Part shown: in pieces, positions 1 to 45,441 of the stretch | Position numbering within the stretch: position 1 is the stretch's first letter | Layout: the number at the start of each line of letters is the position of its first letter | DNA from: a virus | Taxonomy: Duplodnaviria > Caudoviricetes | DNA: 45,441 nt | Strand: one strand, 5' to 3' | Virus record (IMG/VR): IMGVR_UViG_3300037419_000703 | Span: 1-45,441 of that record | The notes under the pieces: model-generated | Seen by the model: the letters and a program-made list of their open reading frames with translations, nothing else | Databases searched by the model: none | What the model was told of the DNA's origin: nothing | Program-made: the position numbers and the translations under genes

Positions 1-303
1 AAATCCAAAATTGCCGTCAATGCTGTCAAGGCCGAATACAAGATGGTGTTGGTTCCACACGACGGTATGGTGGTGGGAGACTCCAATAGCTGGAACAACG
101 TCAAGGGTCAACTTCAGCACTATGGCGTCCTGACCAAGACCAACAAGGGCTGGGAACTATTCGGCCACTCTTCCCCGACTCTGGCCGTGTTCCAAGACAC
201 CTACATGGGCGAACCTGAGTTTGCAGTCAAGTGCCAGCAGGCCATCATCGCATCTAAGAAAGGCCAAGCATTCCTCATCGAAGCCGAAGGAGCCGCCAAG
301 TGA
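1..303 (+). CDS. 5'-truncated CDS, probable C-terminus of RecA/UvsX-like recombinase
   Basis: Frame open from base 1 (KSKIAVNAVKAEYKM...YGVLTKTNKGW), resembling the RecA C-terminal KxK..AEF..G..K.G.W pattern; next to resolvase and exonuclease genes. Confidence 0.5.
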   Translation, partial: KSKIAVNAVKAEYKMVLVPHDGMVVGDSNSWNNVKGQLQHYGVLTKTNKGWELFGHSSPTLAVFQDTYMGEPEFAVKCQQAIIASKKGQAFLIEAEGAAK

Positions 304-494
304 TCTACCATCCTCAACAAAAAATGCCCGACTGCAAGGACGGGAAGAAACACCACGACTGGTATTTCCTGCACAACCGCCCGTGGTACATCCGCAAGGA
401 AAGGTCGGACGGCACGTTCACGACCAAGAAGCTGGACCGTGGCTTTTACACGTGCAAGGACTGTGGGATCACACGGACGGGGAGCCCACGATGA
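300..494 (+). CDS. small Cys/His-containing hypothetical protein
   Basis: Overlaps both neighbours by 4 nt; C..H..CxxC. Confidence 0.6.
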   Translation: MIYHPQQKMPDCKDGKKHHDWYFLHNRPWYIRKERSDGTFTTKKLDRGFYTCKDCGITRTGSPR

Positions 495-622
495 ACAAGC
501 AAGAAATCGAATCTTTCCGTAAATGGCATGAAACCCGGCTTGCCGAACTGAATTACCCACCTCGTATCGTTGAAAAGCTGCGTGCCGACCGTGAAAAATG
601 GTTCCAAGGAGTGGCGAAATGA
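491..622 (+). CDS. hypothetical protein (43 aa)
   Basis: GGAG RBS, ATGA coupling at both ends. Confidence 0.55.
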   Translation: MNKQEIESFRKWHETRLAELNYPPRIVEKLRADREKWFQGVAK

Positions 623-987
623 GCATCGAAGACTCTCCATTCATGAAGCGGGCCAAAGCTCGTGGCACCAACGGCCATGGCAAGGAATCAGAAAAGCGCA
701 TCGCCAAAGCCAGTGGCGCCCGTCTTACCCCGAACAGTGGTGCTACCCGTGGCTCCAAGGGAGACATGCGCAAGGGTGATTTCTTGATCGAATCGAAGTC
801 CACCATCCATGGCTCCATCAGCATTGACCAAGGCTGGCTGGTCAAGATCAACCATGAGGCGCTGTGCTGTGGCCTGAAACCCGCCCTGACGGTTTCCTTC
901 GTGCTTCCTGATGGGAAGCCCCAGCCTGGGACCAGTGAGTGGGTCATGGTTCCTCGTCGTGTGTTTGACGAATTGACGGAGGAATAA
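619..987 (+). CDS. PD-(D/E)XK nuclease, Holliday junction resolvase-like
   Basis: E..IA..SGA..KGD..FLIESKST motif; RBS AAGGAG before ATG 619. Confidence 0.75.
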   Translation: MSIEDSPFMKRAKARGTNGHGKESEKRIAKASGARLTPNSGATRGSKGDMRKGDFLIESKSTIHGSISIDQGWLVKINHEALCCGLKPALTVSFVLPDGKPQPGTSEWVMVPRRVFDELTEE

Positions 988-1178
988 TGTTCGTTCTTCA
1001 CTATCATGAGTTGAGCCCATCTGGTGGCGCAATCAAGTGCAAAAATTGCGGCAAGGAATTTAGGAGTGCTGAGGACCCGCGCATCGAAACCTTGTGCTAT
1101 GGCGAGAAACAAGAACCCAAGCGGGACCGCCCATATGGCTACAACCGCCAACGTCAACGAAACGTAAAGGTGCTTTGA
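987..1178 (+). CDS. small Zn-ribbon-like hypothetical protein
   Basis: H..CKNC..C; translationally coupled. Confidence 0.55.
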   Translation: MFVLHYHELSPSGGAIKCKNCGKEFRSAEDPRIETLCYGEKQEPKRDRPYGYNRQRQRNVKVL

Positions 1179-2083
1179 TGGCCGGAATGAAATTCCTTCA
1201 GCAAGCGGTAAGCGATGCACTGGCACCCAAAACTTCGATATTGAAGATCATGAGCCAGAACGTTGGTGGGTATGCCAAGGCGCGCAGCCACAAGACCGTC
1301 CATGCATCGGATGTGACTAAGCCCAACTTTTGCCCACGTCAATACGCATTGCTTGACATCACAGGCGGGGAGAAGAAGGACGAATATATATCCACTGCCA
1401 TGCAAGCCACTTTCGATGTCGGCAATGCCACCGCTCAACTGTTCACGGACAAGTGGGCTGGTGAGCACATTATTGGCAATTGGAAATGCCGCCGCTGTGG
1501 TGATAGAAGGAATTTCACATGCAAGCCCAAGGATGGGTGCACCACTAGCTTGAAGGGCGGGTGCGACTGGACCTACGACGAAGTGAAGTTCGTGTCCCAA
1601 GAGCACGCCGTGTCCGGTAGCCTGGACGCCATCATGGACTTGCTTGCCCCCAAGTTATTCGTGACGGAACTGAAGATTATCAAGGCGGAAGACTTCGTGG
1701 AGATTGCCGCCCCGCTGGCCGAGCACCGCATCCGCACGTCAATGTACATGAAGATCATCGAAGAGTCAGACTCCATGTACAAGACTCGCGTGAACTTGCA
1801 AGAAGCCCGTGTTTTCTATATCTCGCGTGGGTACGGCAAGAAAAACACAGTCTCAGGGGAAATTGTTCCATTCAAGGAATTTGTGGTGCAGCGTGATGAC
1901 AAGTCTGTTGAGCCCTACCTTGAAAAAGCCAAGATCGTCAAAATCTTCCGCTCCAAGGGAGAAATCCCCCATGGCATCTGCAACACGGCCATGGACACCA
2001 ACGCCAAGAAGTGTGGCTGCGCCAAGGAGTGCTTTTCTGGTGCGTATCCAGCCGGAAAAATCCATGAAAAGGAAGCAGCATGA
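1178..2083 (+). CDS. Cas4-like PD-(D/E)XK exonuclease
   Basis: HASD..CPR, SGSLD, ELK and C-terminal C..C..C cysteines. Confidence 0.75.
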   Translation: MAGMKFLQQAVSDALAPKTSILKIMSQNVGGYAKARSHKTVHASDVTKPNFCPRQYALLDITGGEKKDEYISTAMQATFDVGNATAQLFTDKWAGEHIIGNWKCRRCGDRRNFTCKPKDGCTTSLKGGCDWTYDEVKFVSQEHAVSGSLDAIMDLLAPKLFVTELKIIKAEDFVEIAAPLAEHRIRTSMYMKIIEESDSMYKTRVNLQEARVFYISRGYGKKNTVSGEIVPFKEFVVQRDDKSVEPYLEKAKIVKIFRSKGEIPHGICNTAMDTNAKKCGCAKECFSGAYPAGKIHEKEAA

Positions 2084-2568
2084 AGGTCCTGGGAATTGAC
2101 GCGAGTACGTACGTTGGTTGTGTGATGCTTGACAATGACTCAGTTTTATCTAAACTGGTTCACTTCAAGGAGTACAAAGGTTTTAAGCGACTTACCTGTA
2201 TCGAGCAATCCATTGGAAACCTACTTGACGAATGGAAGCCGAATATCGTTGTGATCGAGGGTTATGCCCTTGGTAGCACCAACAATTTGGCTCTCATGGT
2301 TGAGGTTGGAACGATGGTGCGCCGCCAACTGCACATGCATGGCATCACGCCATGGTGGGTATGCCCACCAACCCAACTCAAGAAATGGACTACCGGGAAA
2401 GGCAACGCCAAGAAGCCCGACATGGCCGCTTCTGTGCTGGATCGGTGGGGATTTACTTCGGCATCAGATGACATCGTGGACGCCTTTGCTCTGGCAAAGC
2501 TGGGACAAGCCCTGGAGGCCGATCCCAACCTATCTAAGTCTCTCAAAGGAGTAGCCTGTGAACACTAA
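2080..2568 (+). CDS. ruvC: RuvC-like Holliday junction resolvase
   Basis: VLGID, VVIEGY, P..LKK..TGKGNAKK, DD..DAFAL motifs. Confidence 0.85.
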   Translation: MKVLGIDASTYVGCVMLDNDSVLSKLVHFKEYKGFKRLTCIEQSIGNLLDEWKPNIVVIEGYALGSTNNLALMVEVGTMVRRQLHMHGITPWWVCPPTQLKKWTTGKGNAKKPDMAASVLDRWGFTSASDDIVDAFALAKLGQALEADPNLSKSLKGVACEH

Positions 2569-3235
2569 CGAGTACAAGCGCAACATCACCAAGACCCTAC
2601 CGGTGCGCTCGACCAAGGCCGCACTGCGCCATCTGGCACGCAACAACGCACGGTCCAACACGCTGTACGCGCTGATAAACCTCAAGACCGCCACCGGCAA
2701 GTTCTTGGCCGATATGCAGCCCTATCTGCTGGGCCAAGCAGTTGACGAAGCCATGAAGAAACAGGCGTTCGACTCCATCGGTGACGTAGGGCAATTCCTA
2801 GTCGCTGCCGCCAAGGTGGTGGGGGCCAAGCTGCCAAGCTCCACTAAGAAGTCCCGCCTGAAAGACATGACCCGTGGCAAGGCCATCCTCACGCTGGACA
2901 CCTACGCCACCGAACTGTTGGCCATGGAGAACCGTGTCTTCAATGAGTCGCTTGAACTACCCTTGCCGGATGTCCTGAAGCTTGCTCCAGAGGAACAGGA
3001 AGCCATCCTGAAGAATGCACGCAAGGCGAATATGGAGATTATCGCCAAGCGCGAAGAACACATCCATCAAGAAATGGCCGATATTTTGCAGAAAATGATT
3101 CCGCTGTATTGGTCACTGGTGTACGATATGTTCTCTGTTTCCCCCTCGGAAGTTTTCAAGGCCAACATGGAGAAGGTGGCCGAGAACTACCCGGAGGGCT
3201 TCTTCCAAGAAGCCAAGAAGGAAACTGTCCACTGA
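2558..3235 (+). CDS. MazG-like nucleotide pyrophosphohydrolase (divergent)
   Basis: N-terminal M..NEY, GDV, C-terminal N.EK...YPEGF typical of phage MazG-like proteins; the acidic catalytic residues are not obvious. Confidence 0.45.
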   Translation: MNTNEYKRNITKTLPVRSTKAALRHLARNNARSNTLYALINLKTATGKFLADMQPYLLGQAVDEAMKKQAFDSIGDVGQFLVAAAKVVGAKLPSSTKKSRLKDMTRGKAILTLDTYATELLAMENRVFNESLELPLPDVLKLAPEEQEAILKNARKANMEIIAKREEHIHQEMADILQKMIPLYWSLVYDMFSVSPSEVFKANMEKVAENYPEGFFQEAKKETVH

Positions 3236-3260
3236 CCCGCGCAATTGAGTGCAAAAGGGT

Positions 3261-3288
3261 TGGACAAACCAAGAAACTGTGTTACACT
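3261..3288 (+). promoter_or_regulatory. sigma70-type promoter
   Basis: TGGACA-16-TACACT with the AAACC extension shared by the other promoters. Confidence 0.6.
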
Positions 3289-3331
3289 GTGTCTGTCGAT
3301 TGAGATTCCAACCCACTTTAAGGAGTAAGCC

Positions 3332-4159
3332 ATGAATGAGACCAATGAAGGTGCGCAAGTGCAAGAAGCCGCGCCTGAAATCAAAGTTGTGGGCAAGAAG
3401 TCCACCAAGTCGGGTGACGTGTTCTTCGATGTCGCGTCCGAAGTCGAAAGCCTGACCCGCCAAAAGGCACTGTCGCTGGCCGAGACGCTGGCCGAGAACA
3501 TCGAGACCAACTACTTCAAGCTGGGTGGCGTGCTGAAGCGCATCTACGAGCAAAGCTGGTTTGAAGGCTTTGAGTCGTTCGATGAGTACGTGTATGAGAA
3601 GTTCGGCTTCAAGAAGCGCAAGGCCGACTACCTGATGAAAATCTACACGGGCCTGATCGACAAGCAAATCCCGTGGTCCATCGTGGCGCCGCTGGGCTGG
3701 ACCAAGCTGAAAGACCTCGTGGATGTGCTGACGCCGGAAAACGTGGAAGAGTGGGTTGCCAAGGCTGAGAAGCTGACGGTGGTTCAACTCCAAGCCGCGC
3801 TGAAAGCCAATGCACCGGAAGGCGAAGCAGGTTCGGCCAAGACCACGAGCGATTCGGTCAAGCTGAAGTTCGACCTGAAAACCGATCAAGCCGAGACCGT
3901 TCAGCAAGCACTGAACAAGGCCAAGGCCGACACCGGCACCGAGTTCGATTCGGTGGCACTGGAGAACGTGATGGCGGGCTACCTGTCCGGCCAGATCGCC
4001 ACGAAAGTGGACACCCAATCGGCGGCGCAAGCCCTGCGTGAGTTGGGCTGGGAAGAAGCGCTGAAGCTGTATGCAGCCGTGTTCCCTGGTGTGGACCTGA
4101 GCGTGGACAACGTGAACGGCGACGGCACGGTGGAAGCCCCGCAAGAAGCAGCAGCTTAA
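3332..4159 (+). CDS. hypothetical protein, probable DNA-binding protein
   Basis: Strong RBS; YFKLGGVLKRI..F..FDEYV.EKFGF.KRKADYLMKIY resembles DUF3102-like helical/HTH phage proteins. Confidence 0.75.
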   Translation: MNETNEGAQVQEAAPEIKVVGKKSTKSGDVFFDVASEVESLTRQKALSLAETLAENIETNYFKLGGVLKRIYEQSWFEGFESFDEYVYEKFGFKKRKADYLMKIYTGLIDKQIPWSIVAPLGWTKLKDLVDVLTPENVEEWVAKAEKLTVVQLQAALKANAPEGEAGSAKTTSDSVKLKFDLKTDQAETVQQALNKAKADTGTEFDSVALENVMAGYLSGQIATKVDTQSAAQALRELGWEEALKLYAAVFPGVDLSVDNVNGDGTVEAPQEAAA

Positions 4160-4560
4160 TGCATGGGTCAGCACTCGACCTCCCCGCAAGGGGGTGTTCC
4201 TAACCGTACACGACCGGGAGTGAGTGCATCGTGGGACGCTGGATACTAGTACTATCCAGACATTGGCCGGGGAGTGCGGCCCCCTCCGTAGTACGGTTCG
4301 CACCCGTGGAGGGTCAACAGTTGGGGGCTTTTCCACCCTCCCTCAGCCCGTCTGGTTCTTTTCAGGACCACGAGCCGGAAAAGCTTCCAACTGTTGGAAA
4401 AGAGCTACAGTGGACACGTAATCCGGATATTCGGCGCCTACTGAACCTGACTACAACCACCTTACGGTAACTCAAGTACCAGAGAACTCGCGGCAGCGTT
4501 TGATATGGGTGAGAGGCCCATTCGTAAGGTGCCCCAAACTTTAGGTATCCATCACAGGAG
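4160..4560 (+). ncRNA. candidate structured non-coding RNA (about 400 nt)
   Basis: No credible ORF; 20-bp stem 4315-4334/4377-4396 with two G-U pairs, 9-bp stem 4458-4466/4523-4531, GCAA-tetraloop hairpin 4181-4194, hairpin 4239-4259. Confidence 0.6.
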
Positions 4561-4566
4561 TGTCTA

Positions 4567-4857
4567 ATGGGAACTACAGAGCAGGGACAGGCTCTAATTG
4601 CCCCAAACCAAGGAAAGGTGTGGTCCACGGAGGATCAGGATCAACTCAAGCACCTGTTCATGCATGGCTTCGATCTGAAAGCCCTGTGTGACAGGATGGG
4701 GAGAACCCCACACGGCATCGTTGCCAAGTTGACCCAACTCGGACTGATCTACATCGACCAGAAAAGTGGTCACTACTTTCCCTGCCCCACAGAACCATGG
4801 GCCATGTGGCAAGAGTTGAAATTCTTGTCCGACCAATACAAACCAAGAAACGTCTAA
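4567..4857 (+). CDS. hypothetical protein with HTH/Myb-like motif
   Basis: NQGKVWSTEDQDQL..F..G..L...MGRT..GI..KL..LGL. Confidence 0.7.
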   Translation: MGTTEQGQALIAPNQGKVWSTEDQDQLKHLFMHGFDLKALCDRMGRTPHGIVAKLTQLGLIYIDQKSGHYFPCPTEPWAMWQELKFLSDQYKPRNV

Positions 4858-4864
4858 GACAACG

Positions 4865-4893
4865 AGCCAGCCTAGCCGCTGGCTTTTTTGTTT
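4865..4893 (+). terminator. rho-independent terminator
   Basis: AGCCAGC/GCTGGCT stem followed by T tract. Confidence 0.8.
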
Positions 4894-4920
4894 CCTAAAA
4901 GCGACACTTACAGAATTAGT

Positions 4921-4949
4921 TTGACAAACCAAAAGTATCGGTTTATAGT
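4921..4949 (+). promoter_or_regulatory. sigma70-type promoter
   Basis: TTGACA-17-TATAGT. Confidence 0.85.
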
Positions 4950-4983
4950 AGGAATGTAGCGAATTACTGCAAGGAGTGCGGAA

Positions 4984-5253
4984 ATGGGACTAAAGATCAA
5001 ATTTCAAAAGCCACCCAATCCCCAACCTGAAGTGGAACAGCGGGAAGATTCCATTTTTGATGCCCTAGGACAATTTTTACAGGGTAAAATGGGAACCCTC
5101 ATGTTAGTGCACCGTGGCAACGGTCAGTCGTACCGAGTCATCAAGTACGACGCCAAGACCCAGCGGGTGCTATTGGTGACGAGCGACAAAAAGAAGCTCA
5201 ATCCAATGCTGACGGAGCGGGAAGCCAAGATTTACAAACCAATGTGGCGCTGA
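4984..5253 (+). CDS. hypothetical protein
   Basis: AAGGAG RBS after promoter. Confidence 0.7.
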   Translation: MGLKIKFQKPPNPQPEVEQREDSIFDALGQFLQGKMGTLMLVHRGNGQSYRVIKYDAKTQRVLLVTSDKKKLNPMLTEREAKIYKPMWR

Positions 5254-5305
5254 GGCTCCCCACACTGCTAGAATTGCCCTGATGTAACCTTTATTGGAGG
5301 AAATC

Positions 5306-5470
5306 ATGGGTAGACGAGCGGTGGAGGTAACACCAGAGATAGAAGCATTCTTGAGGCGACGGTATGAGAAGTACTTGGCCACCAAGTTCCGAACAGGGGG
5401 ACGGGGTGTCATGACCTACCGGCAGTTCAAAGAGAAGATGCTTCGTGAACGTGTAGCACTGTTTGATTAG
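5306..5470 (+). CDS. hypothetical protein (54 aa, not in ORF track)
   Basis: GGAGG RBS; MGRRAVEVTPEIEAFLRRRY... Confidence 0.55.
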   Translation: MGRRAVEVTPEIEAFLRRRYEKYLATKFRTGGRGVMTYRQFKEKMLRERVALFD

Positions 5471-5510
5471 ACGAGAACTACTCAAGGAGTGAGTTTTTTC
5501 CTAACCCAAG

Positions 5511-5885
5511 ATGAAAACCAACATGAACGATACCCTCAAAGAAACCTCCATGGTCCAAGAACTGCTGGACCGACTGACGGAGAACCTGAACGGTTCCCGC
5601 ATTGAAGTCGTCACCGACGTGGTGACCGGCAAGCCCATCGTGGCCCTGGCCTTGGACAATACCTTGGACGCCCACACAACGGCCATGATGATCCGCTGCC
5701 TGACAGCGTTTGGCCGTCTGCCTGAAGGCGTGGAATGCAAGCCGTGCCCGACCACACCGGCACTGATTAACATCGACCATAACACGGCTGCTATCAATGT
5801 TAGGACCGAAGCCAACAAGCACCTCTCCAAGCGTTTTGGCGGGGGCGGAGTCTTCGGTGGTTGCAAGCAAGAAGACATGGGCTAA
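5511..5885 (+). CDS. hypothetical protein
   Basis: ORF with phage-like codon usage; start uncertain. Confidence 0.65.
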   Translation: MKTNMNDTLKETSMVQELLDRLTENLNGSRIEVVTDVVTGKPIVALALDNTLDAHTTAMMIRCLTAFGRLPEGVECKPCPTTPALINIDHNTAAINVRTEANKHLSKRFGGGGVFGGCKQEDMG

Positions 5886-5895
5886 ACCCATCAAA

Positions 5896-5929
5896 AACCC
5901 CTGAAATATGAGGATTTCAGGGGTTCTTC
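5896..5929. terminator. hairpin, possible terminator
   Basis: AACCCCTGAAAT/ATTTCAGGGGTT 12-bp stem. Confidence 0.6.
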
Positions 5930-5958
5930 ATTAACGCAAATCAAGGAGTGATACCACC

Positions 5959-6171
5959 ATGCGAGCACGAACTCTTGCCAACATATTGTTGACGTACCCC
6001 GACCGCGACATTCACATCATCGACCCCCACACCAATGAGGAATTACAACTCAAGGGTGTGACCCATGATCGGGATGGAGTCTATCTCTATAGCTATGCGG
6101 GCAGCGCTACGGCGAGGGTCATCAAGGCCATCAACCGCAGGCTGAAGTTACTGGTCCGGAAGTACTTCTAA
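5959..6171 (+). CDS. hypothetical protein
   Basis: AAGGAG RBS. Confidence 0.65.
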   Translation: MRARTLANILLTYPDRDIHIIDPHTNEELQLKGVTHDRDGVYLYSYAGSATARVIKAINRRLKLLVRKYF

Positions 6172-6200
6172 CGTTGCAATCAATTGCGCAGGAGTCCACC

Positions 6201-6434
6201 ATGATCCACAAAGAAACAAGAGAAATAGTGCTTTGGTTTCTGCTGGTGTTCGCATGCATGTTACTGCTGGTGGAGAAAGCCACAGAACCAAACATAGACC
6301 AAGGCTTCATCCGCCTGGATGGGGTGACCAACTACTACGATGAAATCCGCCACACCAAGTGCGAAATCAAGGACAACGACTTCCACTGCACACCCATCAA
6401 ACAGGAAGAGAAACACGACGGCAAGACCGTATAA
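6201..6434 (+). CDS. small membrane-anchored hypothetical protein
   Basis: AGGAG RBS; N-terminal hydrophobic helix. Confidence 0.6.
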   Translation: MIHKETREIVLWFLLVFACMLLLVEKATEPNIDQGFIRLDGVTNYYDEIRHTKCEIKDNDFHCTPIKQEEKHDGKTV

Positions 6435-6443
6435 GGAGAAAAC

Positions 6444-6614
6444 ATGATTACCGAGGATCACTCAATGTGGCTGCTGGTGACGCTGATTGTGGGCGTGATC
6501 TGCTTCATGGCGGGCCTAGTCTTAGGATGGATATCAGGACACAACGATGGGATGAAGAGTGCTTTAGACATCATGCCCCCAAGCTGGAAGGAGAAACAAA
6601 ATGAGCAGAAATAA
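6444..6614 (+). CDS. small membrane protein (not in ORF track)
   Basis: AAGGAG RBS; WLLVTLIVGVICFMAGLVLGW. Confidence 0.6.
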   Translation: MITEDHSMWLLVTLIVGVICFMAGLVLGWISGHNDGMKSALDIMPPSWKEKQNEQK

Positions 6615-6771
6615 GCGGGAAGAGTGGTATGGCGGGCGGCTGTCATTGCACCATGAGGTAGGTCAATACTTCATCACCAAGAAGTGGGAGAAGATCAAAC
6701 ACCTCAAGACAGTGCACTACAGAACAGACAAAGACGTAAGTCTGAGCAGGGAATCGCGGAGGTTCAAATGA
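6601..6771 (+). CDS. hypothetical protein (56 aa)
   Basis: AAGGAG RBS; ATGA overlap with next gene. Confidence 0.5.
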   Translation: MSRNKREEWYGGRLSLHHEVGQYFITKKWEKIKHLKTVHYRTDKDVSLSRESRRFK

Positions 6772-6980
6772 ACCGAAATCTCTTCAAAGAACTGATGGAA
6801 GGCTTCGATGCGTTGGCCAAACAAAGAGAAATCCAAGAGTTGGCGGCGGCGGTGTTTGAGCTAGCAAAGCAACAAAGAGCAGAAGGAATGGTAGGGAAGG
6901 CAGAGAGCCTAGAACTGGCTGGAGACATTCTGCAATCAATTGCGCAAACTCATCTGTCGGAAGCCAAGAATACACCATGA
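6768..6980 (+). CDS. hypothetical protein
   Basis: GGAGG RBS; MNRNLFKELMEG. Confidence 0.6.
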   Translation: MNRNLFKELMEGFDALAKQREIQELAAAVFELAKQQRAEGMVGKAESLELAGDILQSIAQTHLSEAKNTP

Positions 6981-7159
6981 GATTACTAGTAGAAGTATGC
7001 CTAGGACTGCTATTCCTTGGATTTATCATCAATCTGCTGGCGGACTACATGGATAACCCCAAAGAGAAATGGTATGTGTGGGCAGCACTGTTGATGCTAC
7101 TAGGACTGATAGGCTTCGCGTCAGTGATGATATCCGAGCTACTACACAAGTACACCTAA
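6977..7159 (+). CDS. small two-helix membrane protein
   Basis: Two hydrophobic segments; coupled start. Confidence 0.6.
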   Translation: MRLLVEVCLGLLFLGFIINLLADYMDNPKEKWYVWAALLMLLGLIGFASVMISELLHKYT

Positions 7160-7169
7160 GGAGAAAGAC

Positions 7170-7391
7170 ATGGACAAGTACCAAGAACTAAGAGAGAAGG
7201 GCAAAAATCTGGTAGAGGCAATCGTGGGCATCCACGAGGGGGCAGCAGTGGACAAGTGCATCGCGGCAGGCTTCTACTACCGCTACCTGAGCATGGATGG
7301 GCAGTACGGAATGATCACATCGGATTGTCGAATGGATCGTGTGGGCTTGCATGTGATGGACGGTGTAGTTACTGCCGCCAGCATTGGATAA
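7170..7391 (+). CDS. hypothetical protein, I78 peptidase-inhibitor-like C-terminus
   Basis: MITSDCRMDRVGLHV.DGVVT...IG resembles the T.D.R.DR motif of the I78 family. Confidence 0.55.
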   Translation: MDKYQELREKGKNLVEAIVGIHEGAAVDKCIAAGFYYRYLSMDGQYGMITSDCRMDRVGLHVMDGVVTAASIG

Positions 7392-7431
7392 GACTGACTG
7401 TCGTTTCTACGCAATTGATTGCAAAAGGCAT

Positions 7432-7460
7432 TTGACAAACCGTTCCAATCACATTACAGT
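7432..7460 (+). promoter_or_regulatory. sigma70-type promoter
   Basis: TTGACA-17-TACAGT. Confidence 0.8.
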
Positions 7461-7488
7461 GTGGATATAGAACTTCAAGGAGTGAAGA

Positions 7489-7866
7489 ATGGCGGCCGAA
7501 TTCTACGTGAACATGCAAAAGAGAGGCGACGGTAAGGTGTATGCCGATCTGCATAAGACTGATGGCCTTACCTACCCCACGGAACAAGAAGCCAAGAGTG
7601 CGCTGGAGGACACTCTTGTTCCGGGTGGAAAGCAAGTGACCAAACTCATCGCTTTAACTGAGGATGAGTACAAAGAACTTACCCATCTAAATCACTTTGA
7701 AGCCTCCTCCATCATTGCGATGGCTAGGGCGTGGGTACAAGCGGCCTTGAAGTGGGAGCGGGCTAAAACTGGAGTCTACGGTCCAAACTCAGAAAAACAC
7801 TTTACCGAGGCTTTGGACGCCGAATCCAAGTTCAAAAAACTTGTGAACAGTTTTATCAAGGAGTGA
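7489..7866 (+). CDS. hypothetical protein
   Basis: Hairpin RBS after promoter. Confidence 0.7.
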   Translation: MAAEFYVNMQKRGDGKVYADLHKTDGLTYPTEQEAKSALEDTLVPGGKQVTKLIALTEDEYKELTHLNHFEASSIIAMARAWVQAALKWERAKTGVYGPNSEKHFTEALDAESKFKKLVNSFIKE

Positions 7867-7870
7867 AGAA

Positions 7871-8062
7871 ATGAACAAAGACTACGAATACAAGGTGATT
7901 AGCGCTTCTAACAGTGACCTACTGACTGACGAAGTAAATGACAGCCTCCAAGAAGGCTGGGAGTTGTATGGCTTCCCGTTTGGCAGTGGGGGTGGAGGCG
8001 GCGCACATTTCTGCCAAGCCGTGATTCGTCGCCGTCCTGATGGGAGGTTACATGACCGCTGA
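7871..8062 (+). CDS. DUF1737-like protein
   Basis: Y.VI....L...VN..L.EGWELYG.P....CQAV. Confidence 0.7.
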   Translation: MNKDYEYKVISASNSDLLTDEVNDSLQEGWELYGFPFGSGGGGGAHFCQAVIRRRPDGRLHDR

Positions 8063-8234
8063 ACAAGCAGTAACCCTCAAGATACTGGCCCAAGCGTGGG
8101 CGGTTGCTGCACATGACCTCGCACTGTCAGACCTTGCCAGCAACTTCCTGCGCCACCAACAAAAGCTGGAAGACACCAAGAAAGCCTTTTGCACGTATGT
8201 TGACTCACTGGTGGAGGAAGGGAATGCTGTTTGA
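8052..8234 (+). CDS. hypothetical protein
   Basis: GGAGG RBS; resembles the C-terminal part of 7489-7866 (LA.AW..AA...). Confidence 0.6.
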   Translation: MTAEQAVTLKILAQAWAVAAHDLALSDLASNFLRHQQKLEDTKKAFCTYVDSLVEEGNAV

Positions 8235-8730
8235 ACCTGACGACATCCAAGTCAGCACCTACATCACCAAACCCCAAGGGTGGCTGTCAAGACAGGACAA
8301 TGGGGTGCGTATAGTTCACTTACCAACGGGCATTGAAGCCACTTGCAACAGCGAAAGAAGTCAATTCAGGAATAGGACGCTGGCCATGAGCAAGCTGATC
8401 GAAGCCTTAGAAAAACGTGAAAAGGAGAAAAATATGGCGAAGCCACACAAACACGCGGAATTCATCAAGGCATGGGCGGATGGCGTTGCAATTCAAGTCA
8501 GGACTGGCCCACTTTCATGGGATTACATAGGGGACAGTCCTTCGTGGTCCGAAAGCTGTGAATACAGAATTAGTCCTGAGAAGACTTACCCCGAAACCAC
8601 CCTCACGGACCAAGAACTCACGTTACTATGGAACCAGTCAGGTGGAGTCACACAAAGCCTGCGGCGGGTGGTCAACGCCGGAATCAAACGTTACATTCAA
8701 GACCAGGAGAAAAACAATGGCGCGGCATAA
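8224..8730 (+). CDS. class I release-factor (RF-1) domain lacking GGQ, fused in frame to the first KHA-repeat gene (internal start 8434)
   Basis: VRIVHLPTGI...C.SERSQFRNR..AM..L; second RBS and ATG at 8434 in the same frame. Confidence 0.7.
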   Translation: MLFEPDDIQVSTYITKPQGWLSRQDNGVRIVHLPTGIEATCNSERSQFRNRTLAMSKLIEALEKREKEKNMAKPHKHAEFIKAWADGVAIQVRTGPLSWDYIGDSPSWSESCEYRISPEKTYPETTLTDQELTLLWNQSGGVTQSLRRVVNAGIKRYIQDQEKNNGAA

Positions 8731-9019
8731 ACACGCAGAGTTGATCATCGCGTGGGCGGAAGGTGAACAAATTGAATACGAACAACGCCCCGGTGTGTGG
8801 ACCCCTGTTGCGAAGTACCCTCTTTGGGAGGAGGACACCGCTTATAGAGTAAGGCCCAAACCCGTCACCAGCATGACTGATCAAGAATTGAGAAACATAT
8901 ACTATCATTCGGGTGGCAGTGACCATTTTGAGGTGTCCTTACGTTCGGTGGCGGACACGGCAATCCAACACTATGTAAAAGAACAGGAGAAAAACAATGC
9001 CGAAACACAAGCACGCTGA
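8717..9019 (+). CDS. hypothetical protein, second of three tandem paralogs
   Basis: MARHKHAELIIAWAEG; RBS CAGGAG. Confidence 0.75.
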   Translation: MARHKHAELIIAWAEGEQIEYEQRPGVWTPVAKYPLWEEDTAYRVRPKPVTSMTDQELRNIYYHSGGSDHFEVSLRSVADTAIQHYVKEQEKNNAETQAR

Positions 9020-9293
9020 TCTGATCATCGCCTGGGCCAATGGAGCTAAAATCCAAGTCTTCAGCCTGGGAGGATGGTCTGATGCCCTCACCCCTGCGTG
9101 GGACAGTGGTATGAAGTACCGCATCAAGCCAGAGAAGGAATACCCCAAAAGCACACTCACAGACGAGGAACTTGATCGTATGTGGGTGGCCGGTCTGACC
9201 AAGATGTCAGCACTGCGTCAGATTGCAGACACAGCAATCGAACGCTATCTGCAAGACCAAGAATTATCCGATGCTGCAAAAGCAGCAAACTAA
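8997..9293 (+). CDS. hypothetical protein, third of three tandem paralogs
   Basis: MPKHKHADLIIAWANG; RBS CAGGAG. Confidence 0.75.
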   Translation: MPKHKHADLIIAWANGAKIQVFSLGGWSDALTPAWDSGMKYRIKPEKEYPKSTLTDEELDRMWVAGLTKMSALRQIADTAIERYLQDQELSDAAKAAN

Positions 9294-9308
9294 CCAAAGG
9301 AGAAACAC

Positions 9309-9620
9309 ATGGAACGCAAACAAGACGAGAAATTTGAAGACTACAAGCTGCGCCGCAGCATCGCCAATCAAGTGACGCGCAACATCAACTGGAAGACCAA
9401 GCACCAATACGGTGTGGCCAACGCGCGCACTCAATTGCGCAACGAGCAGAAGGACAACCCCAGCTACCACGGCGGCGTGTACGGATTGAACATCCTCGCC
9501 AAGTTCGCTCGTGACCGCATCGCTGATGGCGTTCTCCCCGCAAAACACCAGCAATACGTGGCGCGGCAAGTGGCCAAGAAAGCCTCCCGTAACCTCGTGC
9601 CGTTGAAGGAGGCAGCATGA
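9309..9620 (+). CDS. basic hypothetical protein
   Basis: AAGGAG RBS; R..E.FEDYK.RR N-terminus. Confidence 0.7.
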   Translation: MERKQDEKFEDYKLRRSIANQVTRNINWKTKHQYGVANARTQLRNEQKDNPSYHGGVYGLNILAKFARDRIADGVLPAKHQQYVARQVAKKASRNLVPLKEAA

Positions 9621-9748
9621 CCCTCCTTGACCGTGTTTTTGAATACATCGGCATCGTTTCCACTATCTTTTTCGTCCTGCTGCTGGTGGCGCTGGCGACT
9701 GGAAAGGCCAAAGTCAGCAAGAGCAACCCGGAGGACTGGAAAAAATGA
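9617..9748 (+). CDS. small membrane protein (43 aa, not in ORF track)
   Basis: AAGGAGG RBS; ATGA overlaps at both ends. Confidence 0.6.
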   Translation: MTLLDRVFEYIGIVSTIFFVLLLVALATGKAKVSKSNPEDWKK

Positions 9749-10164
9749 ACTACCTGACCACCAAGACGCTGGATAAGTCCACCGAAAACGCTGCCGGGTA
9801 TGACCTCCGGGCGGCACATGCCATCATGATCCCACCGGGACAGTCTCGACTTGTCGGTACGGGAATCAAGGGGGCATTGCCATCGGGTAAGGCCATGCTG
9901 GTGCTATCCCGCTCTGGACTGGCACTCAAGAAGGGTGTATTTGTGTTGAACGCGCCGGGCCTCGTTGATCCCGATTACCGGGGTGAGGTGGGCGTTATCC
10001 TGATGAATATGGGTGAATATGCCTTTTACGTAGAAGAGGGAGACAAGATCGCCCAAGCCCTGTTCGTGGACTACCACGACCCTGAACAAGTGCTGGTGGC
10101 TGAAGAAGCCTTGGACAAGACGGCACGCGGGGAAGGCGGTTTTGGTAGCACGGGTGCAAAATGA
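9745..10164 (+). CDS. dut: trimeric dUTPase
   Basis: All five motifs: AGYDL, RSGLA, GLVDPDYRGE, KIAQ, RGEGGFGSTG. Confidence 0.95.
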   Translation: MNYLTTKTLDKSTENAAGYDLRAAHAIMIPPGQSRLVGTGIKGALPSGKAMLVLSRSGLALKKGVFVLNAPGLVDPDYRGEVGVILMNMGEYAFYVEEGDKIAQALFVDYHDPEQVLVAEEALDKTARGEGGFGSTGAK

Positions 10165-10397
10165 TATCGATCATCGAAGCCATGGAGTTGTACCGCAACG
10201 AACACAACCTAGTGCAAGAAGAAATGGCTAAGTTGATCGATGTCTCAGGTGGTCATTACAGTGATTTGATACGCGGCAAAGGGGGAAAGAACATCAGCCT
10301 GCGTATTGCCGCCAACCTATACAAGCTGGGCATCCCTGCCGAAATACTGCTGCAAGAAGTTCCAAAGACCAAACGAGGAAAAGGAGCAAAAACGTGA
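10161..10397 (+). CDS. XRE/Cro-like HTH regulator
   Basis: L.QEEMAKLIDVS..HYSDLIRG. Confidence 0.75.
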   Translation: MISIIEAMELYRNEHNLVQEEMAKLIDVSGGHYSDLIRGKGGKNISLRIAANLYKLGIPAEILLQEVPKTKRGKGAKT

Positions 10398-10765
10398 GCA
10401 ACATGAATACCGTCGTCAAAGGCATATTGGTTATGCCACTGCAATCAATTGCGGGAACCAAGGAAGAAGACTTGACCGACCTGTCGTTGGGCATGTGTGA
10501 CAAGATGCAACTCCTGATCGCGGAAGACGAGGCCAACAGCCTGTTCGACACCATGATGAGCATCAAAGACGATCAGGACACGGTGGTGCAACATTTGACC
10601 AAGCCACTGGTGAAGTTCGTGAACTCCAACGGCGAGTACCAAGCCATCGAATTCGTGTCGGGTACTCACAACGAGTTCCACCACACGATGACCGTCCGAC
10701 GCAACGACCCGGACTTTGAAGTGCTATGGTCCATCAAGTTCATGACGGTGGAAGCACTGCATTGA
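10394..10765 (+). CDS. hypothetical protein
   Basis: AAGGAG RBS, GTG start. Confidence 0.65.
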   Translation: MSNMNTVVKGILVMPLQSIAGTKEEDLTDLSLGMCDKMQLLIAEDEANSLFDTMMSIKDDQDTVVQHLTKPLVKFVNSNGEYQAIEFVSGTHNEFHHTMTVRRNDPDFEVLWSIKFMTVEALH

Positions 10766-10790
10766 CCGCGCAATTGATTGCAAGATGAGT

Positions 10791-10819
10791 TTGACAAACC
10801 ACTGGGGCTAGTTTATACT
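10791..10819 (+). promoter_or_regulatory. sigma70-type promoter
   Basis: TTGACA-17-TATACT. Confidence 0.85.
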
Positions 10820-10847
10820 AGCTCTTGTGTTATTCCAAGGAGTGGTC

Positions 10848-11654
10848 ATGATCAACAAGCCGAAAAAGTTCAAGTTTCTGGAGGGTATTGATTCCGATTC
10901 CAAGATCAAGTTCTTGGACGAGCCTCCAGTACCAAAGTGGATTTACGACCTGAGTGAAGAGAAGAAAAAGGCACTAAGTCCCGCACCCACATTATCCGAC
11001 GATAATGTGTTCATGTATTTGTATGGCTCAAAGACGGGCCACATGTCCAGTGGGAGTGCACCCAGCCTCCAACAACTCCCCGAGAAGGGCTATCCAGCCT
11101 ACTTCAGCCCCCAATCGTGGGAAAAGCTCAAGAAGATGATGGCGGAGCAAGAAGAAAAGAACAAAGACCATTGGAAGGCAATTATTTACCCTCAGGACTA
11201 CGACTTGTACAACGACCAGCTTTCCAAAGATCATCATGTGAGTATCTGGGTGAACGGCAAGGAGTGCTTTCTCACTCTTGTGCTGCAACCTCACGAGTTT
11301 GAGGGCAATACCTACAACCTTGGCCCCTTGATCTTCGACATCATCAAGGAAGTAGATGGCAAGCTGTTGACGGTTTTGAAAAAACAAATTCAGCAACTCG
11401 GTGTGAGCAAGGATGACGACAAATTCATGCGGCACGCACTGAACGCCTATATGCAGCACCTCATTAACGACAGCATTCACAAGATGGGGCTGGTGTTGGC
11501 CCGCCTGATCAATCTCCAGTCAATGGTGAAAGACAATGTTGTGACCCGGACGTACCAATTCCTTGACCTGAACACCCCCAAGCTGTGGGACGTGGAAATC
11601 CATATTCGTGGAAACGAAGAGAAGAGAATCACCTTTACATTCAACATTCATTAA
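10848..11654 (+). CDS. hypothetical protein
   Basis: Long ORF with RBS after promoter. Confidence 0.75.
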   Translation: MINKPKKFKFLEGIDSDSKIKFLDEPPVPKWIYDLSEEKKKALSPAPTLSDDNVFMYLYGSKTGHMSSGSAPSLQQLPEKGYPAYFSPQSWEKLKKMMAEQEEKNKDHWKAIIYPQDYDLYNDQLSKDHHVSIWVNGKECFLTLVLQPHEFEGNTYNLGPLIFDIIKEVDGKLLTVLKKQIQQLGVSKDDDKFMRHALNAYMQHLINDSIHKMGLVLARLINLQSMVKDNVVTRTYQFLDLNTPKLWDVEIHIRGNEEKRITFTFNIH

Positions 11655-11663
11655 GGAGAAGAA

Positions 11664-11849
11664 ATGAAGTTACCTCGTGGATTCGCGGCAATGAGCCGCT
11701 TGCTGAACAGTGAACTTGCCTCCAAGGGTGGAAAGACAGCCCATGCATTGGGGCGGGCACACACATTCACCCCGGAAGAAGCACGTGCAGCCGCCAAGAA
11801 GTCGGTGGAAGCCCGCCGCGCCAACAAACTGAAGAACAAAGGGGCATGA
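11664..11849 (+). CDS. KGG-motif stress-protein-like protein
   Basis: RGFAAM....SELASKGGK..H..G.AH.FT.EEARAA. Confidence 0.75.
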   Translation: MKLPRGFAAMSRLLNSELASKGGKTAHALGRAHTFTPEEARAAAKKSVEARRANKLKNKGA

Positions 11850-11850
11850 C

Positions 11851-12045
11851 ATGGCACTGCCTGAAAGGTTTGTGGCTTCGTATTTGCCATTCTCCAAGGG
11901 AGCCAAAGTATTCGGCCAACCCATCGAAAGCCTTACCCATGACGAGTTGCTGGCCGTGATAGGAATGCAGCATAAGCAACTAGAGACTGAACGAGAACAC
12001 CACATTTCTATGTCCAAAATGTTGACCTTGATAGGAGGAAAATAA
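11851..12045 (+). CDS. hypothetical protein
   Basis: Tiles with neighbours. Confidence 0.6.
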   Translation: MALPERFVASYLPFSKGAKVFGQPIESLTHDELLAVIGMQHKQLETEREHHISMSKMLTLIGGK

Positions 12046-12410
12046 TGGGTGCCTGCCATACTTTCTACGACGAACTGCGCTTCGATGTGCGTGACCCGCA
12101 CCTAACCCACGTGTACGTCTATATCCGGTGCCAAGGGGATTGCCCACACTTCATCCAAGGGTGGCACCACAAGGCATTCCCGAGCACGATGAGCACCAAG
12201 GAAATCTTCGACAACCTGTGGAGCGGGAACGACGACTCGGACCCCGTGATGTGGCCCCTGAAAGCGCCACCAAGCTATGAACGCAACAACACACTGGATG
12301 AGGTGGTGAAAGTGGTGGCGGACGACGCTGCCGCCCACGCTATCGAGACAGGCACGGCTGTGTCTCCCCTATGGGACATTGCTCGGAAGCTGGAAGGCAT
12401 GAAGACTTAA
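12045..12410 (+). CDS. hypothetical protein
   Basis: AGGAGG RBS; TAATG coupling. Confidence 0.65.
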   Translation: MGACHTFYDELRFDVRDPHLTHVYVYIRCQGDCPHFIQGWHHKAFPSTMSTKEIFDNLWSGNDDSDPVMWPLKAPPSYERNNTLDEVVKVVADDAAAHAIETGTAVSPLWDIARKLEGMKT

Positions 12411-12430
12411 CCAACCCCAAGGAGTGGAAC

Positions 12431-12616
12431 ATGATAAGCCAAGCCGCAGAAGAACTATTGAACGACATCCACAACTTGGGGATGGAACGTGAAATCGAAT
12501 GGAGCGCAATCCGTGGCGTGATGATCGATTTCACTGACGATCAACTGACGTGGTTGCGGAAGCAGTTGGAACTGATGATCCAACTGGCTGAACTGGAACT
12601 CAAGCTGCGCAATTGA
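12431..12616 (+). CDS. hypothetical protein
   Basis: AAGGAG RBS; stop codon lies inside the palindromic site. Confidence 0.6.
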   Translation: MISQAAEELLNDIHNLGMEREIEWSAIRGVMIDFTDDQLTWLRKQLELMIQLAELELKLRN

Positions 12617-12643
12617 TTGCAAACCAACCTCAAGGAGTGAATC

Positions 12644-12877
12644 ATGTTTGAAGCCTATAAGAACTATGTTGCAGAAAACAAACGCAAGCTGGCCGACAAA
12701 GACCCGGAGTATGTGAAGGCGTATTACATCGGCACGGCCATGTTTGCACTGGCATTCGCGCTGGCCATCTTGTGTGGGTTCATCCTGTTGCTCAAGGAAT
12801 TCAGCCTCCACGGCATTGCTGCTGGCATTGGAGACTTCATCAACACGGTGGATTCTCACGCATTCCCACGCAATTGA
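12644..12877 (+). CDS. small membrane protein
   Basis: RBS; hydrophobic helix; stop inside the palindromic site. Confidence 0.65.
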   Translation: MFEAYKNYVAENKRKLADKDPEYVKAYYIGTAMFALAFALAILCGFILLLKEFSLHGIAAGIGDFINTVDSHAFPRN

Positions 12878-12890
12878 TTGCACAAACTCT

Positions 12891-12918
12891 TTGACAAACC
12901 CACTTAGTGTGCTATACT
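12891..12918 (+). promoter_or_regulatory. sigma70-type promoter
   Basis: TTGACA-16-TATACT with TG extended -10. Confidence 0.8.
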
Positions 12919-12967
12919 TCAGATGTGGGTTTGATTTTGAGTGTTTTCTTTCCAAGGAGTGGACGCC

Positions 12968-13141
12968 ATGAAAAACTATGATCGTGAAGAAGCCCGGAAA
13001 GCTTATTTGGCACGTAAAGCATATTTTGCTGGGCTGCAACCGGCACTGGATAAGAACTTCAAGGAAGCAAAATCCGAAGAAGAGTTGTTGGCGGCTGATG
13101 GAAAGGCCATCAAACAGTATATTTCCAAGAACCACGCTTAA
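12968..13141 (+). CDS. hypothetical protein
   Basis: Hairpin RBS; MKNYDREE. Confidence 0.65.
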   Translation: MKNYDREEARKAYLARKAYFAGLQPALDKNFKEAKSEEELLAADGKAIKQYISKNHA

Positions 13142-13166
13142 TTTTCAATCTCAAGGAGTGGATGCC

Positions 13167-13433
13167 ATGAAACTGGCCGATCTGATGAAGAGTTTCGACG
13201 AGCGCGCCGACAAGATGCCCAAGGGCCGGTTCTGGCTGACCGAGAAACAATTCAACTTTGCCAAAGACTTGGCCAATCAAGAACGAATCAGCATCGAGCA
13301 GTTCCACAATTTTCGTACTTGGGCCGTGGGCAAGAATGCCGAGTACTGGAGCAGTAAGCACTTTGCCCACGGTGACGGTCGCAACACCTTGTTGCCGGGC
13401 CGGTGGGCTGAAGAAATGAAGAAAGCTAACTAA
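13167..13433 (+). CDS. hypothetical protein
   Basis: RBS nearly identical to that of the previous gene; MKLADL. Confidence 0.65.
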   Translation: MKLADLMKSFDERADKMPKGRFWLTEKQFNFAKDLANQERISIEQFHNFRTWAVGKNAEYWSSKHFAHGDGRNTLLPGRWAEEMKKAN

Positions 13434-13451
13434 CCTCAAGGAGTGAGGATC

Positions 13452-13679
13452 ATGATCATCGTTACCAAATTGAAAGACCTTCAACCCGGAAAATGGTATG
13501 CCATTGGTTTGGAAGACGAAAATGGCAATATCGACTGGGATGGGGCACCGCTGTACAAATACGAGGGCGAGGGCATTTGGACGGCGGATGATGGAGAGCC
13601 AGCCGGGATGATATGGGACGCATATTTGGATATGCCGATAAGCATTCGGTATGCCGATGCCTACATGCTGCAAGCTTGA
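13452..13679 (+). CDS. acidic hypothetical protein
   Basis: Hairpin RBS CCTCA-AGGAG-TGAGG. Confidence 0.65.
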   Translation: MIIVTKLKDLQPGKWYAIGLEDENGNIDWDGAPLYKYEGEGIWTADDGEPAGMIWDAYLDMPISIRYADAYMLQA

Positions 13680-13697
13680 ATATATCAAGGATGAATC

Positions 13698-13886
13698 ATG
13701 ACTCAACTGGAATTCCCAATTATCACTGAGCGGGTGAACTATCTGGTGAACTCGTTCGTGAAAGACCCCATCCCCTGTGAGACTGTGAAAGAAGTGTGGG
13801 AAGCGGTGGGCACCCTGCCTTTCGGAGCGCCCTATTGGGTATCCAGTCCCACCGGCAAAAACACCCACGAATTTATCCCCTTTTAA
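13698..13886 (+). CDS. hypothetical protein
   Basis: AAGGA RBS. Confidence 0.6.
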   Translation: MTQLEFPIITERVNYLVNSFVKDPIPCETVKEVWEAVGTLPFGAPYWVSSPTGKNTHEFIPF

Positions 13887-13895
13887 GGAGTAATC

Positions 13896-14189
13896 ATGAC
13901 TAAAGAAGAAATGCGTGACCTGTGGAAGCAGTACATGGAAACTGACTTCCTGAAATTCGACCGGGAGGATTCGGACATCAAACGGCCCGACCTCCGGGCC
14001 TTCCTGTTGCTGAATTTCCTTGTGCCGGGGGACACAGACATCGTGGGGTGGTCCCGCCATGAAGAAATCACACTGAGCATTGCACCGGATGATCTGGCGA
14101 AGGTGGTTTCCGAAGCGGATATCATGCTGTTGGTACAGTGCGGGGTGCGCTACAACCACGATGACGATTGCTTTGAAATGTTCACATGA
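13896..14189 (+). CDS. hypothetical phage protein
   Basis: RPDLRAFLLL..LVPG..DIV....HEEI. Confidence 0.7.
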   Translation: MTKEEMRDLWKQYMETDFLKFDREDSDIKRPDLRAFLLLNFLVPGDTDIVGWSRHEEITLSIAPDDLAKVVSEADIMLLVQCGVRYNHDDDCFEMFT

Positions 14190-14368
14190 GCAAATCAAAA
14201 TACATCTGTGCCCGGTGCGGCAACCCTGTGGGGCTGTGGCACTACGGGTGGAAACATCAAGCGGGTGGCAAAAGCCAACCCTCCTGCAAACAACCTGTGC
14301 CCATGCTGCGGGATGAATACGAGCAACGGGAACTGAAGGCGTTAGACACCGCTTTAAGGAGTAAGTGA
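14186..14368 (+). CDS. small Zn-finger-like protein
   Basis: CxxC..WKH..C. Confidence 0.55.
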   Translation: MSKSKYICARCGNPVGLWHYGWKHQAGGKSQPSCKQPVPMLRDEYEQRELKALDTALRSK

Positions 14369-14622
14369 TGAATGAAGGCACCGAATACGTGACGTTGGAA
14401 AGCGCACTGGCGGCAATCTCTTATATGGTTCAGTTTCTCAAAACGGAGGGAGACACCGATTATTGTGGAGAAGCCGAAGCCCTTTTGGTGAAACGCACCT
14501 TCAAGACGGTGGGCCGCGCCCAAGAACTCAAGGGCACTGCGGGAGCATTCACCCAAGCCGTGTTTGAAGGCAAGGACGTGAAGGAAAACGACTGGCTGTG
14601 TGTGGAAGTGAAGCAACAGTAG
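14368..14622 (+). CDS. hypothetical protein
   Basis: AAGGAG RBS. Confidence 0.6.
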   Translation: MNEGTEYVTLESALAAISYMVQFLKTEGDTDYCGEAEALLVKRTFKTVGRAQELKGTAGAFTQAVFEGKDVKENDWLCVEVKQQ

Positions 14623-14623
14623 T

Positions 14624-14652
14624 TTGACAAACCACAAAAACTGGCTTAAAGT
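14624..14652 (+). promoter_or_regulatory. sigma70-type promoter
   Basis: TTGACA-17-TAAAGT. Confidence 0.7.
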
Positions 14653-14678
14653 GGACTTTTATTGCAAAGGAGTGCACC

Positions 14679-14975
14679 ATGTTCCCAAATGTAACCCTGA
14701 TGGATGGAGTAGCGGCCAGTGACCTCTACCCAAGCACATTCTCTATCCCAAGCGACGAAGAGAAATCCGCTGTGAAGCCGGGCGATTTCGTGAAGATCGG
14801 TTTCCTGCACCCGCGCCATCCCGGCGAACGTATGTGGGTGAAAGTGACTGAACCGGGCAAGGGTACACTGGGCAACACTCCGGTGGTCTTCATAGGATTG
14901 CTGAAGTATGGGGAAGAAATCCTCTATGAACCCAAACACATCCTCGACATCCTGACCCCGGAAGACTTCAAATGA
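14679..14975 (+). CDS. DUF2314-like protein
   Basis: GDFVKI.F....ERMWV.V....G.L.N.P...HILDI. Confidence 0.7.
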   Translation: MFPNVTLMDGVAASDLYPSTFSIPSDEEKSAVKPGDFVKIGFLHPRHPGERMWVKVTEPGKGTLGNTPVVFIGLLKYGEEILYEPKHILDILTPEDFK

Positions 14976-15136
14976 ACCTTGAACTGATCAAAGAGGCGTT
15001 GGAAATTGCCCTTGATCTTGCCGTGACGGAAGCCGACCACGTTCACACGGTCTACAAGGGGTATAAGCCCCACAAGCATGAAGCGGTGGACAAGGACTTG
15101 CAAACCATCAAGGACGCCCTGAAGGAGTTGGAATGA
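14972..15136 (+). CDS. hypothetical protein (54 aa, not in ORF track)
   Basis: ATGA overlaps at both ends. Confidence 0.6.
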   Translation: MNLELIKEALEIALDLAVTEADHVHTVYKGYKPHKHEAVDKDLQTIKDALKELE

Positions 15137-15342
15137 ATTGCATGTACTGTGGATTTACGTCGATGGGGTCGGAAATGTATGTGGTGAAGGCCACCAGCAA
15201 GCCACGAGGAACACCAAACCGATGGGACCGCATTGGATACTGCTGCGAACCCTGTCATGAGGTGGCGGGCAAGCCTATCGAATACGAAAATGTTCCAGGA
15301 CCAAGGAGTGGGAATGAGACTACACAATCTGAAGGTGGGTGA
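15133..15342 (+). CDS. small Zn-finger protein
   Basis: CxxC ... CxxC. Confidence 0.55.
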   Translation: MNCMYCGFTSMGSEMYVVKATSKPRGTPNRWDRIGYCCEPCHEVAGKPIEYENVPGPRSGNETTQSEGG

Positions 15343-15598
15343 AACCTATTACGCCGTCACCGACCGCCGCATCGAAAAGGGCGTGAACACCAAGGAAGTG
15401 CATGCGGTGAGGGTGCTGGAGCGCCACCCCACCTTGCCTGCCGTACTGGCTCAATGGCCGGGCCGGACAGACCGATGGTACTTTGAAGGTGTGTTTGGTC
15501 ACTGGAGGAGGACGAGACCCATACTTGTTCCCAAGTGTGAAAGGACGATGCGCTGCGCCACCAGACAAGAAATCAGACAAATGAAAGGACTGACATGA
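15314..15598 (+). CDS. hypothetical protein
   Basis: AAGGAG RBS before ATG 15314. Confidence 0.6.
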   Translation: MRLHNLKVGETYYAVTDRRIEKGVNTKEVHAVRVLERHPTLPAVLAQWPGRTDRWYFEGVFGHWRRTRPILVPKCERTMRCATRQEIRQMKGLT

Positions 15599-16170
15599 CC
15601 CGTTACACAGTAACGAATTCAGAATTCGATGATGGAGCCTACATCTTGAATAAAGATGGCAAGCGTATTGCGGACATTCTGTTCTATGACGACGCCAAGG
15701 AAATCCTTGCCGCCCTCAAATCTGCGCAATCAATTGCACAAGCCGCGCCCGAAGCACCCAGCCGGGAAGCTGCGCCGTCCAAAGGTGAATTGCTCACCCA
15801 AGAACAGCGCGATGCAATCATGAGCGCGGTACGTAAAGCATGGCCTGCCGGATTCAAGGACACACCGTACAAGGCGATGGACAAACTCGTGTGGAACGTT
15901 GAGCAGGCATGCGTTGCAGCCCTCGCCCAGCAGGGCGCATCCCATGCATCGAATGCTGGCAAGGATACCGGGCGAGATGCGGCACGCTATCGCTGGCTGC
16001 GCGAGAAGAGGGATATCCCGGCCGGTGCTCGGAACATACCATGGGCCGTTGCGTTAGACCCGAACGAGCGGATTCATACGATGGTGCTTCGGGCTGGTAT
16101 TGACTTGGATCACGCCATCGACGCAGCTATCGCCGCAAGCACTGAACAGGAGAAGAAGAATGCCGATTAA
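15595..16170 (+). CDS. mosaic hypothetical protein with DAARYRWLR motif
   Basis: DAARYRWLR ... LDHAIDAAIA typical of temperate-phage accessory (Ead/Ea22-like) proteins. Confidence 0.7.
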   Translation: MTRYTVTNSEFDDGAYILNKDGKRIADILFYDDAKEILAALKSAQSIAQAAPEAPSREAAPSKGELLTQEQRDAIMSAVRKAWPAGFKDTPYKAMDKLVWNVEQACVAALAQQGASHASNAGKDTGRDAARYRWLREKRDIPAGARNIPWAVALDPNERIHTMVLRAGIDLDHAIDAAIAASTEQEKKNAD

Positions 16171-16405
16171 CGCTAACTTGGTTTGCTGGCACTGCGGCAA
16201 AGAGCATCCAGTACTACTACCGCATCCACCGCAATTTGCATTTGAGCTTGCCGGATGGGCCAGTGATGCGGGCCTGTTTGGAGCACTAGACATGTATCGG
16301 GGGCGCGCACTCGTATTCTGCAATGAGGAGCACGCGAACGCCGAGAAAACGAAAGTCGGACATTACCGAGCACGCCCGAAAGGCCCACAGAAAGGACCGC
16401 AATGA
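16160..16405 (+). CDS. hypothetical protein with CxxC
   Basis: AGGAG RBS. Confidence 0.6.
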   Translation: MPINANLVCWHCGKEHPVLLPHPPQFAFELAGWASDAGLFGALDMYRGRALVFCNEEHANAEKTKVGHYRARPKGPQKGPQ

Positions 16406-16809
16406 GCACTGAGCTGAACATGGACGCAGAGCGCGCGGCGGCGGAACTCGCGGCCTGCCCGTTTTGCGGGGGCGCGGCCGAGATTCGCAAAACGCCGAAT
16501 ATGTGGATGGTCGAGTGCAACAACGCCGAATGCGGCTCTAACCCCGATGCGCTCGCCGTGTTCAAGCACGATGTCATCGCCGCATGGAACCGCCGTACCG
16601 CTCCTGTCTCCGCCCCTATCGTGGAAGAACTGCCGCCAGAGGAAGAAATCTCCTATGAAGTGGTACAGGACTACGAGGGGATTGCGTGGGCAAGTGGCAA
16701 GAACGCCCTGCAACAAATCATGCACTACGCGGCGCAGTACGTACAAGATGGCCCCGTGGAAATTGTTGAAGTGCGCCGCAAGGTGATTAACCGTTTGGAG
16801 AAAGCATGA
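16402..16809 (+). CDS. Lar-like restriction alleviation Zn-finger protein
   Basis: LAACPFCGG...VEC..C...AWNRR. Confidence 0.75.
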   Translation: MSTELNMDAERAAAELAACPFCGGAAEIRKTPNMWMVECNNAECGSNPDALAVFKHDVIAAWNRRTAPVSAPIVEELPPEEEISYEVVQDYEGIAWASGKNALQQIMHYAAQYVQDGPVEIVEVRRKVINRLEKA

Positions 16810-16967
16810 CTTTTGACGAATTCATAGCGGAGGCTGAGCGGTTGAATCTTACTGTGAATGACCTCGTGCCCGGTGTGCTGAAAAAATTGGATGAAATGGA
16901 AAAGGAAGGTGTGATCCGCAAGCACGAAGATGGCGGGCACGAATACGTCAACAAGGAGGAAACATGA
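16806..16967 (+). CDS. hypothetical protein (53 aa, not in ORF track)
   Basis: GGAG RBS; ATGA overlaps. Confidence 0.55.
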   Translation: MTFDEFIAEAERLNLTVNDLVPGVLKKLDEMEKEGVIRKHEDGGHEYVNKEET

Positions 16968-17134
16968 CTTTGGACAATTGGAAGGCTGAAGTGGCCCGCA
17001 TCTTCATTGGGTATGACTTCACTGCGGAACAAGCCACTGAAATAGCGGAGTCCGTGGTTGATGCCGGAGGCTACGAAGATGGCTTGACCCCGCAAGAAGC
17101 GGTGGATGAAGAATTAAGCTATTGGGGAGACTGA
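16964..17134 (+). CDS. acidic hypothetical protein (56 aa, not in ORF track)
   Basis: AAGGAGG RBS; YEDGLTPQEAVDEELSYW. Confidence 0.6.
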   Translation: MTLDNWKAEVARIFIGYDFTAEQATEIAESVVDAGGYEDGLTPQEAVDEELSYWGD

Positions 17135-17138
17135 CTCC

Positions 17139-17411
17139 ATGAACCTACTGGCGAAGAACAAATGGGACAGCACCTCCGTGGAAGCCGAGTTCCACAAGCG
17201 TCTTGGCTTCCTGTCCAAAAAACATCAAGGGTTGGTGATGCACCACTTTCGAGAAGTGCTGCGCAATCAATTGCGTGATCCTTCCTTGAAGGAAATTGTG
17301 GCTGACCTGTCGGAGCGGGCTGGTATTCCCCTTGCCGACCACGCCCTGTCTGTGCTGGACCAGCCGATTGAAGGCTACGAAAAACCACACTCGGATAAAT
17401 CCAGCTACTAA
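17139..17411 (+). CDS. hypothetical protein
   Basis: GGAG RBS. Confidence 0.6.
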   Translation: MNLLAKNKWDSTSVEAEFHKRLGFLSKKHQGLVMHHFREVLRNQLRDPSLKEIVADLSERAGIPLADHALSVLDQPIEGYEKPHSDKSSY

Positions 17412-17416
17412 GCTCT

Positions 17417-17444
17417 TTGACGAACTCGATTATTGTGTTATACT
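17417..17444 (+). promoter_or_regulatory. sigma70-type promoter
   Basis: TTGACG-16-TATACT with TG extended -10. Confidence 0.75.
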
Positions 17445-17479
17445 GTTCTTGTGGTGATCGAGTTCTCAAGGAGTGAGTC

Positions 17480-17659
17480 ATGAAAACCGCCGTCAAGAAG
17501 GCAGTGAGTCCCCGTGGTGTGATGTTTGCCGTCGTGGTGGAGAAGAACACCTATGGCGTGTGGAAACTCGACAACAAGGCTTGGAAGCCGGTGGCCCCAA
17601 AGCTGAATCGGGTGGAAGCCTTCAGCATTTTCAACAACAAAGTGGGGGGTGTGATATGA
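17480..17659 (+). CDS. hypothetical protein (59 aa, not in ORF track)
   Basis: Hairpin RBS; MKTAVKKAVSPRG. Confidence 0.6.
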   Translation: MKTAVKKAVSPRGVMFAVVVEKNTYGVWKLDNKAWKPVAPKLNRVEAFSIFNNKVGGVI

Positions 17660-17931
17660 CCGTACAAGAATTCGATGATTTCGTCGCCAAGCTGTGGGCT
17701 CACGATTGGTACTACATGATGTCGGACGACATTACCGCCCGCAAGGCTGGCAGTGATGCCCGGCTGGCCCTGACCAAACAAATCAGGGGGAATCCGATTC
17801 TGCTGGAAGCCTTCCGTGCCGTGTCCTACACCTACCCCATGCCCCACTCATCGATCACTATGTCGGTGGGGGCTGCAAAAGCCCGGCTGGCTGAACTGCG
17901 TGCAGAACTTACCGAAGGAGAGACAGCATGA
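17656..17931 (+). CDS. hypothetical phage protein
   Basis: L..HDWYY.MSDD motif. Confidence 0.65.
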   Translation: MTVQEFDDFVAKLWAHDWYYMMSDDITARKAGSDARLALTKQIRGNPILLEAFRAVSYTYPMPHSSITMSVGAAKARLAELRAELTEGETA

Positions 17932-18173
17932 TGACAACCCGCGAAGCTGTACAAGATTTAGGAGTTCAAGTCAGAGCAGCACAAATCGTGATCGCCAATG
18001 GCCCTATTGCCGTCGCAACTGATGCGGAAGCGCAACAGGTTGTCGATTACGCCAAGGGATTTGTGGAGGGTGTCGCTCTCCTAGCAGCCCTTATGTGCGA
18101 AACTATCCCTTCGGAAACTAAACGCCGTAAGTTCTTGGAGGATTGCGGTTTTGACGGTGAACAAGAGGTTTGA
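17928..18173 (+). CDS. hypothetical protein
   Basis: AAGGAG RBS; overlap. Confidence 0.6.
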   Translation: MMTTREAVQDLGVQVRAAQIVIANGPIAVATDAEAQQVVDYAKGFVEGVALLAALMCETIPSETKRRKFLEDCGFDGEQEV

Positions 18174-18197
18174 CTCATTTTCATTTAGGAGAAGTGC

Positions 18198-18521
18198 ATG
18201 GTCTACGTGCTTTATGTGTGGCAGTTCATCAGTGCGTTTTCGTTCGGCGTGCTGTGCATCCTGTTGTACCAGTACAAGCGGGGAGGGCTGCGGTTCCTCA
18301 AATCCAAGTCGGATGAAGTGAATTACGAGGGCTTGCTCAAGGCGTACATGCTGCACACGGAGTTGAATGGCCCAGCTATCAAGAATGGCCAACCGCCGAA
18401 AGTGGAAGTATATATCTCCGCTTCGCAGGCTTCGGAATTGGCCCGCCTGATGCGTGAGGTGCGTTCCCGAATCCAGGCAGAGCCCCAACATCCACGCTCC
18501 ACGGTAATGCGATATCACTGA
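18198..18521 (+). CDS. membrane-anchored hypothetical protein
   Basis: AGGAG RBS; N-terminal hydrophobic helix. Confidence 0.6.
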   Translation: MVYVLYVWQFISAFSFGVLCILLYQYKRGGLRFLKSKSDEVNYEGLLKAYMLHTELNGPAIKNGQPPKVEVYISASQASELARLMREVRSRIQAEPQHPRSTVMRYH

Positions 18522-18553
18522 CACCGATCTACCACAAAAAGGTATAGCCCTAT

Positions 18554-18582
18554 TTGACAACCCTCAATTAGTGCCGTACCTT
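18554..18582 (+). promoter_or_regulatory. sigma70-type promoter
   Basis: TTGACA-17-TACCTT. Confidence 0.65.
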
Positions 18583-18604
18583 TGTTTTACTTCAAGGAGT
18601 GAAA

Positions 18605-18790
18605 ATGGACTTTCTGCTTTATATCTCGCTTGGTAACGAAGAAATGCAAACCCCCGATCAACTGGCGGCACTGCTGCGCAGAGTGGCCGCAAAGCTGGAT
18701 GAGGGTGTAATCCCCTTCAATACCGGGTCGATCAACCTGACCGACGCCAACGGCAACACGGTTGGTTTCTGCAACTTCAAGGACAAATAA
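18605..18790 (+). CDS. hypothetical protein
   Basis: Hairpin RBS; D.NGNTVG motif common in small phage proteins. Confidence 0.65.
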   Translation: MDFLLYISLGNEEMQTPDQLAALLRRVAAKLDEGVIPFNTGSINLTDANGNTVGFCNFKDK

Positions 18791-18792
18791 TA

Positions 18793-18975
18793 ATGGCTAC
18801 CAAAATCAAACCTTGCACAGTGGGGAAGCGCCATACGTGGGAGTGGGTGAAGGACACCACAACCCAAAGCCTTCAGTCTGGACTCAGTGGCGCTCGCATG
18901 AGCATTGCCCGGCGCGGCATCTATAAGTGCGCTTGTGGTGAGCGCAAGTATGGTGACCCAAGGAGTGGACTGTGA
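18793..18975 (+). CDS. small Cys-containing protein
   Basis: C....H.W ... CxCG. Confidence 0.6.
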   Translation: MATKIKPCTVGKRHTWEWVKDTTTQSLQSGLSGARMSIARRGIYKCACGERKYGDPRSGL

Positions 18976-19184
18976 GTAAAGACACTAAGAAGCATCGCTT
19001 CGGGGCCTTCCTCCGTCTGTATGGCCCCCGAGGGAAGCACACTTACGCCAAACTGATATTGGCCCACGCACCACACCCGGATAGCCCGGAAGCCTTCTAC
19101 GATGAATTGGAGTTGGAACGCACCATGAAGGCAAATCACCACGCCGGGATGCGGGTGCAATTGCGGGTGAAGGCAATGCCGTAA
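18972..19184 (+). CDS. hypothetical protein
   Basis: AAGGAG RBS, GTGA overlap. Confidence 0.55.
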   Translation: MSKDTKKHRFGAFLRLYGPRGKHTYAKLILAHAPHPDSPEAFYDELELERTMKANHHAGMRVQLRVKAMP

Positions 19185-19362
19185 AGTGAAGTACCCAAGG
19201 AGTGGAAACCCCAATCTGCGCAATCAATTGCGCAAGAAGTTGCACCCTAATTAAGTTGTTGAACAAGGGTGTCGTTTTTACGCTATGTGATCCCAAAGAA
19301 ACAAAAAACAGGCGTAGAATCGTAATTCCCCAAAACAATTTCTCTTCTGAAAGACCATTCAC

Positions 19363-21261
19363 ATGGACCTTTACCAGCAAGTCATTGCCAAGTCCCGCTA
19401 TTGCCGGTTCATCGAAAGCGCCAATCGCCGTGAGCACTGGCCCGAAACCGTCAATCGCTATCTGGATTTCATGGCTGGACATCTGAAAGAAAAACACCAA
19501 TACGATTTACCTGATGATTTGCGCGAAGAGTTGTTCGCTGGTATCGTCGGCCTGAACACCATGCCGTCCATGCGAGCGGTTATGACTGCTGGTGAAGCAC
19601 TGAAGCGTGACAACACTGCCGGATACAACTGCTCCTACGTGCCGGTGGACGACCCCAAGGCTTTCGACGAAGCGATGTTCATCCTGCTGTGCGGCACGGG
19701 TGTGGGTTTCTCCGTGGAGCGCCAGCACATCAACAAACTGCCCGAAGTCCCCGACACCCTGGCCCCCAGCAACACCGTCATCCACGTGGCGGACAGCAAG
19801 GAAGGTTGGGCACGTGGCCTGCGCCAACTGGTGGCCCTGCTGTACAGTGGCGAAGTCCCGAAATGGGACACCTCCGTCGTCCGCAAGGCTGGCGCCCGCC
19901 TCAAGACGTTCGGGGGCCGTGCCAGTGGTCCGGAACCCCTGATCGAACTCTTCAACTTCGTGGTCGGCAAGTTCCAACAAGCGGTGGGACGCAAGCTGAA
20001 CAGCATTGAATGCCATGACATCATGTGCAAGATCGGTGACGTGGTGGTGGTTGGAGGCGTCCGCCGCAGCGCCATGATATCCCTGTCCAACCTGTCCGAC
20101 GACCGCATGAGGGAAGCCAAGTCCGGCCAGTGGTGGGCAACCGAAAGCCAACGGGCCCTGGCCAACAACTCCGTGTGCTATACCGAGAAGCCGGAAGTGG
20201 GCGCCTTCATGCGTGAGTGGCTGTCCCTGTACAACTCCAAGTCGGGTGAGCGCGGTATCTTCAACCGGGAAGCGTCGGTGAAGAAGGCGGCAGAAAATGG
20301 CCGTCGTGACCCCAACCACGAGTTCGGCACCAACCCGTGCAGCGAAATCATCCTGCGCCCCTACCAGTTCTGCAACCTGACCGAAGTGGTGGTCCGCGCC
20401 GATGATACGGTGCAAACCCTTTCGCAGAAAGTCCGCCTTGCCACGATTCTCGGCACCTTCCAATCCAGCCTGACCAACTTCCCCTACCTGCGCAAAGTGT
20501 GGCAGAAGAACACGGAAGAAGAACGCCTGTTGGGCGTGTCCATGACGGGCATCCTCGACAACACGATGATGTCCACGGTGGGCAACGAACTGAAGAACAC
20601 GCTGGAATACCTGCGGCTGGTGGCGGTGGAGACCAATGCTCTGTTTGCCGATGCCATTGGCGTGCCGCACTCTACTGCAATCACTTGCGTGAAGCCGTCC
20701 GGAACCGTGTCGCAACTGGTGGACAGTGCATCCGGCATCCACCCGCGCCACGACCACTACTACATCCGCCGCATCCGCCAAGACAAGAAGGACCCGATTA
20801 CGCAATTCATGATCGACCAAGGCGTGCCGTACGAAGCCTGCGCCATGAAGCCGGAAACCACCGTGATCTTCAGCTTCCCGCAGAAGGCCCCGGATGGATG
20901 CCGCACCCGCAACGATATCGGCCCTATCGAGCACCTTGAACTGTGGCTGGCCTACCAGCGTTATTGGTGCGAGCACAAGCCGTCGATCACGGTCTACGTC
21001 AAGGAGAAGGAATGGCCGACCGTGGGCGCCTGGGTGTGGGAACACTTCGATGAAATCTCCGGTGTGTCCTTCCTGCCGTACGACGGCGGCACCTACAAGC
21101 AAGCACCGTACGAAACCATCGACCAAGAAGCGTATGAAAAGATGTACGCCGAATCGGTCAAGTCCCTGAACTGGGGCATGATGGTGGAAGAGGAAGACGG
21201 CACCAAGGGATCGCAGGAATTGGCCTGTTCGGCTGGCGGTTGCGATTTGGTTTCGCTGTAA
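19363..21261 (+). CDS. nrdJ: class II (adenosylcobalamin-dependent) ribonucleotide reductase
   Basis: GYNCS, GTGVGFSVE, GGVRRSA, TNPCSEI, CVKPSGT, C-terminal CSAGGC; no NrdB gene nearby; uninterrupted. Confidence 0.92.
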   Translation: MDLYQQVIAKSRYCRFIESANRREHWPETVNRYLDFMAGHLKEKHQYDLPDDLREELFAGIVGLNTMPSMRAVMTAGEALKRDNTAGYNCSYVPVDDPKAFDEAMFILLCGTGVGFSVERQHINKLPEVPDTLAPSNTVIHVADSKEGWARGLRQLVALLYSGEVPKWDTSVVRKAGARLKTFGGRASGPEPLIELFNFVVGKFQQAVGRKLNSIECHDIMCKIGDVVVVGGVRRSAMISLSNLSDDRMREAKSGQWWATESQRALANNSVCYTEKPEVGAFMREWLSLYNSKSGERGIFNREASVKKAAENGRRDPNHEFGTNPCSEIILRPYQFCNLTEVVVRADDTVQTLSQKVRLATILGTFQSSLTNFPYLRKVWQKNTEEERLLGVSMTGILDNTMMSTVGNELKNTLEYLRLVAVETNALFADAIGVPHSTAITCVKPSGTVSQLVDSASGIHPRHDHYYIRRIRQDKKDPITQFMIDQGVPYEACAMKPETTVIFSFPQKAPDGCRTRNDIGPIEHLELWLAYQRYWCEHKPSITVYVKEKEWPTVGAWVWEHFDEISGVSFLPYDGGTYKQAPYETIDQEAYEKMYAESVKSLNWGMMVEEEDGTKGSQELACSAGGCDLVSL

Positions 21262-21270
21262 AAAATCACT

Positions 21271-21298
21271 TTGACAAACCCCACGGTTGTGCTATTAT
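21271..21298 (+). promoter_or_regulatory. sigma70-type promoter
   Basis: TTGACA-16-TATTAT with TG extended -10. Confidence 0.8.
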
Positions 21299-21350
21299 AG
21301 CTACGTGGGGTTTGTTTTTGTGATTGAAGTTTTTTCTCAAGGAGTGAGAT

Positions 21351-21827
21351 ATGGAAAACTTTCAAGACCTGATCAATTTCGCTGGCGGTATCGCCGTCAA
21401 CGGTCTCAATGCGGGTGACCTGGGCGCTGCTGGTGTGCGGGTGGCCATCGGTGGTTTCTTTGCAATCAGTGGCTACCACAAGCTGTTCAACGCTACGCGC
21501 CACGCCCACTTGGCCCAAACGATGGTCAACGACAAAATCCCGTTCCCGAAATTCAATGAATGGTGGGTGCCGGGCTGGGAGTTCCTGGGCGGTTTGATGG
21601 TGGCCTTTGGACTGTTTGCCCCGTTCGCCGCCGTGGTCCTGTCGATCATCTGTCTGGTGGCGTGTGCCTCGGAAGCCAAGAGTAAGGTGGACAGCTACCA
21701 CCCGATTGACACGGCAGACCGGATCGACGACTACCTGTACCTGCCCGAAGTCCTGTACCTCGTGAGCCTGTTCTATGTTGTGCTGGCGGGCGGCGGTAAG
21801 TACCGGCTGGATGCCCTGTTCTTCTAA
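21351..21827 (+). CDS. DoxX-family membrane protein
   Basis: RVAIG.FF..SG.HKL, E.LGGL....GL, G.G.Y.LD. Confidence 0.85.
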   Translation: MENFQDLINFAGGIAVNGLNAGDLGAAGVRVAIGGFFAISGYHKLFNATRHAHLAQTMVNDKIPFPKFNEWWVPGWEFLGGLMVAFGLFAPFAAVVLSIICLVACASEAKSKVDSYHPIDTADRIDDYLYLPEVLYLVSLFYVVLAGGGKYRLDALFF

Positions 21828-21835
21828 ACCCCACC

Positions 21836-21863
21836 CTGTAGCGCCTCTCCGGGGGCGCTGTGG
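21836..21863. terminator. GC-rich hairpin after DoxX gene
   Basis: CTGTAGCGCCTC-TCCG-GGGGCGCTGTGG; poor T tract. Confidence 0.45.
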
Positions 21864-21890
21864 AGTGTGGTTTAACTCAAGGAGAAAATC

Positions 21891-22118
21891 ATGGACTACC
21901 CGAAAGACACCCTAGGCTACCACCGTGCCATGTCGGCTGCGGTCTTTGGTGAAGAGTCAGCCGCCACCAAGTACCTCGACAAGAAAATTGCGGAATCGCC
22001 ACACGGTGCATACGAAAAAGTGGTGGCACCGGAATCCCAAGTTGTACTACTGCTGATGAATCTTCATGCGAAAGGACTGAAAAATGAACCCGATACTCCT
22101 GATGTCCCGACCGAGTGA
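21891..22118 (+). CDS. hypothetical protein
   Basis: AAGGAG RBS. Confidence 0.65.
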   Translation: MDYPKDTLGYHRAMSAAVFGEESAATKYLDKKIAESPHGAYEKVVAPESQVVLLLMNLHAKGLKNEPDTPDVPTE

Positions 22119-22253
22119 TAAAAAACCGAACGGCGCCTTCCTTTCGGAACAGATTTGTACGATTGGATTTGCCAAACTGAAAGCTGTTCAACGGATGTTT
22201 TTGCAGTTACTATGAGAACTAGCCTTAAAGATGCAACATAGTTCAAAATCCCT

Positions 22254-22281
22254 TTGACAAACTACTGAAGTGTGATACACT
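22254..22281 (+). promoter_or_regulatory. sigma70-type promoter
   Basis: TTGACA-16-TACACT with TG extended -10. Confidence 0.75.
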
Positions 22282-22355
22282 GGTTCTGTAGTGATGATTT
22301 TGAAGCGATTTTGGTGGTTTTTGTTGATTTCCAATCTATCTCAAGGAGTGAGGCC

Positions 22356-22721
22356 ATGGAAAATATCGCATACGAAGCTGGTCAACATGTCCGCCTGTAC
22401 ATGAACTTGTACAAAGCCGGATGGTTCCACCGTCTTGGCAAGCCTGGAACCGTTGACCTCCACCCCGGTGACTTCTACTTGAGCGCTGAAAAAGCCCAAG
22501 CTGACGTGGACCGTCCGGAACTGTATGTGGGCACTGTTGGCTTCGATTTCATCGTCCCTGAGGGCATGATGCTGGTGGAAAACGCTGCGGACAGCGAACC
22601 CGTTCCCCTGTCGGTGAGCCGTCGCCGTCACGTGGTGGAAATGAAAGCCAAAGGCATCGACATCACCAAGGAATTCGCCAACGCTGAGGTGGCTGCTGCG
22701 ATGTCCAAAGCCACTGTTTGA
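22356..22721 (+). CDS. hypothetical protein
   Basis: Hairpin RBS before ATG 22356. Confidence 0.7.
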   Translation: MENIAYEAGQHVRLYMNLYKAGWFHRLGKPGTVDLHPGDFYLSAEKAQADVDRPELYVGTVGFDFIVPEGMMLVENAADSEPVPLSVSRRRHVVEMKAKGIDITKEFANAEVAAAMSKATV

Positions 22722-22729
22722 GGAAGGTC

Positions 22730-22870
22730 ATGAATAAATTTTTGGAGTGGGTGGAGGCAGGAACCGGAATGAGCCTGCCGAAATTCATCCTGTTTTCGAT
22801 ATTCCAGGCGATGGGGCTGATGGCGGTCTTCGGCTCCTTGTGGTTCCTCGCCTTACTGCTGACCGCATGA
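22730..22870 (+). CDS. small membrane protein (46 aa)
   Basis: GAGGAAGG RBS; hydrophobic. Confidence 0.5.
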   Translation: MNKFLEWVEAGTGMSLPKFILFSIFQAMGLMAVFGSLWFLALLLTA

Positions 22871-22884
22871 CCAAGGAGTGAATC

Positions 22885-22980
22885 ATGTTTAAGACACTGT
22901 GTTCCATAGTGGGAGACGCAATCAAAAAACTCAAACTGACTGAGCAGGAATTGCTGACCTTAACCCCCGACTACCACTGA
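22885..22980 (+). CDS. 31-aa microprotein
   Basis: AAGGAG RBS correctly spaced. Confidence 0.45.
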   Translation: MFKTLCSIVGDAIKKLKLTEQELLTLTPDYH

Positions 22981-23023
22981 ACCCGCACGGGTTATCCGAC
23001 AACTACAACCAAAGGGATAATCA

Positions 23024-23224
23024 ATGCGAAACATTCAGTCTGAAGTGGTGGCCAGAAGGTTTGAGTCGATAGATGACATGATGGAATGGCTGAGGACTCC
23101 TGAAGCAATCCAATCCTTATTGGATGAGTACCCACCCGAATTGTATGAACATAACGTCTGTGTAAGTGACAGGCGTCCAAGTGTGGTGGCAAGGAAACGT
23201 GATTGCACCCCGACCTACCACTGA
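23024..23224 (+). CDS. hypothetical protein
   Basis: AAGGGA RBS. Confidence 0.5.
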   Translation: MRNIQSEVVARRFESIDDMMEWLRTPEAIQSLLDEYPPELYEHNVCVSDRRPSVVARKRDCTPTYH

Positions 23225-23256
23225 TTGCGCAATTGATTGCGTAAGGAGTTTATTCC

Positions 23257-23907
23257 ATGCCGAAACAGTTAGAAAATGGTGTCCTGATCCTGTCCAAAGC
23301 TGTGCACGATCCTGACTTGTTCATGAAAGACCTGATGGAACTCGCGTGGATTCGCCATGAAAAGGTGCCCCGCTGTGAGTATTACTACAATCTTGATGGC
23401 CTGCCGTACAGCTATGGGAAACCAGAGTACGCAAGGACCTACGAGAGTCAACCCCATGACGCGGTGTCTCTGAAACTCCTGCATAGAATTGCTGAGCAAG
23501 TCGCTCACACTCAGTACGATACGTGCTTCCTGAACCGTTACCTTGACCACTCGGACTCGCTCCAGTGGCACTCGGATAACTCCCCCGAAATGGATGACGA
23601 GAAGCCGATTGTCATTCTGACGCTGGGGCAAGAACGTGAAATCTGGTTCCGCAAGATTCCCGGTGAGGAAAAATGCGTGGCCTGCAATGGCACTGGTATC
23701 TACGACAGTGAATACCAACCCCCCTGTTGGGCGTGCAAGGGCACCGGCAAGTCCGAGCCTGAGGCAGTGACTAAGGTTATCCTCCCCCATGGGAGCGCCT
23801 GCATCATGCCCCCTGGCTTCCAAGATACCCATCAGCACCGCATCCCCAAGGGTGGGCATTGCATGGGTGGACGAATCAGCCTTACCTATCGCGGATACGT
23901 TCGATAA
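23257..23907 (+). CDS. AlkB-family 2OG-Fe(II) dioxygenase with inserted CxxCxGxG zinc finger
   Basis: LNRY, WHSD, HRIPK, RISLTYR; insert CVACNGTG...CWACKGTG. Confidence 0.88.
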   Translation: MPKQLENGVLILSKAVHDPDLFMKDLMELAWIRHEKVPRCEYYYNLDGLPYSYGKPEYARTYESQPHDAVSLKLLHRIAEQVAHTQYDTCFLNRYLDHSDSLQWHSDNSPEMDDEKPIVILTLGQEREIWFRKIPGEEKCVACNGTGIYDSEYQPPCWACKGTGKSEPEAVTKVILPHGSACIMPPGFQDTHQHRIPKGGHCMGGRISLTYRGYVR

Positions 23908-23925
23908 TCCAGACTAACAACACCT

Positions 23926-23954
23926 AGGCCACCTTCGGGTGGCTTTTTTCTTTT
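23926..23954 (+). terminator. rho-independent terminator
   Basis: AGGCCACC-TTCG-GGTGGCTT plus long T tract. Confidence 0.9.
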
Positions 23955-24201
23955 CAGAACCTTCCTTCCAGCAATATTTTAGGTACAATGAACTCCTTCG
24001 CTGGCCGTGCAATTGATTGCGCAGCCGTCAAATTCAAGGAGTGTACCCATGCTTTTGTCGATTTCTGCATTGCCTCGTCCGCCATGTCGGGGCTGGTCGT
24101 AGTTCTTCCCTGAGTGGACCATTTATAACGTGAACTAACACGGACCCGTGTTTTTGGGGTAGGATCGCCGCAAGTCATTCGACAATGCAATTGGATCAAT
24201 C

Positions 24202-24822
24202 ATGGCACTTAACATAAACATTCCAGCGGCGGAGCCCGCTGAGGAAATCGTTCAAGAACTGGTAGACGATTCCCAACAGGTAAAGACTTCCACCGGCTCG
24301 CCGTATTGGGTGCAGGCGAAGCTGAAGTATTTCCATGAAAACCTGAAAGAAGGGTGCATGGAACCGTACACGCTCAAGAAACTGTCGGAAGACATGGGCT
24401 TGAACTACGGAAGCCTGCGCCAGATTTCTTGGTCGGAAGGCTGGAACAAGGAATTGGAGGAAATGCGGGTCAAGAAGACGGAAGCCCTGATGAATCGCAT
24501 CATGGAAATGCAAGTCCTGTCGGAAATGGACATCCGCCTCCGTCAAGCCCACGTGGCCCGTGTCGCCCAAGCGAAAGCCCTGGAACACCTCCAGCATATC
24601 GACCCCAAGAAGATGAAGACCTCCGACGCAATCTCCCTGCTGCAACTTGGCATGCAAGAGGAGCGCAAGGCGTTGGGCATGGCGGCGGTCCCCACCGAAA
24701 GCCCGCAAGACAAACAGCAGAAAGAAGCGGCATCCACGAAGAAGAACGTGATGGAAGATGCCCTGAAGCTGATCGACAACATCAAGTCGAAACAGGCAGG
24801 GGGAAACAATGTCGTCAATTGA
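24202..24822 (+). CDS. putative terminase small subunit
   Basis: N-terminal HTH-like segment (TLKKLSEDMGLNYGSLRQ...EGW), helical, overlaps terL. Confidence 0.7.
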   Translation: MALNINIPAAEPAEEIVQELVDDSQQVKTSTGSPYWVQAKLKYFHENLKEGCMEPYTLKKLSEDMGLNYGSLRQISWSEGWNKELEEMRVKKTEALMNRIMEMQVLSEMDIRLRQAHVARVAQAKALEHLQHIDPKKMKTSDAISLLQLGMQEERKALGMAAVPTESPQDKQQKEAASTKKNVMEDALKLIDNIKSKQAGGNNVVN

Positions 24823-26749
24823 AGCCAAGTTTGAGGCTGAAGTCCGGGGTTTTCTTCGGAGCAACCTCGACTGGGCCGTGGCGGATCAACTGTGGGACTT
24901 GGGTCAATCCATCCCCAGCGAAGACGAGCGGGTGACGTTCTATCACGACATCCTCAAGGACATTGCCGCCAAGCTGGAAGGCACGCAATCAAGTGCACTG
25001 AAAGACCGGGACATCTACAAGTGGAAGCCCGTTGGCATCCGTGAGTTCATTGAGTCAGAGAAATTCCTCAACAAGCCCAACTCCGTCTACCCCCGCATCA
25101 TGGACGAGTTGGAGGAAATCAACAACGGCGAGTACATCGAAGTCGTGTTTACCGGGGGCATTGGCTCTGGCAAGACGACTTCAGCCCTGTACACCACCGC
25201 GTATCAGTTGTACCTGCTGTCCTGTCTCAAGAGCCCCCACAAGCTGTTTGGACTGGACTCGTCGTCGGAGATTCTGTTCATCTTCCAATCCCTGAATGCA
25301 GCGCTGGCCAAGGGGGTGGACTACAACCGCTTCCGCGACATGGTGGAAGGCAGTCCGTACTTCCGATCCAAATTCATGTTCGACAAGAACATGGAGTCCA
25401 AGCTCGTCTTTCCCAACCGCATCGAAGTTCATCCGGTTTCAGGGAAGGAGACTGCCGCCATCGGCCAGAACGTCATCGGCGGCATCATCGACGAGTTGAA
25501 CTACATGGCCGTCACCAGCAAGTCCAAGCAATCGGTGGACGCTGGCACGTATGACCAAGCGGTGGCCCTGTACAACTCCATCGCCCGGCGCCGGAAATCC
25601 CGCTTCATGTCGGGCGGCAAGATGCCGGGCATCCTGTGTCTGGTCTCGTCCAAGAAGTACCCCGGCCAGTTCACGGACACGAAAGAAGACGAACAGAAGC
25701 GCGAGATCGCCCGAACGGGCAAGTCCACGATCTACATCTACGACCGCCGCGTGTGGGACGTGAAGCCGGAACAGTTCGCGGAGAAGGGATTCTTCAACGT
25801 CTTCGCGGGTGACCTTGCGAGAAAGCCCCGCATCCTGAAGGCAGACGAGACCGTGGATGACGCTGACCGCCACTTGGTGGTGGCCGTCCCCATGGACTTC
25901 TACGAAGACTTTGAGAAGGACATCATCAACGCCCTGCGCGAGATTGCCGGTATCTCCACCCTTGCCCGTCACCCCTACTTCGTTGAGGTGCATCACCTGG
26001 ACCGGGCCTTCAAGCGCCACAACTCCATCTTCAACTGTGAGCGGACGGACTTCGTGTCCAACAAGATCGGGCTGCGCAAGGGGGAATTTTACCGCCCGGA
26101 GTTGCCCCGCTTCGTGCACGTTGACTTGGCACTGACGGGCGACAGCGCCGGGCTGGCGATTGGCACGGTGGTGGGATTTCAACCGGAAACCTCCGACCCT
26201 GACGGCGCGGTGATGCCGATCATCCGGATTGATGGCGTGCTGGAGATCGCCCCACCCAAGAACGCGGAAATCCAATTCTGGAAGGTGCGGGAACTGATCA
26301 TCGCCCTGCGCAAGCATGGTCTCAACGTCCGGTGGGTGACATTTGACTCTTTCCAGTCCAAGGACAGCCAGCAGATTTTGCGCCAGCAAGGCTTCATCGT
26401 GGGCGAGCAATCCATGGACATCAACAACAAGCCATACGACTACACCAAGTCAGCCGTGTACGCGGCCCGCCTGATGATGCCTGAGCACGCCAAGTGCCGC
26501 CTTGAAATGGTGGCGTTGGAGCGGGACACGAAGTCCGGCAAGATCGACCACCCGCCCAATCTGTCGAAAGACTGTTCAGATGCCGTGGCAGGGGTAGTGT
26601 ATGGCTTGACCCAGCGCCGTGAAGTGTGGGGCATGTATAAGATTCCTCTGGTCAAGATTCCATCGTCGATCCAATCCACGAAGCTGGAGGACAAGAACCA
26701 GAAACTTGCCGGTGCGGACCACACGCATGAGACCGGAATTGCCGCATAA
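24809..26749 (+). CDS. terL: terminase large subunit
   Basis: Walker A GGIGSGKT, Walker B IIDE, nuclease VHVDLA, TFDSFQS, KIDHP..SKD.SDA. Confidence 0.9.
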   Translation: MSSIEAKFEAEVRGFLRSNLDWAVADQLWDLGQSIPSEDERVTFYHDILKDIAAKLEGTQSSALKDRDIYKWKPVGIREFIESEKFLNKPNSVYPRIMDELEEINNGEYIEVVFTGGIGSGKTTSALYTTAYQLYLLSCLKSPHKLFGLDSSSEILFIFQSLNAALAKGVDYNRFRDMVEGSPYFRSKFMFDKNMESKLVFPNRIEVHPVSGKETAAIGQNVIGGIIDELNYMAVTSKSKQSVDAGTYDQAVALYNSIARRRKSRFMSGGKMPGILCLVSSKKYPGQFTDTKEDEQKREIARTGKSTIYIYDRRVWDVKPEQFAEKGFFNVFAGDLARKPRILKADETVDDADRHLVVAVPMDFYEDFEKDIINALREIAGISTLARHPYFVEVHHLDRAFKRHNSIFNCERTDFVSNKIGLRKGEFYRPELPRFVHVDLALTGDSAGLAIGTVVGFQPETSDPDGAVMPIIRIDGVLEIAPPKNAEIQFWKVRELIIALRKHGLNVRWVTFDSFQSKDSQQILRQQGFIVGEQSMDINNKPYDYTKSAVYAARLMMPEHAKCRLEMVALERDTKSGKIDHPPNLSKDCSDAVAGVVYGLTQRREVWGMYKIPLVKIPSSIQSTKLEDKNQKLAGADHTHETGIAA

Positions 26750-26791
26750 GAGTGTTGCGCGTCTGAGACACACAAAATGTTCAAATTCTAT

Positions 26792-26820
26792 TTGACAAAC
26801 CAAAAAAGGGAGCCTAGAAT
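26792..26820 (+). promoter_or_regulatory. sigma70-type promoter
   Basis: TTGACA-17-TAGAAT. Confidence 0.85.
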
Positions 26821-26861
26821 AGCTCTTGTGGTGAGTAGAAATTGATAAAAAGGAGGCCGGA

Positions 26862-26987
26862 ATGAAGAAATATCTGTCGATTGCCAAAGAGATTGCCATG
26901 GCCGGGTCTTTGCTGATGCTGACGGCACGTGTGGCGTGCATAACGGGTGTTCTCGCGGCCACCGGATACTGGTGTGCGTTCAACTGA
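26862..26987 (+). CDS. 41-aa hydrophobic microprotein
   Basis: AAGGAGG RBS after promoter. Confidence 0.55.
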   Translation: MKKYLSIAKEIAMAGSLLMLTARVACITGVLAATGYWCAFN

Positions 26988-27179
26988 CAAAGGGAGGCTG
27001 CTATGCGTAAATAACGTTAGCCCCCACAACTGGGGATGAGTTAAGTGAGATAAGACGAAATAGGCAAGGGCTATGCTTACACCGGGGACTAGCCCCCCGC
27101 ATTGACCGGAATGTGAGTAGGGTGACGGGGATTCCCAGCAATTAAATTCCCCATTTCAAACCAAACCAAGGAGTGTAAA

Positions 27180-27296
27180 ATGGCAACTACGAAAACCGCA
27201 AAAACCCTCGCCGCCAAGCCGGTCGCAACCAAAAAGACCGCAGCAAAGCCGGTGGCAACCAAAACCACAGCACCGAAAGCCAGCCAACCGCGCTAA
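27180..27296 (+). CDS. 38-aa Lys/Ala/Thr-rich histone-H1-like peptide
   Basis: AAGGAG RBS; AAKPVATK repeated twice. Confidence 0.6.
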   Translation: MATTKTAKTLAAKPVATKKTAAKPVATKTTAPKASQPR

Positions 27297-27371
27297 GCGC
27301 CCAAGGCTGAAAGCGGTGAGCGGGGCCGCTTTAAATAACCCCGCACCAACATCGAATTCAAGGAGTGAACG

Positions 27372-28550
27372 ATGCCAAATCTTGCAAATCCTTTTAACGC
27401 CAACGTTCTTCGCCGTGCCGCACGGATTTTGACGAACGATGGGGGTGCGGAAGTTCTGTTTAACGAAGCCGATTCGTCCGCCGCTCAAGTTGCTGCTGAA
27501 CCCACCCCGGTAAGCCCTTCCCGCCGTACCCGTAAGAAGCCCGTGCAATCAATTGCGCCGGAAGACTTCGTTGGGCCCCTTCTGCCTGTAGGAGTAGAAC
27601 CACTGCGTGAGGTTACCCACTCCGACAAAACACCGCTGGGCTACACCATCGGCATTGAACTGACGGCCATGCCCGACCTGACGGCAGGGGAACGCTCCAG
27701 CTTTGGTGATTCAGCAGCATCCTATCTGGCACGGTTGGTACGTGACCTGCTGCGCTACAAAAAGCAGAAAACCAACGACGTGGACCGTGATGTCAAGGCT
27801 GTGGAAGTCTCCAGTGAACCCCTCAAGACCTGGGGTGAGGCCAAGAAGTTCTACGATACGGTGACGGACGCCTTTAGTCGCTTCGGCCTGAAATCTCACG
27901 TTGAGGATACGATTTCTGGTGGAGGACACATCCACGTGGGTGGGATGTCCACGAAGGACATGGTGAACACCATGAGAGACATCCAAAACCGTCCCTATCT
28001 TAACTGGATTTTCAACGACCCGGATGATCAGACCACGCATAGCTACGCAAAGGACTTGCAAGACATCGATTCCAAGATGAAAAAGCTGGCCCCGGAAGTC
28101 AACATGGAAATGTTGAGGGCTTTCGGTCGGTTGGAAAGCACAGGCAAGTCCGCCCTGCTGTTCTATGGCAAAAATGAAGGCGTCAGCCCGGAGTGGTTAC
28201 CCAACGACAAGCGTCGGATGGTCCGGCTCAAGCACCATGGCTACAATGATGACGACGTGAAGGAATACACGTTTGAATTCCGTTTCCTGCAAACCCCGCT
28301 GGATTGGAAGGAACAGCAAGCCCACCTGGAGTTCGTGTTGAGATATATCAATTGGGTCAAGGAAACCTATAAGGACAAGGACGCGGTGGTGACCGTGGAT
28401 ACCACTGCCAAAGTCAAGGCATTCACGGAAGAACGATCCGTACTGGAGTTCCGAGCCTTGTTGAAGGAACTCAAATTGCCTGAAGAACCGTATGCCCGGA
28501 TGCTGCTGGAGAACTTGCCGGTGTGGTTTGAGCGTGGTAGCCGTCTATAA
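27372..28550 (+). CDS. putative amidoligase (COOH-NH2 ligase, Amidoligase_2-like)
   Basis: TIGIEL, VEVSS.PL, SGGGHIHVG, FEFR motifs. Confidence 0.75.
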   Translation: MPNLANPFNANVLRRAARILTNDGGAEVLFNEADSSAAQVAAEPTPVSPSRRTRKKPVQSIAPEDFVGPLLPVGVEPLREVTHSDKTPLGYTIGIELTAMPDLTAGERSSFGDSAASYLARLVRDLLRYKKQKTNDVDRDVKAVEVSSEPLKTWGEAKKFYDTVTDAFSRFGLKSHVEDTISGGGHIHVGGMSTKDMVNTMRDIQNRPYLNWIFNDPDDQTTHSYAKDLQDIDSKMKKLAPEVNMEMLRAFGRLESTGKSALLFYGKNEGVSPEWLPNDKRRMVRLKHHGYNDDDVKEYTFEFRFLQTPLDWKEQQAHLEFVLRYINWVKETYKDKDAVVTVDTTAKVKAFTEERSVLEFRALLKELKLPEEPYARMLLENLPVWFERGSRL

Positions 28551-28693
28551 GCTGCGCAATCAATTGCACAGAAATTTCTGAGGTGAAACACTTGGTAAAT
28601 CTTAAATGAATCAACAAACAACAGGCATCTTGACCAGAAAAGGTGGAAAATATACTCTTGGAAAGTTGCCTGTCACTATTGGAGGGGTCTGTC

Positions 28694-29038
28694 ATGAGCG
28701 CTAATGATTCTGGAGACACATTCGATTTCTCGTACAACAACGTGTTGGAATTTGCCCGCAAGTTCGACACATACAACGCCACGAAGCCACAAAACCAAAA
28801 GTTGGCGGTGGGCCTTATAGGTTTTGAAATCTGGAAATTCGCCCAAGCCCTGAAACATGAACTGCTGGGGGAGTCGTCACCCCGGCGCCGTGCTTCCGAC
28901 CAGCCCATTGAAGCGCAGCTTGCCGCTGAGAAGCGCATCAAGGAGTTGGAAGCGGAGGTGGCTGCACTGAAAGCCAATGCCCTGCTGAACGCTGGGGTTG
29001 CCTTTAAGAACCCTGAAGCACTGGAAAAAAGTCTTTGA
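28694..29038 (+). CDS. hypothetical protein with C-terminal coiled coil
   Basis: GGAGG RBS. Confidence 0.6.
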   Translation: MSANDSGDTFDFSYNNVLEFARKFDTYNATKPQNQKLAVGLIGFEIWKFAQALKHELLGESSPRRRASDQPIEAQLAAEKRIKELEAEVAALKANALLNAGVAFKNPEALEKSL

Positions 29039-29062
29039 CAAACCGGAGAATAGTGCTATACT
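29035..29062 (+). promoter_or_regulatory. sigma70-type promoter
   Basis: TTGACA-16-TATACT with TG extended -10. Confidence 0.8.
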
Positions 29063-29107
29063 AATCATGTGGTTCCGATAAATCAAAAGTCTCAAGGAGT
29101 GAGCAAA

Positions 29108-29308
29108 ATGTCCGACTTCTATTCTTCCCGCAGTATTGGCTTTGTCGTGGATGAACCGATCAAAGCCCATTCCAACTCTTCCCGTCGTATCGGTTTTGTG
29201 ATCGATGAGGAGCCTGCCGTGAAGGCGGTGGCACCTCATCCGGTCCCCAACTATGGACTGGCTTACAACGTAGGAGGCTACCGCGCTGTTGCTCGGAAGC
29301 CACAGTAA
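29108..29308 (+). CDS. small protein with duplicated IGF motif
   Basis: SSRSIGFVVDE / SSRRIGFVIDE; hairpin RBS. Confidence 0.65.
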   Translation: MSDFYSSRSIGFVVDEPIKAHSNSSRRIGFVIDEEPAVKAVAPHPVPNYGLAYNVGGYRAVARKPQ

Positions 29309-29337
29309 ATCAACGCCAATAAGTGAAAGGAGTTCAC

Positions 29338-29571
29338 ATGACGATGATCGTAACGACGAGCGGCCTGCACGGTCGTATGTACTCGGTGTGCAAGGTAGGC
29401 GTGCACAAGGCTCATGAAGTGGGTCACGCCACTTACCTCGGGATGGTTGCTGTTGAGGCTCACGGCCACTATCGTTACGCTGCCGCTGTACTGCTGGTGG
29501 TGATGGTGCTGGGGTGGTTCTTCGGTGATGAAGAGGAAGGGAGGAAACACTATGCTGCGGGTGGTGAGTAA
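29338..29571 (+). CDS. small membrane protein
   Basis: AAGGAG RBS; C-terminal hydrophobic helix. Confidence 0.55.
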   Translation: MTMIVTTSGLHGRMYSVCKVGVHKAHEVGHATYLGMVAVEAHGHYRYAAAVLLVVMVLGWFFGDEEEGRKHYAAGGE

Positions 29572-29713
29572 ATTCCAACGCTTGACCCGCATGCACAAGC
29601 GGGTCATTTTACTGAAACTGGTGGTGGGCGTGATGTTGTTGTACGTCCACTTCTTTCCCCAAAATCCCCACGTTGGCTTGGTGGCCAACCTTTTCTGGCT
29701 GGTGGCCTTCTGA
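29552..29713 (+). CDS. small membrane protein
   Basis: GGAGG RBS. Confidence 0.55.
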   Translation: MLRVVSKFQRLTRMHKRVILLKLVVGVMLLYVHFFPQNPHVGLVANLFWLVAF

Positions 29714-29827
29714 TGAAACCCCTACTCATCCTTGCGTTCGTGCCCATCCTCCTGTACCTTTGGGTGGGTATTTCCACTCTTCATCATTCCCGCACGATTC
29801 GACAGCGCATCAAGAAAGGGGACCCAC

Positions 29828-30100
29828 ATGCCGCACCGCGCTTCAGTGAGGAACGTACTGATCAAAGCCGCGAAACTCGTCAGTGAGAAACCCAATTTCA
29901 AGAGGTGCGGTAGCGACTACATTCACGCTGCCGCCGTGTGGCTCACCCAACAAGCGTTGGGCAGAAAAGCCGAGCACTTATACGCCGATTTATACACCCC
30001 GGATAACCGCCCCTGCTTCTACTTCAACAATTCCGACGAAGTGACGCTGGCACTGTTGTTTGCAGCCGAATTCGCTGATGAGGAGCCTGTTTCCACTTGA
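29828..30100 (+). CDS. hypothetical protein
   Basis: AAGGGG RBS; LALLFAAE C-terminal motif. Confidence 0.6.
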   Translation: MPHRASVRNVLIKAAKLVSEKPNFKRCGSDYIHAAAVWLTQQALGRKAEHLYADLYTPDNRPCFYFNNSDEVTLALLFAAEFADEEPVST

Positions 30101-30167
30101 AAATTTCCGGGTAGACTGTCACACTTCTTGTTCGTAATCCGTGTGACTTTCTTCCTAAGGAGTGGAA

Positions 30168-31013
30168 ATGGCCTGTACTGTCGAAGTTATCGAGCACAGT
30201 GTATCCCCCGAACCATATGCACCACCCGTCGTGACCGTTGCCTGCCGCTACTGGCGCGCAATCCACGCCGAACTGATGACCCACCGCGTGTTCTCGCGCA
30301 ACGCATCCTCCAGCCGCGCCATCCCCGTCAAGACAATGCTCAAGCAAGTATGGAATGAACCGGCTGGGCCGATCCATTGGGGTGCAAACCAAGCTGGCAT
30401 GCAAGCCAACAAGCAACTGACCGGCTTCAAGCTGGCCATGGCCAAAACCTTGTGGAAGCTGGCGGGCCGGGTTGCCTGTGTGCTGGCCTGGGGCATGATG
30501 AAAGTTGGCCTGCACAAGCAAGTCGCCAACCGTATCTTGGAACCCTGGCAGTACATCACGGTCCTGATCACATCCACCGAGTGGTCCAACTTCATGGAAC
30601 TGCGCAACCACCCGGATGCCCAACCGGAAATCCGTGAACTGGCACAGGCCATCGAAAAAGCCGTCAGAGCCAGCACGCCCCAACGCCTCAGGCCCGGCCA
30701 ATGGCACCTCCCCTTCGTCCGAGCCAAGGAGCGTAAGCTGTTCCTACCGACCACGCTTGTGAAGGTCTCCACGGCCCGCAATGCCCGTGTGAGCTACCTG
30801 ACCCACGCCAAGGAAGACCCGTCCGTGACGCAGGATTGCCAGTTGCACGACAAGCTGGTGATGTCCAGGCCGATGCACGCCAGCCCGTCCGAACACCCTT
30901 GCAAGCCTGATCGTTGGATCGACGGCCAAGGCTGGGAGAACCCGCATCTCCATGGCAATCTCAAGGGGTACATCCAATACAGAAAAATTCTTGAAATCGG
31001 AGGCCGGGTATGA
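30168..31013 (+). CDS. thyX: flavin-dependent thymidylate synthase (ThyX-like, phage type)
   Basis: IHAELMTHRVFSRNASSSRAIP, HKQVANRILEP, LR.HPDAQPEI, ARVSY, HASP.EH. Confidence 0.85.
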   Translation: MACTVEVIEHSVSPEPYAPPVVTVACRYWRAIHAELMTHRVFSRNASSSRAIPVKTMLKQVWNEPAGPIHWGANQAGMQANKQLTGFKLAMAKTLWKLAGRVACVLAWGMMKVGLHKQVANRILEPWQYITVLITSTEWSNFMELRNHPDAQPEIRELAQAIEKAVRASTPQRLRPGQWHLPFVRAKERKLFLPTTLVKVSTARNARVSYLTHAKEDPSVTQDCQLHDKLVMSRPMHASPSEHPCKPDRWIDGQGWENPHLHGNLKGYIQYRKILEIGGRV

Positions 31014-31492
31014 CTTGCCCAAACAAAGCACTGCCGGGCGGATGCCCACTGCACAACGTCCATTGCGGATACCCGAAGTGTGACGAGGACCCGGTCAAGC
31101 CGGAAATGGTCAACCACCCCAAGCACTACAACTCGCACGCCTCTGGTGTTGAAGCCATCAGCCTGTGCCGACTGCTGCCCTTCAACATGGGCAACGCCCT
31201 GAAGTACGTGATGCGCCGGGATGACAAGGGAACGGCCAAGCAAGACCTTCAGAAAGCCCTCTGGTACTTGCGGGATGAAGACCACTGCTGGCAGGCAAGC
31301 GCCCTGATCATCAATCTGGTGGATGCCCTCAGCCTTGCCAAGAAACTGCTTGTTGCGGAGACCCACCCGCAGGCGAAGCACTTCTATGCCACCCTCCACG
31401 GGTATTTGATGGAACAAAAGGAAACCCTGCCAACGGGAAAGGCCATTCAGCCGATCATCGAAGCCGTTGAAGAACTTCTTGCCACTTACTGA
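31010..31492 (+). CDS. DUF3310-family protein
   Basis: MVNHPKHY, GNALKYV.R, DLQKALWYL. Confidence 0.85.
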   Translation: MTCPNKALPGGCPLHNVHCGYPKCDEDPVKPEMVNHPKHYNSHASGVEAISLCRLLPFNMGNALKYVMRRDDKGTAKQDLQKALWYLRDEDHCWQASALIINLVDALSLAKKLLVAETHPQAKHFYATLHGYLMEQKETLPTGKAIQPIIEAVEELLATY

Positions 31493-31504
31493 AAGGAACC
31501 GCCC

Positions 31505-31729
31505 ATGAGCCTCTTCGATCTGCCTGTCCTCATCACCACTGCCGGGACCTACAAGACCCGCCGTGGGGACACTGCCCGAATCCTGACCACGGGTGGCTTC
31601 GGCCACTTCAGTGCACGGGGGACGGTGCAGAAAGGGAAACGTGCGGAGCCGAATGCATGGCATCCCACCGGGCGGGTGTTGCTCATAGGCGAGCATCCAG
31701 ATGACATCGTTGGGCGCATCGGCAGTTGA
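31505..31729 (+). CDS. hypothetical protein
   Basis: G.YKTRRG..A.I ... W...G.......DIV. Confidence 0.65.
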   Translation: MSLFDLPVLITTAGTYKTRRGDTARILTTGGFGHFSARGTVQKGKRAEPNAWHPTGRVLLIGEHPDDIVGRIGS

Positions 31730-31765
31730 GTTGCGCAATTGATTGCAGTGTTTTTGGAGAGCGTT

Positions 31766-34700
31766 ATGTCGTATAACCCGTTGGAAAACTTGATCCAGTC
31801 AAGCACACCCACCATTGTTGAACTGGTGGACTGGATCGACCACGACAATCCCCTTGTGGTCGGTGTTTCTAGCTTCAGCCCTGCGACTCGTCAAGATGAC
31901 TGGGTGTATCAAGACGCGGAAATGCGGGAAGACAAAGGCGACTTCGCCATCTACCAGCTTGACAGCACCATCAAGTGGACCAACCCTGACCCGGCCAAGC
32001 GGTTTGAAATGGGCGGGCTGTTGCTGATAGCCCCCAGCAAGAACACGCTTTCCGGAACGGTGCAGCTTGAGGAAATCGGGATCGCGTTCGTCCCATACGG
32101 TCGCTGGAAAAGCTACCCGGCCATGGACACGTTCATCAAGGCGGATCGCCCTGTCCTCGACAGCACGACGTGGCCCTACAAGTTTGGCCCCTGCGACAAT
32201 GCCGACGTGGCCGACCGTACCAACCTGCCACCCTTCAAGATCAATTTCTACACGGTGGAAGGCTACAAGAACGGCGCCCCGGATCGCACCCCCGTGTTCA
32301 CTCACGAGTGGAAAGCCTTCAACGACAAGCCCACCCTGCCCATCAACTCCCCCCTGCTGGCGGAAACGCAGACTAACGACGAGCCGTCCATGCCCCGCTG
32401 GAACTGCGGCATGTTGCTCCCGTGGCGCAACACACAGACCCGCCTGTCCAGCTATGCGGGGAAATACCTGCCCGGCGTGGAACCCTCCGTCTACCTCAAG
32501 GGGTTCTCCAAGGCGGGGCCGAGCAGCAACCCGTATAACCCCCTGGCCAAGAATGTCAACGGGGGCCAACTCGACGCGCAGAACCATTGGTTTGTAATGC
32601 CCCCTTACCCCCTCAAGGCCGATATCTCGCAGGACTCGCCGTACTTGAGCCTGTACGAGTCGCGTCCACGAGACCCCCAAGCGTTCTCCAACCGTGACCA
32701 TTACCCGTATTACCGCAACTGTGGGTTCATGTTCCAACCGGGCTCCATCAGTGGCCACGACTGGATCACGGGTAAGGGTGGGCAGCGGTTTGATCGTGCC
32801 GCCATGTCCACCCCTCTGGCGATCTTTGCCACCGACCAGAACTATATGCGTCCGGAGGGCAATGTCCCCATCCGCGTGCTGATGGACAACTGGGAGTTGG
32901 CGTGCTTCAACCACTCAATCCACTTCATCCGTGACGCCAAGACGTTCGCCACCATCCCCAAGGCGGAATCCTTGGCGGGAGCCTGGACCCTGAAAGGCGC
33001 CTACTACGGAGGTGGTCCATACGGTTCCATGGGTGAACCACGGGGACCGGACAGGACCATCGATATTGTCGGCATCCCGAATGGACAAGGCCGGTGGGAT
33101 TACAACAACGACCCGGAAGGCTATATGTACTACGGGGGTCACCAACGGGACTCCCTGCACAGCTACGACGATCATGCATGGATGGCGATCATGCTGAGCA
33201 GCCCGTTGCACGCCATTGCCGCCACCCACGGCTTCAACATGCATTGGATGTGCTCGCTGGGCGACTCCAGGCCGAGCGCCGCAACCGGAACCTATGGCAT
33301 GCGGGACCAAGCATGGCGGTGGCGCATCCTCACCCTCCAGTGGAAGGTTGCCACCACCAACCCCCTTGGTTACACCCAAGAGGAGATCGAAGCACGGTTC
33401 CAAGCCGAGTTGGAGAACATCTTCACCAATCTCTACCGGCCAGCGTTCGTGGACAACGCACAGGACATCCAGTCCGTGGCACTGCGCAACTTGGGTGTGG
33501 TTACCAATACCAATGGCAACAACACCCTTCAAGTTCGCGGCGGGTCGCTCCAGCTATATATTGTGCAAGTGATTCAAATGATGCGTCAGTTTGGGCTGTG
33601 GTCGGCCTTGCGCAAGCGCAGCCAAATCTGCCAGTTCGTCCTTGACTATCAACTCATCTGCCTTGACAAGCTGGTGGTGGATTACGTCATGGACACAGAC
33701 ATGCGGGATTCGTACTACCCGCGTCTCGGATCGGGGAAGACCACCTTTACCGGCTCCGATATCCCGGCAAGCTGGGCTGCACAGAAGCAGTGGATCGATA
33801 CCACTTGGCCGGTGATGCCGGTGGGTGCCAGCACGTCCAGCTATGATGGACTGCAACAGTGGGTGAACTTCACCCAAATGTATAACGGGCGCTGCGATGA
33901 GCAACAGGGAGCCCCGCACCTGTACATGCAATACCTCAAGATGCGGAAGGACTACTTCCCTGAGAACCAGAACCCCCGCATCGACGCCGCCATCGCCAAG
34001 ATGCAAGCGTACTACGACCAGCACGACGCGGCCCGCGCCGCTGGCAAGGCATACCAGTGGGCGTATTATTTCCCGTCGCACGCACCGCTGCTGGCCCCCA
34101 CCTCTCTTGGCGATTTCGGCCCGGAGACCACCTACCCACCCGCCACCCCTACGGACCTTCCTACTGTGACCACTACCACACCAACCCCCACCCCTGTACC
34201 CGCACCGACCGTTCCTGGCACGTGGGTGACCATCGGCTCTGAAGGCCACTCCATGACTGTGGATGACAACACCCTGGTGAGGTACGGGGCCAACACGTCC
34301 TGGGTCCTGAAAATCGTTTCTGGAACTTTCACGGCCAGCAATACCTTCTTCGGCACAGACCCGGCCTACCTAGTGGTGAAGATCGTGCAGAAGTTCGTCC
34401 CTGATCCTGTGCCAGTCCCAACGCCAACCCCCGACCCGGCCCCGGCTCCAACGCCTGACCCCACCCCGACGCCTGCACCGGCACCTGATCCGGCGCCGAC
34501 TCCTACGCCTGATCCGACGCCAACCCCGGCCCCGGTTCCTGACCCTGTGCCAGAATCGACACCGGCACCCGTGCCTGATCCTGTGCCCACCCCTGCACCT
34601 GAGCCCACACCCACCCCTGAGCCCGTTCCTGAGCCGGTGGTGGTGACCGGATCGGCCTATCACGATGTGGCCCTGAGCGACGTGATGGAGGAGTATGCAA

Positions 34701-34807
34701 AAGCGTTCGTTCCTCCGAATGGGGTGACCGTGACCAACGTGGAGTGGTTCTTCGATCCGGTGAAGGAAGTTGTTGTGTTCAAACTGACCACGCAATCAAA
34801 TGCGTAA
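31766..34807 (+). CDS. large modular protein: aromatic-rich N-terminal domain, small sugar-binding-like module, Pro/Thr/Asp linker; possibly virion-associated
   Basis: 1013 aa from ATG 31766 (GGAG RBS); module VRYGAN.SW...FFGTDPA..VVK; (PTPDPAP)n linker. Confidence 0.75.
34399..34637 (+). repeat. low-complexity (P-X)n coding repeat
   Basis: [23 protein letters not shown]... Confidence 0.85.
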
Positions 34808-34813
34808 AAAAGT

Positions 34814-34842
34814 TTGACAAACCCACCGCAAGAGGCTACCAT
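34814..34842 (+). promoter_or_regulatory. sigma70-type promoter for tRNA operon
   Basis: TTGACA-17-TACCAT. Confidence 0.8.
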
Positions 34843-34858
34843 AGCTCTTGTGGTGAAC

Positions 34859-34932
34859 GCGGGTGTAGCTCAATGGTAGAGTTGGAGCCTTCCAAGCTCA
34901 AGACGCGGGCTCGATTCCCGCTACCCGCTCCA
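34859..34932 (+). tRNA. tRNA-Gly (TCC)
   Basis: Acceptor GCGGGTG/TACCCGC, anticodon loop CTTCCAA, encoded CCA; T-loop reads CTCGATT. Confidence 0.9.
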
Positions 34933-34934
34933 AT

Positions 34935-35012
34935 GCCGGAATAGCTAAGTGGGAAAGCTGCCGTGGCGACCACGGTTGATGCGTGAGGTTCGATTCCTCA
35001 CTTCCGGTCCCC
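34935..35012 (+). tRNA. tRNA-like RNA with aberrant anticodon arm (nominal CGA)
   Basis: Cloverleaf with GCCGGAA/TTCCGGT, D-arm, TTCGATT T-loop; anticodon loop GGCGACC; ends CCCC not CCA. Confidence 0.7.
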
Positions 35013-35038
35013 GAATTCTTTAACTCAAGGAGTGAGCG

Positions 35039-35278
35039 ATGACCCGTACAACCCTCAAAATCCGTAAGCCCCGCATCAATCTTGCCAACCTTCGCACCGA
35101 CCTGACGGAAGTGGTCCAAGAAGCCAACGACCTGAATTTCGGTTGCCATTTCAACCGTAATGCCTTCATTGCCGACAATCTGATGGCGCGTGGCCATGAT
35201 GCCCCGAAGGACATGCTTGTGGCTGACCTTGCCCGTATGGTGGGCCTGCGGGTGGAAAACGGCGTGATTTTCTCATGA
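35039..35278 (+). CDS. hypothetical protein
   Basis: Hairpin RBS. Confidence 0.65.
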   Translation: MTRTTLKIRKPRINLANLRTDLTEVVQEANDLNFGCHFNRNAFIADNLMARGHDAPKDMLVADLARMVGLRVENGVIFS

Positions 35279-35679
35279 GCAAGGTCATCCACCTTCAGGA
35301 TGAGGATGTCTATTACCTGCTGAACCTGTTGCCAGCAATGAAGGACATCCCCGACCCTCAGAAATACATGAGCATCATCAGTCAAATCCACATCCAGACC
35401 ATGGATGTTGGAAACCCATCCAATCTGTTTGCTGAGATACAGATTGGTGGTCCGGAGGAACTACCGATCCCGCCCAAGGAATATTTCCAAGTGCCTCTGC
35501 ACGCCAACTCTGACAAGATAAAGGCCATCAAGTTTATTCGTGAAATCACTGGGATGGGCTTGAAGGAAGCCAAGGATGCCGTGGATTTTTCCAACAACAT
35601 ACCCTTCCCTGCTGGATGGGATCAAAAATTAATCCTGACGAAAGCTAAGTCGGCTGGGGTTACCGTAGAGTTTTATTGA
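35275..35679 (+). CDS. protein with ribosomal L7/L12 C-terminal-like domain
   Basis: KIKAIKFIREITGMGLKEAKDAVD ... AG.TVE. Confidence 0.75.
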   Translation: MSKVIHLQDEDVYYLLNLLPAMKDIPDPQKYMSIISQIHIQTMDVGNPSNLFAEIQIGGPEELPIPPKEYFQVPLHANSDKIKAIKFIREITGMGLKEAKDAVDFSNNIPFPAGWDQKLILTKAKSAGVTVEFY

Positions 35680-35692
35680 CGAAGGAGTCGCT

Positions 35693-36037
35693 ATGAAGTA
35701 CAACGTGAAAACCGCATATTTCGATGACAACTGGAATGTCCAAGTCGTGACCCGGAGTACCAATCCCAACCGGGCCTCCAAGAATGCCTTTGGTGCCTTG
35801 CAAGACAACAAGTACGGCAACTTCAATGTGAGGGTGGCCCACGTGTTCGATGGCGAGACCGCTGAACTGTACTCTGAAATCATTCGTGTGATGGAGCCGG
35901 GGGAACAGATCGGGGTGTACAGTACCTACAAGAAGGGTGACCCTTCAGTGCTATACCCTACCAAGAAGCGGGAAGCCCCCAAACGCCGCACCCCTGCCAT
36001 CTTGCTGGGGGTGGAATTGGACAAGATCACCACCTGA
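35693..36037 (+). CDS. hypothetical protein
   Basis: AAGGAG RBS. Confidence 0.65.
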   Translation: MKYNVKTAYFDDNWNVQVVTRSTNPNRASKNAFGALQDNKYGNFNVRVAHVFDGETAELYSEIIRVMEPGEQIGVYSTYKKGDPSVLYPTKKREAPKRRTPAILLGVELDKITT

Positions 36038-36093
36038 TTCCTTTGTAGTTTCCAATGGGCTATACTCCCCGGTACTTATGAGGGAGATAGCCC

Positions 36094-39000
36094 ATGTTTG
36101 CATCTATTCTTGCGCGCAAGTTCAACCCCAACCACGATGAAAAGGGGCGCTTCGCCTCCCAAGGAACTGGAATCTCCGGTGGTTCGCGCAATCACTTGCA
36201 CGAAATGTTCAACCGGATCGGCCAGCCGGATGGTGGATTCACCTATCAACCGACCACCGAAGAGGAACCGTCCGAGGGATATGCGCTGTCTCCCTACCCG
36301 GAGAAGTCGTTTGCCAAGCCTGCCAAAGACCTTCAGTTCAAGGACGTGGTGAACTATTACCTGAAGAATCGGGACGTGTTCAAGCAACCGGACCACTTCA
36401 TTGGTGCATGGCACGACCCGGCATCCGGGATGGTGTTTCTGGACGTGTCGGTGGTGAAGCATTCCGAAGAGGAGGCCACCAAGCTGGCGCTGGAGAAAGA
36501 CCAGATCGCTTATTTCGACTTGAAGAACTTCAAGTCTGTCACCGTCAACCCGGATGCTAAGTCCGGTGTGCTGAAAGGGATTCAAGATGGACAAGCCGCA
36601 ATTGCATTTGGTCAAACCGGATTCGGAAGTGTCTTCGCTCGTAAAGCTGTTCAAGCAGTTGACGGGCCGGGAGCCGACCGAAGCGGAACTGAAGGAGGCG
36701 CAGGAAATGCTGAGCAAAGAGCAGCCGCGCAATTGATTGCGCAAGCTTCCAAGGTTCTCAAGTTCAACCCCAACCATGACACGAGCAATGGACAATTCAC
36801 CTCAGGCAACTCCGGACCTTCAGAATCTTCCGTTCGATCCGGCAGTGGAGAAGGAAAAGGAATTTCCCTCCGCCCCCAACAACCAGACGCCGAATCCGCC
36901 GACCTCATCCACTACGGACGTGAAGGCGGACTCACGCAATTGAGTGCATCCCACTACGGCACCGGTATCAAGGGTGCTGAAGCTGCACGTCTTGCCAAGA
37001 GCAACGACAGCAACATCAAGAATCGGGTCTATTTCTACCTGAATGATGGGTCCGGCAAGCTGCCCCGCAAGGAGCAGGGTTTGGGCCAGCACGTCTACGC
37101 TGTCAAGCTGACCAACTTGTACGACTTCAAGAAAGACCCGGCCAAGATCATTCCGCGCATGCGCGACATCCCCGACCAGACCGAGCGCTCCAACTTCATG
37201 GAGTCTGAAATCGTCAAGTCGGGCTACGATGGCTACGCCCTGAAGGCTTACAACATGGCGGTGGTGCTGGGCAAGGACGTACCCGTGGAATACAAGGGCA
37301 CGGACACAGCCAAGCTGGAAGGCTTCGTCAACGTATTCAAGTTCAATCCGAATCATGACGACAAGGGCCGGTTCACGGCGGGCTCCGCTGCCTCCCTTGG
37401 TGGTGTGTTGGCACGCATGGCGGCGGGGGAAGACCACCCGAACATCATGCACCTGAAGGTGGACGGCAAGACCCCGTTTGGTGGAAACGAGAATTTGGGC
37501 GTTTCTCGCATTGATATGCCTCAAATCCCTCGTGCCGACCGTGAACAGTTCATCGCCAACTTGCACGCCAACGTCACGCCGGAATACGTTGACCCCACGA
37601 CTCTCAAGCCGACCCAAAACGAACTGGATGGGCGCAAAGTGGGGAGTCTTTACGGCAAGATTCTGGCGGGCGAGAAGCACAACGACCCCATCCTTGTGAG
37701 CCAAGAAGGGTTTGTGGTGGACGGCCACCACCACTGGGCGGCATCCGTCGCTGCCAAGGTCACTGGTGCTCGTCCCAACGAGAAAATCCACATCTACCGC
37801 ATCCACATGCAGCACAACAAGCTGATGGCTGCTGCCCACGCCTACGCCAAGGAAAAGGGCTATCAATCCAAGGACATCACCAAGTCGGAGTTGTTCTCCA
37901 CCGTCTTCAAGCACAACCCTAACCATGGCCCTGATGGAAAATTTACGTCTGGTCCGAGCAGTGCTGCTTTTAAAGAGTGGTTCGGGGACAGCAAGGTAGT
38001 AGGTGAAGATGGCAACCCGAAGGTCATGTACCATGCCACCACGGCAGATTTTGACACTTTCAAGGATAACCCGCGTGGAGTGCATTTTGTTAGCCCTGAC
38101 CCTGAATGGACCTCAAAGTTCCTGAAGGATGAGAACGGGGCAATCATTGAGGGGGCGTCCGTAATGCCTGTCTATGTGAAGGCATCGAACCCGTTTGACT
38201 TTGAGAACAAGAAGCATGTGAACCTGATCGCGGCGAAGGCTATGTTGAGCAGCGCCCAAACCAAGAAGATTAAAGCCGGTGATTGGACTGCGATTGAAGA
38301 CCGCACCGTGTTGCACTACATCAAGCAGTCTGGATTCGACGGTCTGTACGTGAAGGAAGATGGGGTTAAGAATTTGGCTGTCTTCGACCCTACCCAACTG
38401 AAGTCGACTACTGGCAACAACGGCCAGTACGACCGCAAGAACCCGAACATCATAAAGGCTGAATTCAGCTTCGCCCAAGTCCTGAAGCACAACCCCTACC
38501 ACGACCAGTTGGGACGGTTTGCCACCCATGGCGGCGCGCACTTCATTTCGACGTGGGGTAAGCACTACGCTGAAGCGGCCAACGCGAAGGCCAAGCCTGA
38601 AGAACACAGTGATCCCTTCGCTGGAGCCGCCGACCGGACTACTACCCATGTTGATCCCGCTCAACGTGCCAAGGACCAGTACAAGGCCGACCAGAATGCG
38701 TTGACCACCGCCAACGCAGCGGTGTTGGGCACGCACGACAGCCAGAGCAAGTCCCAGCAGTACACCGAGGCCCCGACCCCCAAGGAACAGGGACTTGTGA
38801 ATGCCTTCCATAACGTGGTGGCGTCCCACATGGAAGTCTACCCCCACGACATGAAGGACATGGCGGCACTGGAGTGGGCACAAAGCCTGGACGCACCTTA
38901 CGCTTCCAAGTACAAGCTGGGCCTGCCCCTGATGGATTGGGAGAAGGAAAAAGTCGCCAAGGACTTGGAAGACTTGAAAATCTCCAAGGATGCGGTGGGC

Positions 39001-40512
39001 GGTGGTTGGACTACCCCGACCGACCTTGGAAAGTATGGAGAACCCAAGAAGGTATTCGACCCCAACAAAGTGTCCGATGCCTTGGACAACCATATTTACG
39101 ACATGAACCAAGTGGCAAGCAAGGTTTCAAACGCCAACTACTGGAAATCAAGTGCTGAAATCTTGGATGGCGCCACGTCTCAGGAAGAGGAAGCCGCCAA
39201 GAAGAAGTATCAGGAAATGGTGCGCATCGCCCAAGAGGCGGCACCGGGATTTGAAGGCCAAGCGGAAGCCCAAGTGTCTAAACTGTTCAGCCATGCCGGG
39301 ATGAACATCTCCACCAAGCACAAACTGGGCATGTACTTGACGCCTACGGAGCGCGACAACATCGCCTCCACTTTGAAACAGATCAATCAAGCCAAGGCGT
39401 ATAACGCTGGCCTGGAATACCAGAAGGCCGTGGAACAGATGCACATGGCGCAGTACACCCATAGCCCGGAAGCCCTCGCTATGGCCAAGGTGAACGCATC
39501 CCAAGCCAAGGAAAAGGCGATGGGCCTGGGGCTGGATGAATATGCCTTGACCGGCTACGAGGAAATGGCCAAGGACAATGCCAAGTATCAATTCAAGGAG
39601 AAGCAGAAGGAAGCGGAAGCCGACTTCATGAAGACCTTGGGAGGGGCCCATCCGCGCGCCCCGGCAGACGGCAAGCTTGATCCTGCGGTGCAGCAGAACA
39701 AGGACTTCTACATCGGCAAGAACCTGATGACTCCGGAGAAGGCCGACGAACTGATCGCCAACCATTTCGCCACCGGCAAGGGGTTGGCCAAGTTCCACCA
39801 GGAACTCAAGGCCATGATCCCTGAAGCCAAAAAGGTGACGGAGGACTTTGACAACCGTTCGTTCTCCTTCTTGGACCCCTATAGCGGTGAAGCCACTCAG
39901 TTCTTCAAGGATGAAACCCAAAAATACAGCAGGATGTCGTCTGGTGCCAAAACAGCCGTGAAGGATTACACCTCCAGTGGTTACAAGGTGAACAAGGCCA
40001 TCGGCATGGCGGTGACAGCCAAGATGCTGGGCCAGAAACCTCACGCCCTCAATTCCAGTGAGAAGCTGTTCATGAAGCAAATGGATGAAGCCACCGGCCA
40101 CCCTATCAACCGTGACCTGATGTTGCGCCGTAACTTGCCGACCAAGTTCTTGGCTTCGCAAATGGGCATGACGACGGAAAAGCTGCACTCCATGTCCCAA
40201 GAGGAATTGGAAAAGACGTTCGTGGGCAAAATCTACCGTGACACGACGTATGGCTCCACCACGATCAACAAGAATTTCAATGGTACGTTCTCCACGGCGG
40301 CGTCCCAAGGTGAAGGATCGTTCTTCATCCGTGCCCCCAAGGGAACCAAGGGGTTGGGGGTGGAGCACGTCACCAACAACTCCGGGGAACACGAAGTCAT
40401 CCTCCAGCGCGGCACCACTTACGTTATCCGGAGTGTCACAAAATCGGAGTACAGCAGCCACATCGACTTCAATGTGGACATCATTGGCCAGCACCCTGAC
40501 AAATTGGATTGA
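36094..40512 (+). CDS. polyvalent five-module protein: unknown domain, ART-like domain, ParB/Srx-like domain, ART-PolyVal-like domain, helical region plus R-S-E ADP-ribosyltransferase
   Basis: LKPTQ..VVDGHHHW (ParB-N); FKEWFGDSKVV..G.P.VMYH...GFDG...AVFDPTQLKS (ART-PolyVal); LRRN..YGSTT..EHEVIL.RG (VIP2/Alt-type ART); five KxNPxH tags. Confidence 0.85.
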   Translation: MFASILARKFNPNHDEKGRFASQGTGISGGSRNHLHEMFNRIGQPDGGFTYQPTTEEEPSEGYALSPYPEKSFAKPAKDLQFKDVVNYYLKNRDVFKQPDHFIGAWHDPASGMVFLDVSVVKHSEEEATKLALEKDQIAYFDLKNFKSVTVNPDAKSGVLKGIQDGQAAIAFGQTGFGSVFARKAVQAVDGPGADRSGTEGGAGNAEQRAAAQLIAQASKVLKFNPNHDTSNGQFTSGNSGPSESSVRSGSGEGKGISLRPQQPDAESADLIHYGREGGLTQLSASHYGTGIKGAEAARLAKSNDSNIKNRVYFYLNDGSGKLPRKEQGLGQHVYAVKLTNLYDFKKDPAKIIPRMRDIPDQTERSNFMESEIVKSGYDGYALKAYNMAVVLGKDVPVEYKGTDTAKLEGFVNVFKFNPNHDDKGRFTAGSAASLGGVLARMAAGEDHPNIMHLKVDGKTPFGGNENLGVSRIDMPQIPRADREQFIANLHANVTPEYVDPTTLKPTQNELDGRKVGSLYGKILAGEKHNDPILVSQEGFVVDGHHHWAASVAAKVTGARPNEKIHIYRIHMQHNKLMAAAHAYAKEKGYQSKDITKSELFSTVFKHNPNHGPDGKFTSGPSSAAFKEWFGDSKVVGEDGNPKVMYHATTADFDTFKDNPRGVHFVSPDPEWTSKFLKDENGAIIEGASVMPVYVKASNPFDFENKKHVNLIAAKAMLSSAQTKKIKAGDWTAIEDRTVLHYIKQSGFDGLYVKEDGVKNLAVFDPTQLKSTTGNNGQYDRKNPNIIKAEFSFAQVLKHNPYHDQLGRFATHGGAHFISTWGKHYAEAANAKAKPEEHSDPFAGAADRTTTHVDPAQRAKDQYKADQNALTTANAAVLGTHDSQSKSQQYTEAPTPKEQGLVNAFHNVVASHMEVYPHDMKDMAALEWAQSLDAPYASKYKLGLPLMDWEKEKVAKDLEDLKISKDAVGGGWTTPTDLGKYGEPKKVFDPNKVSDALDNHIYDMNQVASKVSNANYWKSSAEILDGATSQEEEAAKKKYQEMVRIAQEAAPGFEGQAEAQVSKLFSHAGMNISTKHKLGMYLTPTERDNIASTLKQINQAKAYNAGLEYQKAVEQMHMAQYTHSPEALAMAKVNASQAKEKAMGLGLDEYALTGYEEMAKDNAKYQFKEKQKEAEADFMKTLGGAHPRAPADGKLDPAVQQNKDFYIGKNLMTPEKADELIANHFATGKGLAKFHQELKAMIPEAKKVTEDFDNRSFSFLDPYSGEATQFFKDETQKYSRMSSGAKTAVKDYTSSGYKVNKAIGMAVTAKMLGQKPHALNSSEKLFMKQMDEATGHPINRDLMLRRNLPTKFLASQMGMTTEKLHSMSQEELEKTFVGKIYRDTTYGSTTINKNFNGTFSTAASQGEGSFFIRAPKGTKGLGVEHVTNNSGEHEVILQRGTTYVIRSVTKSEYSSHIDFNVDIIGQHPDKLD
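36587..36736 (+). CDS. 49-aa ORF nested in +1 frame of the 1472-aa gene
   Basis: AAAGGGA RBS; MDKPQLHLVKPDSEVSSLVKLFKQLTGREPTEAELKEAQEMLSKEQPRN. Confidence 0.55.
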   Translation: MDKPQLHLVKPDSEVSSLVKLFKQLTGREPTEAELKEAQEMLSKEQPRN

Positions 40513-40514
40513 TC

Positions 40515-40727
40515 ATGTTCAAAAAACTGTTCGCCCTGAAGGCGGAACCTCAACAGGAGTTTGGTCTCCTGATGACCAACGCCTGTTCCACGTGCACGCG
40601 GTTCAACCGGGCCGCGCTGACCTGTGCAGCTTTTCCTGACGGTATCCCCACCCTGATCATCATGGGGGCGGATGACCACCGGGAGCCCTACCCCGGAGAC
40701 CACGGCCTGCAATATACGAACGTTTGA
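40515..40727 (+). CDS. small Cys/His protein following the ART domain, candidate immunity protein
   Basis: CxxC..CAAFPDGIP..I..G..DH..PYPGDHG motif; starts 2 nt after the ART gene stop. Confidence 0.7.
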   Translation: MFKKLFALKAEPQQEFGLLMTNACSTCTRFNRAALTCAAFPDGIPTLIIMGADDHREPYPGDHGLQYTNV

Positions 40728-40752
40728 CAAACCGTTACATCTGCGTTAGAAT
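40724..40752 (+). promoter_or_regulatory. sigma70-type promoter
   Basis: TTGACA-17-TAGAAT. Confidence 0.85.
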
Positions 40753-40777
40753 TGGTTCATAACTCAAGGAGTGAATT

Positions 40778-41701
40778 ATGACCAAACACCGCGCAATCAA
40801 TTGCAAGCCAACCGTCACATCCCTACGTAGCGCCCTGATGTGGCAAGCCGTGGGTGATGCGATGGGCTACGAATTTGAATTCCAGAAGAACCCCAAATCC
40901 ATGGACTACGTACGCAAGTACTTGGGGGACTCCAAGATCAAAATCAGTGACGATACCCAAATGACCTACTTCGGTCTGCGGGCCATCGCAACCTACTTGG
41001 CGACTGGAGCCGAAAGCCCAAGCCTTGCCCAAAAGCTGATCAAGATGGAATACTTGAACTGGTATCACACCCAATTGGTGGGGCGTAAGGTTCCAGGCGT
41101 TCCAAAGGAAATGTATAGCTATATGGCGCCGGGAGGAGCCACGATGCGATCCATGGGGGAAATCGACCTCTACGGGGTTCGCAAACCCAATGACGCCCGT
41201 GGCTGTGGCAGCGTGATGCGCCTGCTGCCGTTCGTGTGCGGCATCCTTCCAGATGATCAAGCGGAAAAGCTGGCCCGATACTCAGGCAAGGTGACTCACG
41301 ATTCCAAGGAAAGCGACGAAGCGGTACGTAAGCTGTTCAAGTACGCCCGTATGCTGGAAATCCACGGGTCGGCTGCGCTGGACGTTCTTAGAACCAACGA
41401 ACCCCTCATTGCCAAGGCGAAAAAGATAACGGAACTAGGGTCCGGATTCTACGCAATTGAGTGCGTGAACATGGCCCTGTGGGCACTGTTGCACCACTCT
41501 GACGATCCCATGATCATGTTCACGGTGGCAACGGTCCATCCGGGGGATTCAGACAGTGTGGCGGCGGTCACCGGCTGTTTATATGGGCTGATGACGAAAA
41601 GCGAACCTACCCAAGAACGGTGGGATCGGGTTAAGGAAGGCAAAGTCCTGTTGGCCCAAGTCAACGAGGTAGATTCGGCGCTGAACATTGCCTATAATTA
41701 A
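40778..41701 (+). CDS. ADP-ribosylglycohydrolase (DraG/ARH family)
   Basis: AVGDAMG, SDDTQMT, GCGSVMR, TH, GDSDSVAAVTG. Confidence 0.9.
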   Translation: MTKHRAINCKPTVTSLRSALMWQAVGDAMGYEFEFQKNPKSMDYVRKYLGDSKIKISDDTQMTYFGLRAIATYLATGAESPSLAQKLIKMEYLNWYHTQLVGRKVPGVPKEMYSYMAPGGATMRSMGEIDLYGVRKPNDARGCGSVMRLLPFVCGILPDDQAEKLARYSGKVTHDSKESDEAVRKLFKYARMLEIHGSAALDVLRTNEPLIAKAKKITELGSGFYAIECVNMALWALLHHSDDPMIMFTVATVHPGDSDSVAAVTGCLYGLMTKSEPTQERWDRVKEGKVLLAQVNEVDSALNIAYN

Positions 41702-41723
41702 GGCTCCAAAATAAGGAGCAGCC

Positions 41724-42680
41724 ATGTACGCCAAGGTCTTCAAATTCAACCCGAATCACGACGCCAAAAACGGGCAGTTCACGAGTGGTTCGGGTGGGTC
41801 CAGCGGACCTACTGGCACGGCCCATGGGCGCAAGACTTTGCGCGGCATCAAGGGAAACATCGGCAATTTCCCACGGGACAACCGCCCGGTGAGTGAGGTG
41901 GTGGCGGCAATCAAGTCGCACTTACCCCAAGACCAGCTTGATGCTGCTGACCGTTTCGATAAACAGGTTGCGGACGCCCTGGCCAGCGGGGAAGAGACCG
42001 TCAAGAAGTACGCCACACAGAAGGGAACCGATTCGGCTGGAAACCCGATCTATGAATGGAGTCCGGAGCGCCAAGCCCTGCACCAAAAGATCGTGGACGA
42101 GTTCTTTGCGGACGCCGACAAATACGTCCCGCCCAAGGGCGTGGCCCCGGAATTCGTGGCACTAGGTGGCCGTGGTGGGTCGGGCAAGAGTCAGTTGACT
42201 AACCCGGAAACCACTCCGATCAAGGACATTGGCAAGTTCAAGGTGCTGGACCCTGACGAAATCAAGGGCAAGCTGCCGGGCTACAACGGGGCGAACGCAG
42301 CCCTGTTCCACGAAGAGTCCAGCATGCTGACGGACAAAATCCTGTACCAAGCGTTGATGCGGGGCATGAACATGGTGCAAGACGTGACCATGAAAAGCAA
42401 GAAAGGGGTACAAGGTGCGCTGGACACGGCCCACCGCTATGGCTACAAGCTACAAGGCCATTACATGCACCTCCCAGCGGAGATTGCTGGACAGCGTGCG
42501 ATGGCACGTGCAACCGGAAGGAAGCCCCGTTACGTCCCCTTGGAAATCATTGCGGGGAACAAAGATAATGAGAAGAACTTCCAAGAATTGGTGAATGATG
42601 GATATTTCTCGTCGTGGTCCGTGTGGGATAACAACGTCCCGCAAGGCCAGAAGGCGAAGCTTGTAGCAAAACGACCATAA
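41724..42680 (+). CDS. zeta-toxin-like P-loop kinase with N-terminal KFNPNHD tag
   Basis: GGRGGSGKS, DPDEIK, HEES, D.T, RA..R...RYVP, WDNN. Confidence 0.85.
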   Translation: MYAKVFKFNPNHDAKNGQFTSGSGGSSGPTGTAHGRKTLRGIKGNIGNFPRDNRPVSEVVAAIKSHLPQDQLDAADRFDKQVADALASGEETVKKYATQKGTDSAGNPIYEWSPERQALHQKIVDEFFADADKYVPPKGVAPEFVALGGRGGSGKSQLTNPETTPIKDIGKFKVLDPDEIKGKLPGYNGANAALFHEESSMLTDKILYQALMRGMNMVQDVTMKSKKGVQGALDTAHRYGYKLQGHYMHLPAEIAGQRAMARATGRKPRYVPLEIIAGNKDNEKNFQELVNDGYFSSWSVWDNNVPQGQKAKLVAKRP

Positions 42681-42689
42681 GGAGTGAAC

Positions 42690-42920
42690 ATGAGTACCAA
42701 CAACGAAACCTACAGCCAAGCCCTTGAGCGCATCTACAGCCGTGAGGGTGGTGAACGGGTGGGCAACAAGGAGTTCCTGTTGCAGTGCATCGAAGATGGT
42801 GACTTCAACACCATCGGCTATCTGCCGAGCATGAGCGTTGACGGCGTGAGCGAAGAGGACTTCAAAGCTGCCCAGGAACGCGGCAAGGCCAAGAGCCTTG
42901 TACAACGTGCTAAGACCTAA
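42690..42920 (+). CDS. small protein after zeta-like kinase, candidate antitoxin
   Basis: TAAGGAG RBS overlapping the upstream stop codon. Confidence 0.65.
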   Translation: MSTNNETYSQALERIYSREGGERVGNKEFLLQCIEDGDFNTIGYLPSMSVDGVSEEDFKAAQERGKAKSLVQRAKT

Positions 42921-42932
42921 AAACAACAGCAT

Positions 42933-42961
42933 TTGACAAACCTCCTAGATGGGATTAAACT
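42933..42961 (+). promoter_or_regulatory. sigma70-type promoter
   Basis: TTGACA-17-TAAACT. Confidence 0.75.
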
Positions 42962-42996
42962 TCAAGGGTCAAGAAACACTATCTAGGAGGCCCAAA

Positions 42997-43131
42997 ATGC
43001 GTGAATTAGTTCTCTCCCTCGTCCTGATCTTCATCATCCTTGCCCTCGGAGTGTACGTCGGTATCTCCGCCATTGACCTGTATCAACACGTGGAAGCCGC
43101 CGCCAAGCTGTACACAGACCTTCCGAAGTGA
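42997..43131 (+). CDS. small membrane protein (44 aa)
   Basis: AGGAGG RBS; hydrophobic helix. Confidence 0.6.
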   Translation: MRELVLSLVLIFIILALGVYVGISAIDLYQHVEAAAKLYTDLPK

Positions 43132-43175
43132 TAAAAAGTAGTTTCCGTAGTTCAACTTGAATTGAGGAGACCGCC

Positions 43176-43343
43176 ATGAGCAAACCGACGAAGGAACAGG
43201 TACACGACTACATGCAGCAGCGTATCAACGGTAAAACCCCGCCCCCCAGCCCGGAGCAAATCCGGCGCGAACTCGGATGGGGCATGGTTGAGGGGAATCA
43301 AAAGGAAAAAGCCACGGGCTGGGACACTCCAAGAACGGTTTGA
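43176..43343 (+). CDS. 55-aa protein (not in ORF track)
   Basis: GAGGAG RBS; PTKEQV..Y...R....PPPSPEQIRRELGW. Confidence 0.65.
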   Translation: MSKPTKEQVHDYMQQRINGKTPPPSPEQIRRELGWGMVEGNQKEKATGWDTPRTV

Positions 43344-43368
43344 CAAATCCCAAGAAGTCCCGTACACT
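43340..43368 (+). promoter_or_regulatory. sigma70-type promoter
   Basis: TTGACA-17-TACACT. Confidence 0.8.
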
Positions 43369-43400
43369 ATAGTTGTGTTTTGATTCTCAAGGAGTGAGAA

Positions 43401-45332
43401 ATGATTTTCTACGATACCAAGTCCTCTGTTCCTGCTGAAGCCTTCAACCCGGAAACGCTGGGCGGTAAGGGTTACGGTCTGGTTTGGATGACCAACAACG
43501 GAATCAATGTTCCCCCGGCAATCATCATCCCCACTTCTGTGTGCGTTGAGTACATGAAGAAGCCCAAGACGGTGATGAAGGAGATTGCGAAGCACTATGA
43601 CGCTTTCGCTGACTTCTTCATTGACCAGTTCGGGTACATGCCGCTGCTGTCGGTGCGCTCCGGTGCGCGTGTGTCGATGCCCGGTATGATGGACACGATC
43701 CTCAACGTGGGGCTAACCCCCAATACTGAGGCTTTCTGGAAAGAAAAGTTGGGGGAAACCTGCGCAACTGATTGCAACAACCGCCTGTACGAAATGTACT
43801 GCGCCACGGTATTGGGCATGAATAAGGAGGAAATCCAGGGGGCGTGGGCGGCTGGAACCAAGCTGGTCCCGAACACCCCAAAGGAACAAACCCTTGCGGC
43901 CATAGAAGCCGTATTCAAGTCGTGGAACAACGACCGGGCCAAGTTCTACCGCAAGATGCACAACATCCCGGAAGAATGGGGCACTGCCGTGGTGTTGCAG
44001 GCCATGGTCTTTGGCAATATGGGCGAGACCTCGTGTACTGGTGTGCTGTTCACCCGGAACCCGGACACTGGAAGTGCTGTGGTGACTGGAGAATTCCTTG
44101 TGAATGCCCAAGGAGAAGATGTGGTGGCGGGTGTGAAGACCCCACAAAAGCTGCTTCAAATGGCCGACTGGAATGGTTCGGTCTACTTAGAGTTGTTGGC
44201 TAACGTCAAGAAGATGGAAGACCTGAAGGGTGACGTGCAAGACGTGGAATTCACGGTGCAGGAAGGCAAGCTGTACATCCTCCAGACCCGGAACGCCAAG
44301 CGGACCCCGATGGCCACTGTGCGGATAGCCGTGGATTACTTCCAAGAGGGGAAGTTGAGCCGTGAAGAGGCCCTGAAGCGCGTCAAGGTGGTGGACTATG
44401 ACATTGCCAACCAAGACGTTCTGGACCCCTCCTTCAAGGACGAACCTTGGGTGACTGGCATCCCGGCTTGCTCTGGTGTGGTGACTGGCAAGGTGGTGCT
44501 GAGCGCACAAGCGGCAGTGGACTCTAAAGAACCATGCATTCTGATCACCAAAGAGACCACCCCGGATGACATCGCTGGCATGTTTGCGGCCAAGGGTGTG
44601 GTGACCATGGAGGGCGGGGCAACCTCTCACGCTGCTGTGGTGGCGCGGGGCATGAACAAGCCCTGCGTGGTGGGGGTGGGGATCGATGTCAAGGAGTTTG
44701 CAGAGGGATCAACCGTATCTTTCGACGGTGCGACTGGACGAATCTGGCTGAAAGAGGTTCCGGTGGTGAAGGGAAGTGGCAACCCGACCCTGAAGCGCTT
44801 CGATGAACTGTTGTTTGGAAACAACGTTGTTCCAGTGGGTGAAGTGGTGAACAGCAAGGTGCTGATCAACGGAAACATCTACATTTCCGATCCGCAAGCC
44901 TTGGCGCAATTGATTGCAAAAGTGCCTAAAGGCACGAAAGTGTTCCTTGACCTGACGGACCACGACGAAGAAATCGTCAACGAGTTCAACAGCATGTTCT
45001 ACCTGCATGGGGCCAAGATGGATGTCCAAGTGGTTTCCCTGCTGGCCAACCTGAACTCTTCCCCCCTGGCGAAGACAGGAAACTTGACGGTGTTTGTTTC
45101 CGGTGATTACGTGGGGTTCCCCAACCTGAAGTTGGTGGTCGGAGCGGGGAAGCTGGAGCAGTTCTTGATGGCGAATGGCGGGTATTGGGTGGGTGATGTG
45201 GACCCGGCAGTGATGAAGCTGATGGATTTGAAGACTAAGGCCGGGGAAAAATGCGGCGTGCTGGGGGCTTACAGTGAAAAAGATGAGTGCTTCCAATCAA
45301 AAAGTAGCCTGATGGCTAGATTGCTGTCCTGA
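43401..45332 (+). CDS. PPDK-like dikinase: ATP-grasp and phospho-His domains with a non-canonical C-terminal domain
   Basis: LGGKG, SVRSGA.VSMPGMMDT.LN, NAQGEDVVAG, QDVEFT, GGATSHAAVVARG; no PEP/pyruvate-binding barrel. Confidence 0.85.
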   Translation: MIFYDTKSSVPAEAFNPETLGGKGYGLVWMTNNGINVPPAIIIPTSVCVEYMKKPKTVMKEIAKHYDAFADFFIDQFGYMPLLSVRSGARVSMPGMMDTILNVGLTPNTEAFWKEKLGETCATDCNNRLYEMYCATVLGMNKEEIQGAWAAGTKLVPNTPKEQTLAAIEAVFKSWNNDRAKFYRKMHNIPEEWGTAVVLQAMVFGNMGETSCTGVLFTRNPDTGSAVVTGEFLVNAQGEDVVAGVKTPQKLLQMADWNGSVYLELLANVKKMEDLKGDVQDVEFTVQEGKLYILQTRNAKRTPMATVRIAVDYFQEGKLSREEALKRVKVVDYDIANQDVLDPSFKDEPWVTGIPACSGVVTGKVVLSAQAAVDSKEPCILITKETTPDDIAGMFAAKGVVTMEGGATSHAAVVARGMNKPCVVGVGIDVKEFAEGSTVSFDGATGRIWLKEVPVVKGSGNPTLKRFDELLFGNNVVPVGEVVNSKVLINGNIYISDPQALAQLIAKVPKGTKVFLDLTDHDEEIVNEFNSMFYLHGAKMDVQVVSLLANLNSSPLAKTGNLTVFVSGDYVGFPNLKLVVGAGKLEQFLMANGGYWVGDVDPAVMKLMDLKTKAGEKCGVLGAYSEKDECFQSKSSLMARLLS

Positions 45333-45343
45333 AATATAGGAGA

Positions 45344-45377
45344 ATACCCGAAAGTCCCCAAAAGGAGTTTCGGGTAT
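45344..45377. other. hairpin after PPDK-like gene
   Basis: ATACCCGAAA/TTTCGGGTAT 10-bp stem; no T tract. Confidence 0.5.
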
Positions 45378-45441
45378 GTCCCCTCGTACTGAATGTCCCA
45401 AGTGTGCATCCAACAATGCGTACTACCAGCGCACAGAGCAT

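Follow-up and report, generated by a model that had tools for sequence, protein, structure and literature searches.

The closest described counterparts of the sites reported here are the targets of CsrA, RsmA and RsmE (PF02599), such as hcnA bound by RsmE (PDB 2jpp) and RsmZ, in which a five- or six-base A(N)GGAX loop sits on a short stem over the Shine-Dalgarno (SD) sequence (PMC4005645, PMC7366521). Both loop sizes coexist among the RsmE targets described in PMC4005645. Phage-borne csrA genes are also known (PTXU04_00028; 30 phages in Sobrero and Valverde 2020), and knockdown of PTXU04_00028 is described as giving smaller plaques (PMC11879866). Our search gave 88 records of phages with canonical csrA. 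The proteins are near-canonical; they are assumed, and were proposed, to act on host genes, and the portions of PMC11879866 available to us name no phage targets.

Phage-wide post-transcriptional control of early mRNAs at SD regions is exerted in T4 by RegB and RegA. The initiation regions to which RegA binds are unstructured. For RegB, which cleaves GGAG in single-stranded sites, no hairpin requirement is described in the available text (PMC1702504), whereas the 3' flank of the phage sites described below pairs. The Start Associated Sequences of Cluster K mycobacteriophages resemble our sites in being a repeated motif that contains AGGAG and has symmetric outer bases, placed in one orientation before non-structural starts, but they form a fixed 13-mer in an unrelated host and phage group, and the accessible part of PMC3203893 reports no covariation and identifies no reader protein.

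Here we describe a window of 45,441 nucleotides, the whole stretch of DNA that was analysed, from a DLP5-like siphovirus in which about a quarter of the genes have their ribosome binding site (RBS) inside short covarying flanks. A literature search covering main texts, few of them from subscription journals, found no publication on such a regulon, and the main text of the DLP3 paper does not mention CsrA, Shine-Dalgarno sequences or promoters.

Predicted hairpins at translation starts in the window

Across the whole window CAAGGAGTG occurs 29 times on the + strand and 0 times on the - strand (Table 1). A sequence-only reading had counted more than 20 RBSs with CA-AGGAG-TG, and 24 of the 29 copies indeed lie at SD spacing, so that the motif overlaps the SD sequence as in Csr/Rsm targets; this call was made by judgement and required an ORF of at least 31 codons downstream. 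The excluded copies lie within coding regions (2023 and 11258), 19 nt upstream of the nearest ATG (5483), or 167 nt ahead of the ribonucleotide reductase gene (19196) and gene 24202 (24035). The ten flank pairs quoted in that reading were all located where it had placed them. One of them, at 5480, retains its 5-bp pairing but not its role as an RBS example, given its distance from the nearest ATG.

The pairing of the flanks was assessed with flank shuffles. Pair 1, the one flanking CA/UG, is Watson-Crick in 24 of the 29 sites, against 12.3 expected (reached in 0 of 100,000 shuffles), and pair 2 in 14 of 29 (9.5 expected, p=0.046), while pair 3 is at chance (7/29 against 7.4 expected, p=0.64). 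Among the 24 SD-spaced sites, pair 1 is kept in 22 (UA 14, CG 6, GC 1, UG 1), and their covariation score is 0.291 compared with 0.143 when shuffled (0/500) and 0.05-0.16 when slid. The earlier observation of covarying flanks is confirmed, the quoted examples being the best-paired ones. The general stem length is 3-4 bp, and the stem closes with A-U and then C-G in 24/24 sites, the reverse of RsmZ and hcnA, which close with C-G and then U-A. Folded on their own, the hairpins are weak, with energies of +2.6 to -5.6 kcal/mol and a pairing probability >0.5 in only 7/29. An Rfam scan of the window returned tRNA only, and no RNA record for window positions 10700-13700 was among those listed.

Table 1. 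Motif copies and associated features in the window
Feature	Position	Strand	Context
SD hairpin, 3 bp	604..614	+	before gene 619 (PHROG 2002, Holliday junction resolvase)
SD hairpin, 5 bp incl. U-G	4967..4981	+	first gene past promoter-like site 4921; orthologue keeps site in 3/4 relatives
Well-paired copy, 5 bp	5480..5494	+	nearest ATG (5511) 19 nt off; spacing not normal for SD
SD hairpin, 4 bp	5940..5952	+	before gene 5959
SD hairpin, 5 bp	7473..7487	+	first gene past promoter-like site 7432
SD hairpin, 3 bp	7856..7866	+	before gene 7871
SD hairpin, 3 bp	10835..10845	+	first gene past promoter-like site 10791
SD hairpin, 3 bp	12417..12427	+	before gene 12431
SD hairpin, 3 bp	12630..12640	+	before gene 12644
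SD hairpin, 4 bp	12951..12963	+	first gene past promoter-like site 12891
SD hairpin, 3 bp, outer pair U-G	13151..13161	+	before gene 13167
SD hairpin, 5 bp	13434..13448	+	before gene 13452
Six-base-loop form, AAGGAG loop, 4-bp stem	14663..14676	+	first gene past promoter-like site 14624
SD hairpin, 3 bp	15301..15311	+	before gene 15314
SD hairpin, 4 bp	17465..17477	+	first gene past promoter-like site 17417
SD hairpin, 4 bp	18591..18603	+	before gene 18605; weak promoter-like site 18554 upstream
SD hairpin, 3 bp	18958..18968	+	before gene 18972
Motif copy, 3 bp	19195..19205	+	167 nt 5' of ribonucleotide reductase gene
SD hairpin, 5 bp	21335..21349	+	first gene (DoxX family) past promoter-like site 21271
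SD hairpin, 5 bp incl. U-G	22339..22353	+	first gene past promoter-like site 22254
Core without paired flanks	22872..22880	+	before 31-codon ORF 22885
Core without paired flanks	24035..24043	+	before 16-codon ORF; 167 nt 5' of gene 24202
Core without paired flanks	27167..27175	+	before 38-codon Lys/Ala/Thr-rich ORF 27180
SD hairpin, 4 bp	27357..27369	+	before gene 27372 (392 aa, no family)
SD hairpin, 4 bp	29091..29103	+	first gene past promoter-like site 29035
Variant: AGGAG loop, 5-bp stem, A-U in place of C-G	29323..29337	+	
SD hairpin, 4 bp	35024..35036	+	first protein gene past promoter-like site 34814 and two tRNA genes
Variant: AGGAG loop, 3-bp stem, G-C in place of C-G	35680..35690	+	
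SD hairpin, 3 bp	40764..40774	+	first gene (ADP-ribosylglycohydrolase) past promoter-like site 40724
Sigma70-like promoter site	43340..43368	+	heads gene run containing CsrA-like gene in relatives
SD hairpin, 6 bp, of PPDK-like gene	43384..43400	+	site in 8/10 orthologues, with compensatory changes
PPDK-like gene (PF01326, PF00391)	43401..45332	+	opens run leading to CsrA-like gene
First 22 codons of next gene, cut by contig end	45376..45441	+	in contig L056 the CsrA-like gene comes next

As had been proposed, the sites often precede the first gene after a sigma70-like promoter: 13 of 16 such genes have one, compared with 13 of the remaining 83 (p=6e-7), on a promoter list to which 18554 was added by eye and from which 2129 was omitted, and the computed list of 16 promoters alone gives 12/16. 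The terL (24809), polyprotein (36094) and 41724 genes lack a site, in agreement with the same reading. In structural core families a site is present in 1 of 111 members, against 46 of 248 in non-structural families; a few genes within the structural block do have one. Sites are found at 3 of 26 overlapped starts and 36 of 72 others, and thus concentrate at uncoupled translation starts.

Predicted hairpins and a CsrA-like gene in related phages

The form CA-A(N)GGAG-UG is present in nine relatives, with compensatory changes at orthologous genes; at the PPDK-like orthologues the pair types are UA (three), CG (three) and GC (one), with one mismatch. In a set of 76 sites left after deduplication across 35 related viral loci, Watson-Crick pairing at pairs 1-3 is seen in 67, 53 and 30 (24.3, 22.8 and 18.8 expected), while 32 sites from other loci gave 7, 7 and 7 (8.0, 9.4 and 8.3 expected). 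Five-base AGGAG and six-base ANGGAG loops coexist on covarying stems, which corresponds to the A(N)GGAX form. The sites of RcZahn are canonical, with six-base loops closed by C-G; part of those in RHph_Y1_11 are C-G-closed, and the Vibrio phages have a fixed GUC/GAC stem. DLP5 has a CsrA-like gene and 22 core sites, but pair 1 is Watson-Crick in 1/22 and there is no hairpin excess (z -0.2). Compared with CsrA/RsmA/RsmE systems, the phage leaders are single-site, both parts are phage-borne, and sponge-like clusters, such as the GGA hairpins of the antagonist sRNAs in those systems, were not found, no two strict sites lying within 150 nt in the 10 genomes searched.

A CsrA-like gene, which the sequence-only reading had suggested looking for elsewhere in the phage, was found in 9/9 relatives and in L056, a near-identical contig that reads about 360 bp beyond the window's end. 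It lies outside the window, at L056:8882-9151 (window-equivalent about 45803-46072), two genes past the last complete gene of the window by the order in L056; the two contigs share 88-90% identity over the PPDK-like gene and 97-100% over the rest of the overlap. The gene was found via core-gene clustering, and a direct PF02599 search of the 9/9 relatives' genomes was blank. The protein is too divergent for the direct search, unlike earlier phage CsrA proteins, and is accompanied by a matching phage site set.

The assignment to CsrA draws on several comparisons. The divergent proteins of the relatives and L056, 85-113 aa long, resemble CsrA in being small and predicted all-beta, in showing A-P-x-x-V/I-x-V/I-x-R in register at beta4-beta5 and in keeping an equivalent of Arg44. 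At that position (Arg84), in register with E. coli CsrA, 148 of 157 family members have Arg and 7 have Lys. The Atlas cluster of the protein is labelled 'Carbon storage regulator family' (0.90). The PF02599 match is weak in 12/35 family members, and the near-window protein falls below the curated cut-off. The Vibrio phage PG28 member, picked up by the family profile (E 1.2e-6), exceeds that cut-off (28.9 vs 27 bits) and matches solved CsrA/RsmA/RsmE (E 2e-4 to 9e-4); the family profile itself gave 0 matches against PDB sequences.

CsrA has five strands plus a helix in about 61-75 aa and forms an intertwined homodimer with two RNA sites, while the structure predicted for an 89-aa member (pLDDT 86.3) consists of nine strands without a helix. 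One match to it was a viral model that bears the label carbon storage regulator (TM 0.62, E 8.6e-4), and Foldseek on the PDB and a wide VIA search gave no CsrA chain among the matches listed. RsmN/RsmF of Pseudomonas aeruginosa (PDB 4k59, 4kji) likewise combines a CsrA core with an internal insertion; the insertion is a helix in RsmN, whereas the 30-35 extra residues of the phage protein are predicted strands. The structural match to RsmF/RsmN had a Z of 3.4-3.6, below unrelated rows, and its alignment to model residues 1-88 (rmsd 2.7-2.9, 50-51 aligned, 20-22% identity) was not above them. Because no internal repeat was detected between the N- and C-halves of the family (probability 0.7%), a one-chain duplicate model rests only on a weak alignment of both halves to overlapping CsrA parts. 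A 13-row protein tree, in which most branches were unresolved, is too weak a basis for judging co-evolution of protein and operator. The residue corresponding to CsrA Thr5 is Gly in 152 of 157 members; as a speculation, this Gly might explain the A-U closure, an idea consistent with the DLP5 clade and with RcZahn (Ser, C-G) but contradicted by PG28 (Gly, C-G).

A hairpin excess of z >=2.2, scored with loop forms chosen after the motifs had been seen, was obtained in 13 of 14 genomes assigned the CsrA-like gene, while in five control genomes where the gene was undetected z ranged from -1.6 to 2.1 (IME392 at p=0.035). This co-occurrence is not independent evidence, because terminase comparison places the genomes with the gene as close relatives and the controls further away. 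In KarBoss the gene is split over two frames in the record and the motif is still present.

A candidate repressor and alternative readings

From these patterns we consider it probable that the sites are operators for a CsrA-like repressor which the phage itself encodes and which acts on non-structural, mostly promoter-proximal mRNAs. The phage protein would be the reader of the sites, clamping a 3-4-bp hairpin whose A(N)GGAG loop holds the SD sequence and likely blocking ribosome entry; the weak stem would form mainly while protein is bound. Repression upon binding is suggested by analogy with RsmE at hcnA. As the gene sits two behind the PPDK-like gene, whose own site and promoter belong to this class, the protein would accumulate under negative feedback and progressively shut down the whole class, serving as an early-to-late timer or as a brake in a carrier state. 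That the mRNAs are 'early' and that binding 'switches off' their translation we infer from the type of promoter, the class of gene and the way CsrA is known to act. A more elaborate version is possible but on the whole doubtful: a private, host-insulated regulon with a one-chain, internally duplicated CsrA, a single RNA face (beta1 and terminal beta5), a retuned stem readout, an operator code for each lineage (A-U-closed in the DLP5 clade, C-G six-base in RcZahn, GUC/GAC in the Vibrio phages) and an early-to-late switch.

It is unlikely that the phage protein binds the hairpins but stabilises or licenses the mRNAs, or titrates translation, with no temporal switch. Many CsrA-repressed leaders have a second upstream site, unlike the phage leaders, where such sites are not enriched (3/30 vs 0.34 background), and most named replication enzymes in the window have no strict site, which also counts for a reading without shut-off. 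CsrA binding may activate translation or alter mRNA decay, as PMC7366521 describes, but the GGA bound here is the SD core, where according to the same source binding normally outcompetes the 30S subunit.

Reading of the sites by host CsrA/RsmA, which would tie phage expression to host state, appears distinctly improbable. In its favour, the loop has the canonical A(N)GGAX form described in PMC4005645, RcZahn also has canonical closure, and the one cellular assembly found to hold such a locus has a csrA match too. Against this, the fixed closing pairs of the window clade are reversed relative to RsmZ/hcnA, and the operator form varies by phage lineage while each lineage retains its own CsrA-like gene. 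Rhizobium phage RHph_Y1_11 has both the CsrA-like gene and the hairpins, though rhizobia are described as having no recognisable CsrA (PMC7143759).

We give very little credence to a reading with no trans-acting factor, which would explain the motif as a favoured strong SD, as a promoter-RBS cassette that has been copied or as a palindrome at the DNA level. Its UGA, pairing with the anti-SD past a bulge, adds about 2.4 kcal/mol (-7.3 to -9.7), and the clustering at starts without translational coupling also counts for it. However, anti-SD pairing cannot tie the 3' base to the 5' base, all four Watson-Crick types occur, and highly expressed structural genes have no site. Cassette copying was ruled out, leaders being no more alike than shuffles (0.253 vs 0.256), and a DNA operator does not fit a motif whose arms vary, whose spacer has two lengths and which keeps strictly to one strand.

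Cleavage of GGAG by a RegB-like endonuclease or other processing enzyme, inactivating the transcripts, is very unlikely: in its favour are the invariance of GGAG and the inactivation of early T4 mRNAs through such cuts by RegB, but RegB is described as needing a single-stranded 11-nt site with an A-rich 3' part (PMC1702504), the 3' flank here is selected to pair, and the conserved CsrA-like gene is left unexplained. Profiles for regB and regA (PF10715, PF01818) were blank in 5/5 relatives, with the positive control also silent. The earlier suggestion of a shared trans-acting reader is supported by a candidate gene just beyond the window, with CsrA favoured over RegB.

For phage csrA genes whose action on the host has been assumed, a CsrA-like repressor of phage mRNAs would be a concrete alternative: a divergent CsrA whose phage targets, 11-40 in each genome, can be read off as a list. 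If true, it would be a third route beside RegA and RegB for post-transcriptional timing by phages, a model for unexplained start-associated repeats of other phages, and a source of natural CsrA-operator pairs with changed stem specificity. Candidate cultured phages for such a regulon are DLP5, DLP3, Summit, RcZahn, RHph_Y1_11 and PG28.

Covarying hairpins at Shine-Dalgarno sequences

The core CAAGGAGTG occurs 29 times on the + strand of the window and not at all on the − strand. Twenty-four copies were judged true ribosome-binding sites, and the other five were set aside (see table). With 3' flanks shuffled across these 29 sites, pair 1 (the first outside CA/UG) was Watson-Crick in 24 against an expected 12.3 (0 of 100,000 shuffles), pair 2 in 14 (expected 9.5, p = 0.046) and pair 3 in 7 (expected 7.4). 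An independent count found pair 1 formed in 22 of the 24 judged sites. Their covariation score, a check that the sequence-only reading had called for, was 0.291 versus 0.143 in shuffled sets (0 of 500 shuffles), and sliding gave no more than 0.158. The 'fixed' C-G pair covaries too, since 35 of 90 A-AGGAG-U start sites without C-G, drawn from ten genomes, had another Watson-Crick pair (expected 23.4, p = 0.004). On these pairing and covariation counts, the element is a 3- to 4-bp stem with an AGGAG loop, and the pattern is a real feature. The sequence-only reading had described more than 20 such ribosome-binding sites with flanks covarying to keep pairing; both statements hold, and all ten flank pairs it quoted are correct. 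The isolated hairpin is weak (+2.6 to −5.6 kcal/mol), and local folding gives a pairing probability above 0.5 for 7 of the 29.

Core copies 19196 and 24035 have no nearby gene start and adjoin the palindrome GCAAT-(TG or CA)-ATTGC. Each is followed, at a distance of exactly 167 nt, by a large gene (ribonucleotide reductase and gene 24202 ahead of terL, respectively); the matching distances may be a coincidence.

Gene content, promoters and palindrome

The window, an entire virus record of 45,441 bp, has a GC content of 54%, and its called genes lie on the + strand. Terminase identity is 57% with Stenotrophomonas phages Summit, DLP5 and DLP3 and approximately 50% with Vibrio, Rhizobium and Rhodobacter siphoviruses of 80 to 100 kb. 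The window covers the non-structural part: numerous small genes of unknown function alongside RuvC, dUTPase, ribonucleotide reductase, ThyX, terminase, a PPDK-like gene and a polyvalent protein.

The + strand has repeated sigma70-like promoters with the form TTGACA-AACC. The site is present in 13 of 16 first genes after such a promoter versus 13 of 83 other genes, on a hand-curated gene list and a promoter list that adds 18554 and omits 2129 (12 of 16 unadjusted). This agrees with the earlier observation that sites often precede the first gene after a promoter; the polyprotein and gene 41724 lack a site, as that reading also noted. By themselves, genome-wide promoter scans gave counts not above shuffled ones in segments one and two; the promoter calls are therefore based on the common extended consensus and position. 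Leaders of site-bearing genes are not copies of one another.

Five promoter-like sites share an extended −35 (TTTGACAAACC), and in several of them inverted repeats AAACC(C)AC ... GTGG(G)TT flank the −10 box, possibly as an operator or transcript-start hairpin. The palindrome, found nine times per orientation, is likely a site for a dimeric DNA-binding protein. Three copies begin precisely 21 nt upstream of a −35 box, with near-matches likewise placed before 3261 and 34814. It recurs 3 to 50 times in each of nine relatives (eight IMG/VR records, G001-G008, and DLP5) and 24 times in RcTiptonus.

Coordinates of features in the window and in related loci
Feature	Position	Remark
Core copies set aside	2023, 11258, 5483, 19196, 24035	not judged true ribosome-binding sites
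Promoter-like sites	10791, 12891, 21271, 29035, 34814	common extended −35
Palindrome, copies 1-9	6176, 6932, 7411, 10441, 10770, 12609, 12870, 15726, 17263	18 copies in all
Palindrome, copies 10-18	19220, 23229, 24009, 27545, 28556, 31735, 36729, 40793, 44906	
RF-1 (peptide release factor) and ribosomal protein L7/L12 C-terminal domain matches	8224-8730 and 35275-35679	further translation-related phage genes
Polyvalent protein	36094-40512	two ADP-ribosyltransferase domains; N-terminal FNPNHD tag; no site
ADP-ribosylglycohydrolase	40778-41701	own promoter-like site and hairpin; suggests writer/eraser pair with polyvalent protein under different control
Zeta-toxin-like kinase	41724-42680	same N-terminal FNPNHD tag; no site
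PPDK-like gene	43200-45300	stretch compared with L056, in which the gene is 88-90% identical
CsrA-like gene, L056	L056:8882-9151	
CsrA-like gene, KarBoss	L157:6259-6718 (−)	split over two frames in record
CsrA-like gene, DLP5/Summit form	L002:39984-40322	DLP5_139; P0010, P0018, P0027
DLP5_142 family	L129:2941-3960	core protein, 338-369 aa

Sites and a CsrA-like gene in relatives

A search with the promoter-plus-motif pattern, flanks left free, returned 88 viral stretches, of which 35 were classed, partly by eye, as related on the grounds of GC content, common proteins, contig or a common palindrome. With three stretches from a near-identical contig excluded, pairs 1, 2 and 3 were Watson-Crick in 67, 53 and 30 of 76 related sites; the remaining stretches gave 7, 7 and 7 of 32, which is chance. 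In the nine relatives (six of the eight IMG/VR records at 100% estimated completeness), CAA(N)GGAGTG has 11 to 40 copies on one strand and 0 or 1 on the other, the optional base giving AGGAG or ANGGAG loops. The outer pair changes compensatorily at orthologous genes: PPDK-like orthologs have UA in three, CG in three, GC in one and a mismatch in one, with no site called in two. The most conserved target is the DLP5_142 family (9 of 9 genomes). Sites occur in 1 of 111 members of structural core families versus 46 of 248 non-structural ones, though a few genes located within the structural block also carry one. DLP5 is exceptional, with pair 1 Watson-Crick in only 1 of 22 cores.

A PF02599 search of the nine relatives was blank. 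Gene clustering found a small core gene in all nine, two genes after the PPDK-like gene; the sequence-only reading had advised looking for a CsrA-like gene elsewhere in the genome. The window stops 22 codons into the intervening gene. L056, a phage contig that matches the window at 97-100% identity from 36.9 to 43.2 kb and over the window's last 141 nt, extends past this end and encodes the small protein. The lower identity at the PPDK-like gene in otherwise near-identical phages points to a recent allele exchange.

At E 0.001 or better the family numbers 632 representatives; it lies beside the 'Carbon storage regulator family' cluster in the Atlas (0.90) and gives a weak PF02599 match in 12 of 35 members. 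Its profile finds members in Summit, RHph_Y1_11, RcZahn and PG28 (4 of 5 records); the PG28 member is above the Pfam cut-off and matches solved CsrA, RsmA and RsmE. Alignments to CsrA cover residues 2-35 for the N-half and 27-47 for the C-end, with 0 and 1 of 60 shuffles scoring higher, and Arg84 corresponds in 148 of 157 sequences to CsrA Arg44, described as essential for GGA recognition (PMC7366521). The structure model (pLDDT 86.3) shows nine strands without any helix. Fold searches with it gave weak results overall: two listed no CsrA, and others gave RsmF/RsmN at Z 3.4-3.6 and one viral model labelled carbon storage regulator (TM 0.62). We call the protein CsrA-like, not a canonical family member.

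Distant gene-bearing phages have their own Shine-Dalgarno motifs: PG28 and KarBoss share a fixed GUC-AGGA-GAC, RcZahn has six-base loops closed by C-G and two covarying pairs, and RHph_Y1_11 has mixed loop forms (the two alphaproteobacterial phages were covered up to their last 469 and 1,599 bases). With one score for all called GGA-type start sites, hairpin z was 2.2 to 10.1 in 13 of the 14 genomes credited with the gene (the window counted through L056, KarBoss with its split gene) and −0.2 in DLP5, versus −1.6 to 2.1 in five terminase relatives that are more distant and have no detectable gene; the genomes do not count as independent samples, and the loop forms were selected once the motifs had been seen.

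The Vibrio phage KarBoss keeps its motif intact at approximately 16 starts despite the split gene, which is either a sequencing error or a real frameshift. A locus of the same phage group lies within a cellular assembly (L169, a 374-kb contig of an Acidobacteriaceae MAG), with a CsrA-like gene, eight six-base-loop sites and eight palindromes.

Proposed mechanism

RsmE-bound RsmZ stem-loops present A(N)GGAX loops, N being optional, closed by C-G then U-A; Thr5 makes contact with the closing-pair G (PMC4005645). The phage loop matches this form, whereas its closing pairs are in reverse order. Most likely, the CsrA-like protein would bind the loop, stabilize the short stem and block the 30S subunit, as RsmE does; this is established for CsrA and inferred here. 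The outcome would be a delayed, joint shut-down of non-structural transcripts, leaving capsid, portal and terminase genes free. Feedback on the CsrA-like gene is plausible, since a site-bearing gene and a same-class promoter precede it and its own start carries a strict site in G001, G006 and L164 and, in L056, a near-match.

Binding of the hairpins by the protein without simple repression is unlikely. Somewhat less likely still is a reading of the sites by host CsrA: csrA is present in one cellular assembly holding such a locus, but rhizobia are described as having no recognizable CsrA (PMC7143759), which speaks against host CsrA as the reader in RHph_Y1_11. A nuclease acting on the sites, or the involvement of no trans factor, is in either case slightly less probable again.

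Phage csrA genes are already known (PMC7366521), and we found 88 records of them; knockdown of one reduces plaque size, and a host-directed role was proposed (PMC11879866). Start-associated sequences of Cluster K are a similar unexplained motif (PMC3203893). Within the literature searched, an incomplete set, no phage CsrA acting on a hairpin regulon of its own was described. The window contributes the reversed-closure variant, covariation at orthologous sites and cultured test systems. Since DLP5 and DLP3 are temperate (PMC5834331, PMC7326821), the same switch could alternatively serve in the carrier state. In its DLP5/Summit form, the CsrA-like protein carries approximately 24 inserted residues after strand 2, and DLP5 is the sole genome whose sites lost the outer pair.
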